A stretch of 64,000 bases of DNA from an uncultured Methylomirabilota bacterium (lineage in GTDB: Bacteria; Methylomirabilota; Methylomirabilia; Methylomirabilales; 2-02-FULL-66-22): positions 256,001 through 320,000 of the forward strand of contig CAWJSJ010000001.1 in NCBI GenBank assembly GCA_963845565.1. Reading direction: 5' to 3'. A model generated the notes under the pieces. The model was not told where the DNA came from and did no database searches. It worked only from the letters and a program-made list of their open reading frames with translations. Each line of letters begins with the position of its first letter. Position 1 is the first letter of the stretch. A program made the translations under genes and the position numbers. Below, in pieces: positions 1 through 64,000 of the stretch.

Positions 1-34
1 GTGATGCGCCGCAGGGAGGAAGAGGTGGTGTAAG

Positions 35-439
35 ATGAACGAACTCGCCGTCGCCTCGCTGGTGGTCCTCGCAGTGGTGAGCGTGCTCTGGACCGTCATG
101 ATGGTCATCGTCACGTTGGAGCTTCGTCGGGCCTCCGGGCGGCTGCAGGAGTTCATCCGCTCGCTGGAGCTGGAGTTGAAGCCCACCATCCAGCAAACCC
201 GAGAGGCGATCCGCACTCTGAACCGGGTAGCCCAGGGAGCGGCGGAAGGGGCGGAGCGGGTGCAAGGCACCCTCGCGAAGCTCGAAGCGGTCGGGGACAA
301 CATCCGGGCCACGGCCCGCGTGGTGCGTTCGGCAGTCGGCTCGCGGTTGATCCCGGTGGCCGGCCTTTTGGCCGGGGTACGGGTCGGGGCCAACGTGCTG
401 TGGAAGCTGTCCACACAAAGGAGGAGGCGTCATGAGTGA
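35..439 (+). CDS. DUF948/YoxC-like membrane-anchored coiled-coil protein
   Basis: N-terminal TM helix, then an amphipathic helical region; overlaps a YtxH gene, which is a common pairing. Confidence 0.65.
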   Translation: MNELAVASLVVLAVVSVLWTVMMVIVTLELRRASGRLQEFIRSLELELKPTIQQTREAIRTLNRVAQGAAEGAERVQGTLAKLEAVGDNIRATARVVRSAVGSRLIPVAGLLAGVRVGANVLWKLSTQRRRRHE

Positions 440-743
440 GGAGCGCGGCTATTCCGGTTTGGGATTCGCGGTGGGCTTCATCCTCGGCGGAGCCCTCGGT
501 GTCAGCCTGGCGATGCTCTTTGCGCCGGAGCCGGGCCGGCGGACCCGCGAGCGGCTTCGGGACTTGGCTGCCGACGTGCGCGACAAGACCATTGACGTTT
601 CGGACGAGCTCCGGGACAAGGCCGAAGACGTCCTGGAACGCAGTCGCGAGGTGTTCGAAGAGAAGAAGTCCATCCTCTCGGCCGCGGTCCAGGCCGGCAA
701 GGAGGCAAGTCAGCGCCAGCGCGAGCGCCTCTCGGCGCACTGA
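432..743 (+). CDS. YtxH domain protein (general-stress/gas-vesicle-like)
   Basis: GFILGGALGVSLAMLFAPEPGRRTRERL is the YtxH signature; GGAGG RBS. Confidence 0.85.
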   Translation: MSEERGYSGLGFAVGFILGGALGVSLAMLFAPEPGRRTRERLRDLAADVRDKTIDVSDELRDKAEDVLERSREVFEEKKSILSAAVQAGKEASQRQRERLSAH

Positions 744-757
744 TCAGACGGGATGCA

Positions 758-826
758 ACCACAGATTTCGCAGAATATTCTCTGTGGATTTCTCCGCGAA
801 TCTGTGAGCTCTGGGTAATCTGTGGT
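758..826. repeat. Nested inverted repeats of an ACAGATT/AATCTGTG unit (hairpin or possible terminator)
   Basis: ACCACAGATT 758-767 pairs with AATCTGTGGT 817-826; extra TCTGTG copies at ~781 and ~801. Confidence 0.55.
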
Positions 827-919
827 GTGGTGTCTTTCCGCTCGCCGCGGAAGGAAGTGGCAGCCCATGGTCGAATTCCAACAAAGGGCGCCGGAGCGCC
901 CGCTGCGGACCCCGCGCCA

Positions 920-1068
920 TCCGAGATCATGGAGTCGGTCCGAAATCTCGGGCGGTTCCCGCCGCTCACGCCGCAGCGAGGTCGCCGCGGCATCCTGGCC
1001 AACCCGGCGTTTTCACCGGGGGAACCCGCGGCGAGACGCACGAAGGGGGATGTGGACCTCCGTTTGCA
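920..1068 (+). promoter_or_regulatory. sigma54 module 1 (tandem-palindrome UAS plus -24/-12 box) upstream of DUF3309
   Basis: TCCGAGATCATGGA-GTCGG-TCCGAAATCTCGGG 920-952; TGGACCTCCGTTTGCA 1053-1068 (GG-N10-GC). Confidence 0.8.
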
Positions 1069-1143
1069 CCTACCATAGTCAAGCAGCGCGTCAAGGGCAA
1101 GCACACTGGGAATCCTGATTCCCACGCGGGAAGGAGACGTTCG

Positions 1144-1323
1144 ATGCTACTGCTCATTCTTCTACTGGTGGTGTTGTTCGCCGGCGGCGGCGGCTATTAC
1201 GGGTATTCCCGCTGGGGGACCGGCGGGGGCCTGGGGATCCTCGGGACGGTCCTGCTCGTGGCGGTGCTCGTGTACCTGCTCGGTGGGATGAATTTCCCTG
1301 GCAGGATGCATTTCCCGGGGTAG
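1144..1323 (+). CDS. DUF3309-like small membrane protein (59 aa, not in ORF track)
   Basis: MLLLILLLVVLFAGGGGYYGYSRWGTGGGLGILGTVLLVAVLVYLLGG...; AGGAG RBS; paralog at 12401-12547. Confidence 0.8.
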   Translation: MLLLILLLVVLFAGGGGYYGYSRWGTGGGLGILGTVLLVAVLVYLLGGMNFPGRMHFPG

Positions 1324-1534
1324 CATCGAGCGGACGCCACGAGAAAGGCGAATGCAGCAGCGCGCGACTAGGCCCGGCGAGTCCGTGAGCGATAGGCAGG
1401 CGAGGCCTCACTCGATCTGGGCGGCGTGCAGACGACGCCTAATCACTTTGTCACACGGCGGGAGCACGCGGCACCTTCCGCGGATCGAGCGTGCGAACAT
1501 GCGTTACCCGCTCGGAAACGAAGGAGGACGACCC

Positions 1535-1891
1535 ATGACGACGAAGATCGTTGCGTTCTTACTGTTCACCGTGTTGTGCGTGCTGGGGAGCGGCACCGGG
1601 GCCGCGGCGGCTTCTCCCCCCGCGCCCCAGGTGCCCAACACCGGGGCCAATACTGGCAATCTTGATCTGACGAGCCCCGGCGGGTTCTTCGCGCCGCCCG
1701 CGCCCGCCGGGTCGCCGACCACGCCGCCCGCAGCCTCGGGCCCGGCCCTGTCCAGTCCCTTCCCGCCGCCGTATCGCTCGCAGATCCCCAACGTCCCCGC
1801 GACGCGCCCGTTGGGGCCTGGCACCGGCGGGACCCCGAATACCCCGGGGACGGTTGGTGGAACCGGGACTGCCCTGCCTCCAGCGCCCTAG
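1535..1891 (+). CDS. Secreted Pro/Gly/Thr-rich hypothetical protein
   Basis: AGGAGG RBS; signal peptide MTTKIVAFLLFTVLCVLG...AAA; low-complexity mature part. Confidence 0.65.
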   Translation: MTTKIVAFLLFTVLCVLGSGTGAAAASPPAPQVPNTGANTGNLDLTSPGGFFAPPAPAGSPTTPPAASGPALSSPFPPPYRSQIPNVPATRPLGPGTGGTPNTPGTVGGTGTALPPAP

Positions 1892-2185
1892 GCGAAAGAA
1901 TGGGCGGCATCGATTCACCCCATTCTAGCTCCGCCCACCCGGGACGCCATTAATTGAGCAAGAACACGGCGTCTACTGGGGGGCGCCCAGGAGCCTCTTG
2001 TCGAATCCTGCCTCGGCGGAGCCCTGTCTCGACGGCTATTCCGCACCCGGCGCACGCGACACAATCTTCTGCGCGCTTCTCTCTTGACATCCTCACGATA
2101 CTGCCTAAATTCTATAGTAGGAGGTCTATCCATGTATCCCCCCTGGAGACGGCAAGGGCCGGGTGGGATGGCGTACCGGGAAACG

Positions 2186-2237
2186 TCGAGGCCCCCGTCG
2201 GTTCGCTCATGACCGGTGGGGGCATTTGTGTTTTTTC
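2186..2237 (+). terminator. Probable intrinsic terminator
   Basis: GCCCCCGTCGGT...ACCGGTGGGGGC stem followed by ATTTGTGTTTTTT. Confidence 0.5.
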
Positions 2238-2358
2238 GAGGACGTTTCACCCAGCATGAAGGGCGTGCTCAATGCCCCGTTCCTCCACCCAAGGGAAAGG
2301 CGGGAATCGTGGGCGCAGGGCGGGAAGAACGTCGGCACGTCGTGAGGAGGTGGCCCAC

Positions 2359-2430
2359 ATGGCGAAGGCGCCTGGAAAGCCGCAACCTGGGAATCCAGAA
2401 CCGGGGAAGCCACAGCCGGGTCCAAGATAA
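2359..2430 (+). CDS. 23-aa micro-ORF MAKAPGKPQPGNPEPGKPQPGPR
   Basis: Strong GAGGAGGT RBS upstream; tandem PG(K/N)P(Q/E) repeats. Confidence 0.45.
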   Translation: MAKAPGKPQPGNPEPGKPQPGPR

Positions 2431-2526
2431 GGGAGGCCGGCCACGAGCCGAGGAGGCGCTGCGCCCCGGGCGAGGGGATCAGCTTGGTGAGGATGCCCAG
2501 TCTGATCCTGGCGAGGGGGAACACAC

Positions 2527-2928
2527 ATGGCGCACGACCACGGGAAGGAATATCAGATCAGCATTGTCCACGAGGACGGTACGGAGGAACTGAGCGGGTG
2601 GATGCAGCGCGAAGAGCAGGTGGCGCCCGCGATGGCGGCGATCCACCGGCCCCACGGTACTGCGTACTGGCTTCGGGAACGCAACGTACTCTGTCCCGAC
2701 TGCCGAGAAAGGGACCAGGGAATCTCGGAATATCCCCTGACGGCGATCCCGTCGCCTCGATACCGCCCCCACGACTCCGGGTATCTGCTGGTAGCGGGGT
2801 GGCGGAACCGGTCCGAGGTGCCCCCGCCGCGGCTGACACTTCTCGCGCAAGAAACGACGACGTTGGTGTCGATGGGATTAGAGATCGTCGCCGCCTCGCA
2901 GCGAGTTATATCCAAGCGAGCGGCGTGA
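2527..2928 (+). CDS. Hypothetical protein with a CxxC motif
   Basis: RBS GAGGGGG; globular-looking 133 aa containing LCPDC. Confidence 0.55.
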   Translation: MAHDHGKEYQISIVHEDGTEELSGWMQREEQVAPAMAAIHRPHGTAYWLRERNVLCPDCRERDQGISEYPLTAIPSPRYRPHDSGYLLVAGWRNRSEVPPPRLTLLAQETTTLVSMGLEIVAASQRVISKRAA

Positions 2929-2970
2929 GCGTGGGGGGGTCCCGCCGCCCAAGCTGAGTGTCACCTCCCG

Positions 2971-3120
2971 TCCGACCGATCGGAGGTTCTCCGAAATTTC
3001 GGGCGATTCGTGGCGTGGCTTCCCTCGCCTGTCGCCCGCCGCATCCCCGTCAACCATTTATTTCCAAACGGTGAACGCCGTGTCGCGCCCACGGCCTGGC
3101 GGGCTGGATCCGGTGTTGCA
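2971..3120 (+). promoter_or_regulatory. sigma54 module 2 upstream of OmpA lipoprotein
   Basis: TCCGACCGATCGGA-GGTTC-TCCGAAATTTCGGG 2971-3003; IHF-like CAACCATTTATTT at 3051; TGGATCCGGTGTTGCA 3105-3120. Confidence 0.85.
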
Positions 3121-3415
3121 TGTTGTGGAGTAGGCTCACAATTTCACCTGCTGCCGGGCCCCGCGGCTGCGCGGACACCCAAGCGCGAGATTGGGCGCGC
3201 CGAACCCAGAACCGCGGCTGCGGGGAACAAAAAGGGGGCGCGGGGTCGTGGACTTGGTCACCCGACGCGACTCCGCGTCCCTCCGGAGGATTCCCGTGGA
3301 GCTCACAGTTGCTCTGAACGAATCTGGTTCTGACCAACGCCGTGCCCGCAATGAGAGTTTGCCCGGAACGAGAGGTCAGGACAAGGTGCGCCTGACTGTG
3401 CGAAAGGAGGAGAGC

Positions 3416-4123
3416 ATGCGACGTGTTGTCTGGATGACGGTTGTGATTCCAGGGTTGGTGCTGCTGGTCTCTGGGTGCGCGACACGAGACTGGGTACGGG
3501 GATACGTGGCGCCGAAAGAGCTCGATATCGACCAGCGCATTGCGAAGGTCGAAGGGAAGGTCGGCGAGGAGACCGGGCGCATTGACCAGCGTATCACCGC
3601 GACAGAGGGACGGGTGACCGCGGGAACCCAGCGTATCGAGGGAATGAACGGCCGCATGAACACGCTCGAGACCTCCATTGGAGAGGCGGGAGAGGGGGCC
3701 AAGGTCGCTCGGGAGCGCGCGGACACCGCCGTGGCCAAAGCGGACGAGACCGATAGCCGGCTCACGCGTCTGTGGGACAGCCGCAACAATTGGAGCCTCG
3801 TGGAAACCATTGAGGTACCGTTCCGCTTTAACCGCTGGGACCTCAGCGATAAGTCCGAGACGGCTCTCGTGGGTTTGGTCCGCGAGCTGAAAACGAACAA
3901 TAAACTCGCCGTGGTCCTCGAGGGGTACACGGACCCGAGCGGGGACGCGGAGTACAACCTCCAGCTCAGTCAGCGCAGAGTCGAGACCGTGCGGCGGTTC
4001 CTCGTAAAGCAAGGGGTGGAGCTACCGCGGATCCATGCCGTCGGCCTGGGCCCGATCCTCGATCCCGCAACCCCCAAAGAACAGAAGCGCCGAGTGACGG
4101 TAAAGCTGACGCTCGCCGAATAG
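3416..4123 (+). CDS. OmpA-family lipoprotein with a coiled-coil N-terminal region
   Basis: Lipobox VSGC; C-terminal LEGYTD...YNLQLSQRR...RRV OmpA peptidoglycan-binding motif; AGGAGG RBS. Confidence 0.9.
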   Translation: MRRVVWMTVVIPGLVLLVSGCATRDWVRGYVAPKELDIDQRIAKVEGKVGEETGRIDQRITATEGRVTAGTQRIEGMNGRMNTLETSIGEAGEGAKVARERADTAVAKADETDSRLTRLWDSRNNWSLVETIEVPFRFNRWDLSDKSETALVGLVRELKTNNKLAVVLEGYTDPSGDAEYNLQLSQRRVETVRRFLVKQGVELPRIHAVGLGPILDPATPKEQKRRVTVKLTLAE

Positions 4124-4598
4124 GCCTTGGCGTCCGGGCGAAGACCCATCGCCAAATACTGCATTTGCTCACGCATTCCCCGAGAGTTCTGCGGGCGGCC
4201 CGACAAGGGTCGTCCGCAGAACTCTCCGATCTCCCGCGCGTCAGAGTGTTGAGCGTGCATTGCCACGAACCGAAGGCGCGGAGACAAGAGAACGGCTTCA
4301 AGAAGTTGGTTCAGGACGAGCAAGCCCCCCTGCGTCCCGTATTAATCCTCGTCGGCGGTGAACCTACGGCTCGCCTTAAAGCCCCGGCTCGTGCCTTCTG
4401 CTCGACAATACGCCGCTCCTTCTCGTATTCATGTGTCGAGATGGCTCCGCAAGAAACCGAAAGACACCCTGAAACACTGAAGGAACGGCATGCGTATAAG
4501 AATGCAGGGTGGGAAGTGAATACTCACTCTTACAAGAACGTCCAATCGCATTAGCGAGAAGTGGAAGAAACGATCGTAGTTCAGCAGGGAGGGGTCCA

Positions 4599-5059
4599 AT
4601 GCGTAAGCTCCTCGTAATTACTCTGGTTGGAGCCCTGGTGTTTGCCGCTCTTCCAGGCGCCGCTCTGGCGGGGGGAGGTTGGCACGGCGGGTATCGTGGT
4701 GGGTACGGCGGGTACTACGGGGGCCACGGCGGGTGGTGGTGGCCGGGGGCCGTCATCGGGGGCTTGGCGCTTGGCGCGGCCGCCATCGTGACCGCGCCAT
4801 TCTGGGCGTTATCCGCTGCGCCGGCGTATGCCCCACCACCGGCCTATGCGCCGCCCGTGGTGTACACCCCGCCGCCGATCCGCCGACCTACCAGCAGGCA
4901 CCGAGCTACCCGCCGCCGCCCCAGGCCGCTGCGATCCAGCGGGAGGTCGTCTATCCAACCGGGCGGTACGTGCTCTACGGTGACGGAGTGCGCCAGCCGT
5001 GGCGGTGGGTCTGGGTACCGTCAACGTCGCCGCCTCCGCCACCATCCCCGGTACCCTAA
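4599..5059 (+). CDS. Secreted Gly/Tyr/Pro-rich protein (frameshift near 4880)
   Basis: Signal peptide MRKLLVITLVG...ALA; glycine-zipper segment; the C-terminus (QREVVYPTGRYVLYGDG) continues in another frame. Confidence 0.65.
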
Positions 5060-5226
5060 CCTTTGCCGGTCACCCTCCATTGCCTGCTGTGGGGGGGCGG
5101 ATGATTTGCTCCGTTTCCTCCTGGCACGTCGTGAACGGGCACGCCAGGCCGACTGGCGCCGCCGCTTGGCGCCAATACGCCCACTCCCCTGCGAGTCCCA
5201 GCGCCCCCGCTCAGCGTCACCTCCCC

Positions 5227-5376
5227 TCCGACCCCTCGGAGGCGCTCCGAGATCTCGGGCGATTCCCGCTTACGCCTCGCTGGAGATTCCACCGCAGCAT
5301 CCGGTCCAACCACACGATTAATCAGGGCGGAGACCCCGTCAGCCTCAACGACCCGGGGGGTGGATCTGGTGTTGCA
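5227..5376 (+). promoter_or_regulatory. sigma54 module 3 upstream of micropeptide and BON gene
   Basis: TCCGACCCCTCGGA-GGCGC-TCCGAGATCTCGGG 5227-5259; TGGATCTGGTGTTGCA 5361-5376. Confidence 0.85.
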
Positions 5377-5531
5377 TATTCAGTTGAACGAGAGGTGCAC
5401 AGGACGGAGGGATGCGGGCGGAGCAGGCGTGGGGACGTGACACGTGCCCGGCTTTGGGTGCCCGGCCCGGCTGGAGGACCTGGGGAGCACCACTCGGCGG
5501 ATGGCCTCGCGCCATCCGGGAGGAGGTTCAC

Positions 5532-5606
5532 ATGTATTCGATCGTCTACATCGTGGGCGCGGTGGTCATCGTTATCGTGGTGTTGAAGATGGTCGGGCTC
5601 TACTAG
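5532..5606 (+). CDS. 24-aa single-TM micropeptide MYSIVYIVGAVVIVIVVLKMVGLY
   Basis: AGGAGG RBS; paralogs at 13207, 35360 and 44488. Confidence 0.75.
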   Translation: MYSIVYIVGAVVIVIVVLKMVGLY

Positions 5607-5767
5607 GCCGGATTATTCACGAAGGATTCGTGAATAATCCGGGCTTACCTGAAGAACAACCATTCCCGCCTGCAGCGGGAGGACACGCGGTGGTGGGCGG
5701 ACCGGGTACCCATCCACTAGGATGGGTGCGGTGTCACCATGCACCGGCGACGTCTGATCCGTTCCGG
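5603..5767 (+). repeat. Dispersed palindromic/MITE-like repeat, copy A (full length)
   Basis: CCGGATTATTCACGAA-GGA-TTCGTGAATAATCCGG palindrome plus ~110-bp multi-hairpin body; other copies at 15355, 28951 and 53342. Confidence 0.8.
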
Positions 5768-5889
5768 ACCGCCGATCCCAAGGGTTCTCGTTTTTCCGAG
5801 GGGAAGCTCCTCGACAGGTCGCCGGGGCTCGGAGCAGCGCGGGCGCCGCGTTTCTCATCAACAAGGGTGTGGAGAAGGGAGACGGAAAC

Positions 5890-6477
5890 ATGGCACGGGG
5901 AACGGTGATTGCGGTGTTGGCGCTGAGTCTGGGGATGCTTGCGGCCCCCAACCTCGCCGCCCAGGGGACGGCCAGCGGCGAGATGGCGTCCGCAGAGCGA
6001 GCGGTCAAGAACGCCGGGGCGACCGCCACGCGGGAGGTCACGGACTCGTTTCTCACCCTCCAGGCCAAGCTGGCCTTATTCGCGGACGAACGGGTCAGCA
6101 GCGGTGACGTCCACGTCACGACCCAGAATGGGGTCATTACGCTCCGCGGGAAGGTGGACAGTGAGACGGAGCAGCAGGCTGCCGGGGAGATCGCGCGAAC
6201 CATCGAGGGCGCGCGGGACGTGAGCAATCAGTTGACGGTGGTGCCGCAGGCAGAACGAAAGGCGGTCGAGCGGCAGGATGACCAGATCGTGAAGGACGTG
6301 AAGCGGGAGATCAAGAGAGATGCCGGTCTGAAGAAGGCCCGCATCCATGTGCGTGCAGACGACGGGATCGTCACGCTCACAGGGAAGACCCCATCGCTTG
6401 AGACGAGCGTCCGCGCCTCCGAGACAGCCCGCCGGGTGTCCGGTGTGCGCGCCGTGCGGAACGAGCTTGCGTTGTAG
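5890..6477 (+). CDS. Dual BON-domain (OsmY-like) periplasmic protein
   Basis: Signal peptide; two BON repeats (VTT.NGVITLRGKV; VRADDGIVTLTG...GVRAVRNEL). Confidence 0.9.
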   Translation: MARGTVIAVLALSLGMLAAPNLAAQGTASGEMASAERAVKNAGATATREVTDSFLTLQAKLALFADERVSSGDVHVTTQNGVITLRGKVDSETEQQAAGEIARTIEGARDVSNQLTVVPQAERKAVERQDDQIVKDVKREIKRDAGLKKARIHVRADDGIVTLTGKTPSLETSVRASETARRVSGVRAVRNELAL

Positions 6478-6677
6478 TGCAAAGGGGCACGTCCGCTAGG
6501 GTACCGGCCTCCGCCCGTGCCCGCGGCCGGCAGCGCGCCGCGGGTCTTCGGGTGAGGGTCGTGCCCCCGTCGCCGTGGGGTCGTTCGACGAAACGGAGAT
6601 TGCTGTACGCCAAATAACCCCTGTGTTGACGCGAAGCCCGGGGCAGCACCGGAGCCGCATGAGATAGGAGACGCAAC

Positions 6678-6881
6678 ATGTCCGTTGCCAAGATTTCAGA
6701 AATCAGTGCGACGTCGACCAAGAGTTTCGAGGACGCGATCCAGCAAGGGATTACGCGCGCGACCCGGACGCTACGGAACGTCACAAGCGCGTGGATCAAG
6801 GAGCAGCATCTCCGCGTCGAGAACGGACGGCCGGCAGAGTACCAGGTGAACATGATGGTGACGTTCGTGCTCGACGATTAG
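6678..6881 (+). CDS. Dodecin family flavin-binding protein
   Basis: MSVAKISEISATSTKSFEDAIQQGITRA..TLRNV...YQVNMMVTFVLD; AGGAG RBS. Confidence 0.9.
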   Translation: MSVAKISEISATSTKSFEDAIQQGITRATRTLRNVTSAWIKEQHLRVENGRPAEYQVNMMVTFVLDD

Positions 6882-7665
6882 CCTGGATCGGCCGGGTGCT
6901 GCGAAGCGCTTTTTGGCCAACGGCCGCGCCCGCACATCGAGGAGCCTGTGCCGCGCATGGGCGCACCAGGCGCCGGTCACGGATGCGCTCTACACCGACA
7001 TTGGCGCTGGCCACCTCGTGCGGTCCGTTCACGGCTCGCGCCGAACTTTCGCTCGCAGAGAACGGGGAGCGGTTCATACGTTCGCGTGAAGTTCGCCTTC
7101 AGCGCGACGGCTCCCGGCTCTGAACCGGGGGGGGCGCGTACGCGGCCGGGAAGAGAATGTGCCAGTTCCGAACGGCTCTGCATGCATCGAACGCGCGGCC
7201 GAGGTCGGCAGCACAGCGACGGAGCGCGGGGGCCGCCCCCGACTGACCGGGCGCGGAACAGGCACGCGCCGCCGTTCACGCGGGCCAGGCAAACGGAAAT
7301 CCGGGTCCTGGTGATAGGGGATCGATGGCTTGCGGTGCCTCGCGGCCGGAGGGCGACGATTCTCGACCTCGTCTGACAGTTTTGGTCCATCGATTGGAGA
7401 GGTGGATCAGCATCGCGGGGTGGTTAGGGGGTGTTGCCCCACGATGCAGCCGATCGGGCGTGTCTTCCTTCCTGATGCCCGAGAATCCCGACCTGGATGG
7501 CGGGGGACCGGAGCGATCGCGAGCCCGCTCGGGAATTCTCTTTGTGGACGGTCAGTTACGAGGGTGTCCAGGGCGGGAAAGAGACGCGTCCTGGCGTGAC
7601 GCGGCGACCTGCGCTCAGGCGCGGGCCATGCACAGGACCGATGATTTCCGGGACGACCGCACTCC

Positions 7666-7681
7666 TGGCACTGAGGTTGCA
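7666..7681 (+). promoter_or_regulatory. Canonical sigma54 -24/-12 promoter
   Basis: TGGCACTGAGGTTGCA matches TGGCAC-N5-TTGCW; no TCCGA UAS upstream. Confidence 0.75.
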
Positions 7682-7742
7682 ATACCCATTAGCGGCTCAT
7701 AATGCGCGAGGTGTTTCCTCTCGTGCCGAATGGAGGGCGACC

Positions 7743-8272
7743 ATGAAAATCCTGAACGGGGCTCGGGTGTTTGGCTCGACTCGGCCGCATGGATTTCTTC
7801 GTCCCGCCATGTGCCGGTAGTGGGATTGGGGGCGGTGCTGGGGCTGGTGGTGAGTCTCGTGGCTGCCTCGGCGTGGGCGGCGGAGGGGGAGACGATCGGC
7901 AGCATCAAGACCCTCCAGGGGCAGGCGGCCGTCGTCCGCACGCAGCAAATTCTCCCGGCGGAAATCGGATTGAAGCTGGTGAAAACCGACGTCCTCAAGA
8001 CCGGCCCGAACGGCAGCGTCGGGATCATTCTGCGGGACGACACGCTCCTCTCCGTGGGGCCGAACAGCGAACTGCTTCTGGCCGACTTTGTCTTTGCTCC
8101 GGCTGAGGGAAAGCTGTCCCTCGTGACCAGGCTGACGCAGGGGACTGCCGCCTACCTCAGCGGGCAGATCGGCAAGCTCGCGCCGCACGCGGTCCGTTTC
8201 GAGACGCCCGTGGCCACGATCGGGACGCGGGGGACGATGTTCGCGGTCAAGATCGATGCGCCCCGCCCGTGA
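7743..8272 (+). CDS. FecR-domain secreted protein (start uncertain, probable 5' frameshift)
   Basis: D.LKTGPNGSVGIILRDDTLLSVGPNSEL...TPVATIGTRGTMF FecR pattern; GGAGG RBS before ATG 7743, which is out of frame with the body. Confidence 0.75.
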
Positions 8273-8291
8273 GACCCGTCCGCCGTACGTG

Positions 8292-8912
8292 ATGCCCGGG
8301 CCGGCCGGTCGCGCGCTCCTGCTGATGTGTCTGTCTGCTCGGCGGCGTGGTGGGCTGTGCCACGCTCGCCCCTCCCGCGGCGGTCGTCGTCCTCCTCCAA
8401 GAGCCGGATGGCACCATCGGCCGGATCGACGTCCACACCGGACAGGGGACGCAAACCCTGAGTGCGGCCGGCCAGGCCACCACGGTGGCCACGCCGGTGC
8501 GCCCGCGTCGGCGCCGGTGACGCTCCCCGCCCAGGAGATCGCCGACACCTTCGGCGCCGCATTGGTCGCTCTCCCGAGCCCGCCGGTGCGATTCACGCTC
8601 TACTTTCTTTCGGACTCGGTCGAGTTGACGCCGCAGTCCACGCGCCTCATTCCTCAGATCGTCGCCGTCATCCGGGACCGCCGGTCCGTGGACACGAGCG
8701 TGGTCGGCCATACCGATACGGTCGCGTCCAAGGCGTACAACGACCCCCTCGCCCGGCGGCGGGCAGAAGCAGTCGGCAGGCTCCTGGAGGCCGGCGGCGT
8801 CGCCCCCGAGATCCTCGAGATTGCATCCCACGGCAAAGACAACCCGGCCGTCCCGACCGGCGACAACGTGGCCGAATTGCTGAATCGGCGCGTGGAGGTC
8901 ACGGTCTGGTAG
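8292..8912 (+). CDS. OmpA-family lipoprotein (frameshifted)
   Basis: C-terminal VVGHTDTV...YNDPLARRRA...NRRVEV; N-terminal VVLLQEPDGTIG segment lies in another frame. Confidence 0.75.
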   Translation: MPGPAGRALLLMCLSARRRGGLCHARPSRGGRRPPPRAGWHHRPDRRPHRTGDANPECGRPGHHGGHAGAPASAPVTLPAQEIADTFGAALVALPSPPVRFTLYFLSDSVELTPQSTRLIPQIVAVIRDRRSVDTSVVGHTDTVASKAYNDPLARRRAEAVGRLLEAGGVAPEILEIASHGKDNPAVPTGDNVAELLNRRVEVTVW

Positions 8913-8929
8913 TGGGGACAGGGGGAAAT

Positions 8930-10987
8930 ATGCCCTGGGGGGTCTTCCGCAGAGCACCGGACAGCCGTCCATGGAAAGGCAGATTCCTCGTCCTGCTGGG
9001 GCTGGCCCTCGCCGTGGCCGTCGGGGGGCTCCACGCGTTCAAGCCCCACTTCCTCGCCGCTATTGAGTCCCTCGTGTACGACACCCTGCTGCGCTCCGTC
9101 GCCCGCCCCGAGACGGCCGGCGCGGTGGTCGTCGTGGATCTGGACGAGCCCAGCCTCGCGCGATTCGGGCAATGGCCCTGGCCGCGGTACCGGTTGGCGG
9201 CCCTCCTGGACAAGCTCACCGCCCTGGGGGCCGTGAGTGTCGGTGTGGATCTGGTGCTCGCCGAAGCGGACCAGAGTTCACCAGCCCAGCTCGAGCAGCA
9301 GTGGCGCCGCGAGTTCCACGCGCCGGTGCAGATCCGGAATCTGCCTGCGAAACTCCATGATCATGATGCCCTCCTGGCGGCGACCCTCGCGCGCGGCCCG
9401 TATGTCCTGAGCTACGGCTTCCTGTACGGCGGGATCGAGCGGCCCGTGACCCCCTGCCTGCTGCATCCGCTGACGGCAGCACTCCGCGTTCGGCCCGGGA
9501 CGGCGGACCCCCAGTCCTCCTTCCATCACGCCTCGGGCGTGGTCTGCAGTCTGCCACCGTTGGCCCGCGCCGCTGGTATGTCTGGGTTTTTCAATGCCGT
9601 CCCCGATCCCGACGGGCGGCTCCGCCGGACCCCCGTCGTCATCCGGTACCAGGACGGCCTCTACCCCAGCCTGGCCCTGGCCACCTTCCTCCGCGCGCGC
9701 GGCCTCCGGCAGGTCATGGTCACCCTGAACCCGGAGGGAATCGAGTCGCTCCAGGTCGGGGGTCTCACGGTGCCCTTGGACGCCAACGGCAACCTTCTTC
9801 TCAACTACCGGGGCCCTCGGCGCACATTTCCGTATATCTCCGCGGCGGACGTCCTGCTGGACCGGGTGCCTCCGGAGGTGGTCCGGGGGAAGATCGTATT
9901 GGTCGGCACCTCGGCGACCGGGCTCCATGAGTTGCGGGCCACGCCGCTCGACGCGGCGGTCCCCGGTGTCGAGATTCACGCCACCGTGCTCGACAACCTG
10001 CTCCAGGGAGACTTCCTGCAGGCCCCCCGGTACGCCCGGGGCCTCGACCTGGGGCTGGTGCTGCTTGCCGGGCTGGCGGCCAGTCTCCTGCTGGCCTGGA
10101 CGGGCGCGGTGTTCAGCCTCGCTCTGCTGGTCGCCGGAGGCGTCAGTGCGTGGGTGGGCTGTCAGTGGTTGCTGGCCCACCAGGGCGTGGTCGCCTCGCC
10201 GGTCCCGCTCTGGCTGGTGCTGGCCGTGGAGTTCTCCGGGCTGTCGCTGGCCAAACTCTGGCGGGCCGAGCGACACGCTCGACAGCGCACCAGAGAGCTC
10301 GTGCTGACCCAGGATGCGGCGATTCAAAGCCTGGCCGCCCTGGGGGAGGCGCGGGATACGGAGACCGGCGGCCATCTCGTGCGCACGCAGGACTACGCCA
10401 GCGCCCTGGCCCGGCATCTCTGCCGGCACCCCAAGTTCCGCGCCCAGCTCGACGAGGCGACCCTCGAGGCCCTGCACAAGATGGCGCCCCTCCACGACGT
10501 CGGGAAAATTGGGATCCGGGACGCCATCCTCCTCAAGCCGGGGCCCCTGACGGCGGAGGAGTTCGAGGCGATGAAGCAGCACACGGTGATTGCCCATCAG
10601 ATCTTTCGCGAGGCCGAGGCGCGCCTGGGGTCCAACTCCTTCCTCCGCATCGCCGATCAGGTGGCCCACTCCCATCATGAGCGGTGGGACGGCACCGGCT
10701 ATCCCGCAGGACTGCGGGGAGAGGCCATTCCGCTCGTCGGCCGGATTATGGCGGTGGTCGATGTCTATGATGCCTTGATCAGCCGCCGGGCGTACAAGCC
10801 CCCCAGGACGCACGAGGAGGCGGTCACCACGATCGTGGCCGGTCGCGGGTCACGCTTCGATCCAGACATTGTCGATGCCTTCGTGGAGATCGAAGCCGAG
10901 TTCAAGCGAATCGGTCGCACGTGCGCCGATCCTGACCCTGTCCAGACCGTGCGAGATCGCGTCCCCTGTTCCGTCAGGCCGCGTTGA
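8930..10987 (+). CDS. CHASE2-domain HD-GYP cyclic di-GMP phosphodiesterase
   Basis: CHASE2 (VVVDLDE.SL..FGQWPWPR; D.DG.LRR; PGVEIHA); 3 TM helices; HDVGK and HHERWDGTGYP. Confidence 0.92.
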   Translation: MPWGVFRRAPDSRPWKGRFLVLLGLALAVAVGGLHAFKPHFLAAIESLVYDTLLRSVARPETAGAVVVVDLDEPSLARFGQWPWPRYRLAALLDKLTALGAVSVGVDLVLAEADQSSPAQLEQQWRREFHAPVQIRNLPAKLHDHDALLAATLARGPYVLSYGFLYGGIERPVTPCLLHPLTAALRVRPGTADPQSSFHHASGVVCSLPPLARAAGMSGFFNAVPDPDGRLRRTPVVIRYQDGLYPSLALATFLRARGLRQVMVTLNPEGIESLQVGGLTVPLDANGNLLLNYRGPRRTFPYISAADVLLDRVPPEVVRGKIVLVGTSATGLHELRATPLDAAVPGVEIHATVLDNLLQGDFLQAPRYARGLDLGLVLLAGLAASLLLAWTGAVFSLALLVAGGVSAWVGCQWLLAHQGVVASPVPLWLVLAVEFSGLSLAKLWRAERHARQRTRELVLTQDAAIQSLAALGEARDTETGGHLVRTQDYASALARHLCRHPKFRAQLDEATLEALHKMAPLHDVGKIGIRDAILLKPGPLTAEEFEAMKQHTVIAHQIFREAEARLGSNSFLRIADQVAHSHHERWDGTGYPAGLRGEAIPLVGRIMAVVDVYDALISRRAYKPPRTHEEAVTTIVAGRGSRFDPDIVDAFVEIEAEFKRIGRTCADPDPVQTVRDRVPCSVRPR

Positions 10988-11057
10988 TGACACGCGTGGG
11001 TGGAGGCGGGGCCGCGGTCCATTTCCCGGTGTCCTGTTGGGAGGGAAGACGGACACG

Positions 11058-11298
11058 ATGCCGACCATCGTGACATACACCGACGAGCAGCCGCCGCCGA
11101 ATCGGTGCCCCCACCGGGATCGGCTCGCCGCCGCGGGCAAGCGCATGTTGCTTCGCCGAAATGGAATGGCTCGATGCGCCGCAGCGGGACGCGCGCGGGG
11201 TGTACCAGGACCGGCGCTGTCCGCGGTGCGGCTTTACCGTCCGGGTGATTCTCCACGAGATCCCGGACACAACCCTATTGATTGGCCCCGCACGGTAG
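11058..11298 (+). CDS. Small Cys-rich (CC...CxxC) hypothetical protein, frameshifted
   Basis: MPTIVTYTDE... then a shift to SPPRASACCFAEME...RRCPRCGFTVRVIL. Confidence 0.45.
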
Positions 11299-11685
11299 AG
11301 CTTCAAGGCAGCGTCGGAGCCATCCGTCCTAAACACCACGAGCGCCGAACAGAGCCCGGCGCTCGTGAGAGACGCGCCCCACTGCGGGATCGCGCGTCCA
11401 CTGCTCAGCCGCCCGATGATCCATCCCACTCGCCAACGCTCGTTCCACATTGGTTCCCGAGGGCGGCTTGAGGCCCCGGCGGAGTGTCGGCACAGGGCGC
11501 CCGTCCGTATCCTCGCGCAACCCCCTGTGTCTCTGCGGGCCTCCCGCCGACGGGACGTCCCGACGGCGGGAGGCGTCGTGAGGTTAGGAGCCGTTACGAA
11601 ATAACGTGTCCATTTTGTGCAATTTCGTTACGGCTCCTTATGCCGCTCCCGAATTTCTCCGGTCAAGTTATTCTTTGACAACCGC

Positions 11686-12029
11686 TTACTTGGGACTGCT
11701 GGGGGAATTCGCACCCCCCACGTCGATGATGCGGGCGACCTTCTGCCCGCCCTGTTCGCTATATGTCACTTGGACCTCTTGGCCGATCGCCGGGGCGCTC
11801 GTGTACTCCAAGGAGGGGGCGAGCGTGAACTGCATCCCGGTATCGAGAGTCAAGGTCCGTTGGTCGAGATCGACAGCCGTGATCTTACCCGTGGCCGACA
11901 TCTCCATCTGGCGCGTCCCCGTCTCGGGCATCGTGCCGGCCGTGCCTGCTGGAGTCCCCATCTGGGCGACCGCGGGCGCGGCCGCCAGTAGAAGGCCAAT
12001 CAGGGTCGATGCACCGCACGCTTTTTCAT
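11686..12029 (-). CDS. DUF1344-like OB-fold secreted protein (frameshift in signal peptide)
   Basis: ATGKITAVDLDQRTLTLDTG..F.L...GQEVQVTY; MKK start with GGAG RBS. Confidence 0.65.
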
Positions 12030-12400
12030 CGTCTTCTCCTTTTCTTCGTTCGTGCTATAAGAGTCGTGAAGCGTGCCCGCATGGTGCAGGCCCCGCCACG
12101 GTACGCGAGACTTCCACCGATCGTTATCCTCCTCTGTTATGCCCGGTCTCCTTCCGCGAGGAATCGCGCCTACGCGTCGCTCCCCACACGCGGCACCCAC
12201 GCGGACCGCACGTTCCAGGGCGAATTCGTGCGGAATCCCAGTGAACGCGAACTACCGGCTCGAAACGCAAGGGGAAGCGCGCTAGCGGCGCCACCTCGAG
12301 TAGCACCAACGCCCACCCCCGTCGCGGCAACGCGCCAGTTCCTGCCCGACCCATTGCGCGCAGAACTTTCCCGCGGGGTTCGATGCTCCTCACCGACACG

Positions 12401-12547
12401 TTACCCGCCGAAGAGGAAACCGATGACCACCACGAGCAGGACCGTTCCGGCGACCCCCAGACCCCCGCCGGCCCCCCAGCGGGTATACCCGTAATAGCCC
12501 CCGCCGGCGCCGCACGCCAGCGCGAGCAGCGGAATGAGCCACAGCAT
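12401..12547 (-). CDS. DUF3309-like small membrane protein (48 aa)
   Basis: MLWLIPLLALACGAGGGYYGYTRWGAGGGLGVAGTVLLVVVIGFLFGG; paralog of 1144-1323. Confidence 0.75.
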   Translation of the reverse strand: MLWLIPLLALACGAGGGYYGYTRWGAGGGLGVAGTVLLVVVIGFLFGG

Positions 12548-12620
12548 CCGCCGTCCCCTTTCCGCAGGGACCCCGGCGGCCCCTGGTGGCTGCCGGGTAT
12601 CCCCGCTGTCCTGGGAACGC

Positions 12621-12770
12621 TGCAAGGACAGGTCCACATCACTCGTCAAGCGCCTCGATGTGGTCTCCGCCCTGTGAAGCCGACAGGTTAGCCCGAGGGC
12701 GGCGGCGCGCTCACCACGCCTAGCTCGGCGCGCACCGTCCGAAATCTCGGATCGCCTCCACGATTTCGGA
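12621..12770 (-). promoter_or_regulatory. sigma54 module 4 (minus strand) upstream of DUF3309 paralog
   Basis: Minus strand TCCGAAATCGTGGA-GGCGA-TCCGAGATTTCGGA (12770-12738); TGGACCTGTCCTTGCA (12636-12621). Confidence 0.8.
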
Positions 12771-12971
12771 TGGCGCGGGGCCCGCGGCAGGGGACCCGTG
12801 CCTTGCACTGGCCGGTGAGCGCTTTGCCCACCGGGGACGGGTCCGTCGAATCGAGGGCGCGTCTGCACGCGGGCCCGGCCGGTGCCCCGCCTCCGACATG
12901 CGGCCCCACCTGCGTGTCCCGACTCATGGAAACTCGGGTGCCCGCCGTCGGCCGACCTGGTGCCTTCCCCA

Positions 12972-13119
12972 TCCGACAGGTCGGAGGCGCTCCGAGATCT
13001 CGGGCGGATCGCGGCAGACCCGTCGCCAAGAGGCCGACCCGCCGCGCCGCCAACTCCTTGTTTCCAAGGCCCGGTGCGCTCGGCAAGCTCCCGGCGCGCT
13101 GGCTGGATCTGGCTTTGCA
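12972..13119 (+). promoter_or_regulatory. sigma54 module 5 upstream of micropeptide and BON gene
   Basis: TCCGACAGGTCGGA-GGCGC-TCCGAGATCTCGGG 12972-13004; IHF-like CAACTCCTTGTTT 13051; TGGATCTGGCTTTGCA 13104-13119. Confidence 0.85.
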
Positions 13120-13206
13120 TACTCGAATGAGGACCGGGGGCCGATCGGTCCACGGCACCATCCACACGCAATGGGCTGTGAGTCAGCCTGAGAGGAGGGG
13201 GATCGC

Positions 13207-13281
13207 ATGAGTTCGATCGTGTACGTCGTCGGCGCAGTCGTCATCATTGGTGTTGCGCTGAAGATGCTGGGCGTCTATTAG
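13207..13281 (+). CDS. 24-aa micropeptide MSSIVYVVGAVVIIGVALKMLGVY
   Basis: GGAGGGGG RBS; paralog of 5532-5606. Confidence 0.75.
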   Translation: MSSIVYVVGAVVIIGVALKMLGVY

Positions 13282-13425
13282 GGCGCGGGCCGGATCCGCC
13301 AGGCGCCACGGGGGTCGGGGCCCGGATGTCGGTCGCGCGGCCCTTCTCCGGCCGCCTGATCGCTGGGTTGGTTTTGCGCTTGTCTTTAACAAGCAAGTTG
13401 GTGTACGGGTTAAAGGGAGCCACCC

Positions 13426-14013
13426 ATGACGCTGGGAATCGTGATTGCGGCGTTGATGCTGAGTCTGGGGCTGTTCGCAGCCCCCGGGTTCGCCGCCCAA
13501 GGGCCGGCCAGAGACCCAGTGGTATCCACCGAGCGTCCGATGAAGGCCGACGGCACGACGGCCACCGGTGAGGGCACGGACTCCCGGCTCACCCTCAAGA
13601 CCAGGCTGGCGTTGCTGGGCGACGAACGGGTCAGCAGCAACAATGTAAGCGTGACGACGGCGAAGGGCGTGATCACGCTCCGCGGGCAGGTGGCCAGTGA
13701 GGCCGAGCGGCAGGCCGCGGAGGCCGTCGCCCGCACGATTGAGGGGCAGCAGGCGGTGGTCAACCACTTGACGGTGGTGCCGCAGGCGGTTCGCACGGCG
13801 GTCGAGCGCCGGGACGACCAACTCGTGACGGACGTCAGGCAGGCGATCACGAAGGAGGCGTCCCTGCGGAAGGCCACCATCGAGGTCCGCGCGGAGAAGG
13901 GGGTCGTCACACTCACGGGGAAGGCCCCGTCGCTTGAGACGAGCGTTCGCGCCTCCGAAGTGGTCCGCTGGGTGTCTGGTGTGCGCGCCGTGCGGAACGA
14001 GCTGGCGTGGTAG
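13426..14013 (+). CDS. Dual BON-domain (OsmY-like) protein
   Basis: Paralog of 5890-6477; two BON repeats; signal peptide. Confidence 0.9.
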   Translation: MTLGIVIAALMLSLGLFAAPGFAAQGPARDPVVSTERPMKADGTTATGEGTDSRLTLKTRLALLGDERVSSNNVSVTTAKGVITLRGQVASEAERQAAEAVARTIEGQQAVVNHLTVVPQAVRTAVERRDDQLVTDVRQAITKEASLRKATIEVRAEKGVVTLTGKAPSLETSVRASEVVRWVSGVRAVRNELAW

Positions 14014-14296
14014 GGCAAGGGCGCGTGCCGCCAAGGGGACGAGGGGGAATTCTGCATGTTGTGGGTCGGGGACGAAGGCATCGCAAGAAACATCCGGGAG
14101 ACGTGCCGATGAGCGAGACTCCCGTCCGACCGCGATGGCCGGCGAAACCCTGGGCGGTTCGGTCGAAAACGGATGCAAATCTCCGAACGAGGGCGCTCGG
14201 CGTGATCGGTCTCTCTGGAATGGACGCCTTCGCGTGACTGTGGAGAAGACGCGTCTCACGACACCACGCGCACATCCCGCACAGTCAGGGTGCCGG

Positions 14297-15358
14297 ATGG
14301 GCCGATCGCGCACGTTCCCGCCTTTCGTGGCGCTCGCGGTTGTAACCGTTGTAACACTTGTGGCGACTGCGTGCATGCGGTTTGCCCCGAATTATCCGAC
14401 AACCCACCTGGCTGCCCACCGGCCCGACCTGCCCGTCCCAACTGGCTACGAGTACCGGAAAACGGCTTCCCCGGTGACTCTGGAACGTCAGAGCATCTCT
14501 GCCGACGGACGGTACGAGACCTATGTCCTCACGTTGCCCTCGGTGGAAGGCAATGGACAGGGTCCGCTTCCCGCCAGCGTGCAGTACCTGAAGTTGAAGA
14601 CGCCAGGCAAGAAGAAGCTGGTCATCGTGGTCCCGATCTACGGGAGTGTCAGTTTCGCATCCACAATGACGGCGAGGCACTTGATCGAATGGCAGAAGCA
14701 AGACACGAATGTCCTCTTGATCCTGGATGCAAACGAGATTTTTGACGGAGATGTCGAACGAGCCCCGATCATGACCACGGAAGCAGAGCTCCTTCAGGGG
14801 GTGCAGCGGTGCGTGACACGATTCCGTAATGCCGTGATTACCATCCGGCGGTTGATCGACTGGGCGGAAACGGTGGACGAGATCGACGCGGCGCGCATCG
14901 GGGTTGTCGGCTTCTCGATCGGGGCCTCCGTCGCCAACGTCGCGATGGGGGTCGATGCGCGGATCGCCGCCGGAGCCTTCGTGCTTCCCTCAACGAAGCT
15001 GCACGAGATCTTTGCCTACGGCCGCGTGCCGCACTGGAAAGAGTCGATCGATCGCGCCCGCGCGAACTTGCAGCTCACTCCCGACGAGCTCGCGCAGAAG
15101 GTGGAGCCGATCCTTCGGTCCATCGACCCGATTCACTTCTCGAAATCCATTGACCCGACCAGGGTGCTGCTCATCGAGGCGGCGCAAGACAGTTACGTGC
15201 CCGTACACGCGCGGCTCCTCCACTGGGAAGCCCTCGGGAGACCCCGGCTCATCCGGATCGATTACGACCACAAGGTCGCCTTCCTGTTGTCGATGACCTT
15301 CCTCAGCCGACATTTCACCGCAACGGCTATCGCGGAATTCTTCGACGAAACCCTCTAG
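14297..15358 (+). CDS. Alpha/beta-hydrolase-fold lipoprotein
   Basis: Lipobox ATAC; IDAARIGVVGFSIG nucleophile elbow; downstream D and H. Confidence 0.7.
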   Translation: MGRSRTFPPFVALAVVTVVTLVATACMRFAPNYPTTHLAAHRPDLPVPTGYEYRKTASPVTLERQSISADGRYETYVLTLPSVEGNGQGPLPASVQYLKLKTPGKKKLVIVVPIYGSVSFASTMTARHLIEWQKQDTNVLLILDANEIFDGDVERAPIMTTEAELLQGVQRCVTRFRNAVITIRRLIDWAETVDEIDAARIGVVGFSIGASVANVAMGVDARIAAGAFVLPSTKLHEIFAYGRVPHWKESIDRARANLQLTPDELAQKVEPILRSIDPIHFSKSIDPTRVLLIEAAQDSYVPVHARLLHWEALGRPRLIRIDYDHKVAFLLSMTFLSRHFTATAIAEFFDETL

Positions 15359-15403
15359 CCCGGATTATTCACGAAGGATTCGTGAATAATCCGGGCTTAC
15401 CTG
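15355..15403 (+). repeat. Palindromic repeat, copy B (palindrome only)
   Basis: CTAG-CCCGGATTATTCACGAAGGATTCGTGAATAATCCGGG-CTTACCTG; its TAG is the hydrolase stop codon. Confidence 0.8.
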
Positions 15404-15444
15404 CGTGTGCGCCGCGCGGGGCGCAGCGGAATGGCACCTCACCC

Positions 15445-15592
15445 TCCGAGATGTCGGAGTCGCTCCGAGATCTTGGACGTTTCCTTCCGGTACCTGCGGG
15501 GGGAGTCCAGCGAAACATCCCCTCAACCACCCGATTCCATGGATGGAGATCGCGTCGTCCTGCTCGCCGAGAGGAATGGATCTGGATTTGCA
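15445..15592 (+). promoter_or_regulatory. sigma54 module 6 upstream of YtxH-like and DUF6600 genes
   Basis: TCCGAGATGTCGGA-GTCGC-TCCGAGATCTTGGA 15445-15477; TGGATCTGGATTTGCA 15577-15592. Confidence 0.85.
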
Positions 15593-15753
15593 GATTCACC
15601 AGGGAAGCGGCGAGGGCGAAGCGCCGGCGTGACACATCATTCTCCAGTGTTGTGGGGCTTTCAGACGGCGGACGGCGCCTCGCGCGAGACGCCGCTCTGA
15701 CCGAGTGCCTGCGGGGCCCGGCCGCCAGGCGCGCAGCACAGAAGGGAAACGCG

Positions 15754-16017
15754 ATGCGAACCAGTGACGGGTTTATCCTGGGAGCGATCACGGGGGCCGC
15801 CATCGTCTGGTACTGGCGCCGAGAGATCGAGGACTTTGCGCGGGACAAGACGCGCGGGGTGCGAACGCAGGCGGCGGAGGGGCTCCAGGCGGTGGAGGAG
15901 GGTACACCGAAGGTGCTCGACCGCGGTGGGGACGCCCTGCGGCGCGCCGAGGACATCTTCCAGGAAACGTTGATGTGGGATTCACCGAAACGGCGAGTGT
16001 CCAGACCCATTGCGTAG
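15754..16017 (+). CDS. YtxH-like small membrane-anchored protein
   Basis: GFILGAITGAAIVWYW followed by an amphipathic helix. Confidence 0.6.
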   Translation: MRTSDGFILGAITGAAIVWYWRREIEDFARDKTRGVRTQAAEGLQAVEEGTPKVLDRGGDALRRAEDIFQETLMWDSPKRRVSRPIA

Positions 16018-16057
16018 CGACGCCGTCGAAACGGTAGAGGTAGAGGAGGATCGGACA

Positions 16058-18569
16058 ATGCATACCAGGGGGATCATCGGGCTTCTGCTGACGCTCGCCG
16101 TGCTGACACCTGTGGCGCCCACCGCGCAGGCGGCCGACGCACCGACCCCGGAGCAGGCCGCGCTCGACCAAACGCCGCCACGCTTGAGCTTCGTCGATGG
16201 GCAGGTGTCGTTCTGGCGCCCCGGCGCCCAGGATTGGGCGCAGGCCCAAGTCAACACGCCCCTCGCGCCGGGGGACCAGCTCTCCACCGGGTCCCCGGGC
16301 AATCTGGAGCTCCAGGTTGGCGTCCGTGCCTTCGTGCGCGGGCGGGCAAACACCCAGATCGGCCTGGAGAACCAGGAGCCGGATTATATCCAGTTCAAAG
16401 TGACGGCGGGTTCCGCCGCCTTTGACCTGCGCGGGCTCGAGCGCGGGCAGATGGTGGAGGTGGACACGCCGAACGCGGCCTTCACCATCGAGCAACCGGG
16501 CTACTATCGGGTGGAGGTCGCCGGCGAGCACACCTCGTTCATCACCCGCCGGACCGGCCGGGCCACCGCCATCCCGGCCAGCGGGGAGGCGTTCGTCATC
16601 GCGCCGAGCGAAGAGGTGGTGATCGAGGGCACGGCGAGCCCGCAGGTCGCCTCCTACGCCGCGCCGAAGTTCGATGAATGGGACAAGTGGAACTACGCGC
16701 GCACGCATGCGCTCCTGGACGCGGTGAGCGCCCGCCACGTCTCCCCCGGCACGTACGGGGTGAGCGATCTCGACCGCTATGGAAGCTGGCGAGTCGTGCC
16801 CGAATACGGTTCCGTCTGGGTCCCGACCTCGGTGCAGCCCGGCTGGGCGCCGTACACCACGGGTTCGTGGACGAACGATCCGTCCTACGGCTGGACCTGG
16901 GTAGACACCGCCCCGTGGGGCTGGGCGCCATATCACTACGGCCGCTGGGTCTCCGTGAACAATTACTGGGCCTGGGCGCCGGGGCCGGTGGTGGCGAGGC
17001 CGGTGTATGCGCCCGCTCTCGTCGCCTTCTTCGGCGGGCCCGGGGTGAGTGTCGGTATCAGCATCGGCGGCCCCGTCGTGGGCTGGGTGGCACTCGGGTG
17101 GGGCGAGCCGCTCGTGCCCTGGTGGGGGCGGGAGGGGTTCAGACACCGGCCGTCGTGGAACGGCTGGGGCGGCCCACGCGTCGTCAACAACACGGTCATC
17201 ACCAACACGACCGTGGTGAACGTGCAGAACATCAATGTCTATCGCAACAGCAACGTGCAGAACGCCGTGGTGGTGGTCAACGAGAATCGCTTCGGCCGCG
17301 GTCCCATCACATCGGCGCGCGTCGCCCGGGTGGATGCGAAGAGCCTCCAACTGATTCACACCGCGCCCCAGGTCGCCGTGACGCCCGCGAGCTTCGTGCC
17401 CACGGCGACCCGCGGCATCCGGCCTCCCGAGGAGAGTGTGAAGCGGTCGGTGGTCGCCACGCGCCCGCCGCACCGACGGGAAGAGTCGGCGTCCGGCGCA
17501 GAGCGGACCGTGGGGCCGGCGGGGGTCCCCGCGCCGGCGCCGCGTATCGTCACGGCGCCTCAGCAGCCCGAACCTGCTTCGGTCCTGCCCCGTCCTCCCC
17601 TCGGGCAGAGTAAGGTCGAGCGCCCCACGGCCGATATCACTCGGCCTCCTTCGCCTCCGGGGAGTCGAGGCCCACGGCGACCCGAGAAAGGGTCGGAGGG
17701 TGCGCCGGCCGTGACTCGCCAGACGCCCCGCAACCGGGCCGCGAGCCTCAGGTAGCCCGCCCCTCGCCGACAACCCCTGCGCCCCCGGCCACGACCGTGC
17801 AGCCGCCGGCAGCGCCTGAGAAGCAAGCCGGCCCGCAGCGGCCGGAGAAGGGGAAGAGTGCGGAGAGCGTGCCGCCCGTCACCCGGCAGGCACCACCGCC
17901 ACCGCCGCCCGGAGCCCCTGCGCCCCCGGCCACTTCCGTGCAGCCGCCGGCACCACCGAGAAGCAAGCCGGCCCGCAGCGGCCGGAGAAGGGGAAGGGTG
18001 CGGAGAGCGTGCCGCCCATAACCCGTCAGGCACCACCCCAAGCGGGACGCGAGCCACAAGCAACCAGCCCGGCACCGCCGGCGCCCAAGCCACCGGACGC
18101 GGGCGTGACAGCACCTCCGCCGTCGAGCAAACGTCCGGAGGCGCCACGGGTCGCGAGTCCACCGCCCGCCGCTCCTGCGCGCCCGGCCGCGCAGCCGCAG
18201 CCGCCGGCATCGCCTGAGAAGCAAGCCGCCCCGCAGCGGCCCGAGAAGGGGAAGGGTGCGGAGAGCGTGCCGCCAATAGCCCGTCCGGCACCACCCCAAG
18301 CGGGACGCGAGCCACAAGCAACCAGCCCGGCACCGCCGGCGCCCAAGCCAACGGCGCCGGGCGCGATAGCAGCGCAGCCGGCGCCCCGGCGTCCCGAGGC
18401 GGCGACCCCGCCGCCACGTCCACTGCCGGGCGAACCCGCCAATCGCCTTGCGCCGAATCGGGCGGAAAAGAGCCCGCCACGGTCTGTGGAGCGTAAGGGG
18501 TCCCCGGATCAGGAGCCTCAGCGCAAAGCGCCCGAAGGCGCGCCGGGGGAGCAGCCCAGCGGACGGTAG
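16058..18569 (+). CDS. DUF6600/FecR-domain secreted protein with repetitive Pro-rich tail (frameshifts between ~17.7 and 18.0 kb)
   Basis: Signal peptide; FecR-like N domain; DLDRYGSW...WAPY..G.W...PWGWAPYHYGRW DUF6600 motif; tail repeats continue across frames to TAG 18569. Confidence 0.8.
17800..18350 (+). repeat. Intragenic tandem-like repeats in the DUF6600 tail
   Basis: QPPA.PEKQA.PQRPEKGK.AESVPP units at ~17800, 17941 and 18198; APPQAGREPQATSPAPPAPKP at ~18030 and ~18288. Confidence 0.75.
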
Positions 18570-18637
18570 GGTACTGATCTCGTTGTTCAAGGCGCCGCAT
18601 CCTGGGGGCCAAGTGAAGGGAGAAAGGGGACAGGGTC

Positions 18638-18961
18638 ATGAACACAAGAGCCACGATGGCGATCCTGGCGGCAGCCGCGCTCCTCATTGGCGGATGGACG
18701 TGGGCGCCGCACAATGGCTGGGCCCAGCAGGGGACGGGGCCCGCAGGCCAGGGCCTGATGATCGGGCAGACTTCCCAAAGCGTGGCGGCCACGGGGTCGG
18801 GGATGATGGGGCAAGCGGGCCGCACCGGACCGGGGTGGATGGGGAACTGGGGATACGACTATGGCATGGGACTGGGACCGCTGGGCTGGCTGTTCATGCT
18901 CCTGGTTGGGGAGTTGATCCTTGTGGGAGTGGTTCTGTTCGCTCGCCGGCGCCCGTTGTAG
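18638..18961 (+). CDS. Hypothetical Gly/Met-rich membrane protein
   Basis: Signal-like N terminus, GMMG/GWMG segment, C-terminal TM helix. Confidence 0.55.
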   Translation: MNTRATMAILAAAALLIGGWTWAPHNGWAQQGTGPAGQGLMIGQTSQSVAATGSGMMGQAGRTGPGWMGNWGYDYGMGLGPLGWLFMLLVGELILVGVVLFARRRPL

Positions 18962-19692
18962 CGCCAGCCTGAAACGGGGCGCGCGGCGCTTGAATCCCCG
19001 CTTGCAGCTTGAAGCAGCGGTACGCCCTCGGGGAGAGCCGGAGGGAGGACGACGCCCGGACGAGGCAAGCACTCCACGGGTACGAGGCGCCGGGTGCCTC
19101 GCCTTCGGCCTCGTGCTGGCGTCGCTGGTGGGCCGCTTTTGGCACAACAGCGCCCTTTTCCGAGAGCATCAGCGCGGGGCAGGGCGATGTCATTTCAGGG
19201 CCTTCCTTCGACGGTGGGGTTCGGCCGGAGGGCGCCCGGTCTGTCCCTCGGCGGCAGGCGCGTCGCGCTGCCTCACGCAGGAGTGTGAATGGTCGGCAGC
19301 GTTCTGACGCGGCGCGTCCGCACCCACGCGACGGCGGGGAGTGCGCCGACGGTCCCCTGTCCGGGGTGTGGGGGCCGAGGGCGGTTCGAGTGGAGCCGGG
19401 ACGATGACACTGCCGCGCCAGTGGTCCTGGGATGCGCCGTGCGGGATGTGCGAGGGGCGTGGCGTGATTCCGGGCTCGTGGCTCCGGGACAAGCCGACCA
19501 CGCGGTCTGCGTAACGGCCTCCTCTCCGACGGTGTTCCTCGATGCGGTGCGCCCAGGGGGTGTCGCGGCGGAGCCGGAGATCGTGCGTAAGGGGGCGACG
19601 GGCTGGCGTGGTGCTCCCGGCGCCCCGGCCCACGCTGTGGGCGACACGGCCACCGCGCGCATCCTCACACCCGCGTTGCCAGGAGACGTTCC

Positions 19693-20301
19693 ATGCAACC
19701 CACGGACATCCTGATGACCGAACACCGGCTGATCGAACAGGTGTTGAATTGCCTGGAGAAGGTCGTCCAGCAGGCTGAGGCGGAGAAGCACCTGGAAAAG
19801 CAGTCCGCCCTGGAGGTGATCGACTTCTGCCGCGCCTTCGCCGATGGTTGCCACCATACCAAGGAGGAGGCCCACTTGTTTCCCGTCATGGAAGCCAACG
19901 GCTTCTCGGGCGGGTGCAGCCCCGTGGCCGTCATGCAGCGGGAGCACGAGTTGGGCCGCCTGTACATCCAGGGCATGGCGGCAGCGGTCGAGGCCGCTGC
20001 GCTGGGCGAGCCCGCGGCGCTGATGTGGTTTGGTCAGCACGGCACGAGCTACGTCAAGCTGCTGAGGGAGCATATCCACAAAGAGGACAGCTGTCTGTTT
20101 CCTGCGGCCAATCATCGGCTGACCGCGACCGATCAGCACCAGCTTCTCGCGGCGTTCGAGAAGGTCGAGGTCGAGGAGATCGGCAAGGGCACCCACGCGA
20201 AATACCTTGCCCTTGCCAATCAGTTGGCGGACCGATTCGGTGTGGCGCGCGTCGCTGCCGATCCCGCGACGTCCGATGCCGGGTGCGGCGGCGGACATTA
20301 G
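19693..20301 (+). CDS. Hemerythrin-domain protein
   Basis: EH, HHxKEE, EH and HIxKED iron ligands; AGGAG RBS. Confidence 0.9.
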   Translation: MQPTDILMTEHRLIEQVLNCLEKVVQQAEAEKHLEKQSALEVIDFCRAFADGCHHTKEEAHLFPVMEANGFSGGCSPVAVMQREHELGRLYIQGMAAAVEAAALGEPAALMWFGQHGTSYVKLLREHIHKEDSCLFPAANHRLTATDQHQLLAAFEKVEVEEIGKGTHAKYLALANQLADRFGVARVAADPATSDAGCGGGH

Positions 20302-20452
20302 CGGGCGGTTGCTTCAAAGGGCACTGCCCGGGGGGAAGGGTCAATCGCCTTGTCAATCCAATGATTGGGCTTGCGGTGTGGCGCGTAGAGAGAACAGTGC
20401 TCCAAAGAAAGCCCCCGCCAAGGGCGCGGCTGGCGATTGAAGGAGCCACCGT

Positions 20453-23208
<2,756 letters not shown>

Positions 23209-23282
23209 GAACACATACAACGGCGCTCGCGACGTTACCTCGATACCACGACCAGGCTGCCGCGCGTTGACGGAGAACCAGC

Positions 23283-24239
23283 ATGAATGGACCATCGCTC
23301 AAGCAGGGCTCGATGATGGTCGCCAGCACGAGGCGCCGGCGGCCCGGGGCGCCCTTGAGCAGGCCAAGCAGACTTGGCCAAGGGACTCGCCGGGCCTGGG
23401 CGATATCGTGCGGCGCCGTCAAAACGTTTTTGCGGATTGACGGGGCACAGTGGGCGGGAGCGTTCGCCTTCAATGCGTTCTTCTCGCTGTTTCCTTTGAT
23501 GATCCTGCTCGTCACAATTGCCTCGTCCTTTGTTGACCGGGACCGGGCCGGGACAGAGGTCATTGCCTACATGGAAAGCTACGTCCCGATCAGCGGCGAG
23601 ATGCAACGTCATATTTTTGACACCATTGCCGGTGTGATCCAGGCGCGCGAGCAGGCGGGCGTGGTCGCGCTTCTCATCCTGGTCTGGGCCGCCCTCCAAT
23701 GTTTCACCACCCTGATCTGCGCGACCAACCGAGCCTGGGGCACCGAGGTGTACAACTGGTGGCGGCTGCCGCTGAAGAGCCTGGTGCTGCTCGGCGTCAC
23801 GGCGGGTGCGGTCCTCCTGGGCATGGCGGCGCCGGTGCTGGCGAAAATGGCGAAGGATTGGGTCTTTCCGGTGAATGATTTTCGTTCCTGGGTCTATGCC
23901 CTGGGGAGCTTTGTCATCCCCTTGTTGGTGGTGTTCCTCAGCCTGAGCCTGTTTTACAGGCTGGCTCCGCGCCGGCCCACGCGGTTTGCCGAGGTCTGGG
24001 CCGCCGCCCTGTGCGCCACGGCTCTCTTGCAGGCGGCTGAAAGTCTATTCGTGATCTACCTCAAGCACTTCGCCACGTTCAACGCGGTCTACGGGGCGTT
24101 CGGCGGGATCATGGCGTTGCTGCTGTGGATCTACCTTTCCGGGTGCATTTTCATCTTCGGCGCCTGCCTGTGCGCCGCTCAGGCCGAAGGGCGTCCAGCG
24201 CCGGCGGAAACAACGATGGCACCGACCACGAGGAATTGA
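23283..24239 (+). CDS. YihY/virulence factor BrkB family membrane protein
   Basis: AGAFAFNAFFSLFPL; YGAFGGIMALLLWIYLS. Confidence 0.88.
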   Translation: MNGPSLKQGSMMVASTRRRRPGAPLSRPSRLGQGTRRAWAISCGAVKTFLRIDGAQWAGAFAFNAFFSLFPLMILLVTIASSFVDRDRAGTEVIAYMESYVPISGEMQRHIFDTIAGVIQAREQAGVVALLILVWAALQCFTTLICATNRAWGTEVYNWWRLPLKSLVLLGVTAGAVLLGMAAPVLAKMAKDWVFPVNDFRSWVYALGSFVIPLLVVFLSLSLFYRLAPRRPTRFAEVWAAALCATALLQAAESLFVIYLKHFATFNAVYGAFGGIMALLLWIYLSGCIFIFGACLCAAQAEGRPAPAETTMAPTTRN

Positions 24240-24605
24240 ACCATGACGTCGGCGTCCCGGTGAAGATGCGCACGGGTGACGCGCTAGCGGTCGCGAGGGA
24301 AATCGCGCGCGGAGTCGGCTTGCCCAACATCCGTCGCGTGGCGGACCTGAAGGCCGCGAGCGCGCAGGCGGGCAACGTGGTCCACGATCATCATTCCATG
24401 TGCGGACGTGCTCGACACGAACTCTCTCACGACATTTTGGCCCTTGACGCCAACCCGGCTGCCGACGCATAGTGGGATTGTGCGTGGTGCCGAATCTCCG
24501 ACCACGAAGGATACGGTCTCCCACTGGTCACCACCGTTGAAGGGATGGGCGGGGGAGACACGTGAGCGCTCCGGAGACGATCCCTGGTGCGTGAGGAGGG
24601 ACGCA

Positions 24606-27278
24606 ATGCGCAAACGCACACCCCGCCCGACCCCGAAGCCGGCCGCGGTCCGCGCCGGCCGGCGAGCCGCCCCGCCCCGGCCCACACCCGTCCCCCGCTC
24701 TGGGGACGGCCGCTTCCCCATTGTCGGCATCGGGGCCTCCGCCGGGGGCCTGGAAGCCCTCGAGGAGTTTTTCCGGCACGTGCCGGCCGGCAGCGGCCTG
24801 GCCTTTGTGGTCGTCCAGCATCTCGACCCGACCCACAAGGGCCTCTTGCCCGAACTGCTCCAACGCGCGACCGGCATGCCGGTCCATCAGATCAAGGATC
24901 GGACCCGGGTCCAGCCGGACTGCGTGTACGTGATCCCGCCCAACACGGACCTGTCGATCCTCCGCGGCGTGCTGCACCTCCTCACGCCGGCCGCCCCGCG
25001 CGGCCTCCGTCTCCCGATCGACACCTTTTTCCGAGCGCTGGCGGCGGACTGGCACGAGCGCAGCGTCGCCGTCGTCCTGTCGGGCATGGGGACGGACGGC
25101 ACGCTGGGCGTCCGGGCCATCAAGGAGCAGGGGGGGCTCGTCCTGGTGCAGGAGCCGGCCTCGGCCAAGTTCGCCAGCATGCCCCAGAGCGTGCTCGCCG
25201 CGGGACTGGCGGACGTCGCGGCCCCGGCCGCCGCGTTGCCCCAGAAGCTCCTCGCCTGCCTCCAGCACGCCCCCCACGGGCCCTCGACCGAGCTCCCGCT
25301 GGGCGACAAGACCGAGAGCGGTTTGGAGAAGGCCCTGATCCTGCTCCGGGCGCACACCGGCCACGATTTTTCGCAGTATAAGAAGACGACCGTGTACCGG
25401 CGGATCGAACGGCGCATGAGCCTCCACCAGCTTGACACGATCGCGGCCTACGTCCGGTACCTGCAGGCGAATCCCCAGGAGATCGACTTGCTCTTCAAGG
25501 AGCTCTTGATCGGGGTGACCAGCTTCTTCCGCGACCCGGCGGCCTGGGAACAGCTCCAGACGCGCGGCCTCCCGGGGCTCCTGGCCGCCCGGCCGCCCGG
25601 CCAGCCCCTGCGGGCCTGGGTGCCCGGCTGCGCGACGGGGGAGGAGGCATACTCTCTGGCCATTGCCGTGACGGAGGTGCTGGCCGAGCGGACACCTCAG
25701 GCGCGATGGCCGCTGCAGATCTTTGGCACCGACCTGGACCGGGACGCCATCGACCGGGCCCGTCAGGGCGTCTTTCCGGACAACATCGCCGCCGACGTGT
25801 CCTCGGAGCGCCTGCAGCGCTTCTTCCGCAAGGAGCAGAGCGGGTATCGGGTCGCGCCCGCCATCCGGGGCCTGGTGACCTTTGCCCTGCAGAACGTCCT
25901 CGGACACCCGCCCTTCACCAAGCTGGATCTCCTGAGCTGCCGGAACCTGCTCATCTACCTGGACCCGGAGCTCCAAAAGAAACTCCTTCCTTTGTTCCAC
26001 TACAGCCTGAACCCCGGCGGCCTGCTGTTCCTGGGCAGCGCGGAGACCATCGGCGGCTTCAGCGACTTGTTTACCCCGCTGGCGGCCAAGGCTCGCCTCT
26101 ACCAGCGGAACGCCTCCGCCGGGCGGGCGGAGCTGATCGAGCTTCCCGCCGCGCCGCGGGGTGTCCGGCCCGCGGCGGCGGCCGCGCCCCGGGTGTTGCT
26201 TGCGCCCGTCAGCCTCCAGGCGCTGGCGGACCAGGTACTCCTCCAGCGCTATGCCCCGGCGGCGGTGCTGGTCGCCGCCCAGGGGGACATCCTGTACATC
26301 AGCGGGCGAACGGGCAAGTACCTCGAGCCGGCGAGCGGCAAGGTCAACTGGAACGTGCTGGCCATGGCCCGCGAGGGGCTGCGAGCCGCGCTGCCCGATG
26401 CCATCCGGCAGGCTCTCCGCAAGTCGGAGGAGGTCACGCTCCGACACCTCACGGTGCGGACCGAGGGGGGGGTGCAGGTCGTGGACGTCACCGTCCAGGC
26501 GCTCGCGGAGCCGGAGGCGTTGCGCGGGACGGTGTTGATCGCCTTCCGGGACGTGGCCGCGGTTCCTGCCCCGGCTCCCCCGCGGCGCGCCGCGCGCGGG
26601 GGCGCGCCGCGCGCCCACGTCGCCGCGCTCGACCGGGAGCTGCAACAGGCCCGCGAAGATGCCCGGGGCACCCAGGAGGAGATGCAGACGGCGCAAGAAG
26701 AGCTCAAGGCGACCAACGAGGAGCTCCAGGCGACCAACGAGGAGCTGCAATCGACCAACGAGGAGCTCCAGTCGACCAACGAGGAGCTGACCACCTCCAA
26801 GGAAGAGATGCAATCCTTGAACGAGGAGCTCCAGACCGTCAACGCCGAGCTCCAGGCCAAGGTGGAGGAGTTGTCGCGGGCGAGCGCCGACATGAAGAAC
26901 CTGCTCAACAGCACGGACATCGCCACCCTCTTCCTGGACGGCGCGCTCTGCGTCCGGCGCTTCACCGCCCAGGCGACCACGCTCATCAAGCTGATTCCCG
27001 GCGACCTGGGGCGCCCGGTCACCGACCTCGCGTCCGCGCTGCTGTATCCTGATCTCCCCGCGGACGCGCAGGAGGTCCTGCGGACCCTGACGCCCATCGA
27101 GAAGGAAATCGCGACCCGCGACGGGCGCTGGTTCACGGGGCGCCTGATGCCCTACCGCACGCTCGAGGACAAGATCGACGGCGTCGTGATCACCTTCAGG
27201 GAGGTCACGGCCGCCAAGACGCTGGAGGCGGAGCTTCGGCGGACGTTGGCCGCCCGGCCGGAGGCACCCCGTGCGTGA
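24606..27278 (+). CDS. CheB/CheR fusion with EELQSTNEE coiled coil and PAS domain
   Basis: CheB GIGASAGG, QHL, LSGMGTDG; CheR VTSFFRD, WVPGCATGEEAYS, SCRNLLIY; repeated NEELQST; C-terminal PAS. Confidence 0.93.
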   Translation: MRKRTPRPTPKPAAVRAGRRAAPPRPTPVPRSGDGRFPIVGIGASAGGLEALEEFFRHVPAGSGLAFVVVQHLDPTHKGLLPELLQRATGMPVHQIKDRTRVQPDCVYVIPPNTDLSILRGVLHLLTPAAPRGLRLPIDTFFRALAADWHERSVAVVLSGMGTDGTLGVRAIKEQGGLVLVQEPASAKFASMPQSVLAAGLADVAAPAAALPQKLLACLQHAPHGPSTELPLGDKTESGLEKALILLRAHTGHDFSQYKKTTVYRRIERRMSLHQLDTIAAYVRYLQANPQEIDLLFKELLIGVTSFFRDPAAWEQLQTRGLPGLLAARPPGQPLRAWVPGCATGEEAYSLAIAVTEVLAERTPQARWPLQIFGTDLDRDAIDRARQGVFPDNIAADVSSERLQRFFRKEQSGYRVAPAIRGLVTFALQNVLGHPPFTKLDLLSCRNLLIYLDPELQKKLLPLFHYSLNPGGLLFLGSAETIGGFSDLFTPLAAKARLYQRNASAGRAELIELPAAPRGVRPAAAAAPRVLLAPVSLQALADQVLLQRYAPAAVLVAAQGDILYISGRTGKYLEPASGKVNWNVLAMAREGLRAALPDAIRQALRKSEEVTLRHLTVRTEGGVQVVDVTVQALAEPEALRGTVLIAFRDVAAVPAPAPPRRAARGGAPRAHVAALDRELQQAREDARGTQEEMQTAQEELKATNEELQATNEELQSTNEELQSTNEELTTSKEEMQSLNEELQTVNAELQAKVEELSRASADMKNLLNSTDIATLFLDGALCVRRFTAQATTLIKLIPGDLGRPVTDLASALLYPDLPADAQEVLRTLTPIEKEIATRDGRWFTGRLMPYRTLEDKIDGVVITFREVTAAKTLEAELRRTLAARPEAPRA

Positions 27279-28932
27279 CGAGTCGAAGCTGCCGCCCGAT
27301 GCCCCCGCGCTGCGCCGCCGCGCGGAAGCACGCCTGCGCGCCACGGCGACGCGTCCCCCCGCGCCCCGCACCGCCGCCGACACCCAGCGGCTCCTCCACG
27401 AGCTCCAGGTTCACCAGGTGGAGCTGGAGCTGCAGAACGAGGAACTCCGCCAGGCGCGCGAGGCCGGCGAGGCGGCGCTGGCCCGGTACACCGCGCTCTA
27501 CGACGAGGCCCCGGTAGCGTATCTGACGCTCGACCGGGCCGGGGGCATCCGCGGCCTGAACCTCACCGGCGCCACCCTCCTGGGGGAAGCGCGCGCCGCG
27601 GTGGTGGGGACCCCGTTCCAGCGATTCCTCCCGGCGGACGCCCACCCCGTCGTCGAGGCCGTCCTCAAGGCCGCGGGCCCCGACCCGGACCCGCAGGCCG
27701 TCTGCGAGGTGCCTCTGCGGCCGACCGCGGGCCCCCTGCGGTTCGTGCGCCTCCAGGCCACCGCGGAAGCAGCCGGCGACGAGTGCCGCGTCGTGCTCAT
27801 CGACCTCACGGACCGCCGGCAACTGGAGGAGGCGCGGCTGCTCCGGAGCAAGCTGGAAGCCACGGGGGTCTTGGCGGCCGGGATCGCCCACGACTTCAAC
27901 AACCTGTTGATGGCCATCCTGGTGAACCTCGAGCTGCTCCGGGAGCCCACGGACGACGCCACGGCGTACCTCGCCGCCGCCATCCAAGCCGTGCTGGAGG
28001 CCCGTGGCCTGACGCAGCAGTTTCTCACCTTCGCCAAGGGCGGGCTGCCGGTCCGGCGGGTGCTCGCCCTGGCTGGCGTGGTCCGGGACGCCGCCACGCT
28101 CGTCCTGCGGGGGGCGCCGGTCGAGTGCGACCTCACACTGCCGACGGATCTCTGGCTGGTGGACGGGGATCCGACGCAGCTCGGCCAGGTCGTCCGGAAC
28201 CTCGTCCTGAACGCACGCGAGGCGATGCCCAAAGGCGGGCGAGTCACCATCCGGGCGGAGAACGTCGCAGAACCCACGGCGGGTGTGCGCGTGACCATCG
28301 CCGACCACGGGCCCGGGATCCCGGCGGACCTCCTGCCCAAGATTTTCGATCCGTACTTCTCGACCAAGCAACGCGGGGCCCAGCGGGGTACGGGCCTGGG
28401 CCTGACCGTTTGCCGGGCTATCGTAGAGCAGCACGGAGGCACCCTCACGGTGGACTCCACGGTGGGGGTTGGGACCACTGTCCAGATCGTGTTGCCCGCG
28501 GCCGTGGCGCTCGCGCACGCCGCGCTCCGCCCGGCGCCCCTCGCCCTGCCCGGGACCGGCCGGCTCCTGGTCATGGACGATGAGCCGTCGGTGCGGACCA
28601 CGCTCGGCGCGCTCCTCCAACGGCTGGGCTACACGGTCGAGCTGGCCGAGCGCGGCGAGGAGGCCGTGGCGCTGTATCAAGTGGCCCAGGCGCAGGGCGA
28701 CGGCTTCGCCGCGGTGATCCTCGACTTGACGGTGCGAGGGGGGATGGGGGGCGTGGCGACTCTCGAGGCACTGCGTCGACTCGATCCCGCCGTTACGGCG
28801 CTTGCGGTGAGCGGTTACGCCGACGATCCGGTCATCGTGGATCCCGTGCGGCACGGGTTCAAGGGGGCCCTCGCCAAACCCCACGGGATCGCCGCGCTGC
28901 GCGACCTCCTCGCCCAAGCGCTGGGGCGCTGA
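27271..28932 (+). CDS. Hybrid sensor histidine kinase (coiled coil-PAS-HisKA-HATPase-REC)
   Basis: GIAHDFNNLL, NLVLNA, DHGPGI, FDPYFSTK, GTGLGL; REC domain MDD...LDL...KP. Confidence 0.93.
   Translation: MRDESKLPPDAPALRRRAEARLRATATRPPAPRTAADTQRLLHELQVHQVELELQNEELRQAREAGEAALARYTALYDEAPVAYLTLDRAGGIRGLNLTGATLLGEARAAVVGTPFQRFLPADAHPVVEAVLKAAGPDPDPQAVCEVPLRPTAGPLRFVRLQATAEAAGDECRVVLIDLTDRRQLEEARLLRSKLEATGVLAAGIAHDFNNLLMAILVNLELLREPTDDATAYLAAAIQAVLEARGLTQQFLTFAKGGLPVRRVLALAGVVRDAATLVLRGAPVECDLTLPTDLWLVDGDPTQLGQVVRNLVLNAREAMPKGGRVTIRAENVAEPTAGVRVTIADHGPGIPADLLPKIFDPYFSTKQRGAQRGTGLGLTVCRAIVEQHGGTLTVDSTVGVGTTVQIVLPAAVALAHAALRPAPLALPGTGRLLVMDDEPSVRTTLGALLQRLGYTVELAERGEEAVALYQVAQAQGDGFAAVILDLTVRGGMGGVATLEALRRLDPAVTALAVSGYADDPVIVDPVRHGFKGALAKPHGIAALRDLLAQALGR
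27291..27820 (+). repeat. 530-bp direct repeat, copy 1 (kinase input module)
   Basis: Near-identical to 32430-32959 (about 9-10 mismatches by eye). Confidence 0.92.
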
Positions 28933-28950
28933 ACAGGCCGGTGCCCGCTA

Positions 28951-29062
28951 CCGGAACGGATCAGGCGTTGCCGGTACGCGGTGACACCGCACCCATCCTG
29001 GCGGATGGGTACCCGGTCCGCTCATCACCACGTACGCTCCCGCTGCAGGCGGGAATGGCTGC
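28951..29062 (-). repeat. Dispersed repeat, copy D (body only, inverted)
   Basis: Reverse complement matches 5657-5767 and 53397-53495. Confidence 0.8.
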
Positions 29063-29082
29063 CCGTTTCGGCGATTCTGCAC

Positions 29083-29111
29083 TTGACACCAAGTGCCCCT
29101 CGGGCAATAAT
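29083..29111 (+). promoter_or_regulatory. sigma70-type promoter upstream of kaiC
   Basis: TTGACA-N17-AATAAT. Confidence 0.55.
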
Positions 29112-29183
29112 TCTTCAATCAGCCCCACGAGTCCCGCGAACAGGCTGTCATCGCGCCTGACTGTGCCCCAAGGAGAACCGCAC

Positions 29184-30887
29184 ATGGCGAGCCACCGGAA
29201 GCCGTCCGAGCGCGACGCGGTCTTGCCGAAGTGTCCCACCGGGATTTACGGGCTGGACGAGATCACGGAGGGCGGCCTCCCCAGGGGCCGCCCGACCCTC
29301 GTCTGCGGCACGGCCGGGTCTGGCAAGACGCTGCTCGCCATGGAGTTCCTGGTCCGGGGTATCACCGAGTTCCGCGAGCCCGGCGTGTTCATGACCTTCG
29401 AGGAGACGGCCGAGGAGCTGTCCGCCAACGTCGCCTCCTTGGGCTTCCACGTCCCTCGCTTGCTCCGGACCGGGCAGCTCGCGATCGACCATGTGCGCGT
29501 TGAGCGGAGCGAGATCGACGAGACCGGCGAGTATGACCTCGAGGGGCTCTTCATTCGCCTGGGCGCCGCCATCGACCGCACCGGGGCCAAGCGCGTCGTC
29601 CTGGACACCATCGAGGCCCTGTTCGCCGGGCTGTCCAACGAGGCGATCCTGCGGGCGGAGCTGCGCCGGCTGTTCCGCTGGCTCAAGGATAAACAGGTCA
29701 CCGCGATCATCACCGGCGAATTGGGAGACGGACACCTGACCCGCCACGGGCTGGAGGAGTACGTCAGCGACTGCGTCATCCTCTTGGATCATCGGGTGCA
29801 AAACCAGGTGGCCACCCGACGCCTCCGGATCGTGAAGTACCGGGGGTCCAAACACGGGACCAACGAGTACCCCGCCCTGATCGACGAGCACGGCCTGTCA
29901 GTCCTCCCTATCAGCTCCCTGGGCCTCACCTACCCGGTCAGTACGGAGCGGGTCTCCACCGGCATCCCCCGCCTGGATGCCATGCTGGGCGGCAAGGGCT
30001 ACTACCGGGGGAGCAGTATCCTCGTGTCCGGCACCGCGGGTACCGGCAAGACGAGCCTCGCCACGGCTTTCCTCGACCGGGTCTGCCGCCAGGGCGGCCC
30101 GGCTCTCTACTGCTCCTTCGAGGAGTCCCCGGACCAGATCATCCGCAATATGCGCTCCATCGGGTATGACCTGGACAAATGGCGGAAGGCCGGCCGGCTC
30201 CGGTTCCACTCCGTCCGGCCCTCACTCTACGGCCTGGAGATGCATCTCGCCACCCTCCACAAGCTGGTCGAGGAGTTCAAGCCCCGCGCGGTGGTCCTGG
30301 ACCCGATCACCAACATGCTGAGCATCGGCGACTCCCCCGAGGTCAAGGCGATGCTGACGCGGCTCATCGACTTCCTGAAGAACCGGGGGATCACCAGCGT
30401 CTTCACCAGCCTCACCGCGGGCGGTCACGACCTGGACCAGAGCGAGGTCGGCATCTCCTCCCTGATGGACTCCTGGCTGCTCGTCCGGATGCTGGAAACG
30501 AACGGTGAGCGGAACCGGCTTCTCTACGTGTTGAAGTCCCGGGGCATGGCCCACAGTAACCAGATGCGGGAGTTCCTCCTCACCGACGCGGGAATCCAGC
30601 TCCGGGATGTCTATGTCGGTCCCGGGGCGGTGTTCACCGGCTCGTCCCGCCTGGCGCAGGAGGCCCGGGACAAGGCCGACGGCCTGGCCGAGCAGGTGGC
30701 GGCCGCACGCCGCGAGCGGGAGCTGGTCCAGGAGCAGACGAGCCTGAAAGCCCAGGCCGCGGCGCTCCTGACGCGGGTGGGTCACATCAAGGAGGAGCTG
30801 CAGACGGCCCAGCAGCAGGCCCGGCGCCGGGCGGGGGCCACCCGCACCGACCAGGAAACCTTAGCGCGCGCCCGCAAGGCGGACTGA
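29184..30887 (+). CDS. kaiC: Circadian clock protein KaiC (KaiC2-like)
   Basis: Two RecA-like domains (GTAGSGKT and GTAGTGKT, FEE); KYRG and KSRG; ISSLMD at the phosphosite position; AGGAG RBS. Confidence 0.95.
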   Translation: MASHRKPSERDAVLPKCPTGIYGLDEITEGGLPRGRPTLVCGTAGSGKTLLAMEFLVRGITEFREPGVFMTFEETAEELSANVASLGFHVPRLLRTGQLAIDHVRVERSEIDETGEYDLEGLFIRLGAAIDRTGAKRVVLDTIEALFAGLSNEAILRAELRRLFRWLKDKQVTAIITGELGDGHLTRHGLEEYVSDCVILLDHRVQNQVATRRLRIVKYRGSKHGTNEYPALIDEHGLSVLPISSLGLTYPVSTERVSTGIPRLDAMLGGKGYYRGSSILVSGTAGTGKTSLATAFLDRVCRQGGPALYCSFEESPDQIIRNMRSIGYDLDKWRKAGRLRFHSVRPSLYGLEMHLATLHKLVEEFKPRAVVLDPITNMLSIGDSPEVKAMLTRLIDFLKNRGITSVFTSLTAGGHDLDQSEVGISSLMDSWLLVRMLETNGERNRLLYVLKSRGMAHSNQMREFLLTDAGIQLRDVYVGPGAVFTGSSRLAQEARDKADGLAEQVAAARRERELVQEQTSLKAQAAALLTRVGHIKEELQTAQQQARRRAGATRTDQETLARARKAD

Positions 30888-30905
30888 GGCGACGAAAGGA
30901 AAATC

Positions 30906-31247
30906 ATGACGACGACCAAGACCAGCCTCAAGCGGCGCAAGACTGCTCCCGTCAAGGCCCGTCGCACCCCGGCGACCTGGGACCTGCGACTGTACGTGGC
31001 TGGGCAGACCGCCCGGGCCATTCAGGCCTTCGCGAATCTCACGCGGATCTGCGAGGAGCATCTGGCCGGCAAGTACAACATCGAGGTGATCGACCTTCTG
31101 ACGTCGCCCCAACTGGCGAAGGGGCACCAGATCGTGGCCGTCCCCACCTTGGTGCGGAACCTGCCAGAGCCGGTGCGCAAGATCATCGGGGACCTCTCCA
31201 ATACGGAGAAGGTCCTCGTGGGCCTCGACCTGCGGCCGCGGTCCTGA
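30906..31247 (+). CDS. kaiB: KaiB
   Basis: LRLYVAGQT...[23 protein letters not shown]. Confidence 0.93.
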
Positions 31248-31266
31248 CGTGGGGGGGGGGCGTTCC

Positions 31267-31602
31267 ATGCGAAAGAAAGAGGATGCCACGGCCGCCTTGG
31301 CCCGCGCGGCCACGGCGCAGGCGCAGGCCCATTATCTGCTCAAGCTCTACGTCGCCGGCGTGACGCCGCGGTCTTCCAGCGCGATCCGGTCACTCACGGA
31401 GCTTTGCGAGACGCACCTCAAGGGGCGATACACGTTGGAGATCGTCGATCTCTACCGACAACCGACGCTGGCCGCAGGCGATCAGATTGTCGCCGCGCCT
31501 ACCCTGATCAAGAAGCTTCCGCTCCCGCTCCGGCGCCTGATCGGGGACATGGCCAACGAGGACAAGATCCTCGTCGGCCTGGATCTGAGGCCCAAGCCAT
31601 GA
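31267..31602 (+). CDS. kaiB: Second KaiB-domain protein
   Basis: YLLKLYVAGVTPRS...IVAAPTLIKKLPLPLRRLIGD. Confidence 0.9.
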   Translation: MRKKEDATAALARAATAQAQAHYLLKLYVAGVTPRSSSAIRSLTELCETHLKGRYTLEIVDLYRQPTLAAGDQIVAAPTLIKKLPLPLRRLIGDMANEDKILVGLDLRPKP

Positions 31603-32183
31603 CCGAAAAGCGCAGCACCCCGAACCGCCTCGCCGCCCTCCAGACGGAGAACCAGGAGTTGCGCCACCGGCTCGAGGAAGCCGAGGAGGCGCTCCGGGCC
31701 ATCCGGGAAGGCGAGGTGGATGCCGTCGTGGTGACCGGAAGTCGGGGCACACAGATCTTCTCCCTGAGCGGCGTCGAAAGTGTCTACCGCCTGATCATAG
31801 AGACGATGCAGGAGGCGACCCTGACAGTGACCCCCGATGGCCTGATCCTGTGGTGCAACCCGCAGTTTGCGAAAATCTTCCAGAACCCGGTCGGCCAGAT
31901 CCTCGGGAAGCCTTTACAAATGTTTGTCATTCCGGAACACATTCCCAGGATCGACGCCCTGCTGGAACAGATCCGCGACGCCCCAGTGCGCGAGCGCGTC
32001 GTCTTTCAGGCCGCGGACGGCACGCCCGTCCCGGCCTACGTGGATGCGCACCGGCTCTTACAACCGGAGGGGACGATTCTCTGCTTGGTGGTGAGCGATC
32101 TCTCCGAGTTGGAATCGGCCACCGACGTCGTCCGACAGCTCCGACAGGAGATAGCCGAGCGCGAGCGATCCGGACACGCCTAG
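31599..32183 (+). CDS. Kai-associated coiled-coil plus PAS protein, probably a truncated sensor kinase
   Basis: LEEAEEALRAIREGEVDAVVV followed by PAS; ends in ...GHA* then RESEESF. Confidence 0.75.
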   Translation: MTEKRSTPNRLAALQTENQELRHRLEEAEEALRAIREGEVDAVVVTGSRGTQIFSLSGVESVYRLIIETMQEATLTVTPDGLILWCNPQFAKIFQNPVGQILGKPLQMFVIPEHIPRIDALLEQIRDAPVRERVVFQAADGTPVPAYVDAHRLLQPEGTILCLVVSDLSELESATDVVRQLRQEIAERERSGHA

Positions 32184-32346
32184 CGCGAGAGCGAGGAGTC
32201 GTTCGGCCTATGAGTTCCGACCACGCGTATGCATCGTCCCGGTTGATTTTTTCGACGGTCGGCCGCACGCTGCCCTGCGGTGCGCAAATCACCTTTCCGG
32301 TCTTCGTTTACCCTGACGGGACCGGTACCCAGAGAGAGACGCCGCG

Positions 32347-34479
32347 ATGACCCGTGCAAAGGGCCGCCCTCCTGGCACAAGGGCGCCAGACGCTCCACGG
32401 ACCCCTCCCAAGCCTCCGCGCCCGACCCCGCCGCCCGAGGCCCCCGCGCTGCGCGGCCGCGCGGAAGCACGCCTGCGCGCCACGGCGACGCGTCCCCCCG
32501 CGCCCCGCACCGCCGCCGACACCCAGCGGCTCCTCCACGAGCTCCAGGTTCACCAGGTGGAGCTGGAGCTGCAGAACGAGGAACTCCGCCAGGCGCGCGA
32601 GGCCGGCGAGGCGGCGCTGGCCCGGTACACCGCGCTCTACGACGAGGCCCCGGTAGCGTATCTGACGCTCGACCGGGCCGGGGGCATCCGCGGCCTGAAC
32701 TTCACCGGCGCCACCCTCCTGGGGGAAGCGCGCGCCGCGGTGGTGGGGACCCCCTTCCAGCGATTCCTCCCGGCGGACGCCCACCCCGTCGTCGAGGCCG
32801 TCCTCAAGGCCGCGGGCCCCGACCCGGACCCGCAGGCCGGCTGCGAGGTGCCTCTGCGGCCGACCGCGGGCCCCCCGCGGTTCGTGCGCCTCCAGGCCAC
32901 CGCGGAGGCAGCCGGCGCCGAGTGCCGCGTCGTGCTCATCGACCTCACGGACAGCCGGCGCCTCCAATTCGAGGCCCTCCTCGCCGACCTCTCCGCCCGG
33001 TTCGTCCACGTGCCGGCCGACCAGGTGGACCGGCTGATCGAGGAGGCCCAGCGGCGGATCTGCGAGACGCTGGGCCTGGACCGCAGTACGCTCCTGCAGC
33101 GGGCGGACACGGACGACGACCTGGCCATCACGCACGCCTGGGCCGTGCCGGCATTCGCCCCGCAGCCCGGGCTCTTTGCGAAACGCGACTTCCCATGGGT
33201 GCACCAGACCCTCCTCCAGGGCGGGCTCGTGCGTTTTGCCACGCTGGCGGAGCTGCCCGCCGCGGCCGCCCGCGACCAGGCCGCGTTCCAGACCCTGGGC
33301 CAGAAGTCCGGGGTGGTCTTTCCGCTGACGGCCACCGGCCGGGTCGTCGGCGCGCTCTCCTTCGGGGCCCTGACGGCCGAGCGCGAGTGGCCGGACGTCC
33401 TGGTGCAGCGCCTCCAGCTCCTGGCGGACATCTTCGCGAATGCGCTGGCGCGCCAGCAGGCCGAACGGGCCCTCCAACGCGCCCTGGCCGACGTCACGCG
33501 CCTGAAACAGCAGCTCGAAGCCGAGAACGCGTATCTGCGCGAGGCGGCCCAGGCGCAGCCCAGCGACATCGTGGGCAATTCGCCGGCGCTGAAGCGGGTG
33601 TTGTCCCAGGTGGACCACGTCGCGCCGACCGAAGCCTCCGTGCTGCTCTTGGGCGAGACGGGGACCGGCAAGGAGTTGCTCGCCCACCTCCTCCATCGCC
33701 GCAGCCGGCGCCAGGCCCGGACGATGGTGACGCTCAACTGCGCGGCGCTCCCCCCGACCTTGATCGAGGCGGAGCTGTTCGGGCGCGAGAAGGGCGCCTA
33801 CACCGGGGCCCTGACCCGCCAGGCCGGCCGGTTCGAGCTGGCGGACGGCTCGACCATCTTCCTCGACGAGATCGCCGAGCTGCCGCTGGAGCTGCAGGTC
33901 AAGCTGCTGCGGGTCCTGGAGGACGGGCAACTGGAGCGGCTCGGCAGCACCAAGACCCTCACGGTGGATGTCCGCGTGATCGCCGCGACCAACCGCGACC
34001 TGGCCGCCCTGGTCGCCCGCGGCACCTTCCGCGAGGACCTCTACTACCGCCTGAATGTCTTCCCGATCGCCGTGCCGCCGCTGCGGGAGCGCGGCGAGGA
34101 TATCCCGCTGCTGGTCTGGACCTTCGCCAAACAGTTCGGCCAGGCGCTCGGGAAGCCGATCGAGCGCATCCCGCAGGAGACCATGGACGCGCTCCGGGCC
34201 TACCCCTGGCCGGGCAACATCCGGGAGCTGCGGAACGTGATCGAGCGCGCCGTGATCCTCACCGACAGCTCCACCCTCCGGGTGGCGGTGGGGACGGCCC
34301 CCGCGGGCCGCGCGGCCGCGCCGACGCTCGCCGCCACCGAGCGCGCGCAGATCGTGGCCGCCCTGGAGCAGACCGGCTGGCGCATCCGCGGCCCGGGCGG
34401 CGCCGCCGCGCTGCTCGGCCTCAACCCCACCACCCTCGAATCCCGCCTCAAGAAGCTCGGCCTCTCGCGTCCCCGCTGA
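32347..34479 (+). CDS. sigma54-dependent enhancer-binding protein (PAS-GAF-AAA+-HTH, FhlA-like)
   Basis: [66 protein letters not shown]. Confidence 0.95.
32430..32959 (+). repeat. 530-bp direct repeat, copy 2 (EBP input module)
   Basis: Near-identical to 27291-27820. Confidence 0.92.
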
Positions 34480-34492
34480 GCGGTCCCGCCCC

Positions 34493-34643
34493 TCCGACCG
34501 ATCGGAGCCCGCTCCGAGATCTCGTGCGGGTTTCGGCGGGGCGTCGCTCGCCGGTTGTTTTCCGCATCTCCTTCAACCCCTTGTTTCGACACGGCGCAGG
34601 CCGCGTCGCGGCCCAGGCCGGGCGCGCTGGATCAGGTTTTGCG
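34493..34643 (+). promoter_or_regulatory. sigma54 module 7, immediately after the EBP stop codon
   Basis: TCCGACCGATCGGA-GCCCGC-TCCGAGATCTCGTG 34493-34526; IHF-like CAACCCCTTGTTT 34574; TGGATCAGGTTTTGCG 34628-34643. Confidence 0.8.
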
Positions 34644-35053
34644 GACAAAGAGGCGGGCAGGCAATTCTACCTGATCCAAGGACATTCCCCCCAAGGGATC
34701 CACGGCGACAGTCCGAGGCAAGCCCACAGGACAACGGCGGGCCGGCCCGCGCCCGGCGATTTCGGTCACAGCCGCTGACGCCACGGGTGGCGGAGGCGCG
34801 AAGGAGAGACGAGATGGGGGACGGAGCGATGGTGGGACGGCGAGTGCTCATTGTTGTGGATGCGATTCTGGCGAAACCGCGTCGACTGGCCGACCTGGAG
34901 GCGGTAATTGGCGGGTTGGCGCGGAGCCGTGCCGTGCGTCGTCCGTCCGGTGTCGCTGGGCGGCGAGACGACGATCCGGGGGCGATCGGCTAGGTCCCGT
35001 TCTGGTCTTTCGCTCAAGCAGGCCTCCGGTGCCTCCGCTGCGCCCCAGCCACC

Positions 35054-35203
35054 TCCGACCCCTCGGAGCCGCTCCGAGATCTCGGGCGGTTTCCGCCCAC
35101 GCCGCCGCGGAGCTTTCCCGGCAGCCGCTCCGCTAACCCTCCGGTTCGTCAACGCAAAAACCGCGTCAGGCCCCGCGACCGGTGGGATGGATCTGTTGTT
35201 GCA
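35054..35203 (+). promoter_or_regulatory. sigma54 module 8 upstream of micropeptide and BON-LTXXQ gene
   Basis: TCCGACCCCTCGGA-GCCGC-TCCGAGATCTCGGG 35054-35086; TGGATCTGTTGTTGCA 35188-35203. Confidence 0.85.
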
Positions 35204-35359
35204 TATCCAGGTGAACGAGAGGTGCACAGGATAAAGGGATACGGGCGGAGCGGGCGTGGGGAAGCGACACGCGCCCGGCTTTGGGTGCCCGGCCCGGCTG
35301 GAGGCCCTGGGGAGCACCACTCGGCGGATGGCGTCGCGCCATCGGGGAGGAAGGGCAAC

Positions 35360-35434
35360 ATGTATTCGATCGTCTACATCGTGGGCGCGGTCGTCATCCT
35401 GGGGGTGGTACTGCGATGGGCCGGGCTTTACTAG
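35360..35434 (+). CDS. 24-aa micropeptide MYSIVYIVGAVVILGVVLRWAGLY
   Basis: GGAGG RBS; paralog of 5532-5606. Confidence 0.75.
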   Translation: MYSIVYIVGAVVILGVVLRWAGLY

Positions 35435-35560
35435 GCCGGGCCACCGCACCACAGGCGCGTCTGCCCTGAACGTACCAGCACGACGGAACGCAACCGGCCG
35501 AGGCGCCCCGCAGCCGTCCAGGCGCGGGGGCCTCGGCCCAGACTGACAGGAGGAGAGACC

Positions 35561-36599
35561 ATGCAACGCAGAACGACCATTGCCGTCCTACTCGTGGGGT
35601 TGGGGGTGGCGCTGAGCCTCGGGCTGTTCGCGACCCCCGGATTCGCCGTCCAGGAGCACGGCAAGACGGCCGGCACGACCGCCACCGGGGAGATCACGGA
35701 CTCCTGGCTTACCCTCAAGACCAAGCTGGCCTTGCTGGCCGACGAACGGATCAGCAGCACCGAGGTGAGCGTGAAGACCGTGAAGGGCGTGATCACGCTG
35801 CACGGAAAGGTGGCCAGCGCGGAGGAACAGAAGGCCGCGGAGGAAGTGGCCCTCACGATCGAGGGACAGAAGCAGGTGGTCAACCAGTTGACGGTGGTGC
35901 CGCAGGCGGAACGAAAGGCCGTGGATCGCCAGGACGACCAGATCGTCACAGAGGTCGCAGCAGGGGCTCAAGAAGGATGCGGCCCTGAAGAAGACGGACA
36001 TTGCGGTGCGCGCCGAAAAGGGCATCGTCACCCTGACGGGGAAGGCGCCGTCCCTCGCGACGAGCGTCCGCGCGTCTGAGGTGGCCCGCCGGGTCGCCGG
36101 TGTGCGCGCCGTGCGGAACGAGCTGGCCCTCCCGGCCCGCGCGGCCGCCCCCACGGCCGGGGCCCGCCCCGCGCCGGGGATGCACACCCCGCGGGCCGCG
36201 ACGACCACCTCGCGCGTCGACCGCGTCGAGGACCGCATCACCATGCTGCATAGCACCCTCAACATCACGCCGGCCCAGGAAGCGCTCTGGACGAATGTCA
36301 CCCAGGTGATGCGGGACAATGCGAAAACCATGGATGCGCTCACCACGGCCCGGGTCGACCAGGCCAAGACCATGAACGCCGTGGAGGATCTCAAGTCCTA
36401 TACCGAGATCACCAAGGCCCATACCGAGGGCCTCACGAAATTCCTCCCCGCCTTCGAGGCGCTCTATGCCAGCATGTCGGACGCGCAGAAGGCCGAGGCG
36501 AATACCATGTTCCGCGGGCACCAGCGCCGCCCCACGGCGGCGAAGGCGCCGATGCCCAAGAGCCCCGCGATGGCGACGAACGCCGCGTCCGTGAAATAG
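35561..36599 (+). CDS. BON-BON-LTXXQ (Spy/CpxP-like) fusion protein (frameshift near 35960)
   Basis: Two BON domains paralogous to 5890 and 13426, then in frame L..TLNITPAQEALW...LYASMSDAQKAEA. Confidence 0.78.
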
Positions 36600-36647
36600 G
36601 GCACCCGCCCACGCGCGCACGATGCGCGCCCAGAACGGAGGGTCAGC

Positions 36648-36989
36648 ATGAGAGCATCGACAGGACAGGTCACACGCCCGCGCGTCCGGACGCTCGGGCT
36701 GGCGCTCGCCGTCGCGGCGGTGCTGGTCGGGGGCGCCCTGGCGCCGGCGTTCAGCGCCGATTACAAGCAGCGCACTCGGCAACAGGAGCGCGACTGGCGG
36801 GCGCATCAAAGCTACCAGTGGACGCATCACCCCGCCCAGCGGGCGCATCCACGGTACCAGCGCGCGTATCCCGCCTATCGGTACTACGCGCCGCCCCCGG
36901 TGATGTACGCGCCGCCGCCGGTCGTCTACGCCCCGCTGCCGTCGCCGGGCATCAGCCTCTTCTTCGGCTTCCCCCTCGGGCATCGCTAG
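36648..36989 (+). CDS. Secreted Pro/Tyr-rich hypothetical protein
   Basis: Signal peptide ending APAFS; YAPPPV repeats. Confidence 0.65.
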   Translation: MRASTGQVTRPRVRTLGLALAVAAVLVGGALAPAFSADYKQRTRQQERDWRAHQSYQWTHHPAQRAHPRYQRAYPAYRYYAPPPVMYAPPPVVYAPLPSPGISLFFGFPLGHR

Positions 36990-37106
36990 GAGGCGCAGCG
37001 ACGGGCAACGGTTCGGTGCTCACGACCGCGCTCCTCGGAGCGGTCGTGAGCACTGCCGATCGACAGGAGAGGATGCGGCGATGGAGTACCAGAAAGGGGT
37101 AACGCC

Positions 37107-37703
37107 ATGAAAATGACACTGGGGGTCACCGCAGCGGTGCTGCTTGGGATGGGGTGCCTGGCGGGGCCCGCACAAGCCTTCCTCGTGGAAGGCGGCCGGT
37201 GCCCGAGTTGTGCCGGGTCGGTCTACGAACTGCCGCTCACCCCCTTTGGCGGGGCGGCGTTTCACGCATTGCTGTCGAGTGAGAAATATGGCTTCAGCAG
37301 CCCGAGTGCGTTTCTCCACCTCGGCGCCGGGTCCGTGATGGACACGACGGCCCTCGGGTCTGCCGAGCCTACGGACACCCTCGGTGGTCCCGGGAGCACG
37401 GGTGCAGCCGGTTCGAGCACTGCCCGGTGCGCCACGGGCGGGGGGAGCGGAGTGGGGTGCAACCCCGCCGACTTTCCCGGGGTCGTGCCGACGGGTCTCG
37501 ACCCGGCCCACCGCGGGTCCCCCTGGGCGGGCACGGAGTTCCCGCGGCCGGGCGGGCCGCGCCACCCCGGTCTGATCCCCGTCCATCCGGGCAGGGACAC
37601 GCCGGGCGCGGCCCCGGTCCCCGAACCCGCCACCCTGTTGCTTCTCGGGTCCGGTCTCGTGGGCCTGGGTGGCGTCGTATGGCGGCGGCACCGTCGCGCC
37701 TAG
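37107..37703 (+). CDS. PEP-CTERM sorting-domain protein
   Basis: Signal peptide ending AQA; C-terminal VPEPATLLLLGSGLVGLGGVVWRRHRR. Confidence 0.88.
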   Translation: MKMTLGVTAAVLLGMGCLAGPAQAFLVEGGRCPSCAGSVYELPLTPFGGAAFHALLSSEKYGFSSPSAFLHLGAGSVMDTTALGSAEPTDTLGGPGSTGAAGSSTARCATGGGSGVGCNPADFPGVVPTGLDPAHRGSPWAGTEFPRPGGPRHPGLIPVHPGRDTPGAAPVPEPATLLLLGSGLVGLGGVVWRRHRRA

Positions 37704-37822
37704 CGGCGTTTAGCATAGTAGGACTCGCCGAGCTCCGGGGGTCACCTCGGGGCTCGGCGTGTTCGTGGGCGGTCGCCGCGCACGTGCCCTCGACTCCTCA
37801 CCGTCTCTTTCCCAGCATCTTT

Positions 37823-38944
37823 TCAGGCCATCGACCCGATGGTCCGGCGGAAACGCGCCAGCGCGATGGCGAAGAAGGCGGCGCCGATCAGGGCGATGGC
37901 GATGAATTGCGGCCACACCACCGCGAGACCGGCGCCGCGGAAGAGAATCCCCTGGGCGAGGATGACGAAATGGGTCGTCGGCGCCGCCAGCATCACCAGT
38001 TGGACAAATACGGGCATGCTCTCCCGTGGCGTTGAGCCGCCCGAGAGCATCTGCAGCGGCAACAGCACCAGCATCAGGAGCAGGCCGAACTGAGGCATCG
38101 AGCGCGCGATCGTTCCCATGAAGATCCCCATCGAGGTCGTGGCGAACAGATGCACCGCCGCTCCAGCCAGGAACAGCGCGAGCGCGCCTTCGATCCGCAC
38201 CCCGAGCAGTCCCTGCACGACACCGACCAGCGAACAGGCGCAGGCGCCGAGCACCACCAGCCCCATCGCCCACACTTTGCTCGTCATGATCTCCAAGGGG
38301 GTCACCGGCATCACCAGCAGATGCTCGACGGTGCCGTGCTCGCGCTCCCGGATCAGCGCGGCGCCGGTGAGCACGATCGACAGCATGGTGACCTCGTTGA
38401 TGACCTGCATCACGGCGCCGAACCAGGATTTGTTCAGCGTCGGGTTGAAGCGAACGCGCACGGCGAGATCAACCGGCGGAGCGGCCGGGGCGCGGTCGCG
38501 CCGCGTGAATGCCGCCACCTCGTCATTGATGATGATCTGGATATAACCGCTGCCGGTGAACGCCTGGCTCATGCGGGTCGCATCGACATTGAGCTGGATG
38601 GTGGGCGTGCGCCCGGCCAGCAGGTCGCGCTGAAACTCCGGGGGAATATCGAGGGCGAAGGTGTCGATCCCGGCGTCCATCCGCGCATCCATCTCGGCCT
38701 GGGTGATCATCGCCGGTGTGAGGAAATGCGGCGGATAGAAGGCGCTTCGGATGCGCGCCGACAGCGGAGACCGATCCTCGTCGACGATGCTGAGGGGGGC
38801 CTTGTTGAGCGTTTCCGGCATCGCCGTGGCTGCGGCGTAGACCGAAAAGGTGAAGGCGTAGACGATCAGCACCAGCATCATCGGATCCCGGGCCAGGCTG
38901 CGCAGCTCCTTGATGCCCAGACGCAGGACGTTGGCGGCACGCAT
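37823..38944 (-). CDS. yhhJ: ABC-2 permease (YhhJ-like)
   Basis: [38 protein letters not shown]. Confidence 0.88.
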
Positions 38945-38947
38945 GGC

Positions 38948-41733
38948 TCAGGTCTCCTGTTTCTTCAAGAACGCCGCGCACAGGCCGACCAGCACCGGTG
39001 GGGCAATCAGCAGCGGCACGAACGACGCGCTGCAGGTCGCTGAAGGCCAGGGCCTTGGAAAAGACGCCCTGCGAGATGAGGAGAAAATGGGTGGTGGGAT
39101 AGATGCGGCCGATGAGCGCGCCCACCCCTTCCAGCGACGACACCGGGTCGAGCATGCCGGAGAACTGCACGGCAGGAACGATGGTCAGGATCGCGGTGCC
39201 GAAGATGGCGGCGATCTGACTGCGCATGAAGGTGGAGATCAAGAGCCCCAGGGCGGTCGCGCAGGCCACGTACAGCAGTGCCGCCGTGATCAGGGTCGGA
39301 AAGCTCCCTTTCATCGGCACGCCGAACAGGGTGACCGCGAGCGCCGTCAGCAGCAGGAAGTTGAGCATCGCCAGCGCAACATAGGCGAGCTGCTTCCCGA
39401 GCAGGAACTCCAGGCGCGTGACGGGGGTGACATAGAGATTGACAATCGACCCGAGCTCCTTTTCACGCACCACCGAGAGGGCCGTCAGCATCGCCGGGAT
39501 CAGCATCAGCAGCAGCGGGATCACCGCCGGGACCATGGCCACCAGGCTCTTGACGTCCGGGTTGTAGCGGAAGCGCGTCTCGATGGTGACGAGGCCGGCC
39601 GCCCTGGCGTTGGCCGGATGCCCCGGCCAGCCATTGGGCATGCATGCCGCGCGCATACCCCTGCACGGTCTCGGCGCGCTGCGGCATGGCGCCGTCGACC
39701 CAGGCCCCGATCTCCACCGGACGGCCGCGGGCCAGATCGCGCGCGAAGCCGGAGGGGATCTCGATCGCCAAGCTGATCTCACCGGCGCGCATGCGCCGGT
39801 CGAGGTCGTCGTAATCGGCAATCGGCGCGTGTTCGATGAAGTAGCGGGAGCCGGAGAGGGTGAGCGCATATTCGCGGCTGGTCGTGGTCTGATCGCGGTC
39901 CAGCACCGCGAACGACAGGTCCTCCACGTCCATGCTGAGGCCGTACCCCATGATGAACATCAGGATGACCGTGCCCAGCAGCGCCAGGGTGGCGCGGATC
40001 GGATCGCGCCGCAGCTCCAGCGCCTCGCGCCGGGTGTAGCTGAACATGCGTCGGGGATTGAAGACCCCCTGCGAGTCCCGCCGGGGGTGATCGATCGTGG
40101 GCCCCGGCGCGGCGACGGACGGCGCCGGTTCATGGGGTCCGGGCCGCGCGTCCTCGGGCCGGCCCAGGGCGACCGCCTCTTCCAGATAGCCGATGAAGGC
40201 GTCCTCCAGCGTCTGCGCGCGGCGCCGCTCCCGTAACGCGGCCGGCGTGTCGGTGACCAGCACCCGGCCGGCATGCATCAGCGAGATCCGGTCGCAGCGC
40301 TCGGCTTCATTCATGAAGTGGGTGGAGATGAAGATCGTGACCTGGTCGCGGCGCGACAGCTCGATCATGATTCGCCAGAAGGCATCGCGCGCCACCGGAT
40401 CGACGCCCGAGGTCGGCTCGTCAAGAATCAGCATCTCCGGTTGATGGATCATGGCCACCGCCAGGGACAGGCGCTGACGTTGCCCCAGGGGCAATGCGTC
40501 GGGCAGGGCGTCGACGACGTTGGCGAGGTCGAAGCGCGCGACCATTTCGTCGATCCGGTCGGGGATCTTCCCAGCGGGCATCTGAAACAGCCGCGCGTGC
40601 AGATCGAGATTCTGGCGCACGGTCAACTCGGAATAGAGCGAGAATGCCTGCGACATGTACCCGACCCGTCGGCGGGTGTCGAGATCGTGCGGGTTCACGC
40701 CCTGGCCGAACAGCCACGCCTGCCCCTCACTGGCCGGCAGCAGGCCGGTGAGCATCTTCATGGTTGTCGTCTTGCCGCAGCCGTTGGAGCCGAGGAAGCC
40801 GAAGATCTCGCCCCGCGTGATCTGGAAACTCACATGATCGACGGCGACGAACGCACCGAAACGCATCGTCAGATCCCGCGCCTCGATCGCCACCTGCTGG
40901 TCATCTGTGGCGCGGGGTGGAATCTCCACTGCCCGGTAGCCCCGGCGCTTTCCCTCCGGCAGCAGGGCGACGAAGGCAGCCTCCAGCGAGGTGGTGGCGG
41001 TGCGCGCGAGGAGTGCCTGCGGGGTGCCGGCGGCGAGCACGCGGCCGGCGTCCATCGCCACCAGCCAGTCGAAGCGCGCGGCCTCCTCCATGTAGGCGGT
41101 TGCCACCAGCACGCTCATCCCGGACTGCGCGGCGCGGATGCGGGCGATCAGCTCCCAGAACTGACGGCGCGAGAGGGGATCGACGCCGGTGGTGGGTTCG
41201 TCGAGAATCAGCAGGTCCGGGTCGTGGATCAGCGCGCAGCACAGGCCGAGCTTCTGCTTCATGCCCCCGGACAGCTTGCCGGCGGGTCGGTCCGCGAAGG
41301 GGGCCAGACCGGTACTCCCCAGCAGGTCGGCGATCCGGCGCGTGCGCTCGGTGCGGCCGTGGCCAAACAGGCGGCCGAAGAAGTCGAGGTTCTCGAACAC
41401 CGAGAGTGTCGGATACAGGTTTTTGCCCAGGCCCTGCGGCATGTAGGCGATGCGCGGGCAGACGGCCCGGCGATGACGGGCATCGCGCATGTCGCCGCCC
41501 AGCACCTCGACCTGCCCGCTCTTGATCGCACGGGCGCCGGCGATGATGGCCAGGAGGCTGGACTTGCCGACGCCGTCCGGGCCGATCATTCCGACCATGC
41601 GGTCGGCCGGCAGCTCCAGCGTGACGGCATCCAGCGCGCGCGTCTTGCCGTAGCGCAGGCTGACGTCGCGCAATCGGGCCACCGGCATCGCGTCGGTCGC
41701 AGCCGGTGGGGCGGCGGGGGTGCCGCCGGTCAT
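38948..41733 (-). CDS. rbbA: Ribosome-associated ATPase/ABC transporter RbbA (frameshifts near 39600 and 39030)
   Basis: Two ABC ATPase domains ([16 protein letters not shown]) fused to an ABC-2 permease; yhiI-rbbA-yhhJ gene order. Confidence 0.9.
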
Positions 41734-42803
41734 TGCGGAAGCTTCACGTGCAGCTCGGCAGGCCACGCCGCGCGGGAGTCGAGCCGGACATGTGCCATGC
41801 CGGGTAACCCGGTCTTGACCTTGGTGATGTTCTGCTTGAGGAGCTCGGGAGCGATCTGCGCCTTGACCCGGAACATCAGCTTCTCCCGCTCGCTGGCAGT
41901 CTCGACGGTCTTGGGGGTGAACTGGGCGACGTCGGCAACGAAGGAGACCTGCGCCGGGATGACGTACTGCGGCGCAGCATCGAGCACCAGCCGCGCCTCC
42001 GAACCGATGGCGACTCGACCCGCCGCAGCCGTGGGCAGGAAAAAGGTCATGTACACATCGCTCAGGTCGAGCAGGCTCAGCACCCTGCCGCCGGGCGCGA
42101 GCACCTCGCCGCGCTGGGCGACGCGATACTGCACGCGCCCATCGCGCGGCGCTTTGAGCACGCTGTCGTCGAGGTCCGCCTGGATGCGCTGGATGGTTGC
42201 CCGCGCCGCCTCGACGTCCGACTGCACCCCGATCGCCTGCGACCTGGCCGTGGCGATGGCCGCGTCCATTGCCGCGACCTGAGACTCCGCCGCAAGCAGG
42301 CCCGCCTCTGTGCCGAGGAAACCGGTGCGATCGTCGTCGAGCTGCTGCCTGGAAATCGCATTATCGGCGAACAGCGACTCTGCACGCGCCCGACGCCCTC
42401 TCGCCGCATCCACTTCCGACTTGCGCTGGATCACCACGGCCCGCGCGGCCGCCTTCTCGCTCTGTCGCTGGACCACCTGGCTGTGGGTGGTCTCGATGGC
42501 GTTTTCCGCCTGGCGCAACCGGGCCTGTGCCTCTCGCTGCTGGGCCTGCAATACGGCGGTGTCCATCTCCGCCAGCGGTTGCCCGGCGGTGACGAGATCG
42601 CCTTCGCTCACCAGAATGTCCTTGACCCGTCCCGCGGTCTTGGCGGCGATGTCGATCTCCACGGCTTCGATGCGGCCGTTGCCGGAGGCAAAGCCGCCGG
42701 GAAGCCCTTTGGGCCTCAAGGAGTGCCAGGCAAAGACGGCGGCTCCGATGCCAACCACCGCAATCAGGATCGCCGACAGCCAGTGCTTTCGTAATGTCAA
42801 CAT
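41730..42803 (-). CDS. yhiI: HlyD-family membrane fusion protein (YhiI-like)
   Basis: [29 protein letters not shown]. Confidence 0.9.
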
Positions 42804-42994
42804 TGCGACGTGCACGCTTGTACCCTCGCGGTGGCTGCGGTGTGCTTGGAGTCGAACCCCACGTCGGCCGGGACCTTCTGCGTCACGATCTTGATGACGG
42901 TACGCCATCCCGGCATGGCCCGCGTTCCGCTCCGCCATCACGGCGGTGCACGCATTCTCACGCCGTGATCGCTCGGTTCACCGGGGCACACGTC

Positions 42995-43288
42995 TCAGCG
43001 TCGAAGTGCTCCCACCGGGGAGACGCCTGCGGCGTCGCGATCTTTGCTGGGCTCATAGTCGGGTTTATGGCGTCGTTCTTGTGCTTGGAATTGGAGCAGG
43101 ATAGGCCCCCGTGGCTCCGTCCCCAGGCCCACCCGTCCTGCCGACCGTGCCCGATCCCACACCCGCTCGATCAGGAGGGCCAATCCCACGACGATCAGAC
43201 CCCAGAGCAACGTGATGACGAACCACTCGCCGATCCCCAACCCATAGCCGAAACCTCCCCACTCCATCGTTCCGCTTCCCGGCCGCAT
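42995..43288 (-). CDS. Small membrane protein, first gene downstream of sigma54 module 9
   Basis: GGAGGT RBS; WGGFGYGLG followed by a TM helix. Confidence 0.5.
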   Translation of the reverse strand: MRPGSGTMEWGGFGYGLGIGEWFVITLLWGLIVVGLALLIERVWDRARSAGRVGLGTEPRGPILLQFQAQERRHKPDYEPSKDRDAAGVSPVGALRR

Positions 43289-43380
43289 CGTGTGGACCTC
43301 CTTCCCATCAACGCGGTCGACATCCGCTACACACCGGCCCACGCCCTACCGCCCGGCATACTCCGTTCCCGCACACAATG

Positions 43381-43530
43381 TGCAAGGCCGGATCCAGCCA
43401 ACGCGGCGACCGGCACGCTGCGAGAACCGCCCATTGGAATCAAGCAGTTATGGGCGCTGAGGCCGAAGAGGCTCGGGCGCGAAACCTGCGGGAACGCTCC
43501 GAGATTTCGGAGACGCTCCGACCGATCGGA
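43381..43530 (-). promoter_or_regulatory. sigma54 module 9 (minus strand) facing yhiI-rbbA-yhhJ
   Basis: Minus strand TCCGATCGGTCGGA-GCGTC-TCCGAAATCTCGGA; perfect IHF consensus AATCAAGCAGTTA 43438-43450; TGGATCCGGCCTTGCA 43396-43381. Confidence 0.88.
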
Positions 43531-43655
43531 GGGGGAGAAACAGGGGGGCGCGGCGCGCGTGGTGTGCGGCGGGCCGCGAGAAAAGCGGATGTGAGGCAGA
43601 GCACGTCGGCGACGCTGCGCGTTCCATTTCCCGCCTCTCGCCGGTTATTCGGTCC

Positions 43656-43805
43656 TCCATGTATCTCCGAACGTCCTCCGAGATGTCGGAGGTGTCCGGC
43701 CGGTTCCGCCGCGGAACCGCCGGGCCGTGTGCGACCCAAGTCTCTGATTCGAGGGGTGCCGAGTTCGTCTGGGAAGCGGAAGAGCGTGGTGGCCTTGCGC
43801 TTGCA
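43656..43805 (+). promoter_or_regulatory. sigma54 module 10 upstream of the DksA/TraR gene
   Basis: TCCGAGATGTCGGA 43677-43690 (first palindrome degenerate); CAAGTCTCTGATT 43737; TGGCCTTGCGCTTGCA 43790-43805. Confidence 0.75.
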
Positions 43806-43932
43806 CCAGTTCACAAGGGAACGGGCAGGGACCTCGGCGCGCATTCAGGTCGGGAACCGAGGCCCCGCGTGCCCATGGCCAGGGGCTTTCCCCTTCCGGG
43901 CTCACCCGACGACCAAGGATCAGGAGACAACC

Positions 43933-44435
43933 ATGGCGAGGAAAATGCGCAGATCAGGTGTCCCCACGTGGGAAGCCTCCAGGGGGACGGCACGACGGGG
44001 CGTCTGAGGCTGGAAGCGCTCTTGCGGGTGCGGCGGGGCGCGCTCGAACCGCCGAAGGCACCGGGCACCGCCAGCGCAGATCCGATCGATGCGGCCCAGG
44101 AGCGGGCGGAAGAGCGAACATGGCTCGCGATCGTGGAGCGCACCCGCGACATGCAGGCCATGGCGGACGAGGCGCTGGCCAGGCTGGACGCAGGGCGGTA
44201 TGGCGTGTGTGCAGAGTGTGAGGAGCCCATCCCGGCGCCCCGCCTCCGGGCGTTGCCATTCGCGGTGCGGTGCCTCCCGTGCCAGGAGCGCTGGGAACGG
44301 AGAGCCGAGGCGAGGAATGCCGCCGCCCCCCGCCCGGACGAGCACGCACTGAGATCGCTTCCGAGCAACCGGTGGTCGTCCGGCGAGTTCGCTCCCCCCC
44401 GAGAGGTGACCCGCTGGGCAGCCTACTCGGAGTAG
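43933..44435 (+). CDS. TraR/DksA C4-type zinc-finger protein (5' frameshift near 43985)
   Basis: DPIDAA (DxxDxA); YGVCAECEEPI...RL.ALP...RCLPCQ; AGGAG RBS before ATG 43933. Confidence 0.8.
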
Positions 44436-44487
44436 CCGGGAAAAACCAAAAGTCGGATGGTGTCACGCCATCCGGGAAGGATGTCAC

Positions 44488-44598
44488 ATGAACTCCGTCC
44501 TCTACTTCGTGGGCGCCGTCGTCATCATTGCCGTGGTAGGTCGGTCTCTGCTTGGTCGGTCCGCCACGGCACCGATTTCCAGACGCGATCGATCCTAG
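44488..44598 (+). CDS. Fourth, C-terminally extended micropeptide paralog MNSVLYFVGAVVIIAVVG...
   Basis: Same M.S..Y.VGAVVI core and the same CGGATGG/CCATCCG hairpin before the RBS. Confidence 0.55.
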   Translation: MNSVLYFVGAVVIIAVVGRSLLGRSATAPISRRDRS

Positions 44599-44620
44599 GC
44601 CAACGGTACGCCGAATGCCG

Positions 44621-46715
44621 ATGAACGGTACTGCGGTCCGGGTCCGACGACTGGCGAGTCCGCCGCCGCGCAATGCGTTGGCGGGCGCAGCCTTGCGCAC
44701 GAGAGCACTCGTTGCGGTGGGCGTCCTCTTGGTGGGCGCCGTGGGCCTGGCGTGTGTCTGGGCGACGTGGTCGTATCGGCTTCCGGACCTTCGCGCAGGG
44801 AATGCTGCGACGGTCCGCCTCTACGCCGGCAGCGAAGAGATCGCGGCCTTCCAGGGAGCCTCTCGGCGCTTTCAGATCTGGCTCCCCCTGGACGAGATCC
44901 CGCGGCCTGTCGTGAACGCGGTCTTGGCGGCGGAGGACCGGCGGTTCTTCCACCATCCGGGGATCGAGGTGCGCGCGGTCCTGCGCGCCACCCTGATGAA
45001 TCTGCAGAAACGGGGCGTGTACCAGGGCGGCAGCACGATCACGCAACAGCTTGCTCGCACGCTCTATTTCAGCAGCGAACGGACATGGGGGCGTAAGCTG
45101 CGGGAGTCCGCCGCCGCCCTGCTCCTCGAGATCCGGTACCCCAAGCGCCGGATCCTGGAAACCTATCTGAATGTCGTGTACATGGGGCACGATGGGAATG
45201 TCGCCATCCTCGGCATCGGGGCGGCATCGCGGCACTTCCTGGGCAAGGACCTGGCGGACGTCCGCCTCGACGAAGCCGCCGTGCTGGCCGCCGCCATTCA
45301 TGCGCCCAATCGAACCTTCTTCGGCCACTCCGCCCGCGCTGTCCATGCGCGCCGCGACTGGATCCTCCAGGCCATGCGGGGTCTGGATACGGCCGCCGAG
45401 AGTGCCGTTCGCGAGGCGATGGCCCGACCGCTGCCCCGCCGGGCACCCCGCAGCGCGGACCAGCCGGCGTACTTCGTGGACCTGGCGCGCGAAGAGATCG
45501 CCCGCCGGATCTCGCTCCCGGCCTCGGGTGAGGTCCGCATCACCACCACCCTGGATCCTCCGCTCCAGCGCGCCGCCGAGCGGGCGCTCCGCGAGGGCCT
45601 GGAACGGATCGCGCGAAGGCAGCCCGGCCTCGAGCGGGCGGGCCTGCAGGCGGCCCTGGTGGCCATCCAACCGGCCTCGGGAGCGATCCGCGCCTTGGTG
45701 GGCGGCCGGAGTTACCGCGAGAGCCCATTCAACCGGGCCACGCGGGCCGCCCGTCAGCCCGGCTCGCTCTTCAAGCCTTTTGTCTATCTGGCAGCCTTCG
45801 AGGCTGAGCGCATGGGTCGTGGCCCGGGCTTCACGCCGGCCTCGCTGATCCCCGATGACCCGGTCGAGATTCCGACCGGCTCCACCACCTGGTTCCCACA
45901 GAACTTCGATCGTCAGTTTCGCGGGCCGGTGACGATTCGCCGGGCACTGGAATCATCGCTCAACGTCCCGGCGGTCCGCGTCGCGCAGGACGTGGGCCTC
46001 AACCAAGTCGTGCTGATGGCCCAAGCCCTGGGGATCGCGCGGCCCCTCGCTGCGGTGCCATCCCTGGCCTTGGGAACCTCGGAGGTCACGCTACTGGAAA
46101 TCGCCGCGGCCTACGCCACGCTGGCCAATCAGGGTGTTCGGACGTTTCCCACCACGCTGGCCGCCGACGTGGCCGCCCAGGGGGTGCAGGCCGTTGAGCC
46201 GCTACCCCCGGCGGAGCGCGCGGTCTCGGCAGAATCCGCTTTCCTGATCACCCACGTGCTCCGCGGGGTGGTGCGCTCGGGCACGGGTCGCGCCAGCGTG
46301 CGTTGGGGGCTCAGCGACGCGGCGGCAGGAAAGACAGGAACCACGGACAACCTGCGGGACGCCTGGTTCGTCGGTTATACGCCGGAACTGGTGGTGGGGG
46401 TGTGGGTGGGCATGGACGATGCCAGTCCCGCTGGGCCTCACGGGCGCCCAGGCCGCGCTGCCGATCTGGGCCGCGGTGATGCAGGCCGCCGTGCGGCGGT
46501 CCCCCCCCTCACGGTTCACGCCGCCCCCCGGCGTCGTGATGGCTCGGGTGGATCGGGACAGCGGGCGTCTCGCCTCCTTCGAGTGCGGCGGTGGGCCGAC
46601 GATCGAGGAGGCATTCCGGGCCGGAAGCGAACCCCGGGATTCCGATTGTGGTAAACCGCGTCGCGTGGATGCCCCGGACTCTGTTGTCGGGTGGTTCCAG
46701 CGCCTGTTCCCCTGA
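44621..46715 (+). CDS. Class A penicillin-binding protein (frameshift near 46425)
   Basis: EDRRFF.H.G, GGSTITQQL, RKLRE; SLFK, SLN, KTG. Confidence 0.9.
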
Positions 46716-46979
46716 GCGGCCCGGAAGCACCGTCAGGGGCCACACCGGCGATCCAGCCACCCCGCTCCGCGCCCCTCCGACATGCAAGACAAGATCGGCC
46801 AAGCCGAGAAGGTCCAGGGGGCCCAGGTGCACGGCGAATCACATGCCGGAACGCCCTCGGCCCCGCGGTTGAGGCGACGCTGGGCCCGAAGCGCAGCAAC
46901 CCGCCCGGCGGGAGGTCTGCGGGGCGAGCTCGTCACAGAAAACCATAACACAACCTGACGGCAAACAGGAGGACGGACA

Positions 46980-47750
46980 ATGAAACCGATATTTTCTGCC
47001 GTGCTGATGGCGGCCGCGATGGCTCTGTTGGTGAACTGTTCGTCAATCAGGGATCCGGGATACGCGTCCGGAACGGACGACCGCATCGAATCCTCGGCCA
47101 GGGAGTCGTATATTTTCAAGACCTACCTTAAGGACGATGATATTGAGATTCACTCCCAAGACGGTGTCGTCACCGTGACGGGACTTGTGTCCGACGAATC
47201 CCACATCTCGTTGGCCCAGGAGACCGTCGTGAACCTCCCCGGGGTTAAGAGCGTGGACAACAGGTTGGAGGTCAAAGGCACGCCCCCCGCGGTCCGCTCG
47301 GATGCATGGCTCCGGGATAAAGTGAATTTCACGCTCGCGTCTCATCAGAGCGTGAGCGCCGCGCAGGCCGAGGTGGAGGTCAAAGACGGCATTGTGACTC
47401 TGCGCGGCAATGCGACCAGCCAGGCGCAAAAGGACCTGACGACCGAATACGCCAAGGATGTGGATGGGGTCAAAGACGTCAAGAATGAGATGACCGTGTC
47501 GATGACCGGGAAAACGACCCCCCGGACACCGGGCGAAAGGATTGATGACGCGTCTATCACCGCCCAGGTCAAGATGGCGTTGTTGGTCCATCGCTCCACC
47601 AGCGCCCTCCGCACCTCAGTCACAACGAAACGCGGTGTGGTCACCGTGGGTGGAAAAGCCAAGAATGCGGCCGAAAAGGACCTGGTAGACAAACTCGTCA
47701 GCGACATCCACGGTGTGCAGAGCGTCAATAACCGGATGACCATCCCGTAG
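46980..47750 (+). CDS. Triple BON-domain protein
   Basis: Three BON repeats (GVVTVTG, GIVTLRG, GVVTVGG); AGGAGG RBS. Confidence 0.9.
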   Translation: MKPIFSAVLMAAAMALLVNCSSIRDPGYASGTDDRIESSARESYIFKTYLKDDDIEIHSQDGVVTVTGLVSDESHISLAQETVVNLPGVKSVDNRLEVKGTPPAVRSDAWLRDKVNFTLASHQSVSAAQAEVEVKDGIVTLRGNATSQAQKDLTTEYAKDVDGVKDVKNEMTVSMTGKTTPRTPGERIDDASITAQVKMALLVHRSTSALRTSVTTKRGVVTVGGKAKNAAEKDLVDKLVSDIHGVQSVNNRMTIP

Positions 47751-47853
47751 GGTGTGTCCACTACCCAATCGGTGGTACCGGTCACGGGCGTACCGCGGGC
47801 CGTGGGGCCTGATCGAACGGACCCAGGTCCCGCGGGAATCACGGCAGGGGTCG

Positions 47854-49662
47854 CTAGCCGGGGGCGGGCTGGACCTTGACGTGTGGATGGATGGATCGGG
47901 CGATCTGGTCGCGGGTTTCGATGAGCGTGACGGCGCAGTGGGTGGCGCCGGCGGCCAGTAGGGCTTCGCAGTCCTTGTGACCCTTCTCGGGCAGTCCCCA
48001 GTAGCCCACCACGATGTCGAGTCCGGGGAGTCGGCCGCGCAGCAGTGTGCTCAGGTGGCGGCTGGCGGACAAACCGCCGGGCGGAATGAAACCGACGCAG
48101 AACAACTCCGGGCGTTTCTGTTCTACTTCCTGCAGGATTTCGGAGAAGCGTTGGCCGGCGGCGCTGATGTCCATTTCATAGCGCGTGGCGTCGAGCAGTT
48201 GTTGCAACATCAGCAGGGCGATGGCGTCACCTTCGTCATGGGCGGGCCAGGCCAGGATGCGGCCTTTGGCGACGCTGACTGTGGCCGTGTCGCCACCGGC
48301 GATGGCGGGAGCATCGGTGGACGACGGGGGATAGGCGGACGGCAGGCCAATGCGTTCAACGATCTGCCGCGTGGACTTGTACACGAACTCTCGGTCGTCG
48401 TCCGGCAGGATGCCCAGCCGGCTGTCGCGTTTGGCGTAATGCAGGGCGGGCAGGAGCACTTCGTCGAAGACGTGCTCCACCGCATGCGTGCGCAACTGTT
48501 CTTCGACGATCGCCTCGGCCTCGTCCTGGTCCATCGCCAACAACCGCTTGTAGTAGGCCACCGAGGCCTGCATCATCGGCTGGTCGCCGAAGAGCACGGC
48601 GATGAATTCCAGTTGCGGGACATTCTTCGCGACCACAGTCAGGCACGCGGTCAGCGGCGTGGCCAACAGCAGGCCGACCGGGCCCCACAGCCAGGACCAA
48701 AACGCGATGGCGATCAGCATGGCCAGTTTTGACGTGCCCGCGCTCTGACTAAACAACATCGGCTCGATGACCATCGCGGCGGCGATCTCGAAGACCGCGA
48801 ACATCCCCAGCACCGACAGCGGCTGCCACCAGTTCGACGAAGTGGCCAGGCTGACCGCGAACGGCAGCAAGGCCGCAATCCAGATTCCGATGAAGGGAAC
48901 GAACCGGAGGATGACGATCAGGGATCCCCACAACAGGGCATAGGGTACTCCCAGCAGAAACAGCCCCAAGCCAATCGCCACGCCGAGGCAGGCATTGACG
49001 ATGAATTGGGCGAAAAGATACCGGCTCACTCGTTCGCCGGCTTCGTCGAGCGCCTGGGTCGTCAGGCTCAATCGTCCGTACCCCAGCAGCCGAATCACGC
49101 GGGTGCGCAACTCGTCGCGTTCGAGCAGCATGAAAATCACCAGCATGACGACCAGCAGGACTTGGAACACAGATTCCAGCAGCGGAAGAACCAGTTGCCA
49201 CACACCCGAGGAAAACCTGCCGCTTTGCACCGTCACCAGGACCGGTTTGGGGACGTGCTCGGCCGGTGGCGCGCTGGTGTTCAGGTCGCCGATCAACTGC
49301 TCGAACGTGGCGAGGACGTTGTCGAGCGCCGTGCCTTTGCCCACCTGCAAATCCTCGACGCGCTTTTTGATGTTGCCCTGGTAGCCCGGCAAGGCGTTGG
49401 CGAATTCCTTCACCTCAACCGAGACGCCCCAGCCGATGAGGCCGATCAGCGAAAACGTCAACACCGCCAGCAACAGGGCCGAGACCACCCGACCCAGGCC
49501 GAGGCGCTGGAGCGCGCTGTCGCAGGGACTCAAGAGAAAGGTCAGCAAGATCGCCAGCGCCACCGGCAACAGGACTGGGCGCGCCCAGTACAGCGAGGCG
49601 ACGATCAGCACGAGTGTGCCTGCCACGACCAGCGGCGACAATTTAGGAGCCTTCGTTGGCAC
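47854..49662 (-). CDS. AI-2E family transporter with C-terminal B12-binding-like/Rossmann domain
   Basis: LRFVPFIG, FWSWLWGPVGLLLATPLT; cytoplasmic C-terminal domain. Confidence 0.85.
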   Translation of the reverse strand: MPTKAPKLSPLVVAGTLVLIVASLYWARPVLLPVALAILLTFLLSPCDSALQRLGLGRVVSALLLAVLTFSLIGLIGWGVSVEVKEFANALPGYQGNIKKRVEDLQVGKGTALDNVLATFEQLIGDLNTSAPPAEHVPKPVLVTVQSGRFSSGVWQLVLPLLESVFQVLLVVMLVIFMLLERDELRTRVIRLLGYGRLSLTTQALDEAGERVSRYLFAQFIVNACLGVAIGLGLFLLGVPYALLWGSLIVILRFVPFIGIWIAALLPFAVSLATSSNWWQPLSVLGMFAVFEIAAAMVIEPMLFSQSAGTSKLAMLIAIAFWSWLWGPVGLLLATPLTACLTVVAKNVPQLEFIAVLFGDQPMMQASVAYYKRLLAMDQDEAEAIVEEQLRTHAVEHVFDEVLLPALHYAKRDSRLGILPDDDREFVYKSTRQIVERIGLPSAYPPSSTDAPAIAGGDTATVSVAKGRILAWPAHDEGDAIALLMLQQLLDATRYEMDISAAGQRFSEILQEVEQKRPELFCVGFIPPGGLSASRHLSTLLRGRLPGLDIVVGYWGLPEKGHKDCEALLAAGATHCAVTLIETRDQIARSIHPHVKVQPAPG

Positions 49663-49809
49663 CGAACGCGTTCCTTCCGATCGCTGTCAGATGAGCCTGC
49701 CAGAAATCACACCCGTTGCCGCTGAGGTAAACACCCCGTACCGCCCGCACGGTTTCCCACCTGATTCTCATCCTACCATGAGCGATAGAAAGTATCCGGC
49801 TTATTCCCG

Positions 49810-50946
49810 CTAAAGCTGCTTCTCATAAATCCTATAGGTCTTTGACCTCCGCGCACCCATCTTCTGCAGTAGGGAATTGGCCGCCGTGTTGCTTTCGAGA
49901 ATCCAGGACAGCTCACACTTCCGGTAGTTCTTATTGTGCTTCGCGGCATCGTACGTACGACAGCAGAAGACGGCCTCGATGCCTCTCATGCGGTGCTTTT
50001 TCAAGACGCCCAAGACGGGCATGCGCCAGGAGCTGATCTTCCGCCGATGCCAGAGGATCTTCAGCAAACCCACAGGGAACAAACGGCCGCCCGCTTTCTT
50101 CAAGGCCTGGTTCATATCGGGAAGCACCAGAGACAACCCGGCCGGTTCGCCGTCGTACTCGGCGATGAAGGACAGATCCCTGTCGTAAATCAATTTGAAC
50201 TCGCCGACGATATGATCGAACTCTTCTTCCGTCAGCGGCACGGCGCCCCAGTTCTCGGACCAGGCCTCCGTGTAGATCTTCTTGATCCTGTCCCTTTCAT
50301 TCTTGAAATCTCTCACATCCATCGTACGGACGACGAGCTTGGGGTCCTCAAGCACAAAGCCGGCAATGTCGCGCAACCTCTTCGGGAAACCCTCACTCTC
50401 GAACATTGCATAGGCGTACAGGTCCTGGATCTTCTGCAAACCGTATCCTTCGATCAGGCCGGCATAGTACGGGGGATTATAGGTCATCCGGATGAATGGC
50501 GGCTCGTCGAAGGGATCGATGAGCAATCCGACTTCATGATTCACGGAAAAACTCATGGGCCCCCTGATGGTCTCGAGCCCGCGCCCCCTCAGCCAGCTCG
50601 CGGCTGCATCAAACAGCGCATTGGCGACCGGTTGGTCATTGACACATTCGAAGAAGCCGAAGAATCCAGCTCCGTCTTTGTGGACCTGACTGTGTTGTGT
50701 GTTCTCATGGGCTGAGATTCGTCCGACCGGTTCTTCGCCCCGAAACGCCATGAAGAGCTGGGCTTTTGAATGAGAAAGGTAGAGATTCTTTCCAGGGGTG
50801 AAGAATTGACGCTGGTCGAAGATCAGGGGTGGGACCCAGTGGGGATCATCCTGGTAAATCGTCCACGGGAACCTAATGAATTTCCCGAGCTGCCGTCTGT
50901 TCCCCAATTCAATAGGGTGTATCGAGACGGGGGGCGAGCCTGCCAT
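49810..50946 (-). CDS. GNAT-fold protein, bacterial ceramide synthase (bCerS)-like
   Basis: DPHWVPPL, GRISAH, GFFGFFEC, GP.SFS.N.E.GLL, YNPPYY, WSENWG.VP, ELSWILESN. Confidence 0.7.
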   Translation of the reverse strand: MAGSPPVSIHPIELGNRRQLGKFIRFPWTIYQDDPHWVPPLIFDQRQFFTPGKNLYLSHSKAQLFMAFRGEEPVGRISAHENTQHSQVHKDGAGFFGFFECVNDQPVANALFDAAASWLRGRGLETIRGPMSFSVNHEVGLLIDPFDEPPFIRMTYNPPYYAGLIEGYGLQKIQDLYAYAMFESEGFPKRLRDIAGFVLEDPKLVVRTMDVRDFKNERDRIKKIYTEAWSENWGAVPLTEEEFDHIVGEFKLIYDRDLSFIAEYDGEPAGLSLVLPDMNQALKKAGGRLFPVGLLKILWHRRKISSWRMPVLGVLKKHRMRGIEAVFCCRTYDAAKHNKNYRKCELSWILESNTAANSLLQKMGARRSKTYRIYEKQL

Positions 50947-51265
50947 GCCGGCACCTCTTCCGATGTTGGTCCCATGCTATTATTTTACCGGGGGCAGGGC
51001 ACACCGGCAAAGGTCTCCGGCCGCATGGCACCAGGGTCACCTTTTTATCGCTCGTTTGCCTGGTGCTGGCAAGCCCAATTTGGGCGATGAGAACCGCCGC
51101 CCCGACCAAATCCGCAGAAGCCCTTTTTCAATCGTGGGCCGGCACCACCCGGCCGCGAGTGTTGGTTCTTCGCGGGGAACCGCGTATAATCCCGACCAGA
51201 CTGGTGGAAAGTGATGGTGCCGCACCGGCGGAGGGACGACGATAAGAACCCAGGACGCAGCATCC

Positions 51266-52270
51266 GTGCTGGTCACCGGGGCCAGCGGCTTTATCGGACG
51301 GCACCTGGTGCGCCGGCTGGTCGAGCGTGGCGACCGGGTGTCGTGCCTGGTGCGGGCCACGTCGCGCATCGACGAACTCCGATCGTCAGGCGCCCAATTC
51401 ATCGTGGGCGATGCGACCGATCGCGCCGGCATTGACCGGGCACTGGCACAGTCGCAGGCCGGCGTGGTGTTCCACCTGGCGGGCCTGGTGAAGGCGGTGC
51501 GGACGGCCGACTTCGCCCGCGTGAACGCGGGCGGCGTCGAATCCGTCGCGGCGGCCTGTGCGGACCGCGCCGAGCGGCCGGTGTTGATCGTGGTCTCCTC
51601 CCTGGCCGCGGCAGGGCCGTGCACCGGCGACCGACCTCGCGTGGAAGGCGATTCGCCCGCACCGGTTTCCGCCTACGGTCGCAGCAAACTCGCCGGCGAG
51701 TTGGCCGCGGCCACGCATGCCGGAGAGTTGGCAATCACCATCGTGCGTCCGCCGATCGTCTTCGGCCCCGGCGACCGAGGCGTGCTTGAATTGTTCCGGC
51801 CGATCGCCCGCGCGGGGCTCCAGGTCGTGCTCGGCTGGAAGGAACGACGCGTTTCGCTGATCCACGTGGCCGATCTGGTGGCACTCCTGCTCCTGGCCGC
51901 CGAGAAAGGCGAGCGTCTCCACCCCGACGGAGCGCCGGGCCAGGGTATCTACTTCGTGGCGGCAGAGCACGATCCGACCTATGCCGAACTGGGGCAGGCC
52001 ATGGCTACGGCATTGGGAAGAAAGCGGGCCACGGTGGTGCCGATGCCGGGAACGGTCGCACGACTGGTCGGGCTTTGCGGCGACGTTCTTGCACGCGTGC
52101 GGCAACGCCCGGGTTGGGTGAACAGCGACAAGATGGTCGAAGCCCTGGCGGGATCGTGGACGTGCTCATCCGCCAAGGCGCGTACGCAGTGGGGTTGGTC
52201 CCCCGCGGCCAGGTTGCCCGAACGACTGCGCGACACGGCCCAATGGTATCGCCAGGCCGGATGGCTCTGA
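51266..52270 (+). CDS. NAD-dependent epimerase/dehydratase (extended SDR), CerR-like candidate; start approximate
   Basis: TGASGFIG, HLAG, SSLAA, YGRSK, RPPIVFGPGD. Confidence 0.85.
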   Translation: MLVTGASGFIGRHLVRRLVERGDRVSCLVRATSRIDELRSSGAQFIVGDATDRAGIDRALAQSQAGVVFHLAGLVKAVRTADFARVNAGGVESVAAACADRAERPVLIVVSSLAAAGPCTGDRPRVEGDSPAPVSAYGRSKLAGELAAATHAGELAITIVRPPIVFGPGDRGVLELFRPIARAGLQVVLGWKERRVSLIHVADLVALLLLAAEKGERLHPDGAPGQGIYFVAAEHDPTYAELGQAMATALGRKRATVVPMPGTVARLVGLCGDVLARVRQRPGWVNSDKMVEALAGSWTCSSAKARTQWGWSPAARLPERLRDTAQWYRQAGWL

Positions 52271-52345
52271 GCGCCTCGTCGAGAACCGGGCGGCCTTGCT
52301 CCGGGTCGGCCCCCGGAAACCGGAGGCCTCCGGTAACTCAGGACA

Positions 52346-53332
52346 CTAGGACATCTTCACCGCCCCCCCAAGCAGCCCGCGGCAGACATTCGCGATGTTG
52401 AGAGCCGCCGCGCCGTTTTGAACAGGCATCAGCCGACGTAATTCGTCCAGGTCGAAGTCCGAATGGGTTTCCTTGTCCAGCGCCAGGCCGACAAATGCCG
52501 TCGATGAGTATTGCGTGACCAGGACATCGCAATTCGCGATCATCTCTTCGGCACTTCCCGTCGTAAACACCGTGGCGCCCGGCGCCCACCGGGAGATTTC
52601 CCGGGTCGCGCGCTTGACGTTTTCCGCCGGGTGAAGCTTGAAGATGAGCCGCCGGTCGCCGGCGATCCCAACGGCTTTGCGGATGAACGCCTCGCGGTCT
52701 TCGCCCCGAAACGTCTCCCGGAGCGGCGACGTACAGACCAGCACATAGTGGCTGTGGGGGAATGTGTTGGCGCGATATCGGCGGCAGTCATCGAAATTGG
52801 GGATGCCCGTGACGACGATCTTGTCGGCCCGCGCGCCTTTTCGGATGAAGAAATCCCGATAGCCTTCGCTGGCGACGCAGAATCTGCGGTAGGCATTGCT
52901 CAGGCCCGTCGCCGCCGTGCCCGCCAGCCACAGCGGAAGGAACCGAATTCGCGTGACCAGACGAAACGCAAAGGTTTCCGGATCCGTGATCCCCTCCTGC
53001 ACCAGGACGATCCGGTGGTTCCGGATGTTCTTCTGCAGGTACACGTCCGTACAGGTGACCACCAGGTCGTAGGGCCCGTTTCGTCCCTGGTAGTCGACGG
53101 GGAGGTCGTGATCCTCCAGATACCGCCGGCAGCGTCCCGCGAGTCTGTTGCCGATGATCGTGAACTCCATCAACCCCAGCTTTCGCAGAATCTCGTCGAC
53201 GCCGTCGCAGTAGAAGGGCGAGAAGGCGTGCTCGTACTCGGAAAGATGCCCGGAGATCTGGTGCATCTGCGTGGTCTGATTCATCGAGCCGCAGATGAAC
53301 AGGATTCTCTTCTTCACGCGCACTCTTCCCAT
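52346..53332 (-). CDS. Hypothetical protein, possibly GT-B/glycerophosphotransferase-like
   Basis: VTGIPNFD, FKLHP, CDVLVTQYSS. Confidence 0.6.
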   Translation of the reverse strand: MGRVRVKKRILFICGSMNQTTQMHQISGHLSEYEHAFSPFYCDGVDEILRKLGLMEFTIIGNRLAGRCRRYLEDHDLPVDYQGRNGPYDLVVTCTDVYLQKNIRNHRIVLVQEGITDPETFAFRLVTRIRFLPLWLAGTAATGLSNAYRRFCVASEGYRDFFIRKGARADKIVVTGIPNFDDCRRYRANTFPHSHYVLVCTSPLRETFRGEDREAFIRKAVGIAGDRRLIFKLHPAENVKRATREISRWAPGATVFTTGSAEEMIANCDVLVTQYSSTAFVGLALDKETHSDFDLDELRRLMPVQNGAAALNIANVCRGLLGGAVKMS

Positions 53333-53341
53333 CGGGTCACT

Positions 53342-53495
53342 CTAATCCGGATTATTCACGAAGGATTCGTGAATAATCCGGGCTTACCTGACGCACAGCC
53401 ATTCTCGCCGGCAGCGGGAGGATACGTGGTGACGGGCGAACCGGGTACCCATCCGCCAGGATGGGTGCGGTGTCACCGCGTACCGGCGACGCCTG
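53342..53495 (+). repeat. Dispersed palindromic/MITE-like repeat, copy C (full length)
   Basis: Same palindrome and body as 5603-5767. Confidence 0.8.
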
Positions 53496-53525
53496 TACAG
53501 GAACTCGGCATCATTGGGAGGCCGC

Positions 53526-54140
53526 CTATTGGGGCAGGTCCCTGATGACCGTTGCGATCTCCCGACTCAACGCTCCGAGCGCGCGGCTCATGGCCGCCAC
53601 CAAAGCGCCGTAGCCCGGCGCACCCACGACCTCGGTGATCGTCGAGCGCCGCAGGGCGAGTTCCTTCCCGTCGCCGCCCAGGATGCGCCAGCGCGCCTCC
53701 AGCGTGACGTCCGCACCCGCCGCCCCCTCGAAGCGCGCCACCTCCACGACAACCTGGTACTGCACCGGGTGGGACCCCCGCCATGGGAAGAGGGCGACGC
53801 GATCCGTTCGTAGCAGGATGGCCAGGTCCTCGCCCAGGACGCGGATCGCGCCGTCCTTCAACTGCTCCGACCAGCGGTCGAACTCGCCGAGCTCGATCTC
53901 TTCGCGTCCCCGGCGGGTCACGATCTCGCGGCGATCGAGGTAGCCCGGCAGTGTCACCGGCCCCACACCGATGGCAAGACCCCGCTCGGCGGCGAGCGGG
54001 TTTGCCTCGGTCGTCGGTACAGCCACGGGAACCAACGTGTAGAACCTGGTGGGGGCACTGGCGCCTCCCAGGCAGCCGCCCCCCCAGACCAGGATGGCCC
54101 CCAGCAGCAGGGCGCGCAGGCAACGGTCGCGGGTGCGCAT
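53526..54140 (-). CDS. PqiC/ABC-type auxiliary lipoprotein
   Basis: Lipobox GGGC; TRFYTL, GPVTLPGYLDRREIV, RWSE.L. Confidence 0.85.
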   Translation of the reverse strand: MRTRDRCLRALLLGAILVWGGGCLGGASAPTRFYTLVPVAVPTTEANPLAAERGLAIGVGPVTLPGYLDRREIVTRRGREEIELGEFDRWSEQLKDGAIRVLGEDLAILLRTDRVALFPWRGSHPVQYQVVVEVARFEGAAGADVTLEARWRILGGDGKELALRRSTITEVVGAPGYGALVAAMSRALGALSREIATVIRDLPQ

Positions 54141-55231
54141 CAGTTCCCTCCGGGCCGCCCCTTGCCCCGGAGCAGGGCTTCGGGGTGCCGCTCCAGATAG
54201 TCGGTCAGGGCCCGCAGCGACTGGGAGGCCGCCCCCAGGTCCTGGAGTGTCTGGACGAGCTGGGATCCGAGGCGCGAGTCCCCGTCCGTCGTGCCGTCGA
54301 TGGTGGCGAGCGTGGCCCGTGCCTTCTCCAGGGTCGCCCGCGCTTCCTCGGACATGCTCTTCACGGAGGAGGCCACGGACCCAACTTCCGTTTCCGTCTT
54401 CACGACCAGCCGCTGGACATCCCCCATCAGCGCATTCAGGGTGGCGACCTCGGCCTCCAACCGCCCCAGCAGCCGGCGGGCGTCCCGGGACACATCCGTG
54501 ACGGCGACGCGGGCGGCATCCGAGGTGTCCTTGAACGAGGCCATCACCGGACCGGCGTCTTCGCCCAAGCGGCGGGCAAGCTTCTCCGCTTCGGTCAGGA
54601 ATGCGGCGGCCGAGCGCACGGACCTCTGCAGCTCCGGCGACTGAACCATCGTCTTGACCCCCTCCACCGCCTCGGCCGATGACCGGACCAGCTTCTCCAG
54701 CGGCAAGTCCTGGAGCGTGGCCAAGAGTTTCTCCGCCTGGGCGGTGAACATCTGAATCGTGGTGGGGACAATGGGGATCTCGGGCACGGACGTGTCGAGA
54801 CCGACCAGCTTGATGGGGGTCTTGGGGAAGAGGTCGAGCCCCACAAAGAGCTGACCCGTGATGAAGTTTTGCCACCGGAGCTGGGCCCGGAGGCCATGCT
54901 CTTGAATCGCCTTGCCGAGCATCTCCCCCATCTCGTGCACGTCGTGCCCCCGCATGCCCCGGATCGTCCGCAGGTCGAGCCGGACATACACGGCGATCCA
55001 CTCGGTGCCCCACCGCGACTCGATGCGGGACACCTGGCCGAGCTTGACGCCCCGGAACTCGACATCGGCGCCGACGCTCAGACCGCTGACCGTGGAGTCG
55101 AAGAACATGACGTAGGTGAGGGGCCGCCGGAAGAGGTTCATGCTCCCGAACGCCACCAGACCGACGACCAGGAGCGCCGCTGCGCCCACGACGAAGGCGC
55201 CGATGAGGGTCGGGCTTGCGCGCTTGCTCAT
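54140..55231 (-). CDS. MCE/MlaD-family protein
   Basis: IGAFVVG, SVSGLSVGADVEFRGVKLGQV, LERHPEALLRG. Confidence 0.88.
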   Translation of the reverse strand: MSKRASPTLIGAFVVGAAALLVVGLVAFGSMNLFRRPLTYVMFFDSTVSGLSVGADVEFRGVKLGQVSRIESRWGTEWIAVYVRLDLRTIRGMRGHDVHEMGEMLGKAIQEHGLRAQLRWQNFITGQLFVGLDLFPKTPIKLVGLDTSVPEIPIVPTTIQMFTAQAEKLLATLQDLPLEKLVRSSAEAVEGVKTMVQSPELQRSVRSAAAFLTEAEKLARRLGEDAGPVMASFKDTSDAARVAVTDVSRDARRLLGRLEAEVATLNALMGDVQRLVVKTETEVGSVASSVKSMSEEARATLEKARATLATIDGTTDGDSRLGSQLVQTLQDLGAASQSLRALTDYLERHPEALLRGKGRPGGN

Positions 55232-55250
55232 GGTAGATCTCCTCCGCGGC

Positions 55251-56057
55251 TCATCGGGCTGGAACCCGGGCTTTCCCTCGGGTGAGGAACTCGTGCACCT
55301 TGGGGTCCGTGGAATCGGCGAGCAGGGCTCGGGGGTTGCCCTGCGCGATCATCGTGCCGGTTTCCCCGTCGAGGAGCACCGCATTGTCCCCGATGGCGAA
55401 GATACTGGGCAGCTCGTGTGAGACCGCCACCACCGTGGCCCCCAGGCTGTCGCGCAACTCGAGGATCAGGTCGTCCAGCAGTTTCGAGCTGATGGGATCG
55501 AGGCCGGCCGACGGCTCGTCGAAGAACAGGATGTCCGGGTCCAGCGCCATGGCGCGAGCCAGCCCCGCTCGCTTCCGCATGCCCCCGCTGAGCTCCGACG
55601 GGTCGAAATCCTCGAAGCCGGCGAGGCCCACCAGGGCCAGCTTGAGGGCCACAATCTCGCGGATCTGCGCCGCCGTCAGGTCGGTGAACTCCCGGAGAGG
55701 GAACGCTACGTTCTCGGCCAGGGTCATCGAGGTCCACAGCGCGCCTTTCTGGTACAGCACACCGAACCGGCGCATCATGCGCTCGCGCTCCTCGGGATCC
55801 GCAGTGCAAAAACTCCGGCCATCGTAGAGCACGTCGCCCCGGACGGGCGGGAGCAGGCCGATCAGGCCCCGGAGCAGGGTGCTCTTGCCACAGCCGCTTC
55901 CGCCCATGATGATGAAAATCTCCCCCCGCCGGACGGTGAAGGTCAGGTCGCGCTGGATCACGGAGCTGCCGTACGCCAGGGTGAGATCGGTGACCGCAAT
56001 ACGGGGCACCTCCGGCCCCGCGCCGCCCGGGGGAGGGGTACTAGAAGCCGAGGGCAT
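55251..56057 (-). CDS. MlaF-like ABC ATPase
   Basis: GGSGCGKS, LSGGMRKRAGLARA, FFDEPSAGLDP. Confidence 0.9.
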   Translation of the reverse strand: MPSASSTPPPGGAGPEVPRIAVTDLTLAYGSSVIQRDLTFTVRRGEIFIIMGGSGCGKSTLLRGLIGLLPPVRGDVLYDGRSFCTADPEERERMMRRFGVLYQKGALWTSMTLAENVAFPLREFTDLTAAQIREIVALKLALVGLAGFEDFDPSELSGGMRKRAGLARAMALDPDILFFDEPSAGLDPISSKLLDDLILELRDSLGATVVAVSHELPSIFAIGDNAVLLDGETGTMIAQGNPRALLADSTDPKVHEFLTRGKARVPAR

Positions 56058-57207
56058 TGTAGATGACCGTCAGGATCGCGTCCGAAAAGACGATGAACAC
56101 GATGCCCGTCACCACGGCGGACGTGACCGCCATCCCCACCGCAGCGGAGGAGCGGCCGCACTGCATGCCGCGCAGGCAGCCGGCCAGGGCCACCAGCACC
56201 CCGAACACCACGCTCTTGATCAGCCCCATACTGAAGTCGGTGAGGGTCAAGATGCGCTGCGTCTCGTAGAAGTATTGCGTGGGCGAGAGCCCCAGCATGG
56301 TGATGCCGACGAACCCACCGCCCAGGATGCCCAGCAGGTCGGCGTACAGCGTGAGCATGGGCATCATCAGCACCAGCGCGATCATCCGCGGCAGAACGAG
56401 GCACTCCACGGGCGACAGCCCCAGGGTCGTCAGCGCGTCGACCTCCTCGTTTGCCTGCATGCTACCGATCTGGGCAGCGAACGCAGCCCCGCTGCGCCCG
56501 GCCATGATGATGGCCGTCATCATGGCGCCCATCTCCCGCGCCATGGCGATGCCCACGAGGTCCGCCACGTAGATCTGCGCGCCGAACTGCCGGAGCTGGA
56601 CGGCGCCCACGAAGGCCAGGATCAGCCCCACGAGGAAACTGATGAGCGTCACGATGGGCAGCGCCCTGGCGCCGCACTCGTCAATATAGAGGGCTAGGTC
56701 GGAACCGCGCAAGCGCGCCTTCCCGCGGAGCAGGGCCAGGACGGCAAGGAACACCTCGCCGATGAACGTGAGCATCGCGACGGCCCCCGCCCAGGCGGCA
56801 AGGCCGGTCGTCCCCACGCGGGCGAGCCAGGGCAGGCGAGTGTCGCGTGGCCCGGTCTTCCGAGGCGGCACGACGTCCGCCAGGCGCAAGAGCCGCTGGA
56901 TGCCCTCCGGCAGCCCGGTCAGGTCCGGCTCGATGCCGTCGGCGGAGCCCCACTCGCGCAGCTTCGAGACGAATGCGAGGAGCCCCGTGTCCCACGCCGT
57001 CACGCCCTGCGTGTCGAACAGGATGCGCTGGACGGCCCGCCACGTTTCGATCTGCCGCTGCACCTCGCTCACGGCGGGCAGCCGGTCCTCCATCTTCCAG
57101 CTCCCAGAGAGCCGGACCAGCACCGTCCTCTCCGCGGGATGCTCCACCCGCATCTGCCACCGTTCGGCCGCGGCGGCACTGACACCCTGTGGTTGATCAG
57201 CGGTCAC
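56041..57207 (-). CDS. STAS-MlaE family permease
   Basis: REMGAMMTAIIMAGRSGAAFAAQIGSMQANEEVDAL. Confidence 0.9.
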   Translation of the reverse strand: MTADQPQGVSAAAAERWQMRVEHPAERTVLVRLSGSWKMEDRLPAVSEVQRQIETWRAVQRILFDTQGVTAWDTGLLAFVSKLREWGSADGIEPDLTGLPEGIQRLLRLADVVPPRKTGPRDTRLPWLARVGTTGLAAWAGAVAMLTFIGEVFLAVLALLRGKARLRGSDLALYIDECGARALPIVTLISFLVGLILAFVGAVQLRQFGAQIYVADLVGIAMAREMGAMMTAIIMAGRSGAAFAAQIGSMQANEEVDALTTLGLSPVECLVLPRMIALVLMMPMLTLYADLLGILGGGFVGITMLGLSPTQYFYETQRILTLTDFSMGLIKSVVFGVLVALAGCLRGMQCGRSSAAVGMAVTSAVVTGIVFIVFSDAILTVIYNALGF

Positions 57208-57430
57208 GCGTCGTCACCCCTTCGACACGCCAATGGGCCATTCAGGGCGCCAGAATTCTGGATTCATTCAGTCGTATCGGCACCTGCCGCTGCCCGCCAT
57301 CACGCGGCCGCATGAGGAGCGGTGCTGTTCCTCCCTCAGGTCGCGAAATTCCGCTCGCCGGTCCGCAGGCGGCGTCGCCTCGCGCGGAGGACGGCGGAGG
57401 TTCTCTGGGAGGATCTCGCGCACTCCGTTC

Positions 57431-58546
57431 TCACTTGCCCTCTTCCCATTTGGTGGTCCGTATGCCCGCGATGAAGACCGCGGTCGCGAACACCCCGATG
57501 ACCACCGAGTACCGCAGCGCGGTCATGTTGTCCACAAATACCATGGACGCCCGGAGCCCCTCGTTGACGTAGTACAGGGGCAGTATCCGAGCGAACGTCT
57601 GCAGGAAACCCGGCATCATCTCGAGGGGGAAGAAGCTCCCCGAGAGGAACATCATCGGGAACATGATGACGTTTGCCGCCGCCGCCGCGCTCTCCGCCTC
57701 CTTCGCGACGCGGGTGAGGATCATCCCGATTCCGGCGAACGCGAAGACCTCCAGCGCAATGAACACCGGGAGCCAGGCGTTGATCTGCAGGCTCACCTGG
57801 AACACCGCGTAGCTCACCAGCAGGATCGCGATCGTGGACATGACCGCGAGGATGAATTGGTACAGGATGTTCGACAGGATCCAGTCGGTCCGGGTGATGG
57901 GCGTGGTGGATAGCTTCCTGATGACGCCCTTCTGCCGGAGCTGCGCGTTGACGTTCACCGCGCCGGAAAGGCTCGAGGTCATCACCGACATCGCAATGAT
58001 GCCGGGGACGAAGAACTCGATGAACCGGTACTTCTTGGTGTGGATCGATGTCTCGGCCGACCGGATGAACGGCAACGCTCCGGACAAACTCTGGTTCACC
58101 ACCCCGAACAAGGACTGGAGCGCCTGCAGCTTCGTGACCGTTGCGGTCGAACTCGGGTCGTAGATGGACGTGACCGTCACGGACGCGCTGGGGTCACGGA
58201 ACGTCATCCTCCGCACGAGCGCGCTCTCGTAGCCCCTGGGGATCACGAGAACGAGGTTCAGCTTGTGGTCCTTGGCGTACTGCGTGGCGTCGATGGCAGG
58301 GTCGACCTTGGTGAGCCGGAACCTCCCGCTTTCCGCGAGCCTCGTGACGAGCTGGGCGGACGCATTCGTGCGATCGAGGTCCTGCACGTGCAAGGCGAAG
58401 CTCATGTTGTCCTGGTCCAGGAAGATCGTGCCGAACACGAGTATCAGGATTATCGGGAACGCGATCGTGAAGAACATCGCCGACTTCTCGCGGGAGAAGC
58501 TCTTGAGGCTCACGACGAGATTGGCACCGATGACACGCGGGCTCAT
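57431..58546 (-). CDS. ABC-2 type permease
   Basis: FFTIAFPI, FFVPGIIAM, PMMFLSGSFFP. Confidence 0.88.
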   Translation of the reverse strand: MSPRVIGANLVVSLKSFSREKSAMFFTIAFPIILILVFGTIFLDQDNMSFALHVQDLDRTNASAQLVTRLAESGRFRLTKVDPAIDATQYAKDHKLNLVLVIPRGYESALVRRMTFRDPSASVTVTSIYDPSSTATVTKLQALQSLFGVVNQSLSGALPFIRSAETSIHTKKYRFIEFFVPGIIAMSVMTSSLSGAVNVNAQLRQKGVIRKLSTTPITRTDWILSNILYQFILAVMSTIAILLVSYAVFQVSLQINAWLPVFIALEVFAFAGIGMILTRVAKEAESAAAAANVIMFPMMFLSGSFFPLEMMPGFLQTFARILPLYYVNEGLRASMVFVDNMTALRYSVVIGVFATAVFIAGIRTTKWEEGK

Positions 58547-59511
58547 TCCGGCACCGTCTCGACGGAGCTGCCCTGGAGCGCCTCGCCGGTGAGCTTCATG
58601 AACACCTCTTCGAGGTTCGGCTTGCGAACGTCCAGGCTAAGGAGCGACACGCCGGCGCCCGTGAGGGCGTTCAGTATCCGCTGGACGTCGCCGGTGTGTT
58701 CCACCCTGACCTTGATGTGGTTGTGGTTTTCATGGGGGACCGGCGGAAAGCCCATCTGCTGGACGATCTCGCGGGCGCGTTCCTCGAGGAACTTCAGCGT
58801 GAGGACCAGGTAATTCGCGCTGCGTTCTATCAGCTCGTCGGGAGAGCCCATCGCGACGATCTTCCCCTTCGAGATTATCGCGACCGCGTCCGCAAGGAGT
58901 TCGGCTTCCTCCATGTAGTGCGTGGTGAGAAAGACCGTCTTCCCCTTCTTCTTCAGTCCCAGCAGGACGTCCCACACTTCGCGCCGTGCGCGCGGGTCGA
59001 GCCCCGTCGTCGGCTCGTCGAGGAACACGACCTCGGGGTCGTTCACGAGCGCGATGGCGATGCCGAGGCGCTGCTTCAAGCCCCCCGAGAGATTCCTGAA
59101 CTGCTCTGTGCTCTTGGCCTCGAGGTTCGCGAGCGCGATCAGCCCGTCGACATCGGCGTGTCGGCAGCAGAAAAGTCGCGAGTAGTACTGGATGGTCTCC
59201 CTGACCGTTAGTCTGTCGAACGAGCTGAACCCCTGCGGGAGGACGCCGATGCGGGGCAGGATATCGCGCTTCCTCGTCGTGACGTCCATCCCGAGCAGGC
59301 TCACTCTTCCCGAGGTGGGCGTGCGGATGGTCTCGATGATCTCGACGGTGGTGGTCTTGCCGGCGCCGTTCGGGCCCAGGAACGCGAACACGCCGCCTTT
59401 CCTGACGTTGAACGAGACGTCGTCGACCGCCAGGAAATCCCCGTAACGCTTCGTCAGTGCCTCGACTTCGATGGCGGGCTCAGCAATTGCGTGATCAGCG
59501 CGGTTCGTCAT
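58543..59511 (-). CDS. ABC transporter ATP-binding protein
   Basis: GPNGAGKT, LSGG, FLDEPTTGLDP. Confidence 0.9.
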   Translation of the reverse strand: MTNRADHAIAEPAIEVEALTKRYGDFLAVDDVSFNVRKGGVFAFLGPNGAGKTTTVEIIETIRTPTSGRVSLLGMDVTTRKRDILPRIGVLPQGFSSFDRLTVRETIQYYSRLFCCRHADVDGLIALANLEAKSTEQFRNLSGGLKQRLGIAIALVNDPEVVFLDEPTTGLDPRARREVWDVLLGLKKKGKTVFLTTHYMEEAELLADAVAIISKGKIVAMGSPDELIERSANYLVLTLKFLEERAREIVQQMGFPPVPHENHNHIKVRVEHTGDVQRILNALTGAGVSLLSLDVRKPNLEEVFMKLTGEALQGSSVETVPE

Positions 59512-62500
59512 GGATCGGCGGCTCATCGCCTTCGTGCGGCAGGTTGGCGAGTTCGTCGGCCACGGCGCTGACGGTCGTGCGGATCTGCGCCTCGCTGTGA
59601 TTCGTGGTGAGGAAGAAACGCAGGCGAGCGGAGCGGTCGGGCACCGCCGGATACAGAATCGGATGGACGTTGATGCCGCGGTCGAACAAGGCCTGTGACA
59701 GGCGCAAGGCCCTGACCGAGCTTCCAGCGATGACCGGAACCACCGGCGTGCCGGCCGCCAAGCCGGTGTCCAAGCCGCGCTCCCTGGCCAGTGTCAGGAA
59801 CAGCGTTGCCAACTCGCGGAGCCGGGCCACTCGCCGCGGCTCGCGCTGGAGGACCGTCAGGGCGGCCAGGGACGCAGCGGCACTGGGCGGCGGGAGGCCC
59901 ACGCTGTAGACGAACCCGGGGGCGGTGTACTTGAGGTACTCGACGAGCTCGGTCGAGCCGGCAATAAACCCGCCGCAACCGGCCAGCGACTTGGAGAGCG
60001 TGCCCATCCACAGGTCGACGTCGGCGCGGGCCGCGCCCCAGTGCTCGCCGAGGCCCCGGCCGGTCGCCCCCATGGTGCCCAGCGAGTGCGCGTCATCGAC
60101 CAGCAGCAGCGTCTTGTGCTTCTTCCTGAGTTCCACGAAGCGCGGCAACTCGGGGAAGTCGCCATCCATGCTGTACACGCCCTCGATGGCGATCAGCACG
60201 CGACGGTAGCGGTGGCGCACTTCGGACAACAGGCTGTCGAGGGCCTGCCAGTCGTTGTGGGCAAAGCCTCGACGCGCAGCACCGGCGAGCATGGCGCCCT
60301 GGACGATCGAGTTGTGGGCCAGCATGTCGTGGAGGATCAGATCGTCCGGCCCGAACAGGTGGCCGATGGTGGTGACGTTGGTGGCATGGCCGGAGACGAA
60401 GACGATCGCGGCCGGGGTGGTCAGGAAGGCGGCCAAGGCCTGCTCCAGATCACGGTGGACCTGCTTCTCGCCGGAGACCAGGCGACTGGCGCCGGCGCTG
60501 GTGCCATAGCGGTCGATCGCGGCCTTGGCGGCGGCGGCCACCTCCGGATCGTGGGCCAGGCCGACGTAGTCATAGACGCTGAAGTTGACGAGCGGACGCC
60601 CCCCGATGCTGGGCGCGCTTCCCGATCCGCCTTGGTCGACGCGGAAGTAGGGGTTGTCGCCGACGGCCAGCAGCAGACGCTCTTGACGCTTCAATTCGCC
60701 GTACTCGGGGAAGCGGGCCACCTCGTAGTGTTCGGGCGGGATCTGGCCGGCGGGAACGTCGAACCTGGGGGCGTCGATCAGGTGCTTCTGCACGGCCTGG
60801 ACCAGATCCGCCAGCGTCTGTACCTGGCTGATCGCCGCGTCGGGCAGGCGCCCGGCGAACGCCTTCTCCAGCCTGGCCGCGAGATCCACACGCTGCAGCG
60901 AGTCCAGGCCCAAGACGGCAAGGGGGGTGTCCGGCGTGAGGTCGGGCAGCGCTGCGCCGGCCAAGGCGCGGGCGTGCTGGCAAACGGCGGCCAGTGCGGT
61001 TTGCCAAGAGTGCGGCGCGGGATGCGCCGTGGAAGCGCCTGCGCCGTCGCCACCCGGGGCGGCATTGTCGCCGGGCAAGCCGCAGTGTTCGGCGAGGACC
61101 TTGAGTTCTCCGGCCAGGAAGGCCGCGCGACAGGCGTGGCGCTGCGTCTTTCCGCTGGAGGTCCGGGGAATCGTCCCGCTGCGCACCAGCACGACCGCGT
61201 CCAGGGCCAGGCCATGTTCGTCGAGTACCGCCCGGCGAAGGGCATCCAGCACGGGCGCGAAATCAACCCGCTCCTTTGTGCGCGACCTCCTGCACCAGAA
61301 CCAGGCGCTGGCGCCCGTGATCGTCCGCGACGAAGGCGGCCCCGTGGCCGGTTTCCAGCAGCGGGTGGCTCCCGCGGGCGGTGGCCTCGATATCCTGCGG
61401 ATAGCGGTTCAGGCCGCGGACGATGATCAGGTCGTCCAGCCGGCCGGTGACATAGAGTTGGCCCTCGCATATGAAGCCCAGGTCGCCGGTCCGCAGGAAC
61501 GGGCCCTCGCCCGTGTCGCTCAGGCGGGCGTCGAAGGAACGGCGGGTCTGACCGGGCTTGTGCCAATAGCCCTGACCGACCGACGCGCCGGCAACCCAGA
61601 TTTCGCCCACGCGGCCGGGGGCGGCCTGCGCGCCGCTGTGCGGGTCGACGATCACCACGCGGAGACCGTCGATGGGCGATCCGCAGGCCACCAGGTGGCG
61701 AGCCTGCGGCGCATCGGTGGCCATGGGTTCGACGCGGTTCTCGGTCAGCGCCCTGGCGCGGAAGGCCTCGACGGTCGCGCCACTATCGCGCCTCGGGCCG
61801 CTGACCATGAGCGTCGCCTCCGCCAGACCGTAACAGGGATACAAGGCGCCCGGTTTGAAGCCGCAGGGGGCGAACGCGGTCGCAAAGCGATCGAGCGTTC
61901 CGGGTTCAATGGGTTCGGCGCCGACGAAGGCCAGAGCCCAGGAGGAAAGGTCGAGGGTCGCCCGCTGCTCGTCGGTGATCTTGCGAACACAAAGATCGTA
62001 GGCGAAGTTGGGCCCGCCGGAGATGGTGGCCCGGTACTGGCTGATGGCGGTCAGCCACGTGATGGGGCTCTGGAGGAACGTGGCCGGTGAGATAGACACG
62101 TTGGTCGCACCGGTGAACACCGGGACCAGGATGCCGCCCACCAGGCCCATGTCATGGTACATGGGCAGCCAGAACACACTGCTGTCCCCGGCCTGTACGC
62201 CGAACGCCTGATAGGTGGCACGGATGTTGGCCATGAGGGCCGCGTGACTGAGCATGACGCCCTTGGGCCGGTCGGTCGAGCCGGAGGTGTACTGGAGCAT
62301 GGCCAGCGTGTCAGGGGCGATTGCCGGTTCTTGCCAGCGCTCGGCCACGGCGTCGGGAATCTCGTCGGTGGCGAGCCACGAGAGCTGGGTGAACGTGGCC
62401 GCGTGACGGCTGTTTTCCGCTTCCATCATGGCCTGGAACTGTGCCGCGCCCGAGGCGTTGCTCAGGGCGGTGCGGGCCCCGGCATCGGCGGCGACGGCTT

Positions 62501-62840
62501 GGAATCGCTCCAGCATGCGGTGGCGATGCGGTGGGTAGGTCGGCACCGCGACGCAACCGGCGTATAGGCAGCCGAAGAGAGCCGTAATGAAGTCGAGGCC
62601 GGGCGGATAGACCAGCAGCACGAACTGGCCGACACAGCCCATGTCCTGCAAGTGAGCCGCGATGGCGCGGGCTCGCCGATCGAGCTGGGCGTAGGTCAGG
62701 CTGGCGTGATCGGCCTGGCCGTCGAGCAGATGGACACATGCCGGTTTCCGCGGTTGTTCGTCGGCGTGGCGGCGCAGCACGCGGATCAAGTGGCCGGGAA
62801 GCTGATGCGGATTGAGGTGAGCGTGGGTGTGAACCGACAT
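59495..62840 (-). CDS. Fatty acyl-AMP ligase - ACP - alpha-oxoamine synthase (SPT/BioF-like) fusion (frameshift near 61260)
   Basis: FAAL: QYTSGST..PKG, WLP.YHDMGL, YGLAE, LRTGDLG, PRTSSGK; ACP: LGLDSL; PLP domain: EGVYSMDGD, DDAH, GTLSKS. Confidence 0.85.
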
Positions 62841-63014
62841 GGTCAGGGGGATCTCCCAGAGGAATTTGACCCACGACCGGTGTGGGTCTTTACTTGTTTA
62901 TAACTGGGGCCGGGTGCGTTTTCAAGAACTTTCCCATCGCCCGGTCATGGCCATGATGGGGAAATGCGGGTTGATGGTGGTCAGAGTCACCGCGAAACCC
63001 GATTCTCGATTGAA

Positions 63015-63200
63015 CCTCCGACCTCCAGCGTATTTTCGCGGCTGGCGCACCGACGCGCCACCACGGTGGGGTGAACACTGGGGCCAGGGCTGGGACCAGC
63101 GTCGCGCCGGATGGGACCGATGGGACCACCGCTCCGGTCCACGTGCCGCGCCGTTGCGCGGTCTACCAGCGACAGTATTCCGGGGACCGCTATCTTCAAC
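63015..63200 (+). pseudogene. Fragment of a Trp-rich hypothetical gene
   Basis: PPAYFRGWRTDAPPRWGEHWG..WDRWD.../YQRQYSGDRY, with no evident start or RBS and a frameshift. Confidence 0.35.
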
Positions 63201-63295
63201 GAACGTCGACGCAACAACCACGTGCAACCGAACCAGCAACGGCAACAACAGGAACCCATGCAGCCGCCGCCGCAAATGCAACAGGCGATCTGGCT

Positions 63296-64000
63296 TTACC
63301 TGCGAGAATCTGCGTTGTCTGCGGATGACATGACGGCGGACGGTTTCGGGGTGGCGGCGGGGCCATTGACGCAGGCGGTATCGCGTTCGTGGATAATTTG
63401 ATGCTCGGCGTCGGCGGGAGCTGGGGGGACGTGGCGATGGGCGCTGCAAAAGGAGAGGGAGTTGGCGATCAGGCCGCGCAGGAGCCGCAGCTTGTCGGGC
63501 CGGAACCCGCGGTGAGGCCAATAAAGGCGCTCCTGGCGGATCACGCGATGCACAATCTTCCGGTAGCTGCCCAGCATCATGCCGTAGAGCTTCTTGGTGG
63601 GGATGGGCGTCCGGGTCACGAAGTGCTGCATGTCGTAGACTTCCCAATCCGTGGTTAGTACGTTCTGTTTCTGTTGCTCGTAGTATTTTGTCCCGGGGAA
63701 AGGCGTGATGGGCGTGAACTCGGCGTGCATGATCGAGGGGTGGGTGCGGATGTAGCGGTTCAGCTGCGTGAAGTCCTGCTGTGTGAACGTTGGCTTGACG
63801 AGGAAGCCCGCACTGATCCCCACCCCGATTTCCTCGAGGAACCGCACGGCCCCTTCGTTTTGCGACATGTGGATCCTCTTTTGGAATCCGTCCAGTTCCT
63901 TGTCATCCAGGGCTTCCAGCCCGATCATCGCGATGGACAGCCCAGCCTGGGCCCAAAGCTCGAACAGATCGGGGTTGTTGACGATCGTATCAGCCCGAAC
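63296..64000 (-). CDS. B12-binding-type radical SAM protein, C-terminal part (N terminus beyond window end)
   Basis: Frame open to the window end: RADTIV..PDLF..WA.AGL...IGLE...TPFPGT. Confidence 0.75.
   Translation of the reverse strand, partial: VRADTIVNNPDLFELWAQAGLSIAMIGLEALDDKELDGFQKRIHMSQNEGAVRFLEEIGVGISAGFLVKPTFTQQDFTQLNRYIRTHPSIMHAEFTPITPFPGTKYYEQQKQNVLTTDWEVYDMQHFVTRTPIPTKKLYGMMLGSYRKIVHRVIRQERLYWPHRGFRPDKLRLLRGLIANSLSFCSAHRHVPPAPADAEHQIIHERDTACVNGPAATPKPSAVMSSADNADSRR

What the first reader, a model, noticed from the sequence alone, without database searches (positions are those of the whole stretch)
920..43805. A sigma54 regulon readable from sequence: 10 copies of a fixed-geometry UAS-IHF-promoter module driving a general-stress-like gene set
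Seen: a 33-bp tandem palindrome TCCGA-N4-TCGGA-N5-TCCGA-N4-TCGG(G/A) at 920, 2971, 5227, 12738(-), 12972, 15445, 34493 (N6 spacer), 35054, 43498(-) and 43677 (first half degenerate). In all ten cases a GG-N10-GC box starts 100-102 bp after the palindromes (1053, 3105, 5361, 12636-, 13104, 15577, 34628, 35188, 43396-, 43790). A YAA-initiated IHF-like site starts 47-48 bp after them; it is a perfect WATCAANNNNTTR match at 43438, good at 3051, 13051, 34574 and 43737, and weak elsewhere. The spacers otherwise diverge, so the geometry appears selected rather than simply duplicated. Established: tandem EBP dimer sites, then IHF, then -24/-12 is the classic sigma54 layout. Downstream genes are DUF3309 x2, OmpA, micropeptide+BON x3, YtxH-like/DUF6600, yhiI-rbbA-yhhJ and DksA/TraR. 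Several of these families are typically RpoS/SigB/EcfG general-stress genes. Inference: this organism runs a general stress response through sigma54 and the local FhlA-like EBP (32347-34479). I do not recognise this binding motif.
Basis: partly seen in the sequence, partly recalled or inferred. Interest (0 to 1): 0.92.

Follow-up and report, generated by a model that had tools for sequence, protein, structure and literature searches.

The report
Sigma-54 stress regulon on a genomic island
Twenty-five near-identical promoter modules, almost all packed into one 128-kb insertion full of stress-protection genes, appear to be switched on together by a single activator protein encoded in the same insertion, which gives an uncultivated soil and sediment bacterium a self-contained, optional stress programme.

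Summary
All 10 reported modules exist at the stated coordinates. The genome holds 25 (23 on C1:207,986-330,979, 2 on C2). Each has two 14-bp dyads (TCCGA-N4-TCGGA, starts 19-20 bp apart), an IHF-like box and a GG-N10-GC box beginning 99-101 nt after the proximal dyad in 25 of 25.

It is not a dispersed repeat: 22 of the genome's 26 exact dyads lie in modules.

The island's PAS-GAF-AAA+-HTH activator is the likely regulator. Close orthologues occur in exactly the 7 of 40 relatives that carry the module, always with a module directly 3' of the gene. Holophagae, Geobacteraceae and Acidobacteriota MAGs keep the same layout with variant half-sites.

Module-plus-operon units are orthologous across four species, and only the dyads, the IHF-like box and -24/-12 are conserved.

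New here: the regulon sits on a 128.4-kb insertion between fur and an M16 peptidase gene, with empty sites in three congeners. It carries extra DnaK, GroES/EL and FtsH copies, and the activator gene ends a KaiC-KaiB-KaiB operon.

All evidence is comparative; no binding, TSS or expression data exist. "FhlA-like" and "the organism's general stress response" overstate it. Verdict: new variant of a known kind.

The parts
912..1089 (+). Module 1: dyads 920-933 and 939-952, -24/-12 box 1053-1067, predicted TSS about 1079. Drives DUF3309 gene 1144-1323.
   Evidence: module; Pfam DUF3309
2962..3133 (+). Module 2: dyads 2971-2984 and 2990-3003, box 3105-3119. Drives OmpA-domain gene 3386-4123.
5218..5397 (+). 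Module 3: dyads 5227-5240 and 5246-5259, box 5361-5375. Drives a 24-aa membrane micropeptide (5532-5606), BON protein (5890-6477), dodecin (6678-6881) and possibly the FecR/OmpA/CHASE2-HD genes up to 10987.
12600..12778 (-). Module 4 (minus strand): dyads 12757-12770 and 12738-12751, box 12622-12636. Drives a DUF3309-like 48-aa gene (12401-12547). Divergent partner of module 5.
12964..13139 (+). Module 5: dyads 12972-12985 and 12991-13004, box 13104-13118. Drives micropeptide (13207-13281), BON protein (13426-14013) and a 327-aa protein (14375-15358).
15438..15612 (+). Module 6: dyads 15445-15458 and 15464-15477, box 15577-15591. Drives an 87-aa protein of cluster c4 (15754-16017; no Pfam hit, read as YtxH-like by eye) and a DUF6600 protein (16058-17755).
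24408..27278 (+). CheB-CheR-PAS fusion protein, first gene of the sensory operon that ends with the activator.
27271..28932 (+). PAS-histidine kinase-receiver hybrid. The stretch 27232-27849, which runs slightly upstream of the called start, is 86% identical at protein level to activator residues 8-214.
28941..30887 (+). KaiC (passes the NCBIfam KaiC equivalog NF006799, 721 bits against a cut-off of 408).
30906..31602 (+). Two KaiB genes (30906-31247 and 31267-31602).
31599..32183 (+). 194-aa stand-alone PAS protein.
32347..34479 (+). Candidate regulator: PAS (99-204), GAF (227-367), AAA+ sigma-54 interaction domain (408-574, GAYTGA loop), HTH_8 (661-704). It is the only full-length EBP gene on the island.
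34485..34663 (+). Module 7, starting 6 nt after the activator's stop: dyads 34493-34506 and 34513-34526 (20-bp spacing), box 34628-34642 (TTGCG). In relatives the equivalent module drives an ABM-domain gene; here that gene is missing.
35048..35224 (+). Module 8: dyads 35054-35067 and 35073-35086, box 35188-35202. Drives micropeptide (35360-35434), BON and BON-LTXXQ ORFs (35435-36599), a 113-aa Pro-rich protein and a PEP-CTERM protein.
43361..43538 (-). Module 9 (minus strand): dyads 43517-43530 and 43498-43511, box 43382-43396, perfect IHF consensus. Drives a 97-aa gene, HlyD (41730-42815), a fused ABC ATPase/permease (39463-41733) and an ABC-2 permease (37823-38944).
43661..43824 (+). Module 10: proximal dyad 43677-43690, distal dyad degenerate, box 43790-43804. 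Drives DksA/TraR (43968-44435), a class-A PBP (44717-46654) and a triple-BON protein (46980-47750).

Best explanation
The 25 modules are the cis-regulatory sites of one sigma-54 regulon.

Proposed mechanism:
1. Dimers of the island-encoded PAS-GAF-AAA+-HTH activator bind the two 14-bp dyads, centred about -153 and -134 from the predicted start.
2. An IHF/HU-type protein bends the DNA at the YAAC-N5-GATT box, centred about -72.
3. The assembled ATPase ring remodels sigma-54 holoenzyme parked on TGGAYC-N5-TTGCA.
4. All operons therefore fire together when the activator's N-terminal sensory domains release the ATPase.

The output is a broad protection programme:
- spare DnaK, GroES/EL and FtsH;
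- CspA, an RNase II-family enzyme and a fatty-acid desaturase;
- many small envelope and membrane proteins: BON/OsmY-like, OmpA-like, entericidin, DUF3309, CsbD, a GlsB/YmgE-like protein (Pfam Transgly_assoc, below cut-off) and cluster-c4 proteins read as YtxH-like by eye;
- an ABC efflux set, DksA/TraR and a PBP.

Regulon and regulator travel together as a 128-kb accessory island.

Shown by sequence: the modules, their geometry and clustering, the gene content, co-occurrence with the activator, and the footprints. Inferred: binding, bending, co-activation, the nature of the signal, and the physiological role.
For: Geometry and number: 25 modules, all with GG-N10-GC 99-101 nt after the proximal dyad. 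Chance per site is 2e-4.

Machinery: one rpoN and five HU/IHF-family genes. The activator has an intact Walker A, a GAYTGA loop and an HTH_8 domain. GAYTG-type loop variants (GAYTDA, GAYTGS) are listed as functional in D. vulgaris EBPs (PMC4641369, passages read).

Regulator assignment:
- Of 31 full EBP genes in the genome, only one lies on the island.
- Orthologues at 69% identity or more occur in G002, G005, G006, G008, G009, G010 and G014 and in none of the other 33 relatives. These are the same 7 genomes that carry module-type matches.
- In each of them a module begins within about 40 nt of the activator's stop.
- At 48-59% identity in MAGs labelled Holophagae, Geobacteraceae and Acidobacteriota, the same tandem 14-N5-14 dyads sit on or just after the activator's stop. 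Half-sites there are GACGA or TCCAA, and the recognition-helix residues differ.

Selection: orthologous module-operon units in G000, G005, G009 and G014 keep the dyads, the IHF-like box and -24/-12 while the spacers diverge.

Gene content.

Extra paralogues: DnaK, GroES/EL and FtsH also exist elsewhere in the genome.
Against: There is no experimental datum. RNA-library contigs that matched the region come from relatives and cannot show starts or strand.

One search ran with a stricter first look, so weak activator homologues may have been missed. Most relatives are incomplete MAGs.

The genome has EBP paralogues at 57-58% identity over the AAA+-HTH part, plus one truncated frame at 71% (all on C5). 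Their sites are unknown.

The IHF-like box is only a moderate match: 8 of 23 modules have 3-4 mismatches. HU and IHF cannot be told apart here.

Several island genes appear split, for example the P-type ATPase at 20453-23208, so some targets may be pseudogenes or assembly errors.

The stress role rests on family names only.
Confidence: 0.8

Rival explanations
1. The modules are a real sigma-54 regulon, but another protein binds the dyads: one of the other 30 EBPs, or a non-EBP repressor or activator. The adjacent activator would then be only one of the targets.
For: The genome has 31 full EBP genes, including paralogues with 57-58% identity in the AAA+-HTH part. No binding was tested.
Against: Close orthologues of the island activator and the module are present or absent together in all 40 relatives. 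The dyads overlap or abut the activator's stop codon across four phylum-level lineages, and the half-site changes along with its recognition helix.
Confidence: 0.08
2. The module is a selfish or passively duplicated promoter cassette (MITE- or REP-like) that spread locally. Its copies are not under common functional control.
For: Some modules are recent paralogous copies together with their genes; the micropeptide-BON units at 5218 and 35048 share their leaders. The copies are clustered.
Against: Every copy is intergenic and oriented toward a gene. There are no copies elsewhere in 5.36 Mb apart from 2 on C2. Orthologous copies in other species keep only the dyads, the IHF-like box and -24/-12 while the spacers drift. 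No transposase or integrase was found.
Confidence: 0.03
3. Same circuit, but it answers one narrow cue rather than stress in general. Candidates are drying or osmotic upshift, cold, an oxygen/NO/redox signal sensed by the GAF domain, or entry into a resting state.
For: The gene set is rich in envelope and membrane-fluidity functions: BON, OmpA, entericidin, a desaturase, CspA, DedA, and a GT20 trehalose-phosphate-synthase-like gene on the island. GAF-type activators such as NorR sense a single ligand (recalled knowledge). A hemerythrin gene lies upstream of the sensory operon.
Against: The set also includes DnaK, GroES/EL, FtsH, Usp, DinB and DksA, which fits a broad response. Nothing in the sequence identifies a ligand.
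Confidence: 0.35
4. The regulon is gated by time or metabolic state rather than by damage. The KaiC-KaiB-KaiB proteins encoded just upstream would act through the PAS module shared by the activator and the neighbouring kinase, giving an anticipatory (hourglass or day-night) stress programme.
For: The order KaiC-KaiB-KaiB-PAS-activator is conserved in G000 and G005. KaiC passes the NCBIfam equivalog cut-off. Activator residues 8-214 (coiled coil plus PAS) are 86% identical to the N-terminus of the adjacent hybrid kinase, as if both were wired to one input.
Against: Most orthologues are the short GAF-AAA+-HTH form, with no kai genes found in the fetched flanks (G009, G014, three of the four G005 copies). 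No interaction was tested. Adjacency alone is weak evidence.
Confidence: 0.2

Closest known systems
NifA-UAS-IHF-nifH type sigma-54 promoters (and NtrC at glnAp2, glnHp2)
   Same: An upstream dyad UAS at about -130 to -150, an IHF bend site between, a -24/-12 promoter, and a GAF-AAA+-HTH activator. NifA is the best NCBIfam and PDB match.
   Different: The dyad sequence differs (TCCGA-N4-TCGGA rather than TGT-N10-ACA; the latter is recalled). There are two dyads at a fixed 19-bp start spacing. The activator is below the NifA cut-off (374 against 529 bits). The targets are stress and envelope genes, not nitrogen fixation. There are 25 promoters per genome.
NorR-norVW and FhlA (GAF-type single-component EBPs)
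   Same: The short form of the activator (residues about 205-710) has the NorR architecture GAF-AAA+-HTH. Multiple adjacent dyads nucleate the oligomer (recalled for NorR).
   Different: Below the NorR (356 against 476) and FhlA (372 against 830) cut-offs. It has one GAF domain, not FhlA's two, plus an extra PAS in this genome. The regulon has tens of operons rather than one or two.
Sigma-54 envelope-stress systems: PspF-psp and ZraSR-zraP; 'sigma-54 controls the bacterial exterior' (Francke et al. 2011, PMC3162934, abstract seen in the listing)
   Same: Sigma-54 plus an EBP drives envelope-protective proteins. An LTXXQ (CpxP/ZraP-family) protein is among the targets here.
   Different: Those regulons contain one to a few operons. 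This one also includes cytoplasmic chaperones, a protease, and RNA and lipid functions, and it is carried on an island.
RpoS, SigB and EcfG general stress regulons
   Same: Overlapping gene families: CsbD, BON/OsmY, entericidin, Usp, and sub-threshold or by-eye matches to GlsB/YmgE and YtxH (Pfam; their regulation elsewhere is recalled knowledge).
   Different: Those use sigma-70-family alternative sigma factors. Here the same kind of gene set carries -24/-12 promoters and an ATP-dependent activator. RpoS and SigB models do not pass their cut-offs in this genome.
Transmissible locus of stress tolerance / locus of heat resistance of Proteobacteria (recalled; not searched)
   Same: An accessory island carrying extra protein-quality-control genes, variably present among close relatives.
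   Different: This one is about ten times larger, has no recognisable mobility genes, and carries its own sigma-54 activator and a uniform promoter design.
Computational sigma-54 regulon reconstructions (Desulfovibrio vulgaris, PMC4641369; cross-phylum survey, PMC12316311; passages read)
   Same: The same kind of inference: EBP-specific upstream motifs plus -24/-12 promoters. One D. vulgaris EBP is labelled 'general stress response'. GroEL/GroES/DnaK/DnaJ/GrpE/IbpA are reported as enriched among predicted sigma-54 targets in Planctomycetota and Bacteroidota.
   Different: In the parts of Table 1 of PMC4641369 that I saw, EBP regulons have 1-12 operons and the 'general stress' one has 2. The passages read do not mention Methylomirabilota, this motif or an island.

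Membership tests
Sigma-54 (-24/-12) promoter class | GG and GC doublets exactly 10 nt apart, with TGG...TTGCW context | tested here: met
   25 of 25 modules. 23 match TGG-N8-TTGC; the variants are ATGC (C1:245326-) and CGG (C2:1801344-). The -24 half is mostly TGGAYC rather than the textbook TGGCAC.
Sigma-54 (-24/-12) promoter class | rpoN present in the genome | tested here: met
   One Sigma54_DBD match, 206 bits, in a 528-aa open frame at C1:500909-501391.
Sigma-54 (-24/-12) promoter class | Transcription starts about 12 nt downstream of the GC and depends on rpoN and an EBP | not testable with these tools
   Only assembled contigs of RNA libraries were available, and these cannot show starts.
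Bacterial enhancer-binding protein (group with N-terminal GAF) | AAA+ sigma-54 interaction domain with Walker A/B and a GAFTGA-type loop | tested here: met
   PF00158 at 232 bits; [14 protein letters not shown] and GAYTGA can be read in the translation.
Bacterial enhancer-binding protein (group with N-terminal GAF) | C-terminal Fis-type HTH and N-terminal sensory GAF | tested here: met
   HTH_8 at 661-704, GAF at 227-367, PAS_4 at 99-204.
FhlA, NifA or NorR equivalogs | Score above the curated NCBIfam cut-off | tested here: not met
   FhlA 372 against 830; NifA 374 against 529; NorR 356 against 476.
UAS-IHF-promoter architecture | Activator sites more than 100 nt upstream at a fixed phase | tested here: met
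   The gap from proximal dyad to box is 99-101 nt in 25 of 25 modules. It is also 100 nt at 2 of 2 full sites in a Holophagae MAG, but 73-98 nt in Geobacteraceae MAGs and 85 nt in an Acidobacteriota MAG.
UAS-IHF-promoter architecture | IHF consensus WATCAANNNNTTR between UAS and promoter | tested here: inconclusive
   The position is fixed in 22 of 23 modules. Mismatches: 0 in 2, 1 in 7, 2 in 6, 3 in 7, 4 in 1. Background is 6.5% of 80-nt windows with 2 or fewer mismatches. Five HU/IHF-family genes are present, but IHF as such is not identified.
REP/MITE-like dispersed repeat | Many copies spread over the genome without a fixed relation to genes | tested here: not met
   25 copies, 23 within 123 kb, all upstream of and pointing toward genes. 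Only 4 exact dyads lie outside modules.
Genomic island | Present in some close relatives and absent, with an intact empty site, in others | tested here: met
   fur and the M16 peptidase gene are 67 nt apart in G004 and adjacent in G012 and G020, but 128,401 nt apart in G000. G005 and G006 carry modules on other contigs while their FeoB and M16 genes lie 5-7 kb apart.
Genomic island | Mobility marks: integrase, tRNA target, flanking direct repeats, deviant composition | tested here: not met
   No integrase or transposase Pfam hit. No tRNA or other Rfam hit at gathering score. No junction repeats: the direct and inverted repeats found within about 1.7-1.9 kb at each end are short and local. GC is 65.6% against 66.2-66.4% in the flanks.
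KaiBC timing system | Double-domain KaiC and KaiB | tested here: met
   KaiC NF006799 scores 721 against a cut-off of 408. Two KaiB genes pass Pfam PF07689 but are below the NCBIfam KaiB cut-off (98 against 110). KaiA was not searched.

The most novel reading that the evidence does not exclude
A movable 128-kb 'survival kit': a bacterium of an uncultivated lineage carries its general stress or dormancy programme as an optional island. In it a sigma-54 activator, rather than an alternative sigma-70-type factor, is the master switch for 25 uniform promoters. In the long form of the activator that switch is set by a KaiC-KaiB timer through a PAS module copied from the neighbouring kinase. Stress protection would then be anticipatory (hourglass or day-night) rather than only reactive. 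The ancestral circuit, seen in Holophagae, Geobacteraceae and Acidobacteriota MAGs, would be the activator plus 2-3 sites, including an ABM-domain gene, and was later expanded about tenfold.
Probability: 0.15. Interest if true: 0.85.

Novelty: new variant of a known kind. Interest (0 to 1): 0.62.

Why it matters
General stress responses are textbook examples of control by alternative sigma-70-family factors (RpoS, SigB, EcfG). Here the same kind of gene set is wired to sigma-54, which has no basal activity and needs an ATP-driven activator. The programme should therefore be tightly off until triggered.

The regulon can be read almost completely from sequence, which is rare for an uncultivated lineage. 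It comes with a ready-made test kit: one activator, one 33-bp site and 25 promoters.

It also shows a whole regulon, regulator included, behaving as an accessory island with a precise empty site in sister species. And it shows a small ancestral circuit (2-3 sites in other phyla) expanded to 25 promoters.

The KaiBC link, if real, would connect a non-cyanobacterial Kai system to a defined transcriptional output.

Tried and rejected
1. Expression and TSS. One search for public runs found 20 partial holders. Two RNA libraries (X17, X18) held 10-13% of the sampled words. Laid on window 1-20000, their contigs are mostly 90-99% alike, so they come from relatives. They cross module 2 (2713-3218 and 2713-3163) and stop at unrelated places. 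Contigs cannot show starts, strand or level, so nothing is concluded.

2. Rfam at gathering score over 139.9 kb (window plus L001-L004): 0 matches. No known RNA element explains the leaders.

3. Leaders of the micropeptide-BON operons (77-146 nt) are alike only between recent paralogues. I did not pursue a structured-RNA idea.

4. A strict TCCGA-type tandem pattern found no module in the 80 loci around activator homologues from other genomes. L008 was missed because of a 1-nt shift, and the more distant ones because their half-sites differ. Both were found later by eye and by pattern.

5. Mobility. No integrase, transposase, tRNA or junction repeats were found, so 'integrative element' is not supported, only 'large presence/absence polymorphism found at different places in different species'.

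6. Remnant of the ABM gene after module 7: none found.

7. Literature. Seven full-text searches found no paper describing this motif, this island, a Kai-EBP link, or a sigma-54 stress regulon in Methylomirabilota or 'Rokubacteria'. That holds only for the library searched.

8. No structure prediction, complex prediction or deep homology search was run. They would not have changed the verdict.

Full report
**Setting**

The window is G000:C1:256001-320000 of a 5.36-Mb, 66% GC, six-contig genome. Earlier notes of this scan call the genome Methylomirabilota (I did not check this). The public title of one congener's contig (L008, which is G008:C189) reads 'Candidatus Baltobacteraceae'. I therefore leave the taxon name open and use the tool's labels, genus g1 and family f1.

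TCCGA-N4-TCGGA with up to 1 mismatch occurs 18 times in the window against 4.4 +/- 2.3 expected.

I aligned the 19 copies that an anchored pattern finds in the genome and built a profile from them. That profile finds 25 full-length copies (E <= 1.2e-13). Below them nothing scores better than 7.5e-4; those weaker hits are mostly the same palindromes read backwards, plus a few weak partial matches elsewhere.

- Twenty-three copies lie in C1:207,986-330,979 and two on C2.
- In 25 of 25 a GG-N10-GC box begins 99-101 nt after the proximal dyad.
- The two dyads start 19 bp apart in 22 copies and 20 bp apart in 3.
- The genome holds 708 TGG-N8-TTGC strings on both strands, so the chance of one in a given 3-nt window is 2e-4.
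- Of 26 exact dyads in the genome, 22 are in modules.

The IHF-like box is real but moderate. Its best match to YAANNNNTTGATW starts 53-55 nt before the TGG in 22 of the 23 modules scored. It has 0-2 mismatches in 15 of 23, against 6.5% of random 80-nt windows.

- The dyads differ systematically. The distal centre is GC-rich (CCCC, CCGA, CAGG) and the proximal centre is AT-rich (GATC, AATC, TATA).
- The -24 half is TGGAYC in 18 modules. Only 10 other TGGAYC-N5-TTGCR strings exist in the genome.

**What the modules drive**

I called genes with a crude codon-bias caller of my own, so starts and small ORFs are approximate. The 25 modules precede the following.

- Chaperones and proteases: an operon of a Zn-ribbon protein, FtsH, CspA, a CBS protein, an RNase II-family enzyme and DedA; an operon of CsbD, DnaK and a PRC-barrel protein; and an operon of four small proteins, GroES, GroEL, an ABM protein and, further downstream, Usp.
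- Lipid: a fatty-acid desaturase.
- Envelope and small membrane proteins:
  - BON/OsmY-like proteins; four of them follow a 24-aa micropeptide that occurs nowhere else in the genome.
  - OmpA-like proteins, entericidin, and DUF3309 proteins at six modules.
  - Proteins weakly like GlsB/YmgE (PF04226, 19.7 bits against a cut-off of 25.3).
  - Cluster-c4 proteins, read as YtxH-like by eye only.
  - LTXXQ, DUF6600 and DUF1207 proteins.
- Others: a HlyD-ABC-ABC2 exporter, DksA/TraR with a class-A PBP and a triple-BON protein, DinB, and a CheR-PAS plus PAS-kinase-receiver pair.

The island's DnaK, GroES/EL and FtsH are extra copies. Other copies, at 89%, 86-98% and 63% identity respectively, lie elsewhere in the genome.

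**Who is the regulator**

The genome has 31 full EBP genes. Only one is on the island, at window 32347-34479, plus a 55-residue EBP fragment at C1:250070-250234 just upstream of another module.

The protein has PAS (99-204), GAF (227-367), AAA+ (408-574, with [14 protein letters not shown] and a GAYTGA loop) and HTH_8 (661-704). It is below the curated cut-offs for NifA, FhlA and NorR. Its closest solved relatives are NifA, CapR and ZraR, matched over the AAA+ and, for NifA and ZraR, the HTH parts.

Three lines of evidence link it to the dyads.

1. Co-occurrence. Among 40 relatives, orthologues at 69% identity or more occur in G002, G005 (4 copies), G006 (2), G008, G009, G010 and G014 (2), and in no other genome (run with a stricter first look, so this is a floor). 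Module-type matches occur in the same seven. The one or two pattern matches in G003, G015 and G033 lack the module's other conserved boxes and match the rate of the reversed-pattern control. Across 251 genomes of the phylum (one of them, G078, unpublished), multi-copy module-type matches are confined to this genus.

2. Adjacency. In every case a module starts within about 40 nt of the activator's stop codon. In this window it starts 6 nt after the stop.

3. Deeper conservation. At 48-59% identity, homologues in MAGs labelled Holophagae, Geobacteraceae and Acidobacteriota have the same tandem 14-N5-14 dyads on or just after their stop codon.
   - In the Holophagae MAG the stop lies inside the spacer.
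   - The half-sites are GACGA, GACGA and TCCAA respectively.
   - The putative recognition helix differs in step: TLESRLKK here, against TLRSRMQR, TLYSRMQK and TLEARMKR. With so few sequences this covariation is only suggestive.
   - Two Holophagae sites keep the 100-nt distance to a TGGCAC-type box. The Geobacteraceae and Acidobacteriota sites do not (73-98 nt and 85 nt).
   - The Holophagae and Geobacteraceae genomes searched have only 2-3 such sites each.
   - In the Geobacteraceae and Acidobacteriota MAGs the gene after the site encodes a protein that by eye resembles the ABM-domain protein found after the activator in the congeners; I did not test this likeness.

**Selection on the elements**

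Module-plus-operon units are orthologous in G000, G005, G009 and G014. Examples are the FtsH operon, the GroES/EL operon, the GlsB-like/entericidin/DUF3309/c4 unit, the DUF3309/c4/DUF6600 unit and the micropeptide-BON unit. In their alignments the dyads, the IHF-like box, a short GGGCTGAGACC-like stretch and the -24/-12 box are conserved, while the spacers diverge. This is what function predicts and what simple duplication does not.

**The island**

In G004, G012 and G020 the fur-feoAB genes directly abut the two M16 peptidase genes; the gap is 67 nt in G004. In G000 they are 128,401 nt apart, at C1:206,803-335,203. Twenty-three of the 25 modules and the activator lie inside this stretch.

G005 and G006 carry modules on other contigs while their FeoB and M16 genes lie 5-7 kb apart. 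G014, a single contig, has its modules in three separate places. The set is therefore accessory and sits at different places in different species.

I found no mobility genes, tRNA or junction repeats, and the composition is native. How it moves is unknown.

**Inputs**

The activator is the last gene of a run of same-strand genes: CheB-CheR-PAS, a PAS-kinase-receiver hybrid, KaiC, KaiB, KaiB, a PAS protein, then the activator (24408-34479). The segment KaiC-KaiB-KaiB-PAS-activator is conserved in G005.

Activator residues 8-214 are 86% identical to the N-terminus of the kinase two genes upstream, as if a sensory module had been copied onto the activator. Most orthologues are the short GAF-AAA+-HTH form with no kai genes found in the fetched flanks.

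In G005 one short copy lies downstream of a module, which implies positive feedback. In G000 another module drives a CheR-PAS/kinase pair.

**Context in print**

Seven full-text searches found nothing on this motif, island or lineage.

In passages of PMC4641369, D. vulgaris EBP regulons comprise 1-12 operons in the rows I saw. One two-operon regulon is labelled 'general stress response'.

In passages of PMC12316311, heat-shock chaperone genes are reported as enriched among predicted sigma-54 targets in Planctomycetota and Bacteroidota. Sigma-54 control of chaperones is therefore not new in itself.

**Verdict**

This is a well-supported, purely computational reconstruction of a large sigma-54/EBP regulon with a new site, carried on an accessory island.

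- Confidence that the modules form one regulon run by the island activator: about 0.8.
- Confidence that its role is broad stress or dormancy protection: about 0.6.
- Confidence that KaiBC feeds into it: about 0.2.

RpoS and SigB models do not pass their cut-offs in this genome, but a 301-aa open frame matching sigma-70-family models exists. In addition, 13 of 20 congeners show no island. I therefore do not accept that this is 'the' general stress response of the lineage.

Noticed in passing
G000:C1:206803-335203 (window -49197 to 79203): A 128.4-kb insertion between fur and an M16 peptidase gene. The empty site is 67 nt in G004 and also empty in G012 and G020. It has native GC and no integrase, tRNA or junction repeats.
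   Followed up: yes
window 27232-27849 and 32368-32988: The N-terminal coiled-coil plus PAS part of the activator (residues 8-214) is 86% identical at protein level to the N-terminus of the hybrid kinase two genes upstream. This looks like a recent domain copy or gene conversion.
   Followed up: partly
G000:C1:250070-250234 (window -5930 to -5766): A 55-residue fragment of a sigma-54 activator AAA+ domain lies just upstream of the module at C1:250368. It is probably the remnant of a second, short-form activator copy; G005 has four copies.
   Followed up: partly
window 5532-5606, 13207-13281, 35360-35434; G000:C1:250672: There are four copies of a 24-aa hydrophobic micropeptide (M-x-S-I-V-Y-x-V-G-A-V-V-I...). 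Each sits between a module and a BON gene, and the pattern used finds it nowhere else in the genome. Orthologues exist in G005 and G009.
   Followed up: partly
window 20453-21823 and 21976-23208; L004:7938-8798 and 9583-10344: Two P-type ATPase genes are each split into two ORFs. Several genes in G009 and G014 are also broken into pieces in tblastn. These are either pseudogenes or indel errors of long-read assemblies. This matters for how many targets are functional.
   Followed up: no
window 34640-35050: Module 7 keeps the conserved leader seen in relatives, but the ABM-domain gene that follows it there is gone. The only ABM homologue of that cluster in G000 is at C2:978975, behind one of the two off-island modules.
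   Followed up: yes
G000:C2:2154784-2156685; C3:94924-96884; C2:913019-914971; C2:534132-535946: DnaK, GroES/GroEL (two further sets) and FtsH have copies outside the island, so the island copies are spare paralogues.
   Followed up: partly
L014:11900-11960; L009:6098-6150: In Holophagae and Geobacteraceae MAGs the distal dyad lies inside the last codons of the activator gene, and the stop codon falls in or next to the spacer between the dyads.
   Followed up: partly
window 52346-62840: A block with no modules lies inside the island: MlaE/ABC/MlaD/auxiliary lipoprotein, an ABC-2 exporter, an acyl-carrier/aminotransferase fusion and an AMP-ligase. It looks like a lipid or envelope-lipid export set.
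   Followed up: no
one search matches in G097, G099, G107, G110, G111, G112 (family f9, genus g16): A different conserved intergenic element recurs in another genus of the phylum (TCCGAGCGATCG...GTGTCAAGA...CTTGTCAATCTGCGCC). It is unrelated to the module and unexplained.
   Followed up: no
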